Part shown: positions 1 to 64,000 of the stretch, piece after piece
Layout: each line of letters starts with the position of its first letter
Numbering within the stretch: position 1 is the stretch's first letter
Source of the DNA: Sphyrna mokarran
Taxonomy: Eukaryota
NCBI GenBank assembly: GCA_024679065.1
Contig: JAGIQG010000043.1
Coordinates: 2,480,001 to 2,544,000, forward strand
DNA length: 64,000 bases
Direction of reading: 5' to 3'
The notes under the pieces: model-generated
What the model was told of the DNA's origin: nothing
Seen by the model: only the letters and a program-made list of their open reading frames with translations
Database searches by the model: none
Program-made: the position numbers and the translations under genes

Positions 1-336
1 GTGAGAATAAATTAAACTGTAACTTATATACTCTGCACATATCCGCACAATGATTAGCTTGTGGTCCCCTCGGTATGTCAAACCAGTCAAGCTCTGTGTG
101 AATGTTCCATCACTTGACCCTGTGATACGTAGGCGGCGATCACAGTGCATGAAATGCATTCAGCAGCGCAACGTCATCAGTACTATGTCACACTTTCCAT
201 TGTCTCTTGTCACAGTTTCCACCCAATCATAAAGTGCAACAATTAACTGGGTCTGAGACCAGGTCAGTCCTCGGACCTCTCAGCAAAAACAAACTGGTGT
301 GAGTGGAAACAGGGAGATATTGCTCATCTGTGCAAA

Positions 337-391
337 ATGCCCCAGCAATCTTTATCCCTGATACTTATTCTCCATGCGTTGTGGGTTCATG
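337..391 (+). CDS. Gene A exon 1, signal peptide MPQQSLSLILILHALWVH
   Basis: ATG in an AAAATGC context, hydrophobic core, and a phase-1 donor G|GTGAGT typical of Ig/TCR leader exons. Confidence 0.85.
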
Positions 392-3300
392 GTGAGTATT
401 TGCCAGGACAGACATTGTAAATAGCAGCAGCCAAGTTAGTTTTTTCAGCATTAGTGTCACAAGTCGGCTTCCAGGGAAATTTCACATTCCAGTGTTAATG
501 TGAGCCTTACTTGTGACTAGTAATCTTTTGCATCGACACTGCAATGAAGTTACTATGAAAAGACCTTAATCGCCACACTCCTGCGCCACTACGGGTACAC
601 AGAATCAGGATTTAGCACGGCCAATGCACCGAACCAGCACAGCTTTCGGTAAGTGGGAGGAAACACCCATGCAGGCACGGGGAGAACGTGCACAGACAGT
701 GACCCAAGCCAGGAATTGAACCCGGGTCCCCAGCGCTTGAGCCAATGGTGCCAAACACCATGCCGCTCAGCTAGTGCACTGCAAATACGACTGAATGATC
801 GGTCCAAGGATTTTTGGTTTCCTCCTTTCAAGCGAAGAAAATGCAACTTGGGAAATAATCTCCAGAAGTATAATTGAAGATAATAATGAGACTGTTCTTA
901 ATTTACACCGCTTTTTTTTTCAAAAGGCAACTTTCAATATTGAAATATGTGGTAATGTTTGAATAATCTTTCTAGTTACAGATTCCGAGTCCTCTCTACC
1001 TCAAAGGCTCTTCACAGTGACAGCCGAAGTCGGCCAGACGGTGGATTTAACCTGTCAACAAGCATTCGAGGTGGAATCCGTAGCCATCTATTTGTGGTAC
1101 AAACAAAATGTTGATGAAATCCCGAAAGTAATCAATATCCCAACCTGTGATGGGGGCGATTGTAAGTTTATTTCTAAAAAAGGCCACGACAAACGTGAAT
1201 TGATACTGGAAATTCGCAACGCCCAAGCGAATGACTCGGGTTCCTACTACTGTGCTGATAAGGATAGCTATGCGCCGTTCAAGAATGGAACCACACTACT
1301 GGTTGGAGGTAAATGAACAAGTGAAATGAATCCAGGTTATGCACAATAATACCACTTGGTGTAAATTAATCGTTAACTATGTCCCAATTTCTGTCCAGAC
1401 AGTTCCACCAACAAGACGGCTGTGCAAGTATTTGTCCCGCCGGCTGAACTGGATGTGAATGATACCGTGCCCTTAGTGTGTTTGGTCAGTGGAGTTTCTT
1501 CCAACCAGACTGCTATTTTCTGGAATATTTCCGGTCTGGTCACTGAAGGATCGAGTGATCCAGGGACAATGGAGGGGAACGGGACCTACAGCATCAGAAG
1601 TCATGTCATGGTGTCAGGGGTAACTTGGAGAAGCGGCGCTGTCTGCACTTGCATTGTTCAACTGGGGACTCCAGGGGAATTTTCGACGAAAAGTGTGTGG
1701 AAGCCCAAAACAACTGAAAAACGGAAAGGTGAGGTGTTACTCTGTATATTGAAGGATTCTATTCAAATTTAGAGACAATCGGATTAACTCAGTAGACCCC
1801 AGCCATCTGGGGATACATATGTTTGTGTGTGTAAATATATATTTNNNNNNNNNNNNNNNNNNNNNNNNNNNNNNNNNNNNNNNNNNNNNNNNNNNNNNNN
1901 NNNNNNNNNNNNNNNNNNNNNNNNNNNNNNNNNNNNNNNNNNNNNNNNNNNNNNNNNNNNNNNNNNNNNNNNNNNNNNNNTGTGACTGTGTGTGCGTGTG
2001 TGTGTGGATCTGTGTGTGCATCTGTGTGTGTTCGTGTGCTTGTGTGTGTGTGCGTGTGTTTGTGTGTGTGTGCGTGTTTGTGTGCATCAGTGTGCACGCA
2101 GGTACATCTCTGAGCGTATGTGTGTTTCATTTCATTTGATTTATTATTGAACATGCATTACATTACAGTGAAAAGTACAGTTTCTTGAGTACTCTACAGA
2201 CAAAACATGACCTTCATCGAGTCCATAGGGGAGAATGAAAGGAAGGTGTGCAGTATGTAGTGTTACAGTCACTGATAGCGTTTAGAGAAAGATTAGCCTG
2301 TTATAAGGTAGGTCCATTCAAAAACCTAATGGCAGCAGGGAAGAAGTTGTTCTTGAGTCTGTTGGTAGATGATCTCAGACTTCAACACGTGTGTGTATAA
2401 CTGAACGTCAGTGCATGTAGTTATATATCTAAATATGTGTATATAGGTAAATATCTGAGTATGAGTTTCCAATGAGTGTGTATATATAGATATATACCTG
2501 AGCTTGCACGTGCTTATAGATTAATATCTGATGTGCGTGTCTATGTCTTGTCTAAGTAAATATCTGAGTCGAGTGCATGTCAAGGTGTGAGCATAAATAA
2601 ATATCTGAGCGTATGTGTGTCTATTTGCGTGTATCGAAATATATCTGAGCATGTATGTCTTTATGCATGTATGGAAAATATCTAAATATGTTTGTGCAAA
2701 TGTACGCATATAGAGAAATATGTGAGTCTGTTTGTCTGCGTTTCTCTATACATAAGTATCTGAGTGTTTGTTTATCGATATATATCTGAGCGTTTGTATG
2801 CGTTTAACAATTGTTAAAATATGTCAGACTGCATTGAGTTGCACCTGTCCAGGATAGGTTCGTGTTTAATACGCACTTACCCGTTTCGCCTTATATTCCT
2901 GAAAATAGGTAAGAACTTTTGAGCAATGCACCCAGAAAGATCTCATTCAGCCCATGCTGAGACTCGCTCTTCAAAACAGCGATGCTGTTCTGCTCACCAT
3001 TGCTCCCATACTTCTTTCAGGTTTTCTCCTTCATGTCTAGAAGTGATTTCCCTTTTGAAGTTTATTATTTACTCCCACCATCCTGTTCGAGAGGTGAATC
3101 TAGGAATGAAGGTGAGATCAGTTCTATACTGCAGGCACCTCACAAACAGACCATAGACAAGAAGTGAAATTGACATCTTTACCCAGAAGGGCGGTGAGCT
3201 AATTTACCTCACTTTGCTCCTGGATGACTTTTCACATACAAGTGCAGTTAAATTCGCAACATGACGTCAATAATTCTAAAAATCATCATTAATCACTCAT

Positions 3301-6300
3301 GATTGTATGGAAGTGGGATCGATGGGCTAAATGAATTATTTCTCTTGGATATGAATTAAGAGCAAATATTGAACTTAGATCGTTGGAAACGAATGCAACT
3401 CTTCCATCACACGGTAAATAATACCTGGCCTTGAGACTATACAAATCATACAATCCTTCAGTGCAGCAGGAGGGACATTTAGCTCATGAAGTCTTCCCCG
3501 ATTCTCATCTTACTCGGGGCCTATCCGCGTAGCCCCACGTATTTACCCACGAATCCCCCTAAGCTATACATCTTGGGACACAAAGGGGCGGTTTCACATG
3601 ACAAGTCTACTTAACATGCGCATTATGGACAATTAAGGGGCAATTTAGCATGGCAAATCCACCTCAACTGCAAATTACTGCACGCTAAGGGGCAATTCAG
3701 CTTGTCAATCTAACAAAATCACACATGGATGGACATTAAAGGGCAAATTAGTTTGCCTTTCTTTGGACTGTGGGAGGAAAGGAGAGCACCTGAAAAAAAG
3801 ACATATAGAGAGAGGGGGAAATGTGTTAACTCCACTCAGACAAGCACCCAAGGCGGGAATCGAACGTGGTTCCCTGGCCCTGTGAGAACCACTGTACCAC
3901 TATGTGCCACCTGTAAATCATTGGAGATGATAGACTGTTAGGAAAGCATAGAAGATCCAGAGATTCGAAATCGAATCACAGAATTGAAAAGGAGTGAAGC
4001 AAGTCTAGACTTGTTGTTGCCTTAGAAGAACTGTCAGCATAATCGGGGGCCCCACTCAGCCCGGACATTATTGCTTCCACCTTCTTTCATTGGGAAAAAA
4101 ATACCAAACTTTGAGATCATGTACCAACAGATTTAAGAGCCCTTCTCCCTTGCTGCCGTCAGACCTTATACAAAACCAGAAAATGCTGGAAAATCTCAGA
4201 AGTTCTGACGGCATCTGTGGGTAGAAAATTAAGCAGACATTTTGAGTCTAGACGCACCTTCTTCCAAGCTCCGACGAAAAGTTCTGTGGACTCGAAACGT
4301 TGGTTCTATTCTGTCCCTTCAAACGCTGTCAGAGCTGCTGAAATTTTCCAGTATTTTATGTTTTCCTTCCATAATCCAGCATCCGCAGTATTTTGCTTTT
4401 ACTTTATATCAAGCTGATTTTTCTCTACACCACAGCTGTGAAGGGGACAATATATTCTGCATCTTCACATTTCTTTCTCCCTTCTGTGGTCTATGAACGG
4501 TGTGTCTTGTCTGTGTAGCGTACAAAAGAAAATATTTTTTTCACTGTATCACAATAAATGTGACAAGAATAAATCAAACCACATCAAATCAAATCTATGT
4601 ATGCTGTGAAATATATGTGTTGTATGTTCAGCGTGCAAGAAACAATAGGTTTCACTACACATCCATAGAGATGACAACAGTAACGCATCAAATCAACAGC
4701 GTTGAATTTTGCAGAATTCTAAGTCGGTCTTAATTGTGGTCAGTCACCGGCAACGCAATTTATACGAAATATGAAGGGAGTACAGAAAAACTATTCACCA
4801 AATGGTCATAAAAATGAGGCATTTCAGTCAACTGGATCACGTGGACAAGCGAGGGTTGATTTCCTGAAATAGCTGAAGGTTAAGAGGAGATGTGAGAAAT
4901 GTGGTGAAAATCCTGAATTGTCTGGACAGAGCAACGAAGATGAATCGATTCACAAAGGCGGAGAGAGCCGCGAACAAGGAGACATCAATTTAAGTAGATT
5001 GAAAAAGTAACAATGGCGGCATGAAAGACAATTAAATATCTCTCCCTATCAACTTGATTTGACTTGATTTGATTTATGATTATCACATGTATTTGGAAAA
5101 TGTAGAAAGTGTTGTTTCTTGCGCGTTTGAAAGATAAAGAATACCGTTCATAGAGTACATAGATTTGATTTGATTTATTGTTGTCACATGCATTGGGATA
5201 CTGTGAAAAATGTTGTTTCCTGCACGCAATAAATGTCAAGCATATTGTTGATAGAGTACATAGACTTAAACTAGAAAGAGTGCAGAAAAGATTTACTAGG
5301 ATGCCACTGGTTCTTGATGGGTTGAATTATAAGGACAGGCTGGATAGACTGGGGCTTTTTTTTACTGGAGCGTAGGGGGCTGAGTGGTCACCTCAGATTG
5401 GTCTATTAAATAATGAGGGGCACAGGTCAGCTAGATAGTCAATACATTTTCCCAAAGATAGGGTAGTCTAAAACTTAAGGGCATAGGTTTTAGCTGACAG
5501 GGCAGAGATACAAAATCATCCAGAGTGGCATTTTTTTTCACACTGAGAGTGGTGAGTGGCTGGAACAAGCTGCCAGAGGTGGTATTAGAGGCGGGTACAA
5601 TTTTATCTTTTAAAAAAGCATTTAGATAGTTACATGCATACGTTGGGTGCAGAGGGATATGGGCCACATGCGGGCAACTTGGACTAACTTCGGGAATTAA
5701 TAAAAAGGTGGCATTGAAAAAATGGGCCAAAGGGTCTGTTTCCATCCTATAAACTCAATGTTTCTATGACTCCATGACTTGATTTGATTTATTATTGTCT
5801 CATGTATTGGGATAATCTAAAACAGAGATGAGGAGGAATCAACCAGACAGTGGCGAATCGGTGGAACTTTTTGCAGCAGAACAATGTAGAAACCAGGTCA
5901 TTGAGTATCTTTAAGACAAAGATAGATAGTTTCTTGATTAATAAGGGGATAAGGGTTATGGGGAAAAGGTAGGAGAATGGGGGTGAGAAACATATCAGCT
6001 ATAATGGAATGGCGGTGCAGAATCATGGACCGAGTGTCCTAATTGTGATCCTCGGTCTTAGAAACTTACAATTTAATACAATCTAATACATTGTGAACTT
6101 GGAACAACTCTGACAGTGCTGTCATTTAGTTGACCTCCACAAGCAAATATTGTCTCATCAATTCTATTCTGTGTCTTCAATCTCCACTCTCCATCCTACC
6201 AGTTGTGTTTCATTTCCCACATTCCCCCACCCCACCCCCTTGTTTTGGCGACTATGCAGTTTTAACTTGGTCTGAGAACCCCAAAAAAGGATTTTTTGAC

Positions 6301-9300
6301 GGATTGCAATTTCTAAGTATTTTTTTTTCGATAGAGTGGTGCAGAGAGGTAATTCCTGTTGGAATAACTGTCCTGGTCATGTTGATTCTGCTGCCGGTCC
6401 TTATTTCCATTTGGATTTGTAAAAATGGCAGATCAGGTGAGGATTAATGATTATCTGAGACACTTTAATACATTTTCCTCAATATGATTTCATCTTTGCA
6501 GTTTTCAATTAGCTCATTATATGTTCTATTTTAGAAGACAGAGATATAGGATCCCAGAATGAAACGTGAGTAAGAGAACAATGTGCAAAGTTCAACATTG
6601 TTCATTTTCCTCTTTGTTACATTTTTTTTTTCAGAATTATTTCAATCCAAAAATTGATTCCAGATGTGTGCCTCTATTTTCTATGATTTATGTAAGATGA
6701 CTGGAGAACCCTACTTTCAACAATTTGCAGCATCTGAGATAGGATAACCAAGATATAACATTTATTTGGTATTGTTTTCTCACATCCAATTTTAGCTTGA
6801 GCAAGAGAAAGCAGCGAGAGGGACATAAGGAGCGACAAATGGGTAAGATTCTTTTGAATGTTGGCAGCGATTAAATGTCAGAATTCTTTAAAAAAATGAA
6901 GTGGAAATTAATTGGTAGATGTGTTTCTATGATTAAAGCACCAGTTGATTGGTACTGACAGTAAACATGCTGAGGCATGTTTGATAGAAAAGTTGAATAA
7001 ATGGAGCACTTGAGTTTTGCAAACAAAAACATCATTGAGGTTTTTGGCCTTGTATTCATTGGTACAAAAAAACACAACAATAATACCTATATAATGGAAA
7101 CAGTTATTCATTCTACCTGAGAAGACGATTTTCCTGTTTAGCAAAATGACTCTGATTTCCTGCAGCCTTTTTAATGGAGAATGATACAGTTAACTGATAA
7201 TTGCCAGTTCTCTGCCTACATTTGTTAACATAAAAACTAGAAGGAGGAGTACGCCATTCGGCCCTTCGAACCTGCTCTGTTATTCATTATGACCACGCTG
7301 ATAATCAAACTCAACATCCTGATCCCTCTTCCCCTCAGACCATTTCATCCCGTTAGTCCCAAGAGCTATCTCTAATTTCTTCCTGAAATCACATAACGTT
7401 TTGCCCTCAACTATATTCTGTGGTAGTGAATTCCACACATTCACCACCTTCTGAATGAAGACATTTCTCATCACTCCAGTTCTGAAAGCTTTCGCCCTGC
7501 AACATCAAACTATTATCCCTTATACTCGACTTCTTCACCATCAGGAACATTGCTTCTCAATCTGTCCTATTCAATCTTGTCAGAGTTTCCTTGACGTTTC
7601 CCCTCACTCTTCTAAACTCCAGTGAATACAACCCTACCCGGCTTAGTCTCTCCTCATATAACAGACCCACCATCGAGAATTAGCTGTTAAACCTTCACTA
7701 CTCACCCTCTATAGCAAGGACATCATTCCTCAGATAAGGATACCAGAACTGCACATATCGCTTCTCACCAACGCCCTGTACAATTGTAGTCAAATATCTC
7801 ATTCCTGTACTCAAATCATCTCGCTATCAATGACAGCATGTCATTTGCCTGCTGAAGAGGTCGTTTGACTGTTTGGTCAAAGCACTGGCCCAAGGAATGA
7901 ACCAACCAGGGAATGGCTGTCCCCTCCTTTGTTTAGTTGGATTCGCCACAATGTGTGCACTTACTATGTCTGTCCACAGCGTGTGTTCCTTACCTTCAGC
8001 AAATGCAACAATCACTCTTGCAGCGGTTGGTTTCATGAACGGGGAAATTGTTGATGTTAACACAGATGATAGAAATCCTACAGTACAGAAACAGGCCATT
8101 TGCTCCAATCGAGTCTGTACTAAACACAATTCCACCAGCTTCTACTCCAATATTCTCCCGCTAATCCCTCTAACATTCGCATCTCAGGACACTAAGGGTT
8201 AACTTTAGCACGGCCAATCAACCTAAGCCGCACATCTTTGGACTGTGAGAGGAGACCGGAACACCCGGAGGAAACCCATGCAGACACGAGGGGAATGTGC
8301 AAACTCTACACAGGCAGTGACCCAAGCCAGGAATCGAACTCAGGTCCCTGGAGCTGTGAAGCAGCAGTGCTAACCACTGTACTACCATGCCGCCTTCTGG
8401 TGGACAACAAGCGAAAGCTAATGGCGTGAGATCTCCCTCATTAATCCATTGGCCACTTAACATAGAAAAATTCAAAATAAGAGCAGAAAGATTCCAGCCT
8501 GTCCTTTGCTCCTGCTTTGCCATTCACCATGATCATAGCTGATCACCCAACTCAATAGCCTGTTCGCGCCTTCTCCCCACATCTTTTGGTCCCTTCACCT
8601 GCAATGCCATTTCTAACTGCCTCTGAAGAATTGTGGAATATTTGTCACGTTGGCGAAATTTAAGTGGGCTGTGTGTTAATGATTGTAGCCTAGCAACCTA
8701 AAGCAGCGGCACGGTGGCACAGTATTAGCACATCTCTCCCGCAAAATGAGGGACCTTTGTTCGATTCTGAGTTTGGGTATCTGTATATGCCGAGTCTGCA
8801 TGTTTTCCCTGTGTGTGTGTGTGTGTGTGTTTTTTTCCGGGTGCTCCGCCCACAGTCCAAATGAGGTGCTACTTAGGTGAGTTGGCGATGCTAAATTCTT
8901 TCTCAGTGGAGGAAAACAAGTACCGGGATGTGGCGAGGGAGAGATTTTTACAGTAATATTTTTGCAGAGTTAATGTAAGCCCACTTCTGATTCTATTAAA
9001 CATACTTTAAACTGTTGACATACAAGTGGTTATTGGCGCGCGATGTTTGTATGTACTTACAGATTCTACAGCTTGGATGGTATTTCAATTCATAGTTTAA
9101 CCCTTAACATACAGGGGATCACGGTCAAACAGAGACAATCTTGAAAACGCAACGTAGAATAGAGGTGAGTGCATTGAACCCTTGTAATAAAATATATTGA
9201 AATGAATTTTGGGAAACAGTCTTTTATTTTAATCATTTCTGTTGAATATATTTCCCAGTCTCAGGGTGGACCTCTCTACGCCTCCCTGGATTTGGCTGCA

Positions 9301-9336
9301 TTGGAAAAAAGGTCAAAAAAGAAGATTGGGAAATGA
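337..9336 (+). CDS. Gene A: non-rearranging antigen-receptor-like IgSF type I membrane protein (L-VJ-C1-TM-Cyt), join(337..391,976..1308,1399..1728,6335..6436,6535..6565,6796..6842,9115..9164,9259..9336), 341 aa
   Basis: All introns are GT..AG with matching phases (1,1,1,1,2,1,0). The total is 1026 nt, an open frame from ATG337 to TGA9334-9336. It encodes a signal peptide, V-set domain, C1-set domain, hydrophobic TM and a tail ending PLYASLDLAALEKRSKKKIGK*. AATAAA signals lie at 9727 and 9736. Confidence 0.85.
976..1308 (+). CDS. Gene A exon 2, V-set Ig domain with germline-joined J-like G strand
   Basis: Acceptor tctttctag| (an in-frame alternative starts at 982). Motifs: VGQTVDLTC, WYKQ, LEIRNAQANDSGSYYC, FKNGTTLLV. 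Donor G|GTAAAT. Confidence 0.95.
1399..1728 (+). CDS. Gene A exon 3, C1-set Ig domain
   Basis: Acceptor ctgtccag|. Motifs: VFVPP, LVCLVSG, IFWN, GTYSIRS, TWRSGAVCTC. Donor G|GTGAGG. Confidence 0.95.
1845..1980. other. Assembly gap (136 N) in gene A intron 3, next to a (TG)n tract
   Basis: Run of N. Confidence 1.
1981..2130. repeat. Degenerate (TG)n microsatellite
   Basis: Direct reading. Confidence 0.95.
4170..4370. repeat. Imperfect inverted repeat, Penelope-like remnant
   Basis: AAAATGCTGGAAAATCTCAG...CTGACGGCATCTG is matched by ACGCTGTCAGAGCTGCTGAAATTTTCCAGTATTTT. Single arms occur near 40150 and 57050. Confidence 0.6.
5270..6060 (+). mobile_element. Two older CR1 3' fragments in gene A intron 3
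   Basis: LERVQKRFTRM...LDRLGLF motif and decayed CR1 3' ends. Confidence 0.8.
6335..6436 (+). CDS. Gene A exon 4, Cys stalk plus transmembrane helix (EWCREVIPVGITVLVMLILLPVLISIWICKNGRS)
   Basis: T-rich acceptor, a run of about 23 hydrophobic residues, basic stop-transfer residues, phase 1-1, donor G|GTGAGG. Confidence 0.88.
6535..6842 (+). CDS. Gene A cytoplasmic exons 5 (6535..6565) and 6 (6796..6842)
   Basis: Sites: ttttag|AAGAC...GAAAC|gtgagt and ttttag|CTTGAGC...ATGG|gtaaga. Phases 1-2 and 2-1 give an open frame EDRDIGSQNETLSKRKQREGHKERQM. Confidence 0.75.
7240..7850 (-). mobile_element. Old CR1 3' fragment in gene A intron 6
   Basis: RNVFIQKVVNVWNSLP motif and a GCCATTCGGCCCTTCG tail. 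Confidence 0.8.
8070..8394 (-). mobile_element. HE1/V-SINE-type tRNA-derived SINE
   Basis: tRNA head GGCGGCATGGTAGTACAGTGGTTAGC...GTTCGATTCC, central GAGTTTGCACATTC...CCGGT.TCCTC core, and a CR1-like 3' tail. Confidence 0.88.
8703..9000 (+). mobile_element. V-SINE variant with a different 3' tail
   Basis: tRNA head plus core, then TGTGGCGA...CAGTAA...GTTAATGTAAGCC.ACTT. The same tail occurs at 500..770(-) and 47230..47510(+). Confidence 0.7.
9115..9336 (+). CDS. Gene A cytoplasmic exons 7 (9115..9164) and 8 (9259..9336, YASL motif and stop)
   Basis: Sites: acag|GGGATC...ATAGAG|gtgagt and tttcccag|TCTCAG...AAATGA. Translation GDHGQTETILKTQRRIE/SQGGPLYASLDLAALEKRSKKKIGK*. Confidence 0.78.
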
Positions 9337-9726
9337 GAATCGGGGTGTTTTGTCTGTGATGTATTATACAGGAGACTGGAATTACCAATGTATGTTCTGC
9401 CCTGTGGAAATCAACATGGGAGCAAGTACATCCCCGTCAAACTGCTGAACGTTCCTCGCATACTGACCACAGATTGGAAAGACTGGCTCATTTTGTCAAA
9501 TATGTAACAAGTTTTTTCAGCATTGTGAAAGATGTTCTACAATATCAAGGCCATGCAAGTGTGAAGTAACACACGAAGTAATTCCCTTTTTTTGTCTTGA
9601 AATCTTCAATGGCATATTCTGTAACTCCAGTTACTAATGCGATTGTTAATTGTTTGAAAATTCCTTTGTGCAGATAAAATCAATTTTTCTTCGACTATAA
9701 CGCTGCATCAAATAGTTCTATTAACT

Positions 9727-9741
9727 AATAAATGAAATAAA
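9727..9741 (+). terminator. Tandem polyadenylation signals of gene A
   Basis: AATAAA at 9727-9732 and 9736-9741, about 400 nt after the stop codon. Confidence 0.6.
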
Positions 9742-9869
9742 GCAGAAGACAGACAGACTTCATTTGGCTCTGCTTATAACACAGCGGCCAAAACAATTTA
9801 AAACCAAACCTTCTCATCTGATTGGCACACTTTTATTCTCCGCCTACCAATGACATCACCTAAGGCTAT

Positions 9870-10712
9870 GAACATAGAACATAGAACACTACAGCACAGA
9901 ACAGGCCCTTCGGCCTTCGATGTTGCGCCGACCAATATAAAAAGCAATGCCCCTCCAAACTAAACCATTCCCTTCTCTTCCATATACTTATCAACTAACC
10001 TCTTAAACGCCACCAAACTTGGCGCATCTACAACTGCTGCAGGCAGGGCATTCCACTCCCGAACCACCCTTTGGGTAAAGAACCTACCTCTGATATCCGT
10101 CCTATAACTATCACCCCTTAATTTAAAGCTGTGTCCCCTCGTGCTAGCTTTCTCCATCCTAGGAAAAAGGCTATCACTGTCCACCCTATCTAAACCTCTA
10201 ATCATCTTATATGTTTCGATAAGGTCTCCTCTTAGCCGCCTCCTTTCTAACGAAAACAACCTCAAATCCCTCAGCCTCTCCTCATAAGACCTGCCCTCCA
10301 TACCAGGCAACATCCTGGTAAACCTCCTCTGTACCCTCTCCAATGCCTCCACATCTTTCTTATAATGCGGGGACCAGAACTGCACACAATACTCCAAGTG
10401 CGGCCGCACTAGAGTTTTGTACAGTTGCAACATGACGTTGCGGCTCCGAAATTCAATCCCCCTACCAATAAAAGCTAAGACTCCATATGCCTTCTTAACA
10501 ACCTTCTCGACTTGACTGCCTACTTTCAGGGATCTATGCACATACACACCAAGATCCCTCTGTTCATCAAGACTACTAAGAATCCTACCATTAGCCCTAT
10601 ACTCTACACATTTATTATTTCTGCCATAGTGCATTACCTCACATTTTTCAACATTAAACTCCATTTGCCACCTCTTGGCCCAGCTCTGCAACTTGTCTAA
10701 GTCCCTCTGCAA
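9870..10712 (-). mobile_element. 5'-truncated CR1 copy
   Basis: 250-aa RT C-terminal ORF; (CATAGAA)n tail on the + strand. Confidence 0.95.
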
Positions 10713-11059
10713 TGAGCTGAGAAAAACTATCTGTGAGAGCTGCAGAGATCATGATTTAAATAAAAACAATCTTTTCTTAAAGGAATGCTAACGTCACACC
10801 CATCAAACTCTAACTGTGTGTTGGATGTTGGAACACCTCCTGGAAATCCCTTCATTCACAGTCCCGCACCACATGAAGGAGAGGAATGGGAAGGGTGAGT
10901 TCACGCAAGGGTCAGGATCCCTAGCAGCAGCTGGAAGAAATGTTTCCAAGTAATCCATATTAAAACCTGCCGCAGTCCTGACACACACAGCGGAAGCTGC
11001 AAAAAGAACGATGCTCGCTGTCCCCTCATGCCAGCTGCTTTTTCCTTTTCATATCCAGA

Positions 11060-12080
11060 TCTCACTGTATAAAACGCTGGTTCGACCTCATTTGGAATAC
11101 TGCGTCCAGTTCTGGTTGCCTTACTACTGGAAGGACGTGGAGACTCTGGAGAGAGTGCAGAGGAGGTTTACCAGGATGCTGCCTGGTATGGAATGTCCAA
11201 GTTACGAGGAGAGATTAGGCAAATTAGGACTGTTTTCCTTAGAAAGACGTAGACTTAGAGGAGTTCTGATAGAGGTGTACAAGATTATGAAGGGGATAGA
11301 TAGAGTAAACAGGGTTAAGCTCTGTTCTCGGAATGACTCAAATACCACGAGGGGTCACGGGCTTAGGGTGAGGGGGGTAAAGTACAATTTGGATGCTGGA
11401 GGGGTTTTTTTCACACAGAGAGCGGTGGAGGCATGGAATGCACTGCCAAGTAAAGTGGTGGAGGCAGGTACTTTGGAGTTATTTAAGAAATACTTAGATG
11501 GGCACATGAACAGAATGGGAATGGAGGGATATAGAAAACTGGTTTAAACTAGGGATCATGAGCCTTTGGATTCCCTGGGAAGTGTGGAAATAGATGATAT
11601 TGATGTACCTGTTTTTATCTTACAGGTGCTTTGGTCCACCTTGTTTTCTAACGAGGGGCATACACGGGATGGGTCGTGAGAAGACTGCTCTTTGATCTTT
11701 TTCGAGAGTATCCTAGTGTTTCACGTCGTTAGTTTACGCTTGACCTGGACCATTTGATGGGCAACACGACAGCTCAGTGACTATCGGTGTGCTGGGCAGA
11801 TACATGGATTTGGGCCTGTGTCTGTGGGAGTTTGCGCATTCTCCCCGTGCTTGCGTGGGTTTCCTCCGGGCGCTCCGGTTTCCTCCCACATCCCAAATAT
11901 GTGCTCTTAGGCTAATTGGCAAAACAAATTCTCCCTAAATTGTCTCAAAGTTGGTTTTTAATTCATAGATCTGTAAACATGGACAGGGATCGTGGGTAGA
12001 GGTGGGAACATTGGGGTGGCGGCGCGGGCTCGTTGGGCCGAAGGGCTTTTTCCCCGTGCTGTTTTGTTCTTTGTTCTTTG
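11060..12080 (+). mobile_element. 5'-truncated CR1 with long 3' UTR containing a V-SINE-like core
   Basis: ORF LVRPHLEYC...GMEGY, then a UTR with GAGTTTGCGCATTCTCCCCGTG...CCGGTTTCCTCCCACA, and a GTTCTTT tail. A related copy lies at 23270..23920 (-). Confidence 0.9.
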
Positions 12081-12477
12081 CATGACATTAACGGCCCAGG
12101 AAATTTGCTCGGACTTAGCAAAGAGCGTGCTGGAAGTTCAGATTCTAAACAATGCCAGTGTCACTCAGTCACTGCAGCCCAACTTCCCCGGACGTTCACA
12201 TCTCTGACTGAAGGAAAATTTTAGCCTTCACCACTTTCCGCAAATCTAGGATGGTATGAAGGCAGGAATGATGGGGACAGGAGGGCATGGTACAATTAGG
12301 GAGGACAAAGGGCAAAGGACTCACCGTAAAAATTGGATGATGGGGATAGAAACTGCTGTAATACATGTGAACAGTGAGGAAATGCTGAAGGTTGGCTTCC
12401 TCCTACTATTGAATCACATTGGAATGAGGGAAGACGTTAGAGATCAATGATTGGTAGGATAGAAAATTCTTTCTCAC

Positions 12478-12665
12478 CATCTCTCTCTCTCTCTGTCTTT
12501 CTGTCTCTCTCTCTCGCTCTCACTCAGTCACCGTCTCTCTCTCTCTCTCTCTCTCAGCAAGTCTTTCTCTCGCACACACACCGTGCCTCTCCTCTCTCTC
12601 TCTCTATCTCTCTCTGTCTTCCTGTCTCTATCCCTCTATCTATCTATCTACCTATGTATGTATCC
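12478..12665. repeat. (CT)n/(CTAT)n microsatellite
   Basis: Direct reading. Confidence 0.95.
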
Positions 12666-15492
12666 ATCTGGACAGGCACATCAACAGGACGGTCGTGAAT
12701 GAATAGAGGTTGTTGTTCTAGATCAGTGATCTGCGCATGCTTGGTGGGCCGAAGGGCTTGTTCTTGAGTTTTAATTTTATTTCTCTTTCTTTGTTGCTCT
12801 CCACCTGATATGCAGAAAGTGTCCCAGATTCCTAAATGCTAACATTTCCTATTGAGGTGTTATATCAATGCTAGTGCATGGTAGCAGGTGACCGCCGTGC
12901 CAAGAATCCAGTGCTCTCCCTGGAGCAGTGGTGCCAAGACGCATGACCAGAAGAAGGTTGAGTAGGAAGTCTGAGCAGGGAAGGGAATGAACAGGAAGGA
13001 GTGAGGGAAAAGGGTACTGTGTTGTGGGTCTGAGGGTGAAGGGGACCCGAGTGCGAGGTCTGAGGGGAAAAGGGGCCTGAGTGGCTGTTCTGAGGGTGGA
13101 GCTGAATGCGGTTCACTCAGGTGTCCACAACATGCATACATTGTGGAGTTGAGGTCACCTCACTACTGGAAGGATAAAACTTTATTGAGAAGGTTTAAGA
13201 TTCATTGCATCCCTACATTGCAGAAAGATGCTTTATTGAAAAGAGGATAGGCGAGATTTACATGAATCCTGGGGCAACTGGAAGGTTGCATCTGTCGGAC
13301 AATATGAGGGGTGTTTGAGGACAATGGGTTTGTACTCAATAGAGTTTAGAAGTGTGGGGGTATCTCATTGAAATTTGCACAATATTAAAACGCTTCTATT
13401 AGCAGGAAAGATTAGGATCCGAGGGAACACCTCAGAGTAACGCAACAATGCTTAAGATTTGAGATGAGGAGTCATGACTTCAGCCAGAGGGTGGTGAATC
13501 TGTGAAATTCATTGCTGCAGAAGACTCCGGAGGCCAGGTCACTGAGTGCATTTAACAGATAGATGCGTTTTTGTTTGGTTGGAGAATCAAATGTTACAGG
13601 GGAAAGGCGGAAGAATGGGCATTATGGTAGTATACAGATTGATACGTTTTTGATTGGTAAGAGTATCAAATATATGAGGGAAAAAAGAGAGAGAATGGCT
13701 CGGAATAGTAGCATAGTGATTAGCACTATTGCTTCACAGCTCCAGGGACCTGGGTTCGATTCCCAACTCGGGTCACTGTCTGTGCAGAGTTTGCACATTC
13801 TCCCCGTGTCTGCATGGGTTTCCTCCCGGTGCTCCGGTTTCCTCCCACAATCTAAAGATTGCTGGTTAGATGGATTGGCCAAGCTAAATTGTCCCTTTGA
13901 GTCATGCGCTGCTTAGGTGAGAGGGCTTAGCGGATAAAGTAGGGGTGCGTACTCGATTGACTGAGTGGCCTCTTTCTGCACTGTAGGTTTCGATGGAATG
14001 AGAAACCGATCAGTCATGGCCGGATGGTGGAGCAGACGCGATGGACCAAATGGCCTAACTTTGCTCCTACAGCTAATGGTCATCTGGTCTTATTGACTTA
14101 AGGCGAACATAACCAGCCACTTGGGTGAACCATATTAACCCAGAAGAATGAAGTGATGCATTCCATTATGAAGAGTTCAGGCACCAATAAGAAATATGGT
14201 TAAAGACTTAAAGGGGATGAAAGATTGAAGAGATAGAGAACAGCAGATTCTGAAACATTGAAGTTGACAGGATGAGTTGAGTGGGTCCTTTGGTAAAAAA
14301 ATATTCAATTCGTTTCTCGAAAGAGGAATTGAACATTCAGGCTGCAATTTATATGTAAGTCTTTGAAAATTTTCGTCATTTCACAGAAGGGATGTTGCGT
14401 ACGATTATGAATGGAAAACCACAGCTGGAGGGTATCATGGCCATCAGAAGCGCCCAGAAGCGATTTGCTATCTTGGCACTAGGAATGGAATTTCCTGTTG
14501 AATGAAGAGTGTGGACATTTTTTTATCCCGGAAAGGGGGAAATGGTAAAAGGGATTTGATGGAACCATTCAGCTACCGTAGAGATAAGTGACAGTCCAGA
14601 GGATTGCCTAAGTAAAGAGCTATTCACCAACTGTAGATGCAGTGACTCTTTGAGAGAAACCATTAAATTGGGAGTGACTGTGAACAGAGCCACCTCATGT
14701 AGACGCGGTATTTGTCAACAGCACCGCCTGACGTGGCTGTGCAGGTGTTGATCAGAGTTAACTGGTGTGGAGGAAATGGCTGCCAACAGCGCCACCTTCA
14801 GTATTGGATGTGGCTGCAATACTATTAGGTTAATGAAAGGGTAAAGATATCACAATTGTGATCTCTGGTCTCATGAGATGCGAAATTACGGATCAAACAG
14901 GAAAGTGCTAATACGATAAAAGATCTAAGGGATTTTCACAGTAAGTTCATTTGCAGTGCAAATGCAAGCCTAATTATGACACTAAAGTAATTTCCTGTTG
15001 AAGGAATTAATGCTTCCAAATCACTTACGTGTCTTATTCTCCAATATCTCAGAAGAGATGGTCAACAAAAACAATCAATGTGCCCTTTTGGGAGGTAAAA
15101 GATCTCAAGCATCAATCAGCAGAATCATAGAATTGTAGAATCCCTACAGAGCAGAAGGAGGTCATTCGACCCAATGAACACTGTCAACAATTCCACCCAG
15201 GCCCCATCTCCATATCTGTATCTAATCGCACGTCTTTGGACATTGAGGGACCATCCACTTAACCTACTCATCTTTGGGCAGATAGGGGCAATTTGCGTTC
15301 GCCAATTGACGCATCTTTGCACGCAAAGGGACAACTTAGTACGACCAATGAACGCAAGAGGGTGATTGTGTTTGGGTGGTGTGAGGGTGGGTTGTGAAGT
15401 GAGGGGGTGATGATAGCTGGGGGTGATATGTTGTTGCTGGTTTTCCACGGATTTTCAAGTGGGCTATTCCCCAAACCAAATCCATGGTTTGA

Positions 15493-15815
15493 AGCGGCGT
15501 GGTAGCACAGCGGTTAGCATTTCTGATTCGACAGCTGCAGGGTCCTGGGTTCGATTCCTGCTCGGGTCACTGCCTGTGTGGAGTTTGCACGTTCTCCTCG
15601 TATCAGCGTGGGTTGCCTCCTGCTACTCCGGTTTCCTCCCACAGTCCAAAGATGTGCAGGTTAGGTTGATTGGCCATGCGAAGAAATTGCCCTTTAGTGT
15701 CTAGTGATGTGCAGGTTAGTGGGTATAATATATGGGGGTAGGGCCTGAGTGGGATTGTGTTCGGTGCAGGCTCAATGGGCGGAAGGACCGCTTTCTGCAC
15801 TATGGGATTCTATGA
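15493..15815 (+). mobile_element. HE1/V-SINE-type SINE
   Basis: A box and B box (GGGTTCGATTCC), core and CR1-derived tail. Similar copies at 3440..3910(-), 13700..13990(+), 31010..31320(-) and 39820..40100(+). Confidence 0.88.
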
Positions 15816-15910
15816 TCTATTAGCTGGGTCAGTATCACGTTGGCCCTCGCTCTATTTTTTTTTCCTTTCCAACTTTGCAATCGCAACTGTTGTGCTGCAA
15901 TCAGCAAAAC

Positions 15911-16350
15911 ACATTACCCTTCATTGCTTGTGCATTGTTCCTCTTCCTCCCTTGTACGGGTTATTGGTTCAAATCTAACCATCAACATTTGAACTCAGTG
16001 TGATTTGTTGATGAAAGAATGGTGTATGTTATATTTTGTTGTTGCTCATACTTCAGAGGAATGATATTCTCTTTCCTGCCGAAGCAGAACAGGTAGTGAT
16101 AACCTTGTCTATTTCAGGTATTGAATCTTACGCAATTTTGCCACAGACGCCAGCAATCCGGACTCCGACCGGATTGGATGAACATACAAGTTGCATTGTC
16201 ACATGGGCTGGTTGGCATGGAGGAGTTATCTATTGGTATAAACGGCGGCAACGGGAGCATCTACAACTGAGATCTCACGATCTGTTTCCGGGATATGACG
16301 CTGTTAAAATCGTTTTATCTGTTTCCTCTTCATTTGAAGAAAGCCTGAAT
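15911..16350 (+). pseudogene. Decayed IgSF leader plus V-domain unit (probable third cluster member or orphan V gene)
   Basis: A 43-nt leader-like exon at 15911..15953 reads (T)LPFIACALFLFLP, has ACA in place of ATG, and ends at donor T|GTACGG. After acceptor tctatttcag|16118 the frame reads IESYAILPQTP...SCIVTWAGWHGGVIYWYKRRQREHLQL, with B-strand Cys and C-strand WY. It is cut at about 16352 by a Rex1 insertion. Confidence 0.65.
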
Positions 16351-16351
16351 G

Positions 16352-16908
16352 TTTGATTTGATTTATTACTGTCATATGTATTTGTATACAGTGAAAAGGA
16401 TTGTCTCTTGCACGCTATGCAGCAAAAGCATACCGTTTATAGAGGAGGGAAGGAGAGAGCATAGTGTAATGTTACAGTTGTAGCTGAGGTGCACAGAAAG
16501 ATGAACTCAGTATAATAGAGGTCAAAAGTCTGACGGCTGGAGGGAAGAAACTGTGACCTCAGACATCTGTATCTTTTTATCCCGACAGAAGGAGGTAGAA
16601 AAGTTTATGTTCGGGGTACAAAGGATCTTTGCTTCTGCTGGCTGCTTTTCCAAATCAGCGTAAAGTGTCTTGGAGAAGTGTCTTCCGCTGCCTTGGACAC
16701 GATGTTACATTGTGCATTGGACTGGGCTTAATATATCACCTTTGGTAGTAGTGTCTTGCGATCTTGGTAGGAACAGGAGCCAGACCAAAGTTGTGAACCA
16801 TCCGGAAAGGATGCTTTCTTGTTCTGCATCATTAACATTTGATTAGAGTCAAAGCGGACTTGCCGAATTTCCTTAGCCTCCTTAGAAAGCAAGGGGCGTT
16901 GGTGGAGT
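16352..16908 (-). mobile_element. Rex1/Babar 3' fragment disrupting the decayed V exon
   Basis: GATTTGATTTATTA...TACAGTGAAAAG tail shared with copies near 2135, 17992, 40585 and 52975; that family encodes KNSFFPAA.RLLN. Confidence 0.75.
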
Positions 16909-19900
16909 CTGCCCAAAGGACTGCCATGTCAAATTTCGTTTCTGGCTGCGTTATCAATAACAAGGAGTAAAGGGGCACGGCTTATCACCTGAGGTTTCTT
17001 AACGCCTAATGGAACCTGAACCATGTAAGAGAACTCTGAAATTTGGTCCTATCTGAATACTGCAGAGCCTCGACATGCATGTTCCTATCTTATCTAATTT
17101 TTTAAAATGTACTATGCATTTTCATTTGGATTTGAGCAGGAAGGAGAGCATCCAAAGAACCAATACGTTACAAGATACTTTCCAAAATCGAGCATTGCAT
17201 TTGTGAGTCCAAACTGTCCAAATGTGTTCATTGAATCTGGATTGCCAGGTTATGGGATATCGTATAGAAGTCATGGGTAACGTTTAACTGTGGGTAACAA
17301 TTTGATGAAATTGATATCAGTAATGTAGTGATAATATTATGATATTAATTCAAATTCAGCATGAGCAAATTGTCTCTAATTTAGTCATCCCTCAATGTGG
17401 TTACGATTCCTTTATTGTGGAGTCCAATAAGCGTAGACAAAGGTCATAGGTAGAAGAGGGCACTCACAATGTTAAAATGGCGGCTTGGTCTCGTTGGGTC
17501 AAAGGGCCTGTTTCCCGTGCTTTGTTGTGTTGTTCTTTGTTCTTTGCTCTTTAAAGTACACAATATTCGACTGGGGGGGGGGAAGTGGTGGGTGATCTAA
17601 AATAGATCTTCGAAGGTATGAAAGATTCAAAAGGATATACGTACAGAAAGTGAGGGGTCACAACAACATTGGACTCCCAGCATCCGTTATTCCCTAATGG
17701 ATCCAATGTTAAGTTCAAGGGAAATACTTTTCCCAGAAATGGCATAGAATGTGGAACTCGATACAACAAGGCTTGGTTTAAGTTGAATATCAGATATTCA
17801 TTTAGAGGGAAATTGGATCAACACAGGAGGGAGATAATAATAGAACATGTTGAGGGGGGATGGATAGACTGTGGGTCGGAGGAGGCTGGCATAGATTACA
17901 AACGCTGTGACAGTGGCTTGTTGTCCTGGAAATAATGGCGTATTTTGAAATGAAGAGATCATGGGAAGCGAAAGTTGTTTTTTGGAGATGTTTGATTTAA
18001 TTTGGTTTGATTTGATTTATTATTGTTACATGGATTGGGATACACAGAACATTATTGCTTCTTGCGGACAAGACATACATTTCAGAGAGTACATAGAGGA
18101 GAAGGATAGGAGAGGGTGCAGAATGCATTGTTACAGTCATAGGTGTAGAGAAACAGCACTTAATAATGGTATGTTCATTCAAAAGTCTATTGGCAGCAGG
18201 GAAGAAGCTGTTCTTAGTTGGTTCATGCATGATCTCAGACTTCTGTATTTTTTTTTACTGACAGAAGTGGGTGGAAGAGAGTTTGTCCGGGGTAAGTGGG
18301 GTCCTTGGACAACCTCGCTATTTTTTGGAGGTAGCAAGAACCATAGACAAAATCAGTTGATGAATCGATACATCAATGGGTGTAAATGACACTGGTCTTC
18401 TGAATAAAAGAAATAGTTCATTATGAAAGTCAAATCCAAAGGACGTTTCATTGAGGTGATGATGGATTTCAACTACAATTTCGGTATTGCAAACATTAGA
18501 AGCTTGAGGCCGTTTTCTTTTCAAGGGATAAACTTCATTATGTCTTCAATTAGTTCTTTCATGGGACGGGAGCGTCACCGGTTCGCCAGCATGTATTGGC
18601 CGTCCTTATTTACCCTTGAACTAACTGAGTGACTTACCAAGTCATTTTTCAACACGGGCTTTTTTACAACAATGACATTTAATTATATGTTAGAATTTAA
18701 TTCCAAATTTTTTGTGGTGTATTTTCCTTTTGCTATGTATCGAAGTGGGAATTGTACACAGGGCCCTGCAACATAATCCAACAAAATGACATTTATCCCT
18801 GCATCGAGATCTTCCTGGGGGACAGTGATCCAGCGTACCAGCGCACACTGGGAAAGTGCACTATGACGTCACCCCTAAACAGTCTGGCAGTAACGTAAAA
18901 GCTTTGACCCCATGTTATGGACCCACTTCCTACTCCGCCCCCGTCAGAGGAAACAGTTTCCCTCCATTAACCCATCAATTTTTTTTTTCAAACTTAAACA
19001 GGGCGATTAGATCATCTCACAATCTTATCCGCTGGAAGAAATAAGATTACTCTCGCAATGTATCCCTTTTTAACCCCAGTATCTTCATGCTAAACTGAGA
19101 TGTGTTTCAGAGAACCCAACACCGAAGTTCAAATTGTGCACAACTCACATGAATCTAAAATGTTCATTTTTTTAAAAAAATCGTTTCTGGGATGTGGGGA
19201 TCGCTGGCTGGCCAGAATTCATTCCCCGTCCTTAGTTGCCCTAATGAAGCGAGCTGCCTTCTTGATAAACTTCAGTCCACCTGCTATGGGTTGACAAAAA
19301 AGGCCGTTAGGGAGTGAATTCCAGGATGTTGGCCAATATATTTCCAAGTCATTTTTCAAAACGGGCTTTTTTACAACAATGGCTTTTAATTATACAGGAT
19401 GGTGAGTGGCTCGAAGGGGAATATGCAGATGGTGGTGTTCTCATACATAAGCTGCTCTTGTACTTCTACAAGGCAGTGGTCGTGAGTTTGAAAGGTGCCG
19501 TCGAAGGGTCATTGGTGAATTATTGGTGTACACTGAGCGTCATGGTGGAGGGATTGAATGTCTGTGAAACTGCGTTTCTGTCTCCACGGATCTGCCAAAG
19601 CTGCTGAGTTTATCCAGCATTTACATTTATAATATAATCAAAGTTCATATTAACAAGAATGGGACAATCAAATGGGAGGCCCATTAAATCACCAACACAT
19701 TTTGTCTGGGAGATGGAACTTACATAATCGCTGAAACTACAAATGTTCTATTTGAACCAAATTTGGTTGTTTCTCTTGATTGAAGACTAAACAATTAGAC
19801 AACGTGAGTCCGATGCAGTTTAACCAGGTGCAGAGAAACCCTTCATCGGTAATTGGAAACTTTCTTGTAAAGCTTCACAAACTTAGAATTAGTAACATAG

Positions 19901-20221
19901 AATCATAGAAGCCTACTGTGCAGAACAAGGCCCTTTGGCCCATGTAGTCTACACCGAACACAATCCCACCCAGGCCCTACCCCCATATCTCTACATGTTA
20001 TATCCACTAATCTTCGAACCTACGCATCCCTGGACACTAAGGGGCAATTTCTTAGCATTGTTAATCAACCTAACCCGCACAGCTTTGGACATCTGAATTA
20101 TAAAACAGAAAAAAATTGCAAAACTCCATAAAGATTGCATTCCATCATTTTGGTAATTGCACAATACAATGATAAAAACGCTGTCATTGAAATGAATTTT
20201 CATTATTGTATGACGCAATAA

Positions 20222-20540
20222 TAAGAAATCTCACAACACCAGGTTATAGTCCAGCAGATTTATTTGGAATCACGAGCTTTTGAAACACTACTCCTTTCTC
20301 AGGTGAGCGAGAAGGTGGGTTCACAAGCACGGCCTATATAGACAAAGACACAATTGCAAGATAATGGTTGGATGGCGAGTCTTTACGGGTAATCAAGTCT
20401 TTACAGGTACAGACAATGCGTGTGGAGAGAGATGTAATGATGGATAAGCGTTCTCCAAGGTGATCTTCAAGACGGAAGAAAAGGCATACTCGCCGAGCAC
20501 AAACTCATAGCCAAGCTCCCAATGCACGAGGACAGCCTCA
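20222..20540. mobile_element. Penelope-like element fragment with internal inversion
   Basis: End sequence AATCTCACAACACCAGGTTATAGTCC, also seen near 55400 and reversed near 46930. 20452..20540 encodes LQGDLQD...AEHKLIAK...HEDSLN, resembling the GIY-YIG C-terminus. Confidence 0.65.
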
Positions 20541-23155
20541 ACAAATGTGTAGAGTATAGGGCTAATGGTAGGACTCTTAATAGTGTTGATGAACAGAGGG
20601 ATCTTGGTGTATATGTGCATAGATCTCTGAAAGTTGGCAATCAAGTCGATAATGTTGTTAAGAAAACATACGGAGTCTTAGCTTTTATTGGTAGGGGGAT
20701 TGAATTTCGGAGCCGCAACGTCATGTTGCAACTGTACAAAACTCGAGTGCGGCCGCATTTGGAGTATTGTGTGCAGTTCTGGTCCCCACATTATAAGAAA
20801 GATGTGGAGGCTTTGGAGAGGGTACAGAGGAGGTTTACCAGGATATTGCCGGGTATGGAAGGCAGGTCTTATGAAGAGAGGCTGAGGGATTTCAGGTTGT
20901 TAGATAGAAGGCGGCTAAGAAGAGACCTTACTGAAGCATATAAGATGATTAGAGGTTTAGATAGAGTGGACAGTGATAGTCTTTTTCCTAGGATGGAGAA
21001 AGCTAGCACGAGGGGACATAGCTTTAAATTAAGGGGTGGTAGTTTTCGGACAGATGTCAGAGGTAGGTTCTTTACCCAGAGGGTGGTAAGGGTATGGAAT
21101 GCCCTGCCTGCGTCAGTTGTAGATGCGCCAAGTTTGGTGGCGTTTAAGAGGTTAGTAGATAAGTTTATGGATGAAAAGGGAATGGTTTAGTTTGGAGGGG
21201 CATTGCTTTTTATTTTGGTCGGCACAACATCGAAGGCCGAAGGGCCTGTTCTGTGCTGTTATGTTCTATGTTCTATGTTCTAAATAGTGAGTTGAGAAGA
21301 GCTAAAAGAGGACACGAGAAGACTTTGGCTGATAGGCTTAAGGAGAATACTAAAGCTTTCTTTAGATATGTTAAGAATAGAAGATTGGTTAGGGCAAGAT
21401 TAGGGCCAGTCAGAGACAGCAGTGGGAAGTTGTGCGTGGAGCCTGAAGAGATTGGAGAGGCACTGAACAAATATTTCTCTTCGGTATTCACGCAGGGAGA
21501 TGTAAATGTAGTTGTGGAGAACACTGGGATACAGGGTTGCAAACTGGAAAGTATTGAAGTAGATAAGGAGGATGTGCTAGATATTCTTGAGGGTTTGAAG
21601 TTAGATAAGTCCCCTGGGCCGGACGGGCTTTACCCTAGGATTCTCTGGGAGGCAAGAGAGGCGATTGCAGAGCCTCTGGCTCTGATCTTCAGGTCGTCGT
21701 TGGTTACAGGTATAGTGCTGGAAGACTGGAGGATAGCGAATGTGGTCCCATTGTTCAAGAAGGGGAATAGAGACTTTCCTGGGAATTATAGACCAGTGAG
21801 TCTTACTTCTGTTGTGGGCAAAGTATTGGAAAGAATTATTAGGGATAGGATTTATAGTTATTTAGAGAGAAATGAATTCATTGGGGATAGTCAGCATGGT
21901 TTTGTGAAAGTTAGGTCGTGCCTTACTAACCTTATTGAGTTTTTTGAAAAAATGACCAAAGAGGTGGATGGGGGGGTAAGGCAGTTGATGTGGTATATAT
22001 GGACTTTAGTAAGGCGTTCGATAAGGTCCCCCATGGAAGGCTTCTGCAGAAAATGCAGATGTATGGGATTGAGGGTGATTTAGCTAATTGGATCAGGAAT
22101 TGGCTCTCTGATAGAAGACAGAGGGTGGTGGTTGATGGAAATTATTCATCGTGGAGTTCGGTTACAAGTGGTGTACCTCAGGGATCTGTTTTGGGGCCCC
22201 TGCTGTTTGTAATTTTTATAAATGATCTGGATGAGGGTATTGAAGGATGGATTAGTAAATGTGCGGATGCCACCAAAGTCGGAGGAGTGGTAGATAGTGA
22301 AGAGGGGTTTTATAGTTTGCAAAGAGACTTGGGCAAGTTGCAGAGCTGGGCCGAGAGGTGGCAAATGTAGTTTAATGTGGAAAAGTGTGAGGTAATTCAC
22401 TTTCGCAGGAATAACAAATGTGTAGAGTATAGGACTAATTGTAGAATTCTTAACAGTGTTGATGTACAGAGGGATCTTGGTCTATATGTGCATAGATCCC
22501 TGAAAGTTGACAATCAAGTCGATAAGGTTGTTAAGAAGGCATACAGAGTCTAAGGTTTTATTGGTAGGGGGATTGAATTTTGGAGCCGCAACGTCATGTT
22601 GCAACTGTACAAAACTCTAGTGCGGCCGCACTTGGAGTATTGTGTACAGTTCTGGTCCCCGCAATATAAGAAAGATGTGGAGGCTTTGGAGAGGGTACAG
22701 AGGAGGTTTACCAGGATGTTGCCTGGTATGTAGGACAGGTGTTATGAGGAGAGACTGAGGGATTTGACGTTGTTTTCGTTAGAAAGAAGGTGGCTAAGAG
22801 GAGACCTTATTGAATCATATAAGATGATTAGAGGTTTTGATAGGGTGGACAGTGATAGCCTTTTTCCTCGGATGGAGAAAGCTAGCACGAGGGGACATAG
22901 CTTTAAATTAAGGGGTGGTAGTTATAGGACCGATGTCAGAGGTAGGTTCTTTACCCAGAGGGTGGTAAGGGTACAGAATACCCTGCCTGCTGCAGTTGTA
23001 GATGCTCCAAGTTTGGCGGCGTTTAAGAGGTTAGTAGATAAGTTTATGGATGAAGAGGGAATGGTTTCGGTTACAGGGTCATTGCTTTTTCTTAATTGGT
23101 CGGCGCAACATCGAAGGCCGAAGGGCCTGTTCTGCCCTGTAATGTTCTATGTTCT
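20540..23155 (+). mobile_element. Two head-to-tail 5'-truncated CR1 copies (20540..21281 and 21282..23155)
   Basis: RT C-terminal ORFs, each copy ending in GGCCGAAGGGCCTGTTCTG...(TTCTATG)n. Confidence 0.93.
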
Positions 23156-23269
23156 AAGTGCAATGAACCAATGGATGTGACATGTAGGGTTCAAGTAAAG
23201 ACACATTTTATTATATAGAAGTAAAATGAAGCTATCACAAGCTATGTTATGTGTTCATTTTTGGAAAGA

Positions 23270-23920
23270 GAACAAAGGACAAAGAACAAAACAGCACGGG
23301 AAACAGGCCTTCGGCCGAACGAGCCCGCGCCCCTACCTCGATGTTTCCACTTCTACACACGAACCCTGCCTATGTTTATAGATCTATGCATTGGAACCAA
23401 ATTTGAGTTAATTTAGAGTGAATCTGTATTGCCAATCAGCCTAAGAGCACATCTTTGGGATGTGGGATGAAACCGGAGCACCCGGAGGAAACTCACGCAA
23501 CCATGGGGAGAATGTGCAAACTCCAACAGACACAGGCCCAAATCCATGTATCTGCACAACACAGCGATAGTCACTGAGCTGTCGTGTTGCCCATCAAATG
23601 GTCCAGGTCAAGCGTACACTCACGACGTGAAGCACTCGGATACTCTCGAAAAAAATCCAAGAGCAGCTCTCTCACGACCATTCGCGTGTATGCCCCTTGT
23701 TAGACAACAAGGCGGACCGAAGTACCCGTAGGATAAAAACAAATACATCAATATCACATTTCCCAGGGATTCCCAAGGCTCACGATCCCTATTTTAAATC
23801 AGTTTTCTATATCCCTCCATTCCCATTCTGTTCATGTGCCCATCTAAGTATCTCTTAAATAACTTCAGAGTGCCTGCTTCCACCACTTTACTTGGCAGCG
23901 CGTTCCATACCTGCACCCGC
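23270..23920 (-). mobile_element. CR1 3' fragment, same subfamily as 11060..12080
   Basis: Reverse-complement match to the ORF2 end and 3' UTR of the 11060 copy. Confidence 0.88.
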
Positions 23921-24645
23921 CATCTTTTGAGACATGGACGTTGCTGGCTGAGCCATCATTTATTGCTCACCCCTAGTTGCTCTTAGAGGGCAGTTAAAAA
24001 TCAAAGAACAAAGAACAACACAGAACAGGAAACAGGTCCTTCGGTTCTACAAGCCCGCGCCGCCGTTTTAATATTCAGCCAGTGCCTCATTCAAATCCTT
24101 CTTCTACCCATGACCTTTGTCCAAGACTCTTCGACTCTACAAAAAAAATGTGCAAATTTAGACAATTTATTTTTATTATTTATTAATTATTAAGCAACAC
24201 AGCACGGGAAACAGGCCCTTCGGCCCAACGAGCCCGCGCCGCCGTCATACCAAATACATTATCCTATTTTAATATTCCTATATAATAATATATATATTAT
24301 TCCTAATATGGAAAATTTTCACCATAGGGACAATTTGTTACCCAATCAGCCTAAGAGCGAATTTTTGGGTTGTGGGAGGAAACCGGAGTGCCCGGAGAAA
24401 ACCCACGCAACCACGGGGAGAACGCGCAAACTCCCGCAGACACCGGCCCAATTCCAAGTGTCTGCACAGCCACATCGATAGTCTCTGAGCTGTCATGGTG
24501 CCCTTCAGGTGGTCCACATAAAGCACTCATATACGACATGAGGTACCAGGCAACCCATGAATCAACATCCAAGAGCTGTACCCGCACCACCTGCCGAATG
24601 CGTGCTCAAATTATGGACCGAATTACCTGTGGAAAAAAGCCGTAG

Positions 24646-27552
24646 TTAAACAGTCCTAATATATCCCTCTATCTGCATACCGCTCATGTGGCTGTCCAAG
24701 AGACCCTTAAACAGCCCCAGCGTGCCTGCTCCCACCACCTTACTCGGCAGTGCATTCCACACCCCCACTACCCTTTGTGTGAAAAACTGCCCTCTAATAT
24801 TCGTCCTATACATAGCCCCCCTCACCCTATGGCCATGACCTCTCGTCCTATCCATTTCTAAAGGTGGAAAAAGTTTACCTCCATTTACTCTATCTATACC
24901 CCTTATAATCTTATACACCTCTATGAGATCCCCTCTAAGCCGACGTCTTTCAAGGGAAAACAACCCCAGTCTATCTAATCGTTCCTCATAGGACAGTCCT
25001 TCCATACCAGGCAGCATCCTGGTAAACCTCCTCTGCACTCTCTCCAAGGACTCCACATCCTTCCGATAGTACGGAGACCAGAACTGGGCACAGTATTCCA
25101 AGTGAGGCCTAACCAAAGTTGTATACAACTGCAACATCAAACTCCTACTCTTATATTCTATACCCTTTTCTATGAAAGCTAACATACTATACGCCTTCTT
25201 TATCACCTTCTCCACCTGTGAGGACACCTTCAGAGACTTGTGAACCTGCACCCCCAAGTCTCTCTGCGTCTCTATGCTCCTTATAGTTTTACCTTTTATC
25301 CTATAATTCTCTTCTACATTTTTCCGGCCAAAATGCATCACCTCGCATTTTTCCGGATTAAATTCCATTTGCCATCTATCTGCCCAATCTACCAACCTGT
25401 CTATGTCCTGTTGTATTGCCTGACACTGCTCTTCTGTACCCGCCAATCCAAGCATCTTGGTGTCATCAGCAAATTTGCTGATCTCACCACCTACCCCTAC
25501 TTCCAAGTCGTTTATGTAGACCACAAATAGAAGAGGACCTAGTACTGAGCCTTGTGGCACTCCACTAGTGACAGGCTTCCAGCCGGAAAAAGAGCCTTCC
25601 ACTACTACCCTCTGTCTCCTCCTCCCGAGCCAGTTCTCGACCCATCTACATACCCGACCCTGTATCCCATGCGCCTTCACCTTCTCTATCAGTCTACCAT
25701 GAGGAACCTTGTCAAACGCCTTACTGAAATCCATGTAGACGACATCAACAGCATGTCCTTCATCAACTGTTTTTGTCACTTCTTCAAAAAATTCCACTAG
25801 ATTTGTAAGACAAGACTTCCCCTTGACGAAGCCATGCTGCGTATCCCTGATCAGATCGCAGCGCTCCAGATGCTCATACATCCTGTCCCTGAGGATCCTC
25901 TCCATTAGCTTACCTATAACTGAAGTCAAGCTCACCGGCCTATAGTTCCCTGGGTTATCCCTCTGACCTTTTTTAAACAACGGTACTACGTTTGCTATCC
26001 TCCAGTCCTCTGGGACCTCACCTGTGTCCAAGGAAGAGACAAAGATTTGCGTCAGAGGCCCAGCCAAGTCTTCCCTCAACTCCCTTAGCAGCCTGGGGTA
26101 AATGCCATCAGGCCCCGGAGCTTTATATGTCTTTAAGCTGCCTAACAGCCCCAACACCTCTTTCCTCGTAATCCTTATTTCCCTCAACCAATCCTCAACT
26201 TTGTCAACATCAGGCACAGACATCTGTCCAGTCTCCTGCGTGAATACCGACGCAAAGTATTCATTCAGGATCTCCCCCATTCCCTCAGGCTCTAAGCACA
26301 GATCCCCTCCACTGTCCCTAAGAGGTCCAATCTTGCCTCTAACCATCCTTTTGCTCCTTACATAGGAGTAAAATGCCTTTGGATTTTCCTTAATCCTACC
26401 TGCCAGAGCCACCTCGTGGCCCCTTTTTGCCTTTCTAATACCCCTTTTAAGATCCCGTCTACACTCTCTATAAGCTTCCAGCGCTATCTCAGTCCCTAGT
26501 TGCCTAGATCTAATGTAAGACTCTATCTTTTTCTTGATCAAGTCCTCAATCTCCCTGGTAAGCCAAGGTTCTCTAATCCTACCTTTCCCATCCTTCCTCC
26601 TTGCCGGCACATATCTTTCCTGCAGAGAGTTTAGTTTTCCCTTGAAAGACTCCCACATGTACCTCGTCGACCTGCCCTCAAAAAGCTTATCCCAGTCCGT
26701 ATCTTTAAGATCTTGCCTAATCTGGCCGTATCTAGCCCTCCCCCAGTTAAATACCCTCCCTTTTGGGCCAGTCTCGTCCTTTTCCATTAATATCCTAAAG
26801 CAGACAGAGTTGTGATCACTATTTGACACCTGCTCTCCTACCTCGACGTCAACCACCTGGCCTGGCTCATTCCCCAGAACCAAATCCAGTATAGCCCCCT
26901 CTCTAGTCGGGCCATCCACATACTGCTCCAAGGACCCTTCCAAAACACACTGTACAAATTCCTCCCCATCCACTCCTACAGCCCTGGGCACACTCCAATC
27001 TACTCCAGGAAAATTGAAATCTCCCACCACTACCACCCTATTTTTCCTACACTTATCTAAAATGTCCCTGCATATCCCTTCTTCCGCAGCCTGCGGGCTG
27101 TTGGGCGGTCTGTAGTAAACACCCAACAGAGTAACCACTCCCTTCCTATTCCTCAACTCCACCCATAGAGACTCAATTCCTAAATCATCCATACCTCTCT
27201 CCCTCTGCACTGCTATGACGTTGTCCTTAACTAATAAAGCCACTCCCCCGCCTCTCTTCACACCAACTCTGTCACACCTAAAACACTTATACCCTGGAAT
27301 ATTCAATTGCCAGTCTTGCCCCTCCTTCAACCACGTCTCGGTCACCGCCACCACGTCTAAACTCCTCGTGAACATTATTGCCTTCAGTTCATCTGTTTTG
27401 CCAGTCACACTCCTCACATTAAAACACATGCACTGAAGACCCTCAGCTCTCGGATATTCCTTTCTACCTACTGGTGTTACCCTATCATCCCTCTCTCTCC
27501 CACTCCCAGTTCCCGCTGTCTCCCCACCCTCCCTCCCTATTAGTTTAAACAT
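24646..27552 (-). CDS. CR1 ORF2: APE endonuclease plus reverse transcriptase, 968 aa, uninterrupted
   Basis: Endonuclease motifs NVRS, VTETW, GDFN, LDL, SDH. RT motifs [37 protein letters not shown]1 C-terminus LVRPHLEYC...[11 protein letters not shown]. Confidence 0.97.
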   Translation of the reverse strand: MFKLIGREGGETAGTGSGRERDDRVTPVGRKEYPRAEGLQCMCFNVRSVTGKTDELKAIMFTRSLDVVAVTETWLKEGQDWQLNIPGYKCFRCDRVGVKRGGGVALLVKDNVIAVQRERGMDDLGIESLWVELRNRKGVVTLLGVYYRPPNSPQAAEEGICRDILDKCRKNRVVVVGDFNFPGVDWSVPRAVGVDGEEFVQCVLEGSLEQYVDGPTREGAILDLVLGNEPGQVVDVEVGEQVSNSDHNSVCFRILMEKDETGPKGRVFNWGRARYGQIRQDLKDTDWDKLFEGRSTRYMWESFKGKLNSLQERYVPARRKDGKGRIREPWLTREIEDLIKKKIESYIRSRQLGTEIALEAYRECRRDLKRGIRKAKRGHEVALAGRIKENPKAFYSYVRSKRMVRGKIGPLRDSGGDLCLEPEGMGEILNEYFASVFTQETGQMSVPDVDKVEDWLREIRITRKEVLGLLGSLKTYKAPGPDGIYPRLLRELREDLAGPLTQIFVSSLDTGEVPEDWRIANVVPLFKKGQRDNPGNYRPVSLTSVIGKLMERILRDRMYEHLERCDLIRDTQHGFVKGKSCLTNLVEFFEEVTKTVDEGHAVDVVYMDFSKAFDKVPHGRLIEKVKAHGIQGRVCRWVENWLGRRRQRVVVEGSFSGWKPVTSGVPQGSVLGPLLFVVYINDLEVGVGGEISKFADDTKMLGLAGTEEQCQAIQQDIDRLVDWADRWQMEFNPEKCEVMHFGRKNVEENYRIKGKTIRSIETQRDLGVQVHKSLKVSSQVEKVIKKAYSMLAFIEKGIEYKSRSLMLQLYTTLVRPHLEYCAQFWSPYYRKDVESLERVQRRFTRMLPGMEGLSYEERLDRLGLFSLERRRLRGDLIEVYKIIRGIDRVNGGKLFPPLEMDRTRGHGHRVRGAMYRTNIRGQFFTQRVVGVWNALPSKVVGAGTLGLFKGLLDSHMSGMQIEGYIRTV

Positions 27553-28443
27553 TTCTGAAACACTCCAGCTAACCTCCCAGCTAAAATATGTGTTCCCCTC
27601 CCAGTCAACTGCTCCCTATCCCTCGTGAATAGGTGACCCTCCCTCCTGAAGACTTCCCAATGATCAATAAATATGAAGCCTTCTGCCCTACACCAATCCC
27701 TCATCCATGCATTTAGTTGGAGTGTCTCATTTATTACCCAATCGGTCCCGGGCACAGGCAGCAGCCCAGAGAACGCCACCCTGGAGGCCCTACCTTTCAG
27801 TTGAGCCCCCAACTCCCTAAACTGTCTACGTAAGTCCCCCCTGCGCTTTCTTCCTACATCTTTCTGTCCTATGTGAACTATTACATTTGCCTTAGACCCT
27901 TCTCCCTTCAAAATTCCCTCTACCCTCTCTGATACATCCTGGACCCCTGCTCCAGGGAGGCAGACTACCATCCTGGAGTCTCTCTTTTCCCCACAGAATC
28001 TCCTATCGATCCCTTTAACCATCCCATCCCCCACCACTATCTCACCTCCTGCTTTCCCGCCGGTCTCTGTGGCATTCTGTTCCCCCTCACCTGCCCTCTC
28101 CATCACAGCTTTTACCCCCCCCCTTGGTTTTCTGGGAATCCTCCTTAGAGATGGCCTTTGTGCCTTGATTTTTGTTCTTGTTCCTTGTAACTGTACCCAG
28201 CCCATCCCTACTACTAGATCCTGGGGTCCCTGCAGGTCTGCCTTCCCTATTCATTGTATCCTCATTTTCCCTCACTAGACAAACGTCCTCCAAGCGCAGC
28301 TCCAGCTGTCTCAACTTTGCTCGTAAACGTTGCAGTTCTAAACATTTTGCGCATATGTGGGCCTTCGGCAGACGTGATGCCTCCAAGAAGGTCCACATAT
28401 GGCAGCGTACACAGTGGACGCGTTTGGCCAAGTATCGTGGCAT
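27540..28443 (-). CDS. CR1 ORF1, split by one frameshift near a C9 run at 28115-28123
   Basis: 28087..28443 encodes CxxC..CxxC plus the coiled coil LRQLELRLED. 27540..28205 encodes an esterase-like region (IVVGDGMVKGIDRRFC, VCLPGA, VHIG). Confidence 0.85.
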
Positions 28444-29579
28444 TTTATATACCCCTTTAAAGGTGATTAGGTAAGAAGCACGTTACTCACTGCGTCCTAG
28501 CCTGCGCTCACCCAAGCCCAATGAGCTTAAGCCCTTGTTGTTCTCACTCTAATTCCCGTCTCACTCCACTGCCCGCTCCCGACGCTGCCCGCTGTCTTAC
28601 CTTGGCCTTCCTTTTATACTCCCGCGCTTCCTCCCCTGCAGCCCCCCGCGCCTACCTCCCGCTACGGAGCGCCGAAATAAACACTCTACCAAATAAAGTA
28701 CAAGACAGAAATTGCAAGTCAGGATTCTCTCCAGCCACTCTCCAAATAACTCTGCTCCGGAGAACAGTAAGGCGCACCAGGTTAAGGAAGGTCTAATTTG
28801 GGCCAATTTGTTAACACCAATTAACCTAACATCACGTTTTTGGGATGTAGGAGGAAACCGAGCACCCAAAGAAAACTCACGTAAGCATGGGGAGAATGTG
28901 CAAACTCCCAAAGACACCGGCCCAAGCCCAATTACATTACTGTGGCTCTGGAGTTCATATGTCGGGCAAACCAAATGAGGAAAAGAAATCTCCTTCCCTA
29001 AAGCGCATTAATGAAATTTTACTGAACATGTATGTGAGGAAAACAAAGCAAACTCGCTTGAACAGGGTAGTTCCTTTCATCTGATCATGGGGTCACAGTT
29101 TTTACTGTCTGAACACTTATTCCAGCTGTTAGTTCTTACCCGCTTTTACTCACCATAAACCATGCAAAAGCAAGAAAATGAGTTTTGCATATAATAATTC
29201 TTTGGATATCTTTACGTGCTATTTCTACATGTCTTGTGACCTGTTTGTTTCTGTACGGTTAATGGCCGCAGTTTGACCTGAGCTCAAACACAAAGAGTTT
29301 TGTCCCTTTCAGATACAGTGGAAATTATGACGGGCCGTGAAATGGAAAGTCTGACACAAGTTTGGTGCGGTGTGCAGGTGAATTCCACCTTCACTTGACA
29401 CAGTGTGGTCATCGACAATGCGTCATAGCGATGAACAGGCAGTATGTTTTCAGACAGTGTTACAGTACAGTAATTCTATGGTGATACGTTTTCTATTTCA
29501 GCTGAATTTTAATTCATTCGCGGGATGTGAAGTTCTTAGCAAGGCAGAGTGCATTGTTCTTTCGAAAATGATGATGTCC

Positions 29580-29995
29580 AAATTTCTGCAGGCTAGGTGG
29601 ATTGGCCGTGCTAAATTGCCCATAGTGTCCAAAGGTGTGCAGGTTGTGTGGATTGGCCATGCTAAATTGTCTCTTAGTGTCCAAAGACGTGCAGGTTAGG
29701 GTGGATTGGCCACGCTGAATTGTCTCTTAGTGTCCAAAAATGTGCAGGTTGGATGGATTGACCATGCTAAATTGTCCCTTAGTGTCCAAAGATGTGCTGA
29801 TTAGATGGATTGGCCATACTAAATTCCCCTTAATATCCAAAGATGTGCAGGTTAGTTGGGTTCGCCGTGCTAAATTGTTCCTTAGTGTCAGAGAGACTAG
29901 CTCGGGTAAATGCACGGGGTTATGGGGATAGGGCCTGCATGGAATTGTGGTCGGTGCTGACTCGATGGGCCGAATGTAGGATTTGATGATTCCAT
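29580..29995 (+). repeat. 52-bp SINE-unit tandem array (about 6 copies) plus SINE tail
   Basis: Same unit as at 42350. Confidence 0.88.
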
Positions 29996-30489
29996 GATGA
30001 CCCACCCTCTTTAAACGCTGTGTTCGCTCACAGTTCGCGTTAGGGAAGAGTTACCAGATTTATAACAAGCACAGTGACGGAACAGTTCGTGGTTTGGTTC
30101 CAAATCAGAATGCTCCGCACTTCAAGGGCCACTTTATCATTCCGGTGATCCTATTTATCTGTCCTTCTCTGTTGGTGTGTGAACTGGCAGGAATTCAAAA
30201 TATAATTATAGACTGCCTTCAGGGCAGAAGGATGCACTAATTTATCCACATTACTCACCTTATAAAGAACAAAAAATGATATAGCACGGGGAAACAGGCC
30301 CTTTGGCCCAACCAGTCCGCGCCGCCATTTTACCATTATGAGTGCCCTCCTCCAACTATGACATTTGTCTACACCTAGTGGGGAAGATTGAGGGAGAACT
30401 AATTTTGGGACAATTTGTTACACTAATCAACTTAAAAGCACATTTTTGGGGTCTGGGAGGAAACCTGTTATCTCCGTAACAGTGCAGAT

Positions 30490-30945
30490 TTACCACGGCT
30501 AATCCACCTAAACTACACATCTTTGGACACTATGGGACAATGAACTATGGCCAATCCACCTAATCTGCACACTTTGGACGCTGGGGCAATTTAGCATGGC
30601 CAATCCACCTAACCTGCTTAACTTTGGACACTATGGCGCAATTTACCATGGGCAATCCACCAAACCTATACAGTTTTGGACACTAAGGGACAATTTAGCA
30701 TGGCCAAACCACCTAACCTGCACATCTTTGGACACTATGGGGCAATTTCGCATTGCCAATCCACCTAACCTGCACATCTTTGGACACTCAGGAGCAATTT
30801 AGCATGGCCAATCCACCTAACCTACTCACCTTTGGACACTAAGGGGCAATTTGGCATGGCCAATCCACCTAAACTACACACTTACAGATACTAGGGGCAA
30901 TTTAGCATGGCCAATCCACCTAGCCTAAGCACTTTGGGACAACAA
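30490..30945 (-). repeat. 52-bp SINE-unit tandem array (about 8-9 copies)
   Basis: Reverse complement of the same unit (GGCCAATCCACCTAACCTGCACATCTTTGGACAC). Confidence 0.88.
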
Positions 30946-33900
30946 GAGGCTAATCTGTATTACAAACTATCCTATGAATTTAGCATTACTTATTTATCTT
31001 TTCGGCTCATCGTTGAACACTAAAGCGCAGTTTGGCATGGTCAATCCACCTACTCTGCACATGTTTGAAAAATAAGGAATAATTTAGATGGCTAATCAGG
31101 CTAAACGATGCATTTTTGGAAAGGAAGGGGCAATTTAGCAGCGCCAATCCACCCAGACTGCACATTTTCTGACTGTGGGAGGAAAACGGACCACCCAGAG
31201 AAATCCTGCGCAGATATGAGAACATGCAAACTCCACGCAGATAGTCACCCAAGGCAGGAATCGAAGCCAGGCCCCAGGCGCTGTGAGGCAGAACTGCTAA
31301 CAGCTGTGCCAGCATGCTGTAATGCAATTCTGTTCAATCTAATTCATTCCGTAAAGAGGTGGCACATGGTTCCTGATGCAAGCTGCCTCATAAAGAGAAG
31401 TGAAAATATTCTATGAATTATGTGTGAGTTGATTGAAATTATGTTGGAAATCTCGGTGATTTGCTGCTTGAGCATAGAATGTACAAACTGCAGTTTCTCT
31501 GACCTGCAGATGACATGGGTGTGTCTGTTGCTACTCAGAGGGGGTTTCTGCAAATTGTACTCAACACTTAGGAATGCTTGCAAATAGTGATCAATTTTCT
31601 TTTGAATAGCTTCCTGTAATATTGTTTAATTGTAAACCAGCAGTTTCTCTGTGCAGCTAAATCTATCTCGAATGCCCAACTGTCTGCGGTTTTACATTGT
31701 GTCTCAGCTTCTGGATCTGTTGAGGCAGTTGGATAGGTGTAGCACCCCAACTATAAACAAACGAAAAACCACATTGAACTGAAGTCTCGGACAACTTTCT
31801 GCCTCAACCTGGTCAGAATCTTGAACAGCGATTTCTGCTTTTGATGTGCGTTGCACAGTCCCTGAAATGGCTGTGAGCGAGGCGTCTTTCTTAAGGTCAT
31901 ACCATGCAAGTGTGGCCATAGCCAGCGCCTCTCCGTCTTTCTCGATCTGCTACCAAGCCTCGCTCTCTGTTGCAAAATCTCATGACTGTTTTGCTTGACT
32001 TTAAAGGTCATCGGTTTTTTTGCAGAACATTTCAACCACTCCAAAAGGAGCGCCCTCTATGTTCACCTCCCAACCTGTTGTGGCGCCAATTCGATCAAAC
32101 AGAGCCTTCACCTTAAGATGTATGGATCCAGCTATTGTCTCCAAGTTCTGTTCCTCATCATTCTTTTGAATGTTCCCTGGCGGAATAATGGCTACAGGGC
32201 CTTGTAGAGAAACTAGAACATTGAATTTGCTGTTTCAATATTCTTATTGGATCAACTGTCGAATGAGAGTCTCCCAAAAATGAAAAATTTGACCCAATGG
32301 CAGTTTATAAGTGTTTTCGTTCTGTTAGAATGGTGCATGTTGACGCTTTGCAGTAAGTACCACAGAAAACCATGTTCTAAACTCTATCTAATTAGGGCTT
32401 TGTTTCACTAAAGTGGCTGATCTACTGGGATGTGTAGCTGAGACATCTGAATAAATGTCCTTGTAATATTCGCAACTTATAAATACTAACTCGTTTCTCG
32501 TTTCATAACAGAGTCAATTACTCCCATTCAAAATACTTTTTACACAATGTGTTTTGATCTTTAACATTTGAATTTGGAGTCTAGGTGTTTGATCAATAGT
32601 TTGAACCCCTATTTTCCAGCAACAACATTAAATTCATTGATCCTGCTTCTTCCAGTCACCATTGACTTTTACACCATTGACTAAGTTCCTGGGCGGCACG
32701 GTGACACAGTGGATAGCACCGCTGTCTCGCTGCAGCAGGGACTGGGTTATGAGTGACTGAACATCGACAGGTCACTTGGTTAGATACCAAAGATCCATTA
32801 TCCTCTCGGCGCAGGAAAATCTTCTCTCATCCTGAAATGGCAATTTCTTTGCCCTGAGATTACGTGACATATTTTCCAGCCAAGGGGGAATCAAATGCTT
32901 TCGGATCTGGCATATCACCTTCATCAAAATATTGTCTTTCAATGTTTTGAAGTCTCATTTTTTCTGTTCTACAGAAAATATAAACATAATTTTCCCAGTC
33001 GAACGTCACATAACCACCCTCTCTTTCAAAGGATCAATGATAGATTATTAGGAGTTGGGGACCAAATGTAGTGTGTCCAAGTACACAGATTAATCAGGAA
33101 TGGTTAATCAGGAATGTCAACTGACCATCATACCGTCGACAGCATGTGCAACCACTCAGCATGTGTAGAGATGGTTTTGGATGTTAGAGAACAAATAACC
33201 AGGCAACTGCTATTTTAATAGGCCTGTTTGTCAGTATAAAGAACGTTTTTCACCCAGTAAAGGGTATGCTGGCTTTCTAGAAGCGCAATGATAAATAAAC
33301 AATATTACTGTCCCTATATGAAGATAACCTATATAAAGATAAAGGACATAGATTAGCTTAAATAGAACAAATTGCGTTACTTTTATTTAGTTTTGAGTAT
33401 GGAGTCTTGTCTGTTTCTGTGTTCTATCACCATTTGTCGTTTCTATAAAAAAAAAGAACGAATGCATATTTGTAGAAAAGGGCAAAATATCGGGAGCTGC
33501 CTGGCATGGGTTTAGCAGAATTTGTCAAAAGACGCAACAGGAATTAATAAAAATGACGATTGAGGTGCCTGAGACAGGATCTGTAAAGTAGAACACTGCA
33601 AGTTTAAATATCAATGTCCAACAATGGGCTGTTTAGATGGATTGACCATGCTTAATTGTCCCTTAGAACAAAGAAGAGTACAATACAGCCTTTCGGCCAT
33701 CCAAATCAGCGCTGTTCATGCACCCAACTAGACTATTTGTTTGCATCCCTCTATTCCCAGTCTGGTCATGTAGCTATCTAGAATAAGTCTTAAACGATCT
33801 CAGCGTGTCCACCTCAACCACCTTGCATGGCAGTGCATTTCAGGCCCCCACCACCCTCTGTAAAATTCGTCCCCTTGACATCTGTGCTGAACCTTGCTGC

Positions 33901-35169
33901 CCCCCTCCCCCTCAGCTTGAACTTGTGACCCCTTGTGCTCGTCACCTCCGACTTGGGAAAAACCTTCCCACTGTTCACCCTATTGATGCCTTTCATAATT
34001 TTATCCACCTCTATTTGGCCTAGTGTCCAAAGATGTACAGGTATTCTAGATTGGTCATGCAACATTGCCCCTTAGTGGCCACAGATGTGCAGTTTTCTGA
34101 TTGACCATGCTTAGTTGTTTCTTAGTGTCCAAAGGTGTGCAGGATACCAGATTTACCATGCTAAATTGCGCCTTAGTGGTTAAAGATGTGCAGGTTAGGT
34201 GGATTGGACACGCTAAATTGTCTCCTAGTGTCAGGGGAATTAGTAGGGTAAGTATGTGGGGTTACGGCAAAAACGCCTGGATGCGTTTGCTGGCAGTGCA
34301 GGCTCAATGAGCTAAATGGCCCTCGTTCTGCACTATAGGAGTTTTATGGTTCTATAAGTTAACTTCTCCAAGATTTTATCAATTGTCAATTTTCAGCATC
34401 CTGTTTTGCATGAACCTGACTGTATCTCCTACATTTCAAAAGTAAGTGCATTTGCATAGACATATCACCGGCTACCGAGAACCAGGGACATCCTATGTTC
34501 GGGCCAGACTCGACATTAAGCTAGGCGACTGTAATCTCTCTGAAATAATGTGGGTCATGCCCTGTTGCAACTCATGCAAAGCATAGAGGCAGCACTAACT
34601 GCTCATATATCAGAGTATCAAAGGATGGTTTCGATTTCATGCTTTTCTAACACAATAAATGAAAAAAGTACAGAACAGTTTGGTACCATTCGGCCTATCA
34701 GCTGCTGTTAATGTTCCAGAGGTACCCCATTCCTTCTTTCTATCACCCCATCAACATATCCTTCTACTTCTTTCTCTCCTTTGTGTCTATCCAGTTGCTC
34801 AGTAAAAATACATCTTTGTCATTCATCTCAAGCAGACGTGAGAAGGAAAATGGGGCAACTAACGCCATAATCAGGACGATTTTAATAGTGCAATTTTTTA
34901 TTAATTGGCACATTTTAATTTGATTTTGTCTGTTTTATTATTGTCACATGTATTACTATAGAACTAAAAATGGGCCCACATTGCATTAAGTTGAACTTTC
35001 TTTGCAGCATGGCGATGATTCAGACACTACACTCTCCTTTCCTTCTCTACGAACGGTATAATTTGTCTGTACAGCGGGCAAGAAATAATAGTTTTCACTG
35101 TTTCGCAGTATATGTCACAATAATACAATTAAATCAATGTACTTGATGAATGGTGTGCTTTGTCTGCGT

Positions 35170-37700
35170 AGCGCGCAAAATAGTTCTAGAGAGGTTGAGG
35201 AAAGGATTGCAAAGTCAATTCTGATTAGGAGTGAAAGTAGTAGGGTAATTGTGATGGGGGACTTTAACTTTGCTAATATTGATTGGAATAGCTATAGCTC
35301 TAGCTCGTTAGAGGGGTCAGTTTTCGTACAGAGTGTGCAGGAAGGTTTTTTGACTCAGTATGTAGATAGGCCAACTAGAGGTGAGGCTACATTGGATTTG
35401 GTGCTGTGCAATGAGCCAGACCAGGTGTTAGGCTTGGAAGTTAGTGAACATTTTGGTGATAGTGACCACAATTCGGTTACGTTCACCTTAGTGATGGACA
35501 GGGATAGGCATGAAGCTGGGGGCAGTAGTTATAGCTGGGGGAAGGGTAATTATGAGGCCATCAGGAGAGAATTAGGGTGCATAGATTGGACTAGGAAACT
35601 ACAGGGACTGGGAACATCTGGAATGTGGTGCTTATTCAAGGAGCAGCTGCTGCGAGTCCTTGATAAGTATGTCCCTGTCAGGCAGGGAGGAAATGGTCGA
35701 GTAAGAGAGCCTTGGTGTACGAAAAAAGTTGATTTGCTGGTTAAGAAGAAAAAGGAGGCTTATGTCAGGATGAGGCTTGAAGGCTCAGTTAGTGCAATGG
35801 ATAGCTATAGATTAGCCAGGAAGGAGGTAAAAAGTGAATTGAGGAGAGCTAAGAGGGGACACGAGAAGATGTTGGCTGATAGGATTAAGGAGAATCCTAA
35901 AGCTTTCTTTCGATATGTTAAGAATAGAAGATTGGTTAGGGCAAGATTAGGGCCAGTCATAGACAGCAGTGGGAAGTTGTGCGTGGAGCCTGAAGAGATT
36001 GGTGAGGCACTGAATAAATATTTCTCTTCGGTATTCACGCAGAGTGCTGGAAATGTAGCTATGGAGAGCACTGAGGTACAGGGTTGCAAATTGGGAAGTA
36101 TTGTAGTAGATAGGGAGGATGTGTTAGAAATTCTCGAGGGTTTGAAGTTGGATAAGTCCCCTGGGCCGGACGGGATTTACCCTAGGATTCTCTGGGAGGC
36201 AAGAGAGGAGATTGCAGAGCCTCTGGCTCTGATCTTCAGGTCCTCGTTGGTTACGGGTGTGGTTCCGGAGGACTGGAGGATAGCGAATGTGGTCCCATTG
36301 TTTAAGAAGGGGAAGAGAGACCTTCCAGGGAATTATAGGCCAGTGAGTCTTACTTCTGTTGTGGGCAAGGTATTGGAGAGAATTATTAGGGATAGGATTT
36401 ATAGTTATTTAGAGAGAAATGAATTGATTGGGGATAGTCAGCATGGTTTCGTGAAGGGTAGGTCATGCCTTACTAACCTCATTGAGTTTTTTGAGAAAGT
36501 GACCAGAGAGGTGGATGGGGGTAAGGCGGTTGATGTAGTATATATGGACTTTAGTAAGGCGTTTGATAAGGTGGCCCATGGAAGACTTCTACAGAAAATG
36601 CAGATGTGTGGAATAGAGGGTGATTTAGCTAATTGGATTAGGAATTGGCTGGCAGATAGAAGACAGAGGGTGGTGGTTGATGGGAGATATTCATCGTGGA
36701 GTTCGGTGACGAGTGGTGTGCCTCAGGGGTCTGTTTTGGGGCCCCTGCTGTTTGTAATTTTTATAAATGATCTGGATGAGGGTATTGAGGGATGGATCAG
36801 TAAATTTGCAGATGACACTAAAGTTGGTGGAGTGGTAGATAGTGAAGAGGGGTGTTATAGTTTACAGAGTGACTTGGACAAGTTGCAGAGCTGGGCCGAG
36901 AGGTGGCAAATGGAGTTTAATGTGGAAAAGTGTGAGGTAATGCACTTTGGCAGGAACAATAAATGTGTAGAGTATAGGGCTAATGGTAGGGCTCTTAATA
37001 GTGTTGAGGAACAGAAGGATCTTGGTGTATGTGTCAATAGATCCCTGAAAGTAGGCAGTCAAGTGGATAAAGTTGTTAAGAAGGCATATGGAGTCTTAGC
37101 TTTTATTGGCAGGGGGATTGAATTTAGGAGCCGCAGCATCATGTTGCAACTGTACAAAACTCTAGTGCGGCCGCACTTGGAGTATTGTGTGCAGTTCTGG
37201 TCCCCACATTATAAGAAAGATGTGGAGGCATTGGAGAGGGTACAGAGGAGGTTTACCAGGATGTTGCCTGGTATGGAGGGCAGGTCCTATGAAGAGAGGT
37301 TGAAGGATTTGAGGTTGTTTTCGTTAGAAAGGGGCGGCTAAGAGGGGATCTTATTGAAGCATATAAGATATAGAGGTTAGATAGGTGGACAGTGATAGCC
37401 TTTTTCCTAGGATGGAGAAAGCTAGCACGAGGGGACACAGCTTTAAATTAAGGGGTATGAGTTATAGGACGGATATCAGAGGTAGGTTCTTTACTCAAAG
37501 AGTGATTAGGGAGTGGAATGCCCTGCCTGCAGCTGTTGTAGATGCGCCAAGTTTGGTGGCGTTTAAGAGGTTAATTGATGTATATGGAAGAGAAGGGAAT
37601 GGTTTAGTTTGGAGGGGCATTGCTTTTTATTTTGGTCGGCACAACATCGAAGGCCGAAGGGCCTGTTCTGTGCTGTAATGTTCTATGTTCTATGTTCTAT
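35170..37700 (+). mobile_element. 5'-truncated CR1 (HER1-like) LINE, long ORF2 remnant
   Basis: 734-aa ORF with GDFN/SDH and RT motifs, a frameshift near 37335, and a (TTCTATG)n tail. Confidence 0.95.
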
Positions 37701-38272
37701 AAAACATAGAACAATACAGCACAAACAGGCCCTTCAGTCCACGAGTTGCGCCGATCACATCTACCAATCCACAGACCTATCTATAACCCCCTATCCTATT
37801 CTTTTCCATATACTCATCCAGAAGTCTCTTAAAAGACCCCAGTGAGTTTGCCTCAACAACCTCCGACGGCAGTCGGTTCCATTCACTCACCACCCTCTGA
37901 GTGAAAAACCTACCCCTGACATCTCCGTTGTATTTGCTTCCCTGCACCTTAAATCTGTGTCCTCTCGTAGTAACCATTTCAGCTTGGGGAAATAGTCTCT
38001 GAGAGTCCACCCTATCTATTCCTCTCAACATTTTATAAACTCTATCAGGTCGCCTCTCAACCTACGTCTCTCCAGTGAGAAGAGTCCCAGCTCCCTCAAC
38101 TTATCTTCATAAGGCCTGTCTCCCAAACCAGGCAGCATCCTTGTACATCTCCTCTGAACCCCCTCAATAGCCTCTACATCCTTCCTATAATGGGGTGACC
38201 AGAACTGCGCACAATACTCCAACTGGGGTCTGACAAGAGTCTTATAGAGCTGCATCATTACCTCCTGACTCC
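37701..38272 (-). mobile_element. CR1 3' fragment, tail-to-tail with the 35170 copy
   Basis: ORFs ...[13 protein letters not shown]...EKNRIGGYR; near-identical to 62156..62730. Confidence 0.92.
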
Positions 38273-39120
38273 AATACTTTTCACTGTATCGTAATACATG
38301 TGACAACAATAAATCAAATCTATGTACTCTGTGAACGGTATGCTTTGTCTGTGTAGCATGCAAGAAAGAATACTTTTCACAGTGTCTCAATACATGTGAC
38401 AATAATAAATCAAATCTATGCACTCTATGAATGGTATGCTTTGCCAGTGTAGCGCAACAAGAAACAATGTTTTTCACTGTATCCCAATACATGTGACAAT
38501 AATAAATCAAATCAAATCAAATCAAATCAAAAGCATTCCCTATGCAATCGAGTTCTATATTCCCCCCATTCTTCCAACTTACATTTTAGTCCTGAATTCC
38601 TGCTTAGCGACAAACTCATCCTGCAATATTTTGGAATTCTACTTCTGCCTTGTTGAACCATTTCATAATTGTAAATATTTCAGTAGATTAGCCCTCGATT
38701 TTCAGTTTTTTCTTTCAGAGGTAAAGTGCTCCAACATCTTCAAGACTCACTAACAGTTGCACGCTCTCATTTCTGGTATCATTCGTTATGAAATGTTAAC
38801 TGAACCTTTTCCACTACCTGGGAATCCTTACCAGATCAGGAAGAACGGTGCTCTGCACTCCATTTCTGGTGTAGCTGATGTGAGTGAGATATTTGAGGCA
38901 TTTTGAAGAACATGCCGAATGCTCGCCAGCACTGACCTGTAGTAAACAGGAAAACCGCAGAGAGCTCTCTACCTCGGTTCTATTTTCAAACCCCTGTCGT
39001 GTTTTCATTCATGTGCACAGCGCGTGCATTTCACTCCTCCTCCACACAGAGAGAACAAGAGCGAGTTCTCAGTGAAATTTGGATTGGGGGCTCAGAGTCT
39101 CACGGTCTCGCTGAAGGACA

Positions 39121-39163
39121 ATGGGTTTCCTCGGTATCTGTGCATTGCTCCATCTCTTCCAGG
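39121..39163 (+). CDS. Gene B exon 1, signal peptide MGFLGICALLHLFQ
   Basis: Strong Kozak context ACAATGG, hydrophobic core, phase-1 donor G|GTGAGG. Confidence 0.8.
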
Positions 39164-40846
39164 GTGAGGTATCCTCATTATATTCAGACAGAATGGAGAG
39201 GGTTATGGAAAGAGCGAAGAAGCAGAAACTGATTCCATGGGCAGGAGTTTCCGGAACCAAGGGAATATGAATTTGGTAAAAGTAGAGAGGGAGATGAGGG
39301 GATTTTTTTAACCCCCCATCTGAGCTGTTGTGATCTGGAAGGTTTTGCCTCAAGAGATGGAGGAATCAGATCCAACAGGAACTTTCAAACGGGGTAAATG
39401 GAGCTTTCAAAATGGGTGAACTGGATACAAATTTAAAGGGGCGAAATTCAATAATATTAGTGAAATATTTTACAGATTCAACTCAAATTGGAAGAGCCGA
39501 ACGTTTCCCCTACTCTCTCCGTCTTCCGAAGTGCTATAAGTTGTGATTTAGCGTGCAATTTTAACTTAACATTGAATCAGATGTTGCTGTGAAAATGTAA
39601 CTTAGATTCATAACAATGATTTAAATGGAATTAATCTGATTTGCCATTTCTCCTGAGGTATGCAGTGTGAATTGGATCCCTTGACAATACTGGCCACATG
39701 GAGGGAGAAAGCTTTTCAAATTACACTTCAGAGTCAGTTATAAATTCTTCAACAGGCTTTAGCGCCCATAATCAACGGAGGAGAAGAAACGAGGCAAAAA
39801 TATAAAGTGCCGGAACATCTCAACGGCGCAGTGGATTAACTTTGTCATACCACAGCGCCAGGCTTGGATTCCCGGCTTGGGTCACTGCCTGCAGAGTTTG
39901 CACGTTCTCCCTGTGTCTGCGTGGGTTTCCGCTGGGTGCTCCTCTTTCCTCCCAAAATCCAAAAATGCTCGTGTAAGTTTGAATGGCCATGCTAGATTGC
40001 CCCTTTGTAACAGCGGATTAGCAGTGTAAATATGTGGGTTGGCGGGAATAGGGAAGACTCGATGGGCTGAACGGCCTCTCTCTGCACTGTAGGATTCTAT
40101 AATTCTCGGATTCTGAGAGCATCGGCGGAGAGGCAATGGAGCTCTGGCCGAAGGTCATCCAGACTCGAAGTATCGGGTCTATTCTCTCTCCACTGACGCT
40201 CTCAGAACGAGAATCATAGAGTCAGTTTGTTCAGTGCTCAAGGAGGCTACTTGGCCCATCGAGTCGGCACTGATCACAATTCCCTTAAACTCACTGAGAT
40301 TTTCCAGCATGCTCTGTCTTTTGATCAGTTTCAGGCATGCACAGTCATTTGCTTTAGTATAAGGAGAGATACGGGATGGAAACAATAGTTGAAAAATGTA
40401 ATTTTACTGAAGGTCTCTGTGTGATTAACATCACCCAGTTCCCATGTGCCCCCTCACCACTTTTTAAACCAGATTGGCTGGTGAATGAACTGGTATTACA
40501 CCTTTCGAAATGGAGGAAGAAATGGGACAACTAACACCATAATCAGAGCGATTTTTTTTTCCTGAATCAGACACTTCTGTGATTTCGTTTGATTTGATTT
40601 ATTATTGTCACCTGTATTGCTATAGAATGAAATGTTTGTTGCGCACTATACAGACAAAGCATACCGTAGATAGAGAAGGAAAGGAGAGAGTTATCGTCAT
40701 AATTGGAGAAATTTCAACTTTTGTGTGACATAGGTCTATTCAAAAGTCGGACAGCAGCAGGGAAGAAGCTGTTCTTGTGTTGGTTGGTTCGTGACCTCAA
40801 ACGTTGGTATCTTTTTCTCAACCGAAGTTGGAAGAGAGAATGTCCG

Positions 40847-40883
<37 letters not shown>

Positions 40884-43800
40884 ATGGGGGTGGGGCGTTC
40901 ATTATGCTGGCTGCTTTTCCCAGATTTAGCGGGAAGTGTCATTGGCTGGAAGGCTGGTTTGCGATTGACTCCCAATTGTCGACTGTCTTCAGGGAATGGT
41001 CCATAACCTGAGGTGACTGTTGTTCTCTCTCTTTCTGTTTCCCAGTTACAATGTCTCAGGTCACCGTGTCCCAGTCTCCGCCGGTTCAGACACTCCCTGC
41101 GGGGAGTCCTGTTAATCTCAGCTGCCACGTCCAGGGTCAAGCTGCTGGTACTGTCTTCTGGTACAGACAGAGAGGAAGAAACGGCATGGATTTGGTTTAC
41201 ACAGCGTACTTGAACAGCCGACCTAAGGAGAGATTTTCCAGCGAGATTTCTGAAAATGGGCGTTTTTGTTTCCTAAGCATTGCGGATTCCCGAATAAATG
41301 ATTCTGGGGTGTATTTCTGTGCAACGCCCCACTACCAGAACATGGTCCAAATATTCGGAAATGGCTCCAAATTCGTGATTACAGGTAAATCCCAGTATTA
41401 TTCTATAGCAGTGGATACCTCAAAGCAATTAGAGTGTTCTGTTCCACCAATTAATGAGTGTTCTGTTTCATTTACTGGATTTTTTTAGCGGGTTCTCCCA
41501 CCATATTCCTCCTCACCCCGCCGCTGGATGAGATTCACGACATGGAAAGTGTCCCATTGCTGTGTTTGGTCAGAGGCGTGTCTCCCGATTCCTTTCCCGT
41601 CCGCTGGAATGTTTTGGGGCGGGATACCGAGGGACTGACCGATTCGGGGACACTGGAGCCGGACGGGACCTACACCGTCAGGAGTTACATCAGTCTTCTG
41701 GCGGAAACTTGGAGAAGCGGTGCTCGCTGTACTTGCACCGTTCGGGTCAACTCCAGTGAAAGTATTCTCAGTGACAGTTTCTCGTCTCAGAAAGGTAGCT
41801 ATTCACAACGACTATTTTTCAATCCATTTAATGATAACAGGATACTTTACTAAAAGCAGTCTAACTTTGTAAATTACAAATGTCTCTGCGGGCATCCATG
41901 AATATCGAAATCAGCAAAGCCCTATCTTAGTCCTCCCAGTTTCATTTTCTGATATTTTGCCTCTTCTTCGTTACCGTTATGAACCGTGGATGTTCAATCA
42001 CTGAAACACATTTGTGAGAGCGGATAGATTAATGAGTAAGAGAAAGAGCGGAGAAGTGAAGTTTGTAAACATGGTGAGGGATGGTGATGTTGGATGGCAG
42101 AATAGACGAGATAGGCCGAATGGCCTCTTCTCCTCTTCCCCTTCTTATCTCTGGCTAAGACAATATGACGCATCAGAAAGTCAGGGACCAATCTGTCAGT
42201 GTGTAAAATTGAAATGTGCGATTATATCCCCAGTATTGCACTCTGTCTCAGCACAGCAGTGAACGGTTTGTTCATCCCTTCGCCTCCGTGTACTTCAATC
42301 CCATTCAATTACATTGGCCTTTCCGCGGGTGGTCCTGTTTTCCCACAAATTCCAAAGATGTGTAGGTTAGGTGGATGGGCCATGCTAAATTGCCCCTTCG
42401 TGTTCAAAGATGTGCGGTTTAAGTGGATTGGCCATGCTAAATTGCCCCTTTGTGTCCATGATGTTCGGGTTGGGTGGATTGGCCATGCTATATTGTCCCT
42501 TAGTGCCCAAAGATGTGTAGGTTAGGGTGAATTGGCCATGCTAAATTGCCCCTTAGAGTTCAAAGATGTGTAGGTTAGGGTGGATTGGCCATGCTAAATT
42601 GCTCCTTAGAGTCAACGGGTGTGTAGGTTAAGTGGACCAGCCATTGTAAATTGTTCCTTCGTGTCAAAGAATGTGAAGGCTAGGTGGATTAATCATGGTA
42701 AATTGCCCTTAATGTCAAAGGATGTGTACGTTAGGTGGATAAGCCATGGTAAATTGCTCCTTAGTAACGAAGATATGTAGGTTAGTTAGATTAGCTGTGA
42801 CAAATTGCCTTTTAGTGTCCAAAGATACGCGGGTTAAGTGGATTGGCCATGCTGAATTGCCCCTTAGTGTCCAAAATGTGCGGGTTAGGTGTATTGGCCA
42901 TGCTAAATTGAGCTGAGAGTCAGGAGGATTAGCAGAGTAAATACGCGATGTGACGGGGATAGGGTGGTGCAGACTCGATGGTCCGAATTGTCTTCTTCTG
43001 CATTATGGGATTATATGATTATTCTCTGCCTGAATCTCCCACTTTCTCCCTCCATCTCCCTGTGTGCCCTGTTCAAAAAGTTTTCAGTCTCTGTCACAAT
43101 TTCTTTCTGCCGCGCCTAGTGTTGTATTGTAAAAGTGCGACTCTATTACATGAAGGGAAAGTGTGCAAAATTTTTCTTCTTTTTCGGTCAAATTGGACAG
43201 CTAAATTGAACAATATCCTTGCTTGTTTAATTATTTCCACACTTGATTTCTGTTGACGGGAAGTTTAATGCTTTTTTGCAGATTCTCCGTTCTCGCGCAC
43301 CTGTGATTTAGTGTTTTATGGGGGTTTATCGGCCGCGGCACTTCTCCTTCTGGGATTGGTCGTTGTGGCCGGAAGAAGAATCTGCAGGAACCGGCAGAGA
43401 GGTAACGATTGTTGGGGGAATCTGTTACTCCACGGCGCTCTCAATCCACACATCTATCACCGAGTTATTGATAATTCTGAGCGGGTTCGGTGTGAAATTA
43501 ATTCATGTTAAATTTCAGTTTAAATCCCTCTTTCTAACAGGAACCGCGAACAGTGATGAGGAACTGAGAGAATCCAGAGAACACAAACAGAATAAAGAGG
43601 TGAATGAATGTTTTTTTTTTGACATACCGCGTGGATACTTTTCATTAATTATTAATCCGCGGTTTAGAATTGACAATGAACACAGAAAATTCTAGAAAAC
43701 GTCACCAACCCTGGCGGCTACCATAGACAGAGAAAGCTTCGAGGCCGAATAACTTCTTTCAAGTTAGCTTTTTTTGTTTAATTCATTCATGGAACATTTG

Positions 43801-45207
43801 ATTTGATTTGATTTATTATTGTCACGTGTATTGGGATACAGTGAAAAGAATTGATTCTTGTCTACTATACAGACAAAGCATACCATTCATAGAGTACATA
43901 GATTTGGTTTGTTATTGTCACATGTATTGGGATACAGTGAAAAGTATTCTTTCTTACGCGCTGTAGAGACAAAGCGTTTATAGAGTACGTATATTTGATT
44001 TTTTTATTGGCACATACATTGGGAGACAGGGAAAAGTATTGTTTATTGCACTCTACACAGCCAAAGCATACTGTTCACAGAGTACATAGATTGGATTTAT
44101 TATTGGAGGTGAGGAGACATTTCTTCACTCGGTGAGCCTGTGGAATTCATTATCACAGGAAGTAGTTGATGCCAAAGCATTGAATGTATTCAACAGGCGG
44201 CTGGATACTGCACTTGGGAGCGAAGGTTATGGGGAGAAAGCAGGATTAGACGATTGGACTGGACGATCTGTCATGATCATAATGAATGCTGCAGCAGACT
44301 CGAAGGGTCAAATGACCTGTCCCTGCTGGTACTTTCCATGTTTCTATGTAAACAGACAGCATTATCAAGAACCTCACACACCCCGGATACGTTTTATTTC
44401 TTCACCTTCTTCCTTCGGGAAAAAAATATATAATTCTGAGGTCACGCAAGGATAGTTCCTTCCCTGCTACCATCAGACATTAGAATTGATCGGCTTCATA
44501 TTAAGTGGAACTTTCTCTTCAAGCCTGGCTATCACTGCAACACTATAATCTGTACCTTCTACTTTCATTCTCCATACAGGATACACTTTGTTTGTACACT
44601 GGGCAAGAATCATTCCATTCCAATGCATACTCACATATGTGACAATAATAAATCTTCACAGAACGCGGGGCGGAATTCTCGTCAATAAAAAGCTATATAG
44701 AGCATTGGGTAACTGGAACTCCAGAGATGCGACAGTTAGATTTATATTCGTGAGGGATTAATGATTATTCAATATTAGTGGGTGACTGTGAGTTGAGTTA
44801 ACTTGCAGCCATGAACCGATTCAACGGAGTGAGGTGGAGGCGGAGGATTGGGGGGACTCAGTGGTCTCACTTGTCACTATAATAATGGTGTGTATCACGC
44901 TAACAGATCACTTTTCATCCACTGACACTTTACGCTCGCTTGGCCTTTAACGAGGATCCAAAATTTTAACCGTAGAGAAAAGAAAGGGACAGAGAGAACT
45001 CACCGTGTGTTTCCGGGATTTATAGTGTTGTGGAAACATTCTTATTTTTCCAAGGAGAATTCCGGAAGTGCGGTCGGTGCGAATTCAGGCGGATTGGGGG
45101 CTCAATATTATGATGGCGACCAAAGCGGAAATGAACTTTCTCTTAATGTCCACCATTCTAAGATGGAATATCGCCTGCAGTGCAATAGCACCTCCCAATG
45201 CTTCTAA
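39121..45207 (+). CDS. Gene B: paralogous non-rearranging antigen-receptor-like IgSF membrane protein (L-VJ-C1-TM-Cyt), join(39121..39163,41046..41384,41489..41794,43282..43401,43541..43599,45055..45207), 339 aa
   Basis: GT..AG introns with phases 1,1,1,1,0 give a 1020-nt open frame. The C1 domain aligns clearly with gene A. AATAAA at 45365. The last exon choice is less certain than the extracellular exons. Confidence 0.8.
41046..41384 (+). CDS. Gene B exon 2, V-set domain with joined J motif
   Basis: Long polypyrimidine acceptor ...gtttcccag|. Motifs: VSQSP, VNLSC, WYRQ, RFS, DSGVYFC, FGNGSKFVIT. Donor G|GTAAAT. Confidence 0.95.
41489..41794 (+). CDS. Gene B exon 3, C1-set domain
   Basis: Acceptor ttttttag|. 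Motifs: PTIFLLTPP, LLCLVRG, VRWN, DGTYTVRS, TWRSGARCTC. Donor AAAG|GTAGCT. Confidence 0.93.
42350..42910 (+). repeat. SINE-derived tandem array of a 52-bp unit (about 11 copies) in gene B intron 3
   Basis: Unit CCAAAGATGTGCAGGTTAGGTGGATTGGCCATGCTAAATTGCCCCTTAGTGT with divergence, followed by a SINE 3' tail to about 43020. Confidence 0.9.
43282..43401 (+). CDS. Gene B exon 4, Cys stalk plus TM (DSPFSRTCDLVFYGGLSAAALLLLGLVVVAGRRICRNRQR)
   Basis: Acceptor cttttttgcag|, hydrophobic helix followed by an Arg-rich stop-transfer, donor G|GTAACG. Confidence 0.88.
43541..43599 (+). CDS. Gene B cytoplasmic exon 5 (GTANSDEELRESREHKQNKE)
   Basis: Acceptor ccctctttctaacag|, donor GAG|GTGAAT, phase 1-0. 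Confidence 0.78.
45055..45207 (+). CDS. Gene B probable last coding exon (ENSGSAVG...QYYDG...EYRLQCNSTSQCF*)
   Basis: Acceptor cttatttttccaag|, phase 0, open to TAA at 45205-45207. AATAAA follows at 45365-45370. Confidence 0.62.
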   Translation, partial: ENSGSAVGANSGGLGAQYYDGDQSGNELSLNVHHSKMEYRLQCNSTSQCF

Positions 45208-48200
45208 TTTCTGATAGCGGGTTTTAAAATTCTATTCTGCATTTTCGACTGTAATTGTGCAAGAATTAGTTAAAAATGTATCAATATCCGAGTTAACTAA
45301 ATATAGAAGAAAGTTTTCAATACCAAATATTACCTGTGTGATTCCGGTTTCTATAAGGATTTGGAATAAATATGTTTCCTGTGGCTCTTCAGCTAATTTA
45401 CAGAAACGTTTTTAGGGTGTGTTTGTTTGCGTTGGAGATGGTATTAAGGGCAGAACAGGAATGTGAGCAACTGGTGTGGGATTTCTGCTGCATGAATAAG
45501 CAATCTGCAAGATTAAATGTGTCCCAAACTTAACTGGATGTAACCTAATTTTTGGACATTCAATTGGATATTGGTAGTTAATCCTGAAAGAACATTATCT
45601 GAAATCCATATTCCCGTCTGATAACACTGCTCAAAGGTTCAATCCTTAAACAAAATGGATTCCTTGTTGTTTAGCAATACATGATAACAATTTCTAGTAA
45701 TCTGCTGGAGGAGGGCTCGATCATCGGGCAGAATTCCCAAGTTGTGTAAACAATTTACTCCTCGCATCTTCTTTGAACTTTCTCCCTCTCACCTTAAGTG
45801 CATGCCTCTTAATATTTGGCATTTTAAATCTTGCGAAAAATATTTTGAATGCAAACTCTGTTTTCACTCAGCTTCAACGCTCCAGTGAAAACAACTTCTG
45901 TATCTTCCCTGTGATTGTCCATGTGCTATATCAATAGTGCTAAATAAGAAGCGAGGACCATCATTTTGACCACGCCGCAGTGAAGGAATTAGAATAGGTT
46001 TCCAACATATTGCCTCTGATTGAGAGGGGAGTTGGTGGCGATGGTGTACGAGTCCTCTCTCTTTGTCCTTAAGGGCCAATAAGGTATGTATTTGTAAACA
46101 TCACAAAGTGAATGAAATAATACACACGCAGAGCCATTCTGAAAAAAAGCTTTTTTTTTACAATTATTGATACAGAAACGTTAACAACATAAACTTGAGG
46201 AGGCCATTTGGCACTTCGATCCTGCTCTGCCACTCATTTTGGTCAAGACTCATAATTCAACGTCCTGAATTTCCCTTTCCCTCACATCTCTCTTACACCC
46301 CAAAAGCTACTTCTTCTAATTCCTCGAACTCCATCTTGAAATCACAAAACATTTTGTACTCAGTAACAGTCTGTGGTAGTGAATTTCACGCATTGGCCAC
46401 TCCCTGGGTGAAGACATCTCTCTCCATCTTACATCTACAAAGTTTGCCCCTTATTCTCAACCAATTACCACTAAATCTGGATATCTCCACAATCAGGCAC
46501 GTTCTTTCTGGATGTACTCTGTTGAAACCTGATGGAACTTTAAAAGTTACAACGAGACCCCCTCTCACTCTCCTAAAATATGAAGAATTCAATCCGAACC
46601 GACTGGGTCTCTCCTGACCTTGAATCTTGGCTTCACTATCTGGAACCCCCATGACTTGCCTGGGTTAGCAAAAAACCTCATTTAATGTGCCGGCTGGAGA
46701 CAATACACATCTCTCTAACCTGTGCTCAGCCCTCCTTCCACTCACATTGTTAGCCACTTTATGACTTGAATAGCAGTTTAGGTGTACAGATTCGCATTCC
46801 AATCAGCAATCTGTAAACTGCCTGTGCTGATATGTGTGCTATTGCAGACCAGAAAACTTCATTCGCCTGACGAAGGCCATAAAGCTGAAAGCTTGCGAGT
46901 TTACTATCAAATAAATCGGTTGGATTTAAAACTACTGTAGTCAGACTTCTTTCAGTTTTTATCTCAGTCCAGCGCTGGCATCTCTACATCATCTCTCCTG
47001 ACTTGACAGACCTGTCACCTCAGGAATCAGCCTGGTGCACGTTCACTGTCCTTCCTGTAAAGCAAGAACATGCTGTCGTCAGATAAGGACCAAAAATGGA
47101 AAAAAAAACTCCAGATTTTTTTTGAAATCACATAACGTTTTGGGCTCAGCTACTTTATGTTGGAGTGAATTCCACACATTCAACACTCTGTGGGTGAGGA
47201 AAATTCTCCTTAATTCAGTCCAAAACCTGGGGCAGCACGGTGGCACGATGATTAGCACTGTTGCTTCACAGCACCAAGGACCTGAGTTTGACTCCCCATT
47301 TTCCTCACTATCTGTGTGGAGTATGCACGTTCTCCCTGTGTCTGCGTGGGTTTTCTCCGCACGCTCTGGGTTTCTCCCACATTCTGAAAGGCATACTAGT
47401 TCGGTGCATAGAGCCGAACAGGAGCCGACTGTGGCGACGGGGAGGACTTTCAAATTTCACACTAAGTTAATTGCAGTGTTAATATGAGCCTTACTTGTGT
47501 CTAATGCATTTCTTTTAAACTTGAAAAGGTTTACGCATATCCTCACGGTTGATCCCTGCTTCGTGACACAATCTGCTTGCACAGAAACGGGAAAATATTG
47601 GATGGACTGTGGGTGAATAAATTTGAAAAGCAGTGGCAACCTTAGTGAGTTATTTCAATGCTCCCTCGACGTGGAGAATACACTGCCTGCGGATTGGCAG
47701 AAATCTTCACTTGTGAATTATCTTTGACTTGTCTTCCAAACTGGGCGTTGAATAAACAAACGGTCATGATGTCACATTCATGAGGACACTGTCAGTGAGG
47801 TCATTCATACAGTAGACTGGCCTTTGTTCATGGTATCAAAGCTGGTAGCAGACACTCGGTTTCAAGCTGAGCGCCAAGTTGTGTCCTCCTCAGGCACCTG
47901 TGTGCGTGCACTATGTCAACTATAAAAACAAGCAAACCACTGACAATTTCTGGCTCGATTAATTTTCCATCAGTGGTGTAAAGTGGACAGAATCTTGGCT
48001 AGCGACTTGCGCCCCTCGATATCCTCTGCACACCCCAGAACATGTGAGCCGTCCTCATGTGGGTAGAAGCTAGGAGCCGTGGGAAGAGACAATGCGTCTC
48101 TTTGCTGCCACACCAAACCGTCTATTATAGGGTCCACTGACTAGCTTCACTTTCATTCTAGGTCGTGCACTTATGCAGGACAGTTCAGGCACTCAGTTCC

Positions 48201-48734
48201 CATAGTCAGAAGCCAATCTACAAATTCATCCTACAAATCTCTTCATATTAAAGGAGAAGCGATGGCTGAGTGGCAATATCGGTGGACTATTAATCCAAAC
48301 ACTCAACTGCTGTCCTGCCGACCCTGGTTCTGATCCCGCCGCGATAGCTGGAGGAATATGAATTCAATAGAAGATATCTGGAATTCAAAGTCTACTGATG
48401 ACCATACAACCACTGTCTATTATCAGGGAAAACCCCCCAAAATTCCTTAATACCATTTAATGAAGGAAATCTGCTCTCCTTATCTGTTCTGGCCTACATG
48501 TGACACCAGACACAACAATGTTATTACTCTCAACTGCCCTTGGGCAACCAGGGATAGGCAAAAATTGCTGGACAGCCAACGATACCCAAGTTCCATGAAT
48601 ATGAGATCCTTTTGCGGCAACGTGCGTTCCCCATCATTGTACTGAAGATTATGTGAGAAGGTTCCTGAAGGGTCTTAGAGAATTTACACGTTTCACTGCA
48701 GAACTAAGTCATGTTTCCAATGAGAGAATCCAAT

Positions 48735-50360
48735 AGAACATAGAACATAGAACAAAACAGCGCAGAACAGGCCCTTCAGCCTTCGATGTTGCGCCGACCA
48801 ATTATGAAAAAAGCAATGACCCTCCAAACTAAACCATTCCCTTCTCTTCCATAAACTTATCAACTAACGTCTTAAACGCCACCAAACTGTCTACCATCTC
48901 CAATGCCTCCACATCTTTCTTATAATGTGGGGACCAGAACTGCACACAATACTCCAAGTGCGGCCGCAGTAGAGTTTTGTAGAATTGCAACATGACGTTG
49001 CGGCTCCGAAATTCAATCCCCCTACCAATAAAAGCTAAGACTCCGTATTCCTTCTTAACAACCTTATCGACTTGATTGCCTGCTTTCAGAGATCTATACA
49101 CATATACACCAAGATCCCTCTGTTCATCAACTCTATTAAGAATCCTACCATTAGCCCTATACTCTACACATTGACAGAACACACAGGCATTACTCAACTT
49201 TGAGGGCAACAAGGGGCGGACAAGGGGCGGAACCGGAAGTTGCCCTTTCGGAGAGCGGCTCAGGGAATGAATCCGACTCCCGCCGATAACAACATCGAAC
49301 ATCAGCCTCCCCGCGGCCCCGCCACAGCCTCCCGGTCCCTCCCGACCCGGCTAGGTAGTATCCCAGTACTACCCGCTGCATGGTCGAACGGTCGGCGACT
49401 AAACTGACTACCTCACCAGGCTTACCTGCGTGGGGAGGGTGACTAGACTCCCAGTAGGATAAAAAACAAGACCTACAAAGGGCGGATGAACCCTTTCTTG
49501 GGGTGAACGGCCATCTAGTACACACGCGATGTGAAACGCGAGAAGGGCATTCCTTACATAGTAGCATGGTTTTGGCCGTTCACTGCAACTGATCCTCTAC
49601 CAGCTGTCCTGGTCTCACCTTGCCGCTGGATCGAAGAGGGGATGTCGAGAGGGTGAGTCTGGACTTGTGCAACTCCTTACTCACCTAAATCTACTCACGC
49701 ACACGCTGTATCCTTCAGAGGAGTGGGGGCTCCTCAACAATTTAAAGTCCTGCAGCGACAGACAAGTGCCAAAGCGGTAGGCTTGACCGGCTGGAAGCCA
49801 TAGGCACGATTCTACATGCAGGCAGCAGGAGGAGAGTGGCCGAATGCGGGTTACAGAGCAGAAACCCCGTGAGGCAGCACCCCCTGTGTCTGAGCAGCCC
49901 TATTCAGGGAGGCACTGCTACAGAGGAGCAGCACTAGAACGACGTAGGAAACGCCACAGTGAAACTCCCGCTCCAACACCCACAGCAGATCTCGCCTGCC
50001 AAGTATGCAGAAAGCAGTGCCTGTCAAGGATCGGATTATACAGCCACAGCAGAACACACACATCAAACCCCCAAAACAGAACGATCAGAAAATAAACGAA
50101 ATGAAGGAAACCATCATCATCCCTTGGGATGGATAGCGATAGATAGATAGACTCTACACATTTGTTATTCCTGCCAAAGTGCATTACCTCACACTTTTCC
50201 ACATTAAACTCCATTTGCCACCTCTGCAACATGTCTAAGTCTCTCTGCAAACTATAACACCCCTCTTCACTATCTATCACTCCACCGACTTTGGTGTCAT
50301 CCGCAAATTTACTAATCCATTACTAATTACTAATTACTAATTACTAATCCATCCTTCAAT
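48735..50360 (-). mobile_element. CR1 fragment (48735..49172 and 50151..50360) split by an RTE insertion
   Basis: CR1 RT sequence is collinear across the insert; ACTCTACACATT is duplicated at both junctions. Confidence 0.9.
49173..50150 (+). mobile_element. RTE-clade non-LTR insert (978 bp) with 12-bp TSD
   Basis: The 3' part encodes the RTE C-terminal Zn knuckle CQVCRKQCLSRIGLYSHSRTH and ends in (GATA)n. TSD at 49161-49172 and 50151-50162. Confidence 0.85.
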
Positions 50361-52974
50361 ATTTGCCCCATTAACAGTTCCAAGTGTTTTGTCTGTTACA
50401 ATGATGCATATTAACCCTTTGCAATAACTGCAACATTGATCGGGATTCTATTATTTATTCTCATTGGGATTTGAAGTCTTAATTTAGCTGATAAGGTGAG
50501 GGCTGATGTTTAGCAGGCACATTTTAAAATTAAAATTTGTATTGGTTTGAAACACCACTTGTAGTTCGTTTGCTTCCCCCTCCCCTCAACGGAAATCTGA
50601 GTGAACAGCTCCCTCAAGGAAACGTGAGCGAATGATACATTTCATAATGCTGACCAGTAACTTCGTCACTCTTTTGGTCGAGAACTTCAACTTTCTTATG
50701 TCCAGATCACCAGCAATCTGTCCTGGTACCTTCATGCCGAAGATACGGTTAGGGAAGCTCACCAACCCCTCTAATTTCTCAGTCGGCTAAGGAAATTCGG
50801 TATTTCTGCTAGGCCTCTCAAAAACTTTTACAGATGCATTGTAGAAAACATCCTCTCTGGATGTCTCACAGGTTGGTACGGCTCCAGCTCTGACCAACAC
50901 TGCAAAAAACTACAAATGGTTGTGAATGAGGCCATCTGCATTTTATTGTTATCAGATAATTTAATCAAATCTGATGAACTCATTTACCTGTCTTATTGGC
51001 ACTTCCTGAAATACGCTGGGGTCCATCATCCGCTGGACACTTCTAGTTGAAATTTGTTACAACAGATTCATCCTTGCATTTTGCACTGATGTGCCTTGCT
51101 CCCCTGACATTGAACTTAGAAATATGATTGGAGCTTCCTAACCTGTTAACTATCGCATTTAATATCTCCACTCCCGACTGAATGGAGCAGGACTGCCATT
51201 GACAATGATCTGCTCATTGTGGGGCCATTTAACTCTGTCTACTGCATGCTGTGTTCGCTGTTTGTCAAGCAAGTCTTCCCGTGTTGTACCTTAACGATGT
51301 TACATTTTATTTTTAAGGTTCTCCTCCAGTCAGTGCATCCTTCAAGTGGATTTCAAGATGGAGGAATATTGACGCATGAGCTGAGGCGGATAGTATGAGG
51401 CAAATAACAGAACGTTTCCTTGCCCATGGATGCGCTTTTGGCAAGTAACGTCTTGTGCTCCAGAGAAGATGTTGGGAACTCAATGCATAAATCTGCGATT
51501 CTATCCCCGTTCGGCCTTTGCAGTACTGTAGCGCCACCTCAGGGATGGTGTTAGTAATGTCTAGGACTTCCTCTGCCGGATGTGATTTCCCGAGTATGAC
51601 GGTTTACAGACTTTTGTTTTCCTACTCCAGTTAAGGGTCGGCGTGTTTTGTTGGGGGTGGGGGGGGTGGACAGAAATGGTTCAGGAAGGGTATGGGTAGA
51701 GAATGCATTTCATCTAAACTTGGAAAAGGCCCCTCAGATGTTATTAAGATCTACTTTGAGGAGTCAACAGCGTTGACTTCGCATGTTTTTATTTCTGCTT
51801 TTGTTTTTGGCGTCTCCATCAATGTTGGACATTCTTCCTGATCTATTCTTATTGTAATGTTTTTTATACAATGGGATCACATAACAGCTATCTCAGAGGT
51901 CCGGAATTTTAAGTGGACAAAGTCAGAGTGAGCGCAGAGCGAACATTTCATTCTCAAAATGAGAGCAAAATATGCAATGTTTCTTTATGACGATCGTTCA
52001 CCGTTTCAGGGTCCCTATAACCACGACGTGTTTTTGAATGATTATTATAATTATTTCCGCTATTAACTGAATTTTAATTCCACATTTTCCCAATCTTATT
52101 GTATATGCCAAACGGATTTGTCAGAATATGTCGAAGGATATGACCACCAGTGCGTTGTGCATCTGTTTTACAATTCAAGTGGTCTAATTCTGGGAAATGA
52201 CATATTGATTTCACAATTAATGGCATGGTTTTTCATTTGAAATATTTTATGATCAATATTCATCCCAATTTGATTATGATCCACACGCCAGCTTCCTGTT
52301 CTATGCACAACAAATGAACTGATATGAGGCTGATTTGACACCTACATACATACATCAGTGGGGGTGAATAACCAGAAACTGAAAGCATTTTTCTTCATTG
52401 AACAAAGGCCGATATGAAGACAAGACGGAGGCTAGAAGTTAAGTGGATTACCTCAGATTTCCAAACGGATCCGCTGCAGTCAGGGATAGGAACTAAACGG
52501 TCAATCTTAATATCGAAGAATCTCAATAAACAACTAAACAATGTTAAGATAAAGGGTTTCTATTAGTAATATCGATAATAATATTTTAAGAAAGACATGA
52601 TTGATTTCAATGTGTTTTGAAATTTCCACAGACGAGTGACTTTGAGCATCCCTGGGATCTTACTTCCCTACACAAACACTGGATGGCTTGTGGTAATACT
52701 ACTGGATCTATTTTACAGATTATATTGCTATAGGGACTGCACCTTAAAGGTGTGTTTATTTATGTGTCTAACCAGGTAAGAATCTTTGCTGGAAAACGTT
52801 CTGTAAAAAAATAATGTTAATAGTGTAATGTAATCTCTGTGATTTTTTTTGTTTCATATTTAATGAATACATAACTTTAATATTTAGAAGTATTAAAGGT
52901 GTTGTGGAATTTCTGGCACCTGAACTCTTACACCCACCTTCTTGTAGAAAGGGACAAGTCAAAGACGGACGAAA

Positions 52975-53710
52975 TGATGTGATTTTTCGTTGTCACGTGT
53001 ATTGGGATACAGTGAAATGTATTGTTTCTTGCACCCCATATCGACAAACATACCAGTCAAGAGTACGTACAGATAGGGAAAAGAGAGGGTGCACAATTTA
53101 ATGCTGCACTTACCCATTTTGTGTGGACAAAGTTCAGCTGAATATGTGATAAGACTATTCTAAAGCCCGACAGCAGCAAGGAACACACTATCCTTGAGTC
53201 GGTTGGTACGTGTTTGCAGATTTTTGCGTAATATTCCGGATAGAAGATGGTGAAGGAGAGTATGTCCAAGGCGTATTGGGTCCTTGATTATGCTAGTTGC
53301 TTTTCTGCGGCAGCGGGAAGTGTAGACAGAGTCACTGGATAGGAGGCTGATTTGCGTGACGGACTGAGCGACGTTCACGACTCGTGATCATTTCTTGTGG
53401 TCTTGGAGCAGGATACACACGAAGCTGTGTTACATAGAGAATTGATGCTTTCCATGAGTCTTCTGTAAACTTTGGTGAGTTCCACAGTGGACATAACGAA
53501 TTTCCAGAGACTCATGAACCATTGGTTGCCTTTCTCAACTATTGCACGAGGGCGGAAGGGTCAGGGCATGTTGCTGGTGATGTGAACACATAGAAATTTG
53601 AATCTGCCGACCATCCCTTCTTCATCATCTTTGATGTAGACGGGGGCGCGTCATCTACTATGCTTTCGAAAGTGGGTGACCATCTTCTTCCTTTTGCTGA
53701 CATTGATAGA
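52975..53710 (-). mobile_element. Rex1/Babar 3' fragment
   Basis: RKATSIIKDP...RTNRLKDS motif and the same 3' tail. Confidence 0.75.
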
Positions 53711-54509
53711 CAGATTAGCATGCTAACCAATGTGCCAACGTGGAGGAAAGATGTTTCCCTGAGTAGACATTCAGGGCCATTTTGCAAAACGCCTCATCGC
53801 CAGAACTTACAAGCGAGATTGCTCAGTGGTGAGAAAAGCAACACTCTCCCTCTCCCCACCCTCCCTACCCCTCCCCGTCAGATCTTTCCAACATACCTGC
53901 AAACTCTCTTGAACGACGTTTTGCCTTTGAAGTGACAGTGCTGGGAAAAAGCCCAATGTCCATTTCTTTTTGCAAAGAACCGTCTTAGAAAAATGTTTTT
54001 ATTTTGCTTAGGTTCATCCTGTGACACGGGACGCTGGCTCTCGGGGCTGTTCCCAGGAATGCACACCAAAACAAGCATCAACTCTTGCCGCAGGATAACC
54101 AATTTATTGAAATATGTTCTTTTGCCTGCTCGGAATTAGTTGGTCTGTTTTCTTTTTATTCATTTATGGGGCATGGGCGCCTCTGGCTGGCCAGAATTTA
54201 TTGCCCATCTCTAGTTCCCTGAGGGAAGTTGAAATTCAAGCATATTTATGTGGCTCTGGAGTCACATTGTAGGTCACAATGTCAATACACGGACGGCAGA
54301 TTTCCTTTCTGAACGACAGTTTTGAATCAGATAGGTATCTCCTGCAATCGACAGTATTTTCATGGCCATGAGTAGATTCTTATTCCAGAATTTTTTTTTA
54401 TCTAATTCAAAATCTATCAGTGCCTGTTGCGGGATTCGCACTTAGTTCCCCAGAACATTAGCTGAGTTTCTGCATTAATAGGACAATGTCACTAGGCCAA
54501 CGCCTCCTT

Positions 54510-55000
54510 AGAACGTAGAACATAGAACAATACGGCACGAATAGGCCCTTCGGCCCACAAGTTGCGCTGATCACATCTACCAATCCACAGACCTATCTAT
54601 AACTCCCTATCCTATTCGTTTCCATATACTCATCCAGAAGTCGTTTAAAATACCACAGCGAGTTTGCCTCAACAATCTTCGACAGCAGCTGATTCCATTC
54701 ACTCACCACCCACTAAGTGAAAAAATTACCCCTAACATCCCCTCTGTATTTGCTTCCCTGCACCTTAAATCTATGTCCTCTCGGAGTGACCATTTCAGCT
54801 CGGGGAAATAGTCTCTGAGAGTCCACCCTATCTATTCCTCTCAACATTTTATAAACTTCTATCAGGTCGCCTCTCAACCTACGTCTCTCTAGTGAGAAGA
54901 GTCCCAGCTCAACCTATCTTCATAAGGCCTGTCTCCCAATCCAGGCAGCATCCTTGTAAATCTCCTCTGCACTCTCTCAATAGCCTCGACATCCTTCCTA
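54510..55000 (-). mobile_element. CR1 3' fragment
   Basis: Similar to 37701..38130, with a CATAGAACAATAC tail. Confidence 0.88.
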
Positions 55001-57429
55001 TAGTGAGGCCTTCTTCCAGAACAAAGAGTTGGACACGACTGAGTGTTGTAGGCTGGCACAACCGAGGACTATGTGCTGAGGAAAGGCCTAAAACCTGAGA
55101 TAGCCGCAGCAGAGATGGAATTGAGAAAGGTCGATGTCTTAGACAGTACAACGAGAGCCCAGCGAGGGGAGAAACGACCCCCCCCCACCTCCCCCAGCTC
55201 CAGTCTCTATGATTCACATTGAATGCATACATTCAATAGTAATTGTATCGCAATCACTTAGAAATAACTCGGAACATAACCTGATCTGTGTAGGCAACTT
55301 AAATCCCGTTGCCCAGTCTGGATTTAGGTAAGAACAGCATATTTGCAGTGAGGGAAAATTACCTAGGAGAGAGATCTTTTTACAATATAGACACAGTAAG
55401 AAGTCTCACAACACCAGGTTAAAGTCAAACAGATTTATTTGGTAGCACAAGCCATGAGCTTTCGGAGCACTGCCGTCAGGTAAATGGGAGTTCTGTTCAC
55501 AGTCAGGGCATATAAAGACACAAACTCAATTTACGAAATAATGGTTGGATTCGAGACTTTACAGGCAATCAAGTCTCAAAGGTGCAGACAATTGTGAGTG
55601 GTGAGAGGGTTAAGCGCAGGTTAAAGAGGTGTATGTTGTCTCCAACCAGGACAGTTAGTGTGATTTTGCAAGTCCAGGGAAGTCATGGGAGTTACAGATG
55701 TGCATGCTCAATCTCACATGAAACTCTTCCCACTAACAGGTCCACTGGAACAACACTTGTTGTTGTGCCCGTTGTTCTCCCGCAATCGAGTATAAAACGT
55801 GGTAGTCCAATCTCCTAAGCATGCTAGCAGTTGCTTTGTCATACTATCATTTAAGTTTTGAACCGTACGTTACACCAGCCTTTGGTTGAAAAGTGATCAG
55901 GTGCTGCTAATACTTGTTGGTAATCTTTGGAGAGCATGCATTGCTAGGAACCGGCGCTAATAAAATCCTCGACCTTTGTGGGAAACGTCATCCTGGTATT
56001 CGATATACACTGGCACCTTGACATGACATAATATCTAGATCAATGCCTGAGAAGTAGTGTAGCCCTCTCGGTGCACCTGCAACCCCTTTAAGTACAAGTG
56101 CACCATGATTAAACCCAAGGAACTCTTTAATGCCTACAGGCACTGATGCCCCTTCCAGCGCACTCCCAGATGTGTAGGAAAACAAAGGGAGGGCGTATTT
56201 GATTTTCTTTGCACCGATCGCATGAGCTCAGCAACTGTGATAAGAACATCAGGAAGATATCTCGGACGAAGCTCCAAATGAGCGCGTTATTTCAAATAAT
56301 CTCAGGGAGACCCTTATTTCGCTAATTTGATGGCCGTGCTGCGGGCGGAAAAATAATCGGATAGCTGAGGAGGGACCCCGTCCTCAGCATGAAGTAAGCT
56401 TCCTTAATGAGGTATGGTTTCATGTTTTCAGAGGGTGGTCCTTCGGATTCGCCTTGCAGGATCACTGACGAATTTTAGATAAGATAGAATCATTAGAGGC
56501 GTTAATTTGTACTCCTACCACTGGAAAGGTCCCCAAAACATTTAGAGTCTTTATTATCCCTTTCCAATGCTGGTAAGTGAGCCAGGCTTATGGCAACCAG
56601 AGATGTTGCAATGCAACAACATAAACTATCTGGATTCCAGATCGCTATTCCTGAAGATATTTGTAGGCTAACAATAAAGTAGAGCGATATCAGGACAGAG
56701 ACTCTGGGGAGAAAGGGAGGTGGGACTGGTGTTAGGTGGAGAAGGAGTGTGGAATTGCCTTAACCACTTGTAGAGGCCGAATAGGTATTGCAAAGAACAA
56801 AGAACAAAGAACAAATCCGCACGGGAAACAGGCCCTTCGGCCCAATGAGCCTGCGCCGCCATTTTAACATTGTGAGTACCCTCGTCTACCTACACCTTTG
56901 TCTATGCCTACTGGGAAAGATTGAAGGGAGACTTATTTAGGGCCAATTTTGTAACACCAATATTGTTAATGTTTGGTAGCTAATTAAATAAATCATCTGA
57001 ATCTGTTGATGGAAGTTTTGGACACCAAATACAGCCCCAGCTCTGACAGAGGGTATCCAGAACCGTCAGCTCAGAAACGTTGCTCTTACTCTCCCTCCAC
57101 TGATGCTGTCAGACTTGCTGAGATTTTCCAGAATTTCCTGCTTTTATTTCAGAACCCAGTACTAAATTGCTTTCAGCCAGTTTATTAGAAGTGGCTTTAC
57201 AACTCTCCTCGACTCTTGGAATCTGTAGAGTCGGCTTATTTTCCCATCACCTTTTGAGAATTCATCCTGTTTGCTATTGATAGCTGAAATCGCAATCGTA
57301 GACATTTGCTCAACTGTAGAATTATTAATTTTCTCAGTCTGCTCAGATGCTGACGGGGAGGGGACATGGTCACAATGCCCTATCATTACATATGTCACCA
57401 TTGTAGATGCCAGATCAGCCTTCTCGAAG

Positions 57430-59390
57430 GTGAACCTACGGAAAGCGATGGAATGGTATGGGGTACCAGGATGAGCACTCAGATCCTATGCAGATCAGCT
57501 GGCGGGAACATTCACAGAAATCTTCAGTCTCTCTTTCCAACAGCCTGAGGTCCCTTTCTGCTTCTAGAAGACAATCACCAACCCACTACCAAAGTAAAAC
57601 CAGCTTGTGTGTCTTAAAAACTGTGGTTAGGTGGCTCTGACATCCATCACTATGAAGATCTTTGAAAGGCTAGTCATAACATGATCAGTTCCAGCCTCCC
57701 AGACTGCGTGGATCCACCACCCTTTGCCTACAGTCGCAAGAAATCCGCACAGAAGCCATCTCCCTGGCCCTGCACTCAACTCTGGAACATCGAAGTAACA
57801 AAAGCAACTATGGCAGACTCCTTTTCATTCACTACCGCTCAGCCTCAACACCATTATTCCTACCGAGCATATCTCCAAGCTCAATGGCCAGGGCCACGGT
57901 CCCTCCCTCTGCGACTGCATCCTAAACTTCCTAACCCATAGAGCACAATCAGTAAGAATAGGCAACATAGAACATAGAACATAGAACATTACAGCGCAGA
58001 ACAGGCCCTTCGGCCCTAGATGTTGCGCCAACCAATTAGGAAAAAGCAATGACCCTCCAAACTAAACCATTCCCTTTTCGTCCATAAACTTATATACTAA
58101 CCTCTTAAACGCCACCAAACTTGGCGCATCTACAACTGCCGCAGGCAGGGTATTCCATACCCTAACCACCCTCTGGGTAAAGAACCTACCTCTGATATCC
58201 GTCCTATAACTACCACCCCTTAATTTAAAGCTATGTCCCCTCGTGCTAGCTTTCTCCATCCTAGGAAAAAGGCTATCACTGTCCACCCTATCTGAACCTC
58301 TAATCATCTTATATGTTTCAATAAGGTCTCCTCTTAACCGCCTTCTTTCTAACGAAAACAACCTCAAATCCCTCAGCCTCTCCTCATAAGACCTGCCCTC
58401 CATACCAGGCAACATCCTGGTAAACCTCCTCTGTACCCTCTCCAATGCCTCCACATCTTTCTTATAATGTGGGGACCAGAACTGCACACAATACTCCAAG
58501 TGCGGCCGCACTAGAGTTTTGTACAGTTGCAACATGACGTTGCGGCTCCGAAATTCAATCCCCCTACCAATAAAAGCTAAGACTCCATATGCCTTCTTAA
58601 CAACCTTATTGCCAACTTTCAGCGATCTATGCACATATAAACCAAGATCCCTCTTTTCATCAACTCTGTTCATCCTACCATTAGCCCTATACTCTACACA
58701 TTTGTTATTCCTGCCAAAGTGAATTACCTCACACTTTTCCACCCTGAACTCCATTTGCCACCTCTCAGCCCAGCTCTGCAACTTGTCCAAGTCTCTCTGC
58801 AAACTATAACACCCCTCTTCACTATCTACCACTCCTCCGACTTGCTCCAACAACACTTGCTCTGATGATGCTCAGCACCGGTGCCCCCGAGACTGTGTTC
58901 TCAGCCCCCTACTATACTCCTCATGCATCTATGACTATGTGGCCAAATTCCCCTCCATCTCTATTTTCAAGTTTGTTGATGACATCACGGTCATGAATCG
59001 AATCTCAATCAATGTTGAAACAGAATACAGGAATGAGACAGAGAATCTTGTGGACTGATGTGGCCATAATTATCTCTCCCTCACTGTCAACAAAACGAAG
59101 AAGATTGTCATTGACTTCAGGAAGCGTAGTAGAGAACACGCCTCAGTCTATATCAGGGAGGACAAATTAAAATGAGTCAAGACCATTCCTGATATAGCTT
59201 TTCTGCTACCATCAGACTTTGAATGGATCTACCTTGCATTCAGTTGATCTTTCTCTACATCCTAGATCTGACTGTAACACTGCAATCTCACCCTCTCCTT
59301 TCTTTCTCTAGTGCTTTGTCTGTAGAGTGCATATGAAACAATATCTTTTGCTGTTAACTCATACATGTGACAATAATAAGTCCAATCAAT
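57430..59390 (+). mobile_element. Degraded Rex1/Babar-clade LINE (interrupted at 57965..58845)
   Basis: Decayed motifs VALTSI.MK.FERLV, SAFNTIIP and TGAP..CVLSPLLYS, and a 3' tail ...CATGTGACAATAA. Confidence 0.75.
57965..58845 (-). mobile_element. CR1 copy inserted inside a Rex1/Babar element
   Basis: 264-aa RT C-terminal ORF; Rex1 sequence continues on both sides. Confidence 0.92.
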
Positions 59391-59399
59391 ACATAGACC

Positions 59400-59920
59400 T
59401 GCACACAGCCAGAATCTCTCTGCCTCTCTTATTCATACACAGGTGCACACATAGCCGAAATCTCTCTGCCTCCCTCACATGCACACACACAAGCAGAATT
59501 TCTCTCGCACAAAGGCATAACCAGGGTCTTTCTCTCTCTCTCACTCAAACGCACACACGTGTAAACACGCAAACACATACACCTTTACCAATGTACCTTC
59601 TGTTGGATACTGTCAGAATAACACAACCAAGTATACGTGTGCGATCGCGCCCGTGCGCCCACACACACATACACACACACACACACACACACGCACACAA
59701 CGTAGACACACCTTTCCTGATACTGTCAGAATCACGTACCCACGCACACACACAGATAGCCAGAATTACTCTCAATCTCTCTCTCTGTTTCTCTTACATT
59801 CTCGCACACAAATGTACACACACCTTAACCAATCTACACACACACACAGACACACACACACACACACACAGACACACACACACACACACACACACACAAC
59901 ACACACACACACACACACGC
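59400..59920. repeat. (CA)n-rich low-complexity tract
   Basis: Direct reading. Confidence 0.9.
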
Positions 59921-60679
59921 ACCTTTAACAACTCTTCCCACTACTGGATGATGTCAGGAACGGACATTTACGAATCCACAATCTCTGCTGGGGACTGTCA
60001 GAATTTCATTAGGCGCGATATTAACGGAAACAACTTTGCTTAAGATTATTTCGTTGTTTGTTGAGTGTATCACATGCGTTTCACTTCACATTGAAAGTAA
60101 GATTTCAGTCTCCGTTAGCAGTGGTTCCATTCTTATTGAATCCATTTGTGATTCGCCTCTCTTTGATTAGCAACGTTTTCAATATAGCAACATCCACCTC
60201 TCAGTAAAGAGTCCGGTGCTGCAACCCCGCCCTAAACCGGTAAAACATTTCATATTAGGGAAATATATAAATACAGAAATTAGATTTGTATGAGTTTATT
60301 CATTGGACATCAAACACGTATCTGCTTTCACTGGGGATGATGATTAATAAGAAAATAATTAGAATTGAATTAAATAAGATGACTTTTCAAATTAAAACAT
60401 CCAGTCAGAAAACGGGACTGTTTGGCTTTTAAACAGGACCAATCAATCCAAGAAGACAGTTCTTCTGTATATCTGTCACTCTATGCCGTCCCATGTTGAA
60501 AGGGAAATGTTCCCAATTCCTCACAGTTCATCACTTCAAAAAAAAATGGAAACCGGTTTTCTGGCTCCCCTAGTGGTGAGAGAATTTGCTCTGTATGGGG
60601 CATTACGGAACAAAAAACTTCTTGTGGGTTAGGAGGGTCAAGCTAACTTCTTCTTGTTTTGAATAACAGCTTCTCCTAA

Positions 60680-60748
60680 TGACGCACACAAACACACAGA
60701 CACAAATTCATACACTGGCTCTTGAACTCTCTCTGTCAGTGACACACC

Positions 60749-60798
<50 letters not shown>

Positions 60799-61003
60799 TG
60801 CACACACACACATACATACACATTCTCTCTCTCACATACACACACCCATAGATAGTCACATACACTTGCACATAGACTTATACATTCACACACACACATT
60901 CATACAGACACACACAAACACACACGCACAAATATACATACACATACATACACATATGATGTCTCTCTTTCTCTCTCTCCCCTCTTTCTTTCTGTCTGTC
61001 TGC

Positions 61004-61036
<33 letters not shown>

Positions 61037-61530
61037 ACACACACCCACACACACACACACACACACAGAAACATACTGAGAAGAAAATATTAGGTTAGAG
61101 AGGCATCAGTTTCGGCATAGACTTGGTGGGCCGAACGGTTTGTTTCTGCACTGTAATATGCTTTGTCCTTTGTTCACACTCATGCACATAAATGCACTGA
61201 TACACACAAGTTCACACACACAAACACACACACACACACACACACTCACACTGTTATATACGCGTACATACACTCTCATTCACTTAAACACTCTCACATT
61301 CTGACGCACACACACACACACTCATACATTTATACACACTCATGCCCACACTTGTAGACACTTAGACAAAAAAAAACAGACATACGCTCGCACATATGCA
61401 CACAGATAAATTCATACACTTACACACACACGCACACACGCTCACATATTAAGCTGATTCACTGACACACACACACACTAACTCACTCTTTCTCATATAT
61501 AAACACACTCTTTCACACACTGACACACAC
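60680..61530. repeat. (CA)n/(CT)n microsatellite-rich tract
   Basis: Direct reading. Confidence 0.92.
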
Positions 61531-62155
61531 CCGAACGCTTACACTTAATGTCTGCGAAATGTCACATGGAATCCCTCAGTTTATTAATTGGGGCATTTAT
61601 TCTTAAATCATTCAAGTTTGGATGAGCACATATGAAACATTACTTGCATATATTTTCCACATTCCCTTCACTTCCAAACACCAAACTTCTGGAATGATAT
61701 TAGCATTTTCGGAAAATTCCTGAACATATTAGAGGAGAGTAATGCCAGTCAAAGTAGAATGTTTGGGGAAGTCGATATTCAGTTGACATTGTTCTCCTGA
61801 GAACAGAGAAACTTAGGTGGAAATATGAAAGAGATGTGCAACATCATGGAAGCGGTGTCTGAGGGAGGGAATATTTAATCGTAAAATGCCCAGCATAAGG
61901 ATATCGAGCAGCTAATATTTTAATGTGGTTTTAAGGATGAAATGGGCATTTAAATAATGTAATAATAATATTTTCAAAATGAATAGCTAATAAGCCTGCA
62001 AGTATTAAATTTTACAACTCAAGGACTGATTGCATCAGTAAGTTCGCTAAAAAAAAATGTAAACAGAATGGTAAGGAATGGGACAGCTTGATCTTGGGTT
62101 TGGATATAGCTCGGCACAACATCGAAGGACCGAAGGACTTGTACAGTGCTGTACT

Positions 62156-64000
62156 AGAACATAGAACATAGAACAATACAGCACAAGCAGGCCCTTCGGC
62201 CCACGAGTTGCGCCGATCACATCTACCAATCCACAGACCTATCTATAACCCCCTATCCTATTCTTTTCCATATACTCATCCAGAAGTCTCTTAAAAGACC
62301 CCAGTGAGTTTGCCTCAACAACCTCCGACGGCAGTCGGTTCCATTCACTCACCACCCTCTGAGTGAAAAACCTACCCCTGACATCTCCTTTGTATTTGCT
62401 TCCCTGCACCTTAAATCTGTGTCCTCTCGTAGTGACCATTTCAGCTCGGGGAAATAGTCTTTGAGAGTCCACCCTATCTATTCCTCTCAACATTTTATAA
62501 ACCTCTATCAGGTCGCCTCTCAACCTACGTCTCTCCAGTGAGAAGAGTCCCAGCTCCCTCAACCTATCTTCATAAGGCCTGCATCCCAATCCAGGCAGCA
62601 TCCTTGTAAATCTCCTCTGAACTCTCTCAATAGCCTCTACATCCTTCCTATAATGAGGCGACCAGAACTGCGCACAATACTCCAACTGGGGTCTGACAAG
62701 AGTCTTATAGAGCTGCATCATTACCTCCTGACTCCTAAACTCTATTCCTCAATTAATGAAGGCCAGTACACCGTACGCCTTCTTGACCACTTCCTCCACC
62801 TGCGAGGCCGATTTAAGAGTCCTATGGACCCGGACCCCGAGATCCTTCTGCTCTACAACACAGCTAAGACTCCTACCCCTTATATTGTACTCCTTCATCC
62901 CATTATTCCTGCCAAAATGGACCACTACACATTTATCTGCGTTGAAGTCCATCTGCCACTTCTCCGCCCAGTCTTGCATCCTGTCTATGTCCCGCTGCAA
63001 CTTTTGGCATCCCTCCAGACCATCCACAACACCACCGATCTTTGTATCATCGGCGAACTTGCTAACCCATCCCTCCACTTCCTTATCCAGGTCATTTATG
63101 AAAATGACAAAGAGCAGGGGTCCCAGAACAGATCTCTGGGGCACTCCACTGGTTACTGACCTCCATGCAGAACAAGACCCATCCACAACCACTCTGTGCC
63201 TTCTGCCGGCAAGCCAGTTCTGGATCCATGAGGCCAAAGCCCCTTGGATCCCATGCCCTCTCACCTTCTCCAGAAGCCTTGCATGTGGGACCTTATCAAA
63301 CGCCTTACTAAAGTCCATGTACACTACGTCCACCGCCCTTCCTTCGTCAATGTGTTCAGTCACATTTTCAAAGAACTCAACTAGGCTCGTAAGGCATGAC
63401 CTGCCCTTGACAAAACCATGCTGACTATTTCTAATCAGTCCAAACTTCTCCAAATGTTCATATACCTTATCCCTCAGAATCCTCTCCATCAGCTTACCAA
63501 CCATGGAAGTCAAACTCACAGGTCGGTAATTACCTGGAATATCCCTATTCCCTTTCTTAAAGATAGGAACCACATCCACAATCCTCCAATCCTCTGGAAC
63601 CCTCCCGTTTCCATGGCCAACGCAAAGATCATCGCCAGGGACTCTGCAACCACTTCCCTCACCTCCCACAATAACCTGGGGTACATCCCATCCGGTCCCG
63701 GCGACTTGTCTATCTTGATATAATTTAACAGATCTAACACATCCTCTTTCCTAACATCAACATACTCAATCTTTTCCGTATGCCTCAAACCTGCAGTGCA
63801 ATCTCCCAGTTCACTTTCCACCGTGAATACCGAGGCAAAGTACTTGTTAAGCACCTCTGCCATTTCTTCCGGATTCACACAGACTTTTCCCCCTTCACCT
63901 TTTATAGGCCCATCCCTTCTCTTATCCTTTTACTTTTCACATATTTGTAGAAGGCCTTGGGATTCTCCTTAATCTTACCTGCCAAGGTATTCTCATGACC
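62156..64000 (-). mobile_element. CR1 ORF2 (RT) with frameshifts, running off the window end
   Basis: Motifs NYRPVSLTS, DFSKAFD, GVPQ, FADD, plus C-terminal motifs and a (CATAGAA)n tail. Confidence 0.95.

Follow-up and report, generated by a model that had tools for sequence, protein, structure and literature searches.

Two neighbouring genes in a 64,000-nucleotide stretch of a Sphyrna mokarran contig (the window), here called A and B, each encode a chain with one cysteine in the stalk just ahead of an uncharged transmembrane (TM) segment. An earlier note on this DNA had proposed that the products form covalent homo- or heterodimers that signal through their own tails, raising the question of whether this holds and, if so, which chains pair. 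The reading that we favour, at a probability of roughly 0.58, is that A and B are two chain types of a germline, non-rearranging VJ-C1 family, and that the window copies would form an inhibitory A:B heterodimer, disulfide-linked via the stalk cysteines.

Both gene models are complete from leader through VJ, C1, and TM to tail, with predicted products of 341 aa (A) and 303 aa (B) (Table 1). The V domain of A carries an additional cysteine pair in its CDR2 region, and its J motif is degenerate (FKNG in the window copy, LQNG in most paralogues). Each tail contains one imperfect tyrosine motif, PxYxxL in A (PLYASL, in a tail of ~73 aa) and TxYxxL in B (TLYARL, ~43 aa). The acceptor of the last exon of B is AG in 29 of 30 copies and TG in the window, where the tyrosine exon may thus not be spliced normally. 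The C1-to-TM joint of B is not among the joints listed from the related organism's contigs, and no other Ig exons were seen within the window.

Table 1. Exons, codons, and other features of the receptor genes A and B in the window, numbered from its first nucleotide.
Feature	Position	Strand	Basis or remark
Gene A leader exon	337..391	+	ATG, GT donor, in frame; similar to orthologue leaders
Gene A VJ domain, one exon	976..1308	+	Pfam V-set
Gene A C1 exon, C-x-C replacing Y-x-C	1399..1728	+	Pfam C1-set
Gene A stalk/TM exon, TM uncharged	6335..6436	+	AG/GT ends, phase 1, hydropathy
Chain A stalk/TM, EWCREVIPVGITVLVMLILLPVLISIWICK	6334-6423	+	
Gene A stalk Cys codon	6340-6342	+	
Gene A juxtamembrane Cys codon	6418-6420	+	
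Gene A tail exon 1	6535..6565	+	In-frame splice model
Gene A tail exon 2	6796..6842	+	In-frame splice model
Gene A tail exon 3	9115..9164	+	In-frame splice model
Gene A last exon, ITIM-like GPLYASLDL, stop	9259..9336	+	Tyr kept in 30/30 copies examined
LINE endonuclease/reverse-transcriptase frame between genes A and B, not part of a receptor	35092..37338	+	Pfam RVT_1, Exo_endo_phos_2
Gene B leader exon	39121..39163	+	Matches leader of Mustelus P0001
Gene B VJ domain, one exon, canonical FGxG	41046..41384	+	Pfam V-set; FGxG in 25/25 distinct copies
Gene B C1 exon, with C-x-C	41489..41794	+	Pfam C1-set
Gene B stalk/TM exon, TM uncharged	43282..43401	+	AG/GT ends, phase 1, hydropathy
Chain B stalk/TM, RTCDLVFYGGLSAAALLLLGLVVVAGRRICR	43296-43388	+	
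Gene B stalk Cys codon	43302-43304	+	
Gene B juxtamembrane Cys codon	43383-43385	+	
Gene B tail exon 1	43541..43599	+	Related organism's contigs join across the preceding intron
Gene B last exon, ITSM/ITIM-like TLYARL	44925..44969	+	Acceptor TG; in-frame AG 18 nt upstream

Both TM exons are genuine, with AG/GT ends, phase 1, and in-frame splicing to the upstream C1 and downstream tail exons, and in both chains the stalk cysteine is indeed followed by a TM segment free of K, R, D, and E; the best 19-residue hydropathy window starts three residues past the cysteine (KD 2.93 in A, 2.34 in B). The stalk cysteine recurs in 60/60 paralogous TM exons identified purely through DNA similarity and in 82/82 TM exons of all fetched loci of this genome, the profile behind the latter set having been built from Cys-bearing sequences, and because it is kept in both sets, its presence is not due to chance. 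The possibility that the TM segments reflect chance or misassigned exons was rejected. The earlier note had also asked for a check of orthologues, and the cysteine is found in relatives from sharks to turtles: in 68 of the 74 family proteins with a TM segment, scored in a loose window (86 examined), and in all 100 TM-bearing proteins of a mostly turtle set (111 examined).

Two further traits attributed to the pair hold for the window copies but not across the family. The juxtamembrane cysteine, present in both window chains, is kept in 72 of 82 TM exons of this genome; across the family it is poorly conserved and was rejected as a hallmark, as A-type shark proteins have it in 13 of 25 cases and the family proteins scored in 39 of 66. 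Similarly, 17 of the 82 TM exons encode a charged residue 7-22 positions past the stalk cysteine. A cysteine with an uncharged TM segment is by itself ordinary for an inhibitory dimeric receptor, and AlphaFold monomer models of both chains, which show folded V and C1 domains and a TM helix, are uninformative on the stalk cysteine because the stalk pLDDT is under 50. Given the conserved cysteine, the genuine TM exons, and the tyrosine motifs of their own, A and B are best read as forming a covalent dimer that signals via its tails, and the window copies presumably need no adaptor, as their uncharged TM segments and tyrosine tails suggest. The proposal of adaptor-free signalling probably does not extend to relatives with a TM Arg and no tail, and since the family includes such members, the contrast that had been drawn with NKp30-type receptors is limited to the inhibitory ones.

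The two genes belong to an array spanning 2.2 Mb, in which some 33 A-type genes alternate with about 37 of the B type (four partial matches are unassigned); 51 of the 69 adjacent gene pairs combine A with B, versus 34.9 expected (p = 0.0002). The duplicating unit is probably B-then-A, although A-then-B units correlate as well (Mantel 0.60 versus 0.69). The co-duplicated partner of window A is then probably a B gene that lies 30 kb upstream, beyond the window's start, at C1027:2451262. That A and B of the window are themselves a co-duplicated pair was rejected, as the near-exact twins in both V exons comprise three B-then-A units and no A-then-B units. To the right of the last gene, the contig of the array (C1027) has another 14 kb before its end, and a divergent head-to-head A/B-type pair is also found on another contig (C894). 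Of 364 non-repeat frames from the 200 kb to the left of the array and from the 200 kb surrounding this pair, the 150 longest revealed no neighbour gene family beyond weak RT and weak DUF4314 matches. MHC class I has no match on the array contig, all 53 matches in the genome lying on contig C1548. A and B also occur side by side in a caecilian and turtles, and in Mustelus and Cetorhinus on records with matching chromosome length. In public annotation, the proteins appear as Ig light chain-like, Ig heavy chain-like, or uncharacterised, under which labels the family is easily overlooked.

The family appears to work like a set of paired receptors, in that tail-less members with a TM Arg or Lys exist beside uncharged, Tyr-tailed members. 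A TM Lys or Arg goes with a missing tyrosine tail in 11 of 12 cases, versus 13 of 62 of the others (Fisher p = 6e-6, the rows not being independent); in the turtle set the link is weak, with the tyrosine motif kept in 3 of 6 Arg chains. Four shark A chains carry NxxR at the start of the TM segment, a motif that marks FcR-gamma coupling according to PMC2413239. Two zeta/FcR-gamma TM matches were found in this genome, and the TM-Arg members without a tyrosine tail likely use FcR-gamma/CD3-zeta. A 99% identical twin of A, at C1027:2409533, switches to an 82% TM region, in which an Arg-containing TM segment ends in a stop. This Arg/stop form, derived from the inhibitory TM by a 1-nt insertion, is not of the NxxR type and has decayed exons behind it; the twin may be a pseudogene. 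Another Arg-type chain is Scyliorhinus P0033. For three shark species, the C1 tree places a species' Arg forms as sisters to its non-Arg forms, with ectodomains homogenised within species between the opposing forms; ectodomain homogenisation in paired receptors is described in PMC3210942.

Both chain types are found in sharks and rays. In a tree of V plus C1, shark B groups with one of two reptile/caecilian/sturgeon chain types (SH-aLRT/bootstrap 93/93) and shark A, with weak support, groups with the other (83/65), with a third set from bony fish, lungfish, and coelacanth outside both types, and a tree of C1 only left the shark-to-reptile links of A and B unsettled. With weak to moderate support, these sequences suggest that both types date to the shark/bony-vertebrate split. 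The turtle tails, ILYAHL (ITIM consensus) and TEYAAV/TEYATL (ITSM-type), agree with the two-type grouping. The C1 domains of the family stand apart from the Ig C1 domains of this genome (94/91) in a C1 tree that had no identified TCR C domain; SIRP was absent from the trees.

The V-interface positions differ between the types. A chains have Gln44 in 21/21 and Pro50 in 20/21, a light-chain-like pattern, with Leu at the Phe position of the J motif in 17/21 and no following Gly; B chains have FGxG in 25/25 and Met/Ile50 in 22/25. These residues may thus be complementary in a light/heavy manner. By fold, the A-type model most resembles the Ig light chains of Fabs, and the ESM Atlas returned generic V/C1 clusters only. 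Variation is concentrated in the CDR-like loops, where pN is 0.28 versus 0.16 in the framework for A and 0.37 versus 0.17 for B; positive selection on the loops was rejected, as loop pN/pS is about 1, not above.

The heterodimer reading is thus supported by the conserved cysteine, the alternation, the B-then-A twins, the complementary V interfaces, and the light-chain-like fold of A. In such a receptor, A and B would pair Fab/TCR-style via V-V and C1-C1 contacts, and the membrane-proximal stalk cysteine would lock the pair. A ligand bound by the paired V loops would lead to phosphorylation of the tail tyrosines and recruitment of SHP-1/SHP-2, allowing inhibitory signalling without an adaptor. 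Those A chains that combine a TM Arg with the lack of a tyrosine tail would provide an activating version with a near-identical ectodomain via FcR-gamma or CD3-zeta, in the manner of other paired receptors. A complex prediction for Mustelus A with B, run without alignments, scored 0.12 versus a mark of 0.34, which speaks neither for nor against pairing.

Homodimers A2 and B2 would account for some of the same observations. A membrane-proximal cysteine is typical of CTLA-4/CD28- or SIRP-beta1-like disulfide-linked homodimers, each chain has its own tyrosine motif, and tandem duplication of a block alone yields alternation, which would then reflect nothing more. Chicken PRARP chains, said to have been described by Fu et al. 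in 2019 as homo- or heterodimers, are in line with this. Two types with complementary light/heavy-like differences in their V interfaces, kept adjacent at near 1:1 here and together in Mustelus, Cetorhinus, caecilian, and turtles, are less expected of self-pairing chains, and we consider homodimers unlikely.

The bond itself may also be intrachain, as the C1 domains of both chains contain a second spare cysteine (C-x-C for Y-x-C), a possible partner for the stalk cysteine that would leave the receptors as monomers or non-covalent dimers. Exactly these two spare ectodomain cysteines are common to both chains, the extra C1 cysteine is invariant in 17/17 aligned shark proteins, and in sharks and rays a fairly constant 20-32 residues separate the stalk cysteine from the F-strand Cys. 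However, the Tyr position of Y-x-C normally faces the domain core, and 14 of 16 members without the extra C1 cysteine still keep the stalk cysteine (loose window; eight proteins unscored), making an intrachain bond very unlikely. The V-C1 anatomy and light-chain-like fold would also suit accessory or co-receptor subunits that bond covalently to another protein and modulate its signal, either an Ig/TCR chain, like pre-T-alpha or surrogate light chain, or in a CD8-like way. This appears highly improbable, as ~70 diversified copies, varying mainly in the loops and with TM segments of opposing types, fit ligand-discriminating paired receptors better, and the Ig-like matches of this genome are located on other contigs, away from a window that has no further Ig exon.

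The best reading of the family is PRARP-like. PRARP (2019, J Immunol 202:1992) and the VJ-C1 genes described by Ohta et al. in 2019 are reportedly adjacent non-rearranging VJ(-C1)-TM pairs with an ITIM or ITSM tail, said to form disulfide-linked homo- or heterodimers in bony fish, amphibians, reptiles, and birds. The shark genes share with them a single VJ exon covering strands A-G, one C1, a TM segment, a near-consensus ITIM/ITSM, and two adjacent chain types, but differ in forming an array of ~70 genes instead of one pair, in their occurrence in cartilaginous fish, in their TM-Arg members, and in the J motif of A, which is degenerate relative to the canonical J-like FGxG of the PRARP/VJ-C1 pair. 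Relatives were found in the PRARP host groups (bony fish, amphibians, reptiles) except birds; the 120 matches listed out of 253 included neither a bird record nor one named PRARP. Alpha-beta and gamma-delta TCR chains resemble A and B in the order V(J)-C1-stalk Cys-TM and in having two complementary chain types, but have a long connecting peptide after the cysteine, whereas in A and B the stalk cysteine is encoded in the TM exon and sits right against the membrane. From TCR, with its RAG-joined V and J segments, basic TM residues for CD3, and short tails, the window genes further differ in their single VJ exon, lack of a basic TM residue, and long tyrosine-containing tails; the single VJ exon and long tails rule out a rearranging TCR or IgL locus. 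SIRP, with a V-C1-C1 organisation and a TM Lys for DAP12, also combines a VJ-type V domain and C1 with inhibitory and activating members, but A and B have one C1 exon per gene and two chain types.

NxxR-type paired receptors, for which PMC2413239 names Xenopus XFL, LILRA, PIR-A, NKp46, and GPVI, share with the shark family uncharged, Tyr-tailed inhibitory members beside short-tailed members with an N-terminal TM Arg, as well as homogenised ectodomains. In contrast to these single-chain C2-type or lectin receptors, the shark proteins are antigen-receptor-type VJ-C1 chains that come in two types and share a conserved cysteine of the interchain kind. The elasmobranch UrIg and UrIg2 are likewise non-rearranging VJ-C1 proteins and form disulfide-linked dimers, as PMC12227049 describes, with UrIg being a secreted, MHC-linked homodimer with three C1 domains. 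Unlike UrIg, A and B are membrane-bound, have one C1 domain, and lie on the contig without an MHC class I match.

Non-rearranging VJ-C1 genes have been sought as relics of an antigen-receptor precursor, as stated in PMC12227049. In a speculative and distinctly doubtful extension, A and B could represent an ancient germline 'innate TCR' whose two chain types were kept from sharks to reptiles. About 33 x 37 shark genes pairing combinatorially would give up to about a thousand two-V sites, with A setting the sign (ITIM or TM Arg), in a large family of receptors for polymorphic ligands, possibly MHC class I, on shark NK-like or T cells, and the family would serve as a living model for the disulfide-linked V-C1 heterodimer as it stood prior to RAG invasion. 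If true, this two-chain, membrane-bound, Cys-linked receptor would be nearer to TCR architecture than the secreted UrIg. For cartilaginous fish, the array adds a paired-receptor family that is both large and diversified, whose testable parts come down to one Cys, Arg, and Tyr per chain.

Genes A and B each encode a V domain whose single exon includes the J-like strand, one C1 domain (Pfam), a TM and a tail with one Tyr motif (GPLYASLDL in A, ETLYARLAF in B). The stalk and TM peptides described in the earlier note lie on the forward strand where it placed them, and their exons are real: both have canonical ends in phase 1 and, together with leader and tail exons, assemble into complete genes. 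In both chains, the stalk Cys lies three residues before the best hydropathy window and the TM is uncharged. The C1-to-TM junctions are the same in the NCBI models of Mustelus relatives, and the exons of gene B are covered by contigs of a related organism (85–95% alike; that they represent RNA is a guess), with the joint between the TM exon and tail exon 1 found in two runs and that between tail exon 1 and the last exon in one. The last, Tyr-motif exon of gene B follows a TG acceptor; in 29 of the 30 copies compared, this dinucleotide is AG. The TG is either a variant or an assembly error, and splicing to an in-frame AG that lies 18 nt upstream would lengthen the chain by six residues. Several shark protein records (P0016, P0019, P0025, P0032-type) list isoforms without the TM exon yet with the Tyr tail.

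Features of the A and B receptor genes and of the interval between them (window coordinates)
Feature	Position	Strand	Description
Gene A	337-9336	+	341 aa, eight exons
A-type V	976-1308		extra Cys pair, five residues apart, short CDR2 region; 21/21 distinct aligned copies
TM exon, gene A	6335-6436	+	
Retroelement-like frame	24649-27615	-	989 aa
Retroelement-like frame	35092-37338	+	749 aa; LINE endonuclease/RT (Pfam)
Gene B	39121-44969	+	303 aa, six exons
TM exon, gene B	43282-43401	+	
TG before last exon, gene B	44923-44924		

The window belongs to a large array on contig C1027 (2,862,578 bases; genome size 2.77 Gb). The C1 exon of gene B matched C1 exons of B type (at least 37) and A type (at least 33) spread from 609 kb to 2,848 kb; some are broken, and four partial matches were kept out of both types. 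The latter are divergent (C1027:1342732, 2021653, 2354508, and 2605011), two have a nearby B-like TM exon entering an unrelated frame, and they are probably pseudogenes or a third subtype. The two chain types alternate along the array: neighboring genes differ in type in 51 of 69 cases, against 34.9 expected (p=0.0002). Three pairs of the 17 B-then-A units are nearly exact twins in each of their two V exons, and no pair of the 14 A-then-B units is, with Mantel values of 0.69 and 0.60, respectively. This twin relation links window A to a B gene 30 kb upstream; thus, window A and window B are neighbors but probably not the co-duplicated pair. Small contigs hold additional copies, which may reflect haplotype duplication, and a divergent head-to-head A/B pair apart from the array (C894:2351000-2387500, on a 26.5-Mb contig) is possibly the ancestral locus. 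No MHC class I matches were found on C1027, all 53 being located on another contig.

The closest protein relatives of the family members in this genome are from sharks. Among 30 named of 150 listed relatives, we found fishes (sharks, rays, bichir, sturgeon, paddlefish, gar, bowfin, eel, coelacanth, and lungfish) as well as tetrapods (caecilian, lizards, turtles, alligator, and Xenopus). The family's C1 domains separate from the Ig C1 domains of the same genome (support 94/91). The Ig light-chain clusters that served as outgroups, whose VJ exons are joined in the germline, lie on contig C772 at about 7.94–7.98 Mb (L214-L216). In a V+C1 tree (40 rows used, 17 omitted; SH-aLRT/bootstrap), shark B groups with one tetrapod/sturgeon chain type (93/93) and shark A with the other (83/65), and neither group includes the remaining bony-fish, lungfish, and coelacanth members. 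The turtle tail motifs, ILYAHL in A-like and TEYAAV or TEYATL in B-like chains, agree with this grouping. In anatomy, the chains resemble PRARP (Fu et al. 2019); orthology was not established from the protein matches listed. Our literature search found no description of such a shark array, and Fu 2019 and Ohta 2019 may mention shark members.

The V domains differ between the chain types. A carries Gln44 and Pro50, which are light-chain-like features, and B carries FGxG and Met/Ile50, which are heavy- or beta-chain-like; the best matches of an A-type structure model are Fab light chains. Variation is concentrated in the CDR-like loops, with a pN of 0.28 vs. 0.16 in the framework among 21 distinct A exons (p=0.0006) and of 0.37 vs. 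0.17 among 25 distinct B exons (0 of 20,000 shuffles). In these loops, pN/pS is near 1.

The stalk Cys is conserved, being present in 60 of 60 paralogous TM exons found by DNA similarity, in all 82 (46 B, 36 A) recovered by a profile search of all fetched loci and, with a loose window, in 68 of the 74 TM-bearing family proteins (86 examined) and in all 100 TM-bearing proteins of a mostly turtle set (111 examined). The juxtamembrane Cys, also pointed out earlier, is frequent here (72/82 TM exons), but only 13 of 25 shark proteins of A type and, across the family, 39 of 66 proteins have it; it may at most be an optional acylation site. We consider it most probable (about 0.58) that the stalk Cys would lock A to B as a heterodimer. 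Both chains share an extra C1 Cys (C-x-C replacing Y-x-C), which could pair with the stalk Cys in an intrachain bond; since 14 of 16 relatives lacking the extra Cys keep the stalk Cys (8 proteins not scorable), an interchain role is favored and an intrachain bond appears improbable. The stalk is not resolved in monomer structure models. Homodimers of each chain are unlikely, though of the alternatives they are the most plausible; PRARP reportedly forms disulfide-linked homo- and heterodimers. An accessory chain serving another receptor, the remaining alternative, is the least probable.

The family comprises opposing TM types. The TM is uncharged in 65 of the 82 exons of this genome, and 12 of 74 family proteins have a TM Lys or Arg; 11 of these 12 lack a Tyr tail motif vs. 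13 of the 62 uncharged ones, in a comparison whose rows are related and may include truncated gene models. The FcR-gamma-coupling motif NxxR (PMC2413239) is present at the TM start of four shark A chains (Scyliorhinus, Heterodontus, Hemiscyllium, and Chiloscyllium), and these TMs are mostly closer to each other than to their own species' uncharged TM. The genome contains two zeta/FcR-gamma TM matches and five A-type TM exons that have an Arg nine residues past the Cys and a stop where the TM ends. A TM Arg is found in 6 of the 100 mostly turtle proteins; all 6 are A-like chains, and 3 of them retain a Tyr motif. Four B-type TM exons also have a mid-membrane Arg (ATLLRLG, TMLRLG; C1027:649558, 789455, 935675, and 1709157), and in at least three of them a match to the last exon still follows downstream.

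One of the five A-type TM exons with Arg and a terminal stop belongs to an inverted twin of window A (C1027 about 2403000-2421000; L232, L234). The twin and window A share 99% identity over a stretch that starts about 9 kb before the window, includes V and C1, and ends at window position 2918; over the TM region, identity is 82%. The twin resembles a product of recombination between two A genes. Because its stop stems from a 1-nt insertion, its tail exons are decayed and its Arg TM derives from the inhibitory rather than the NxxR type, the twin is a pseudogene or else a newly arisen activating form. Arg and non-Arg forms within one species are sisters in C1 trees, the pattern of ectodomain homogenization that PMC3210942 describes for paired receptors.

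The stalk Cys and uncharged TMs reported earlier are thus real, and the proposal that such chains form covalent dimers signaling through their own tails without adaptors appears right for window A and window B as far as their sequences go, but it is incomplete for the family, given its members with a TM Lys or Arg. In the favored heterodimer, an A chain with a Tyr tail would inhibit through SHP-1/2, and an A chain with an Arg TM would activate through FcR-gamma/CD3-zeta.
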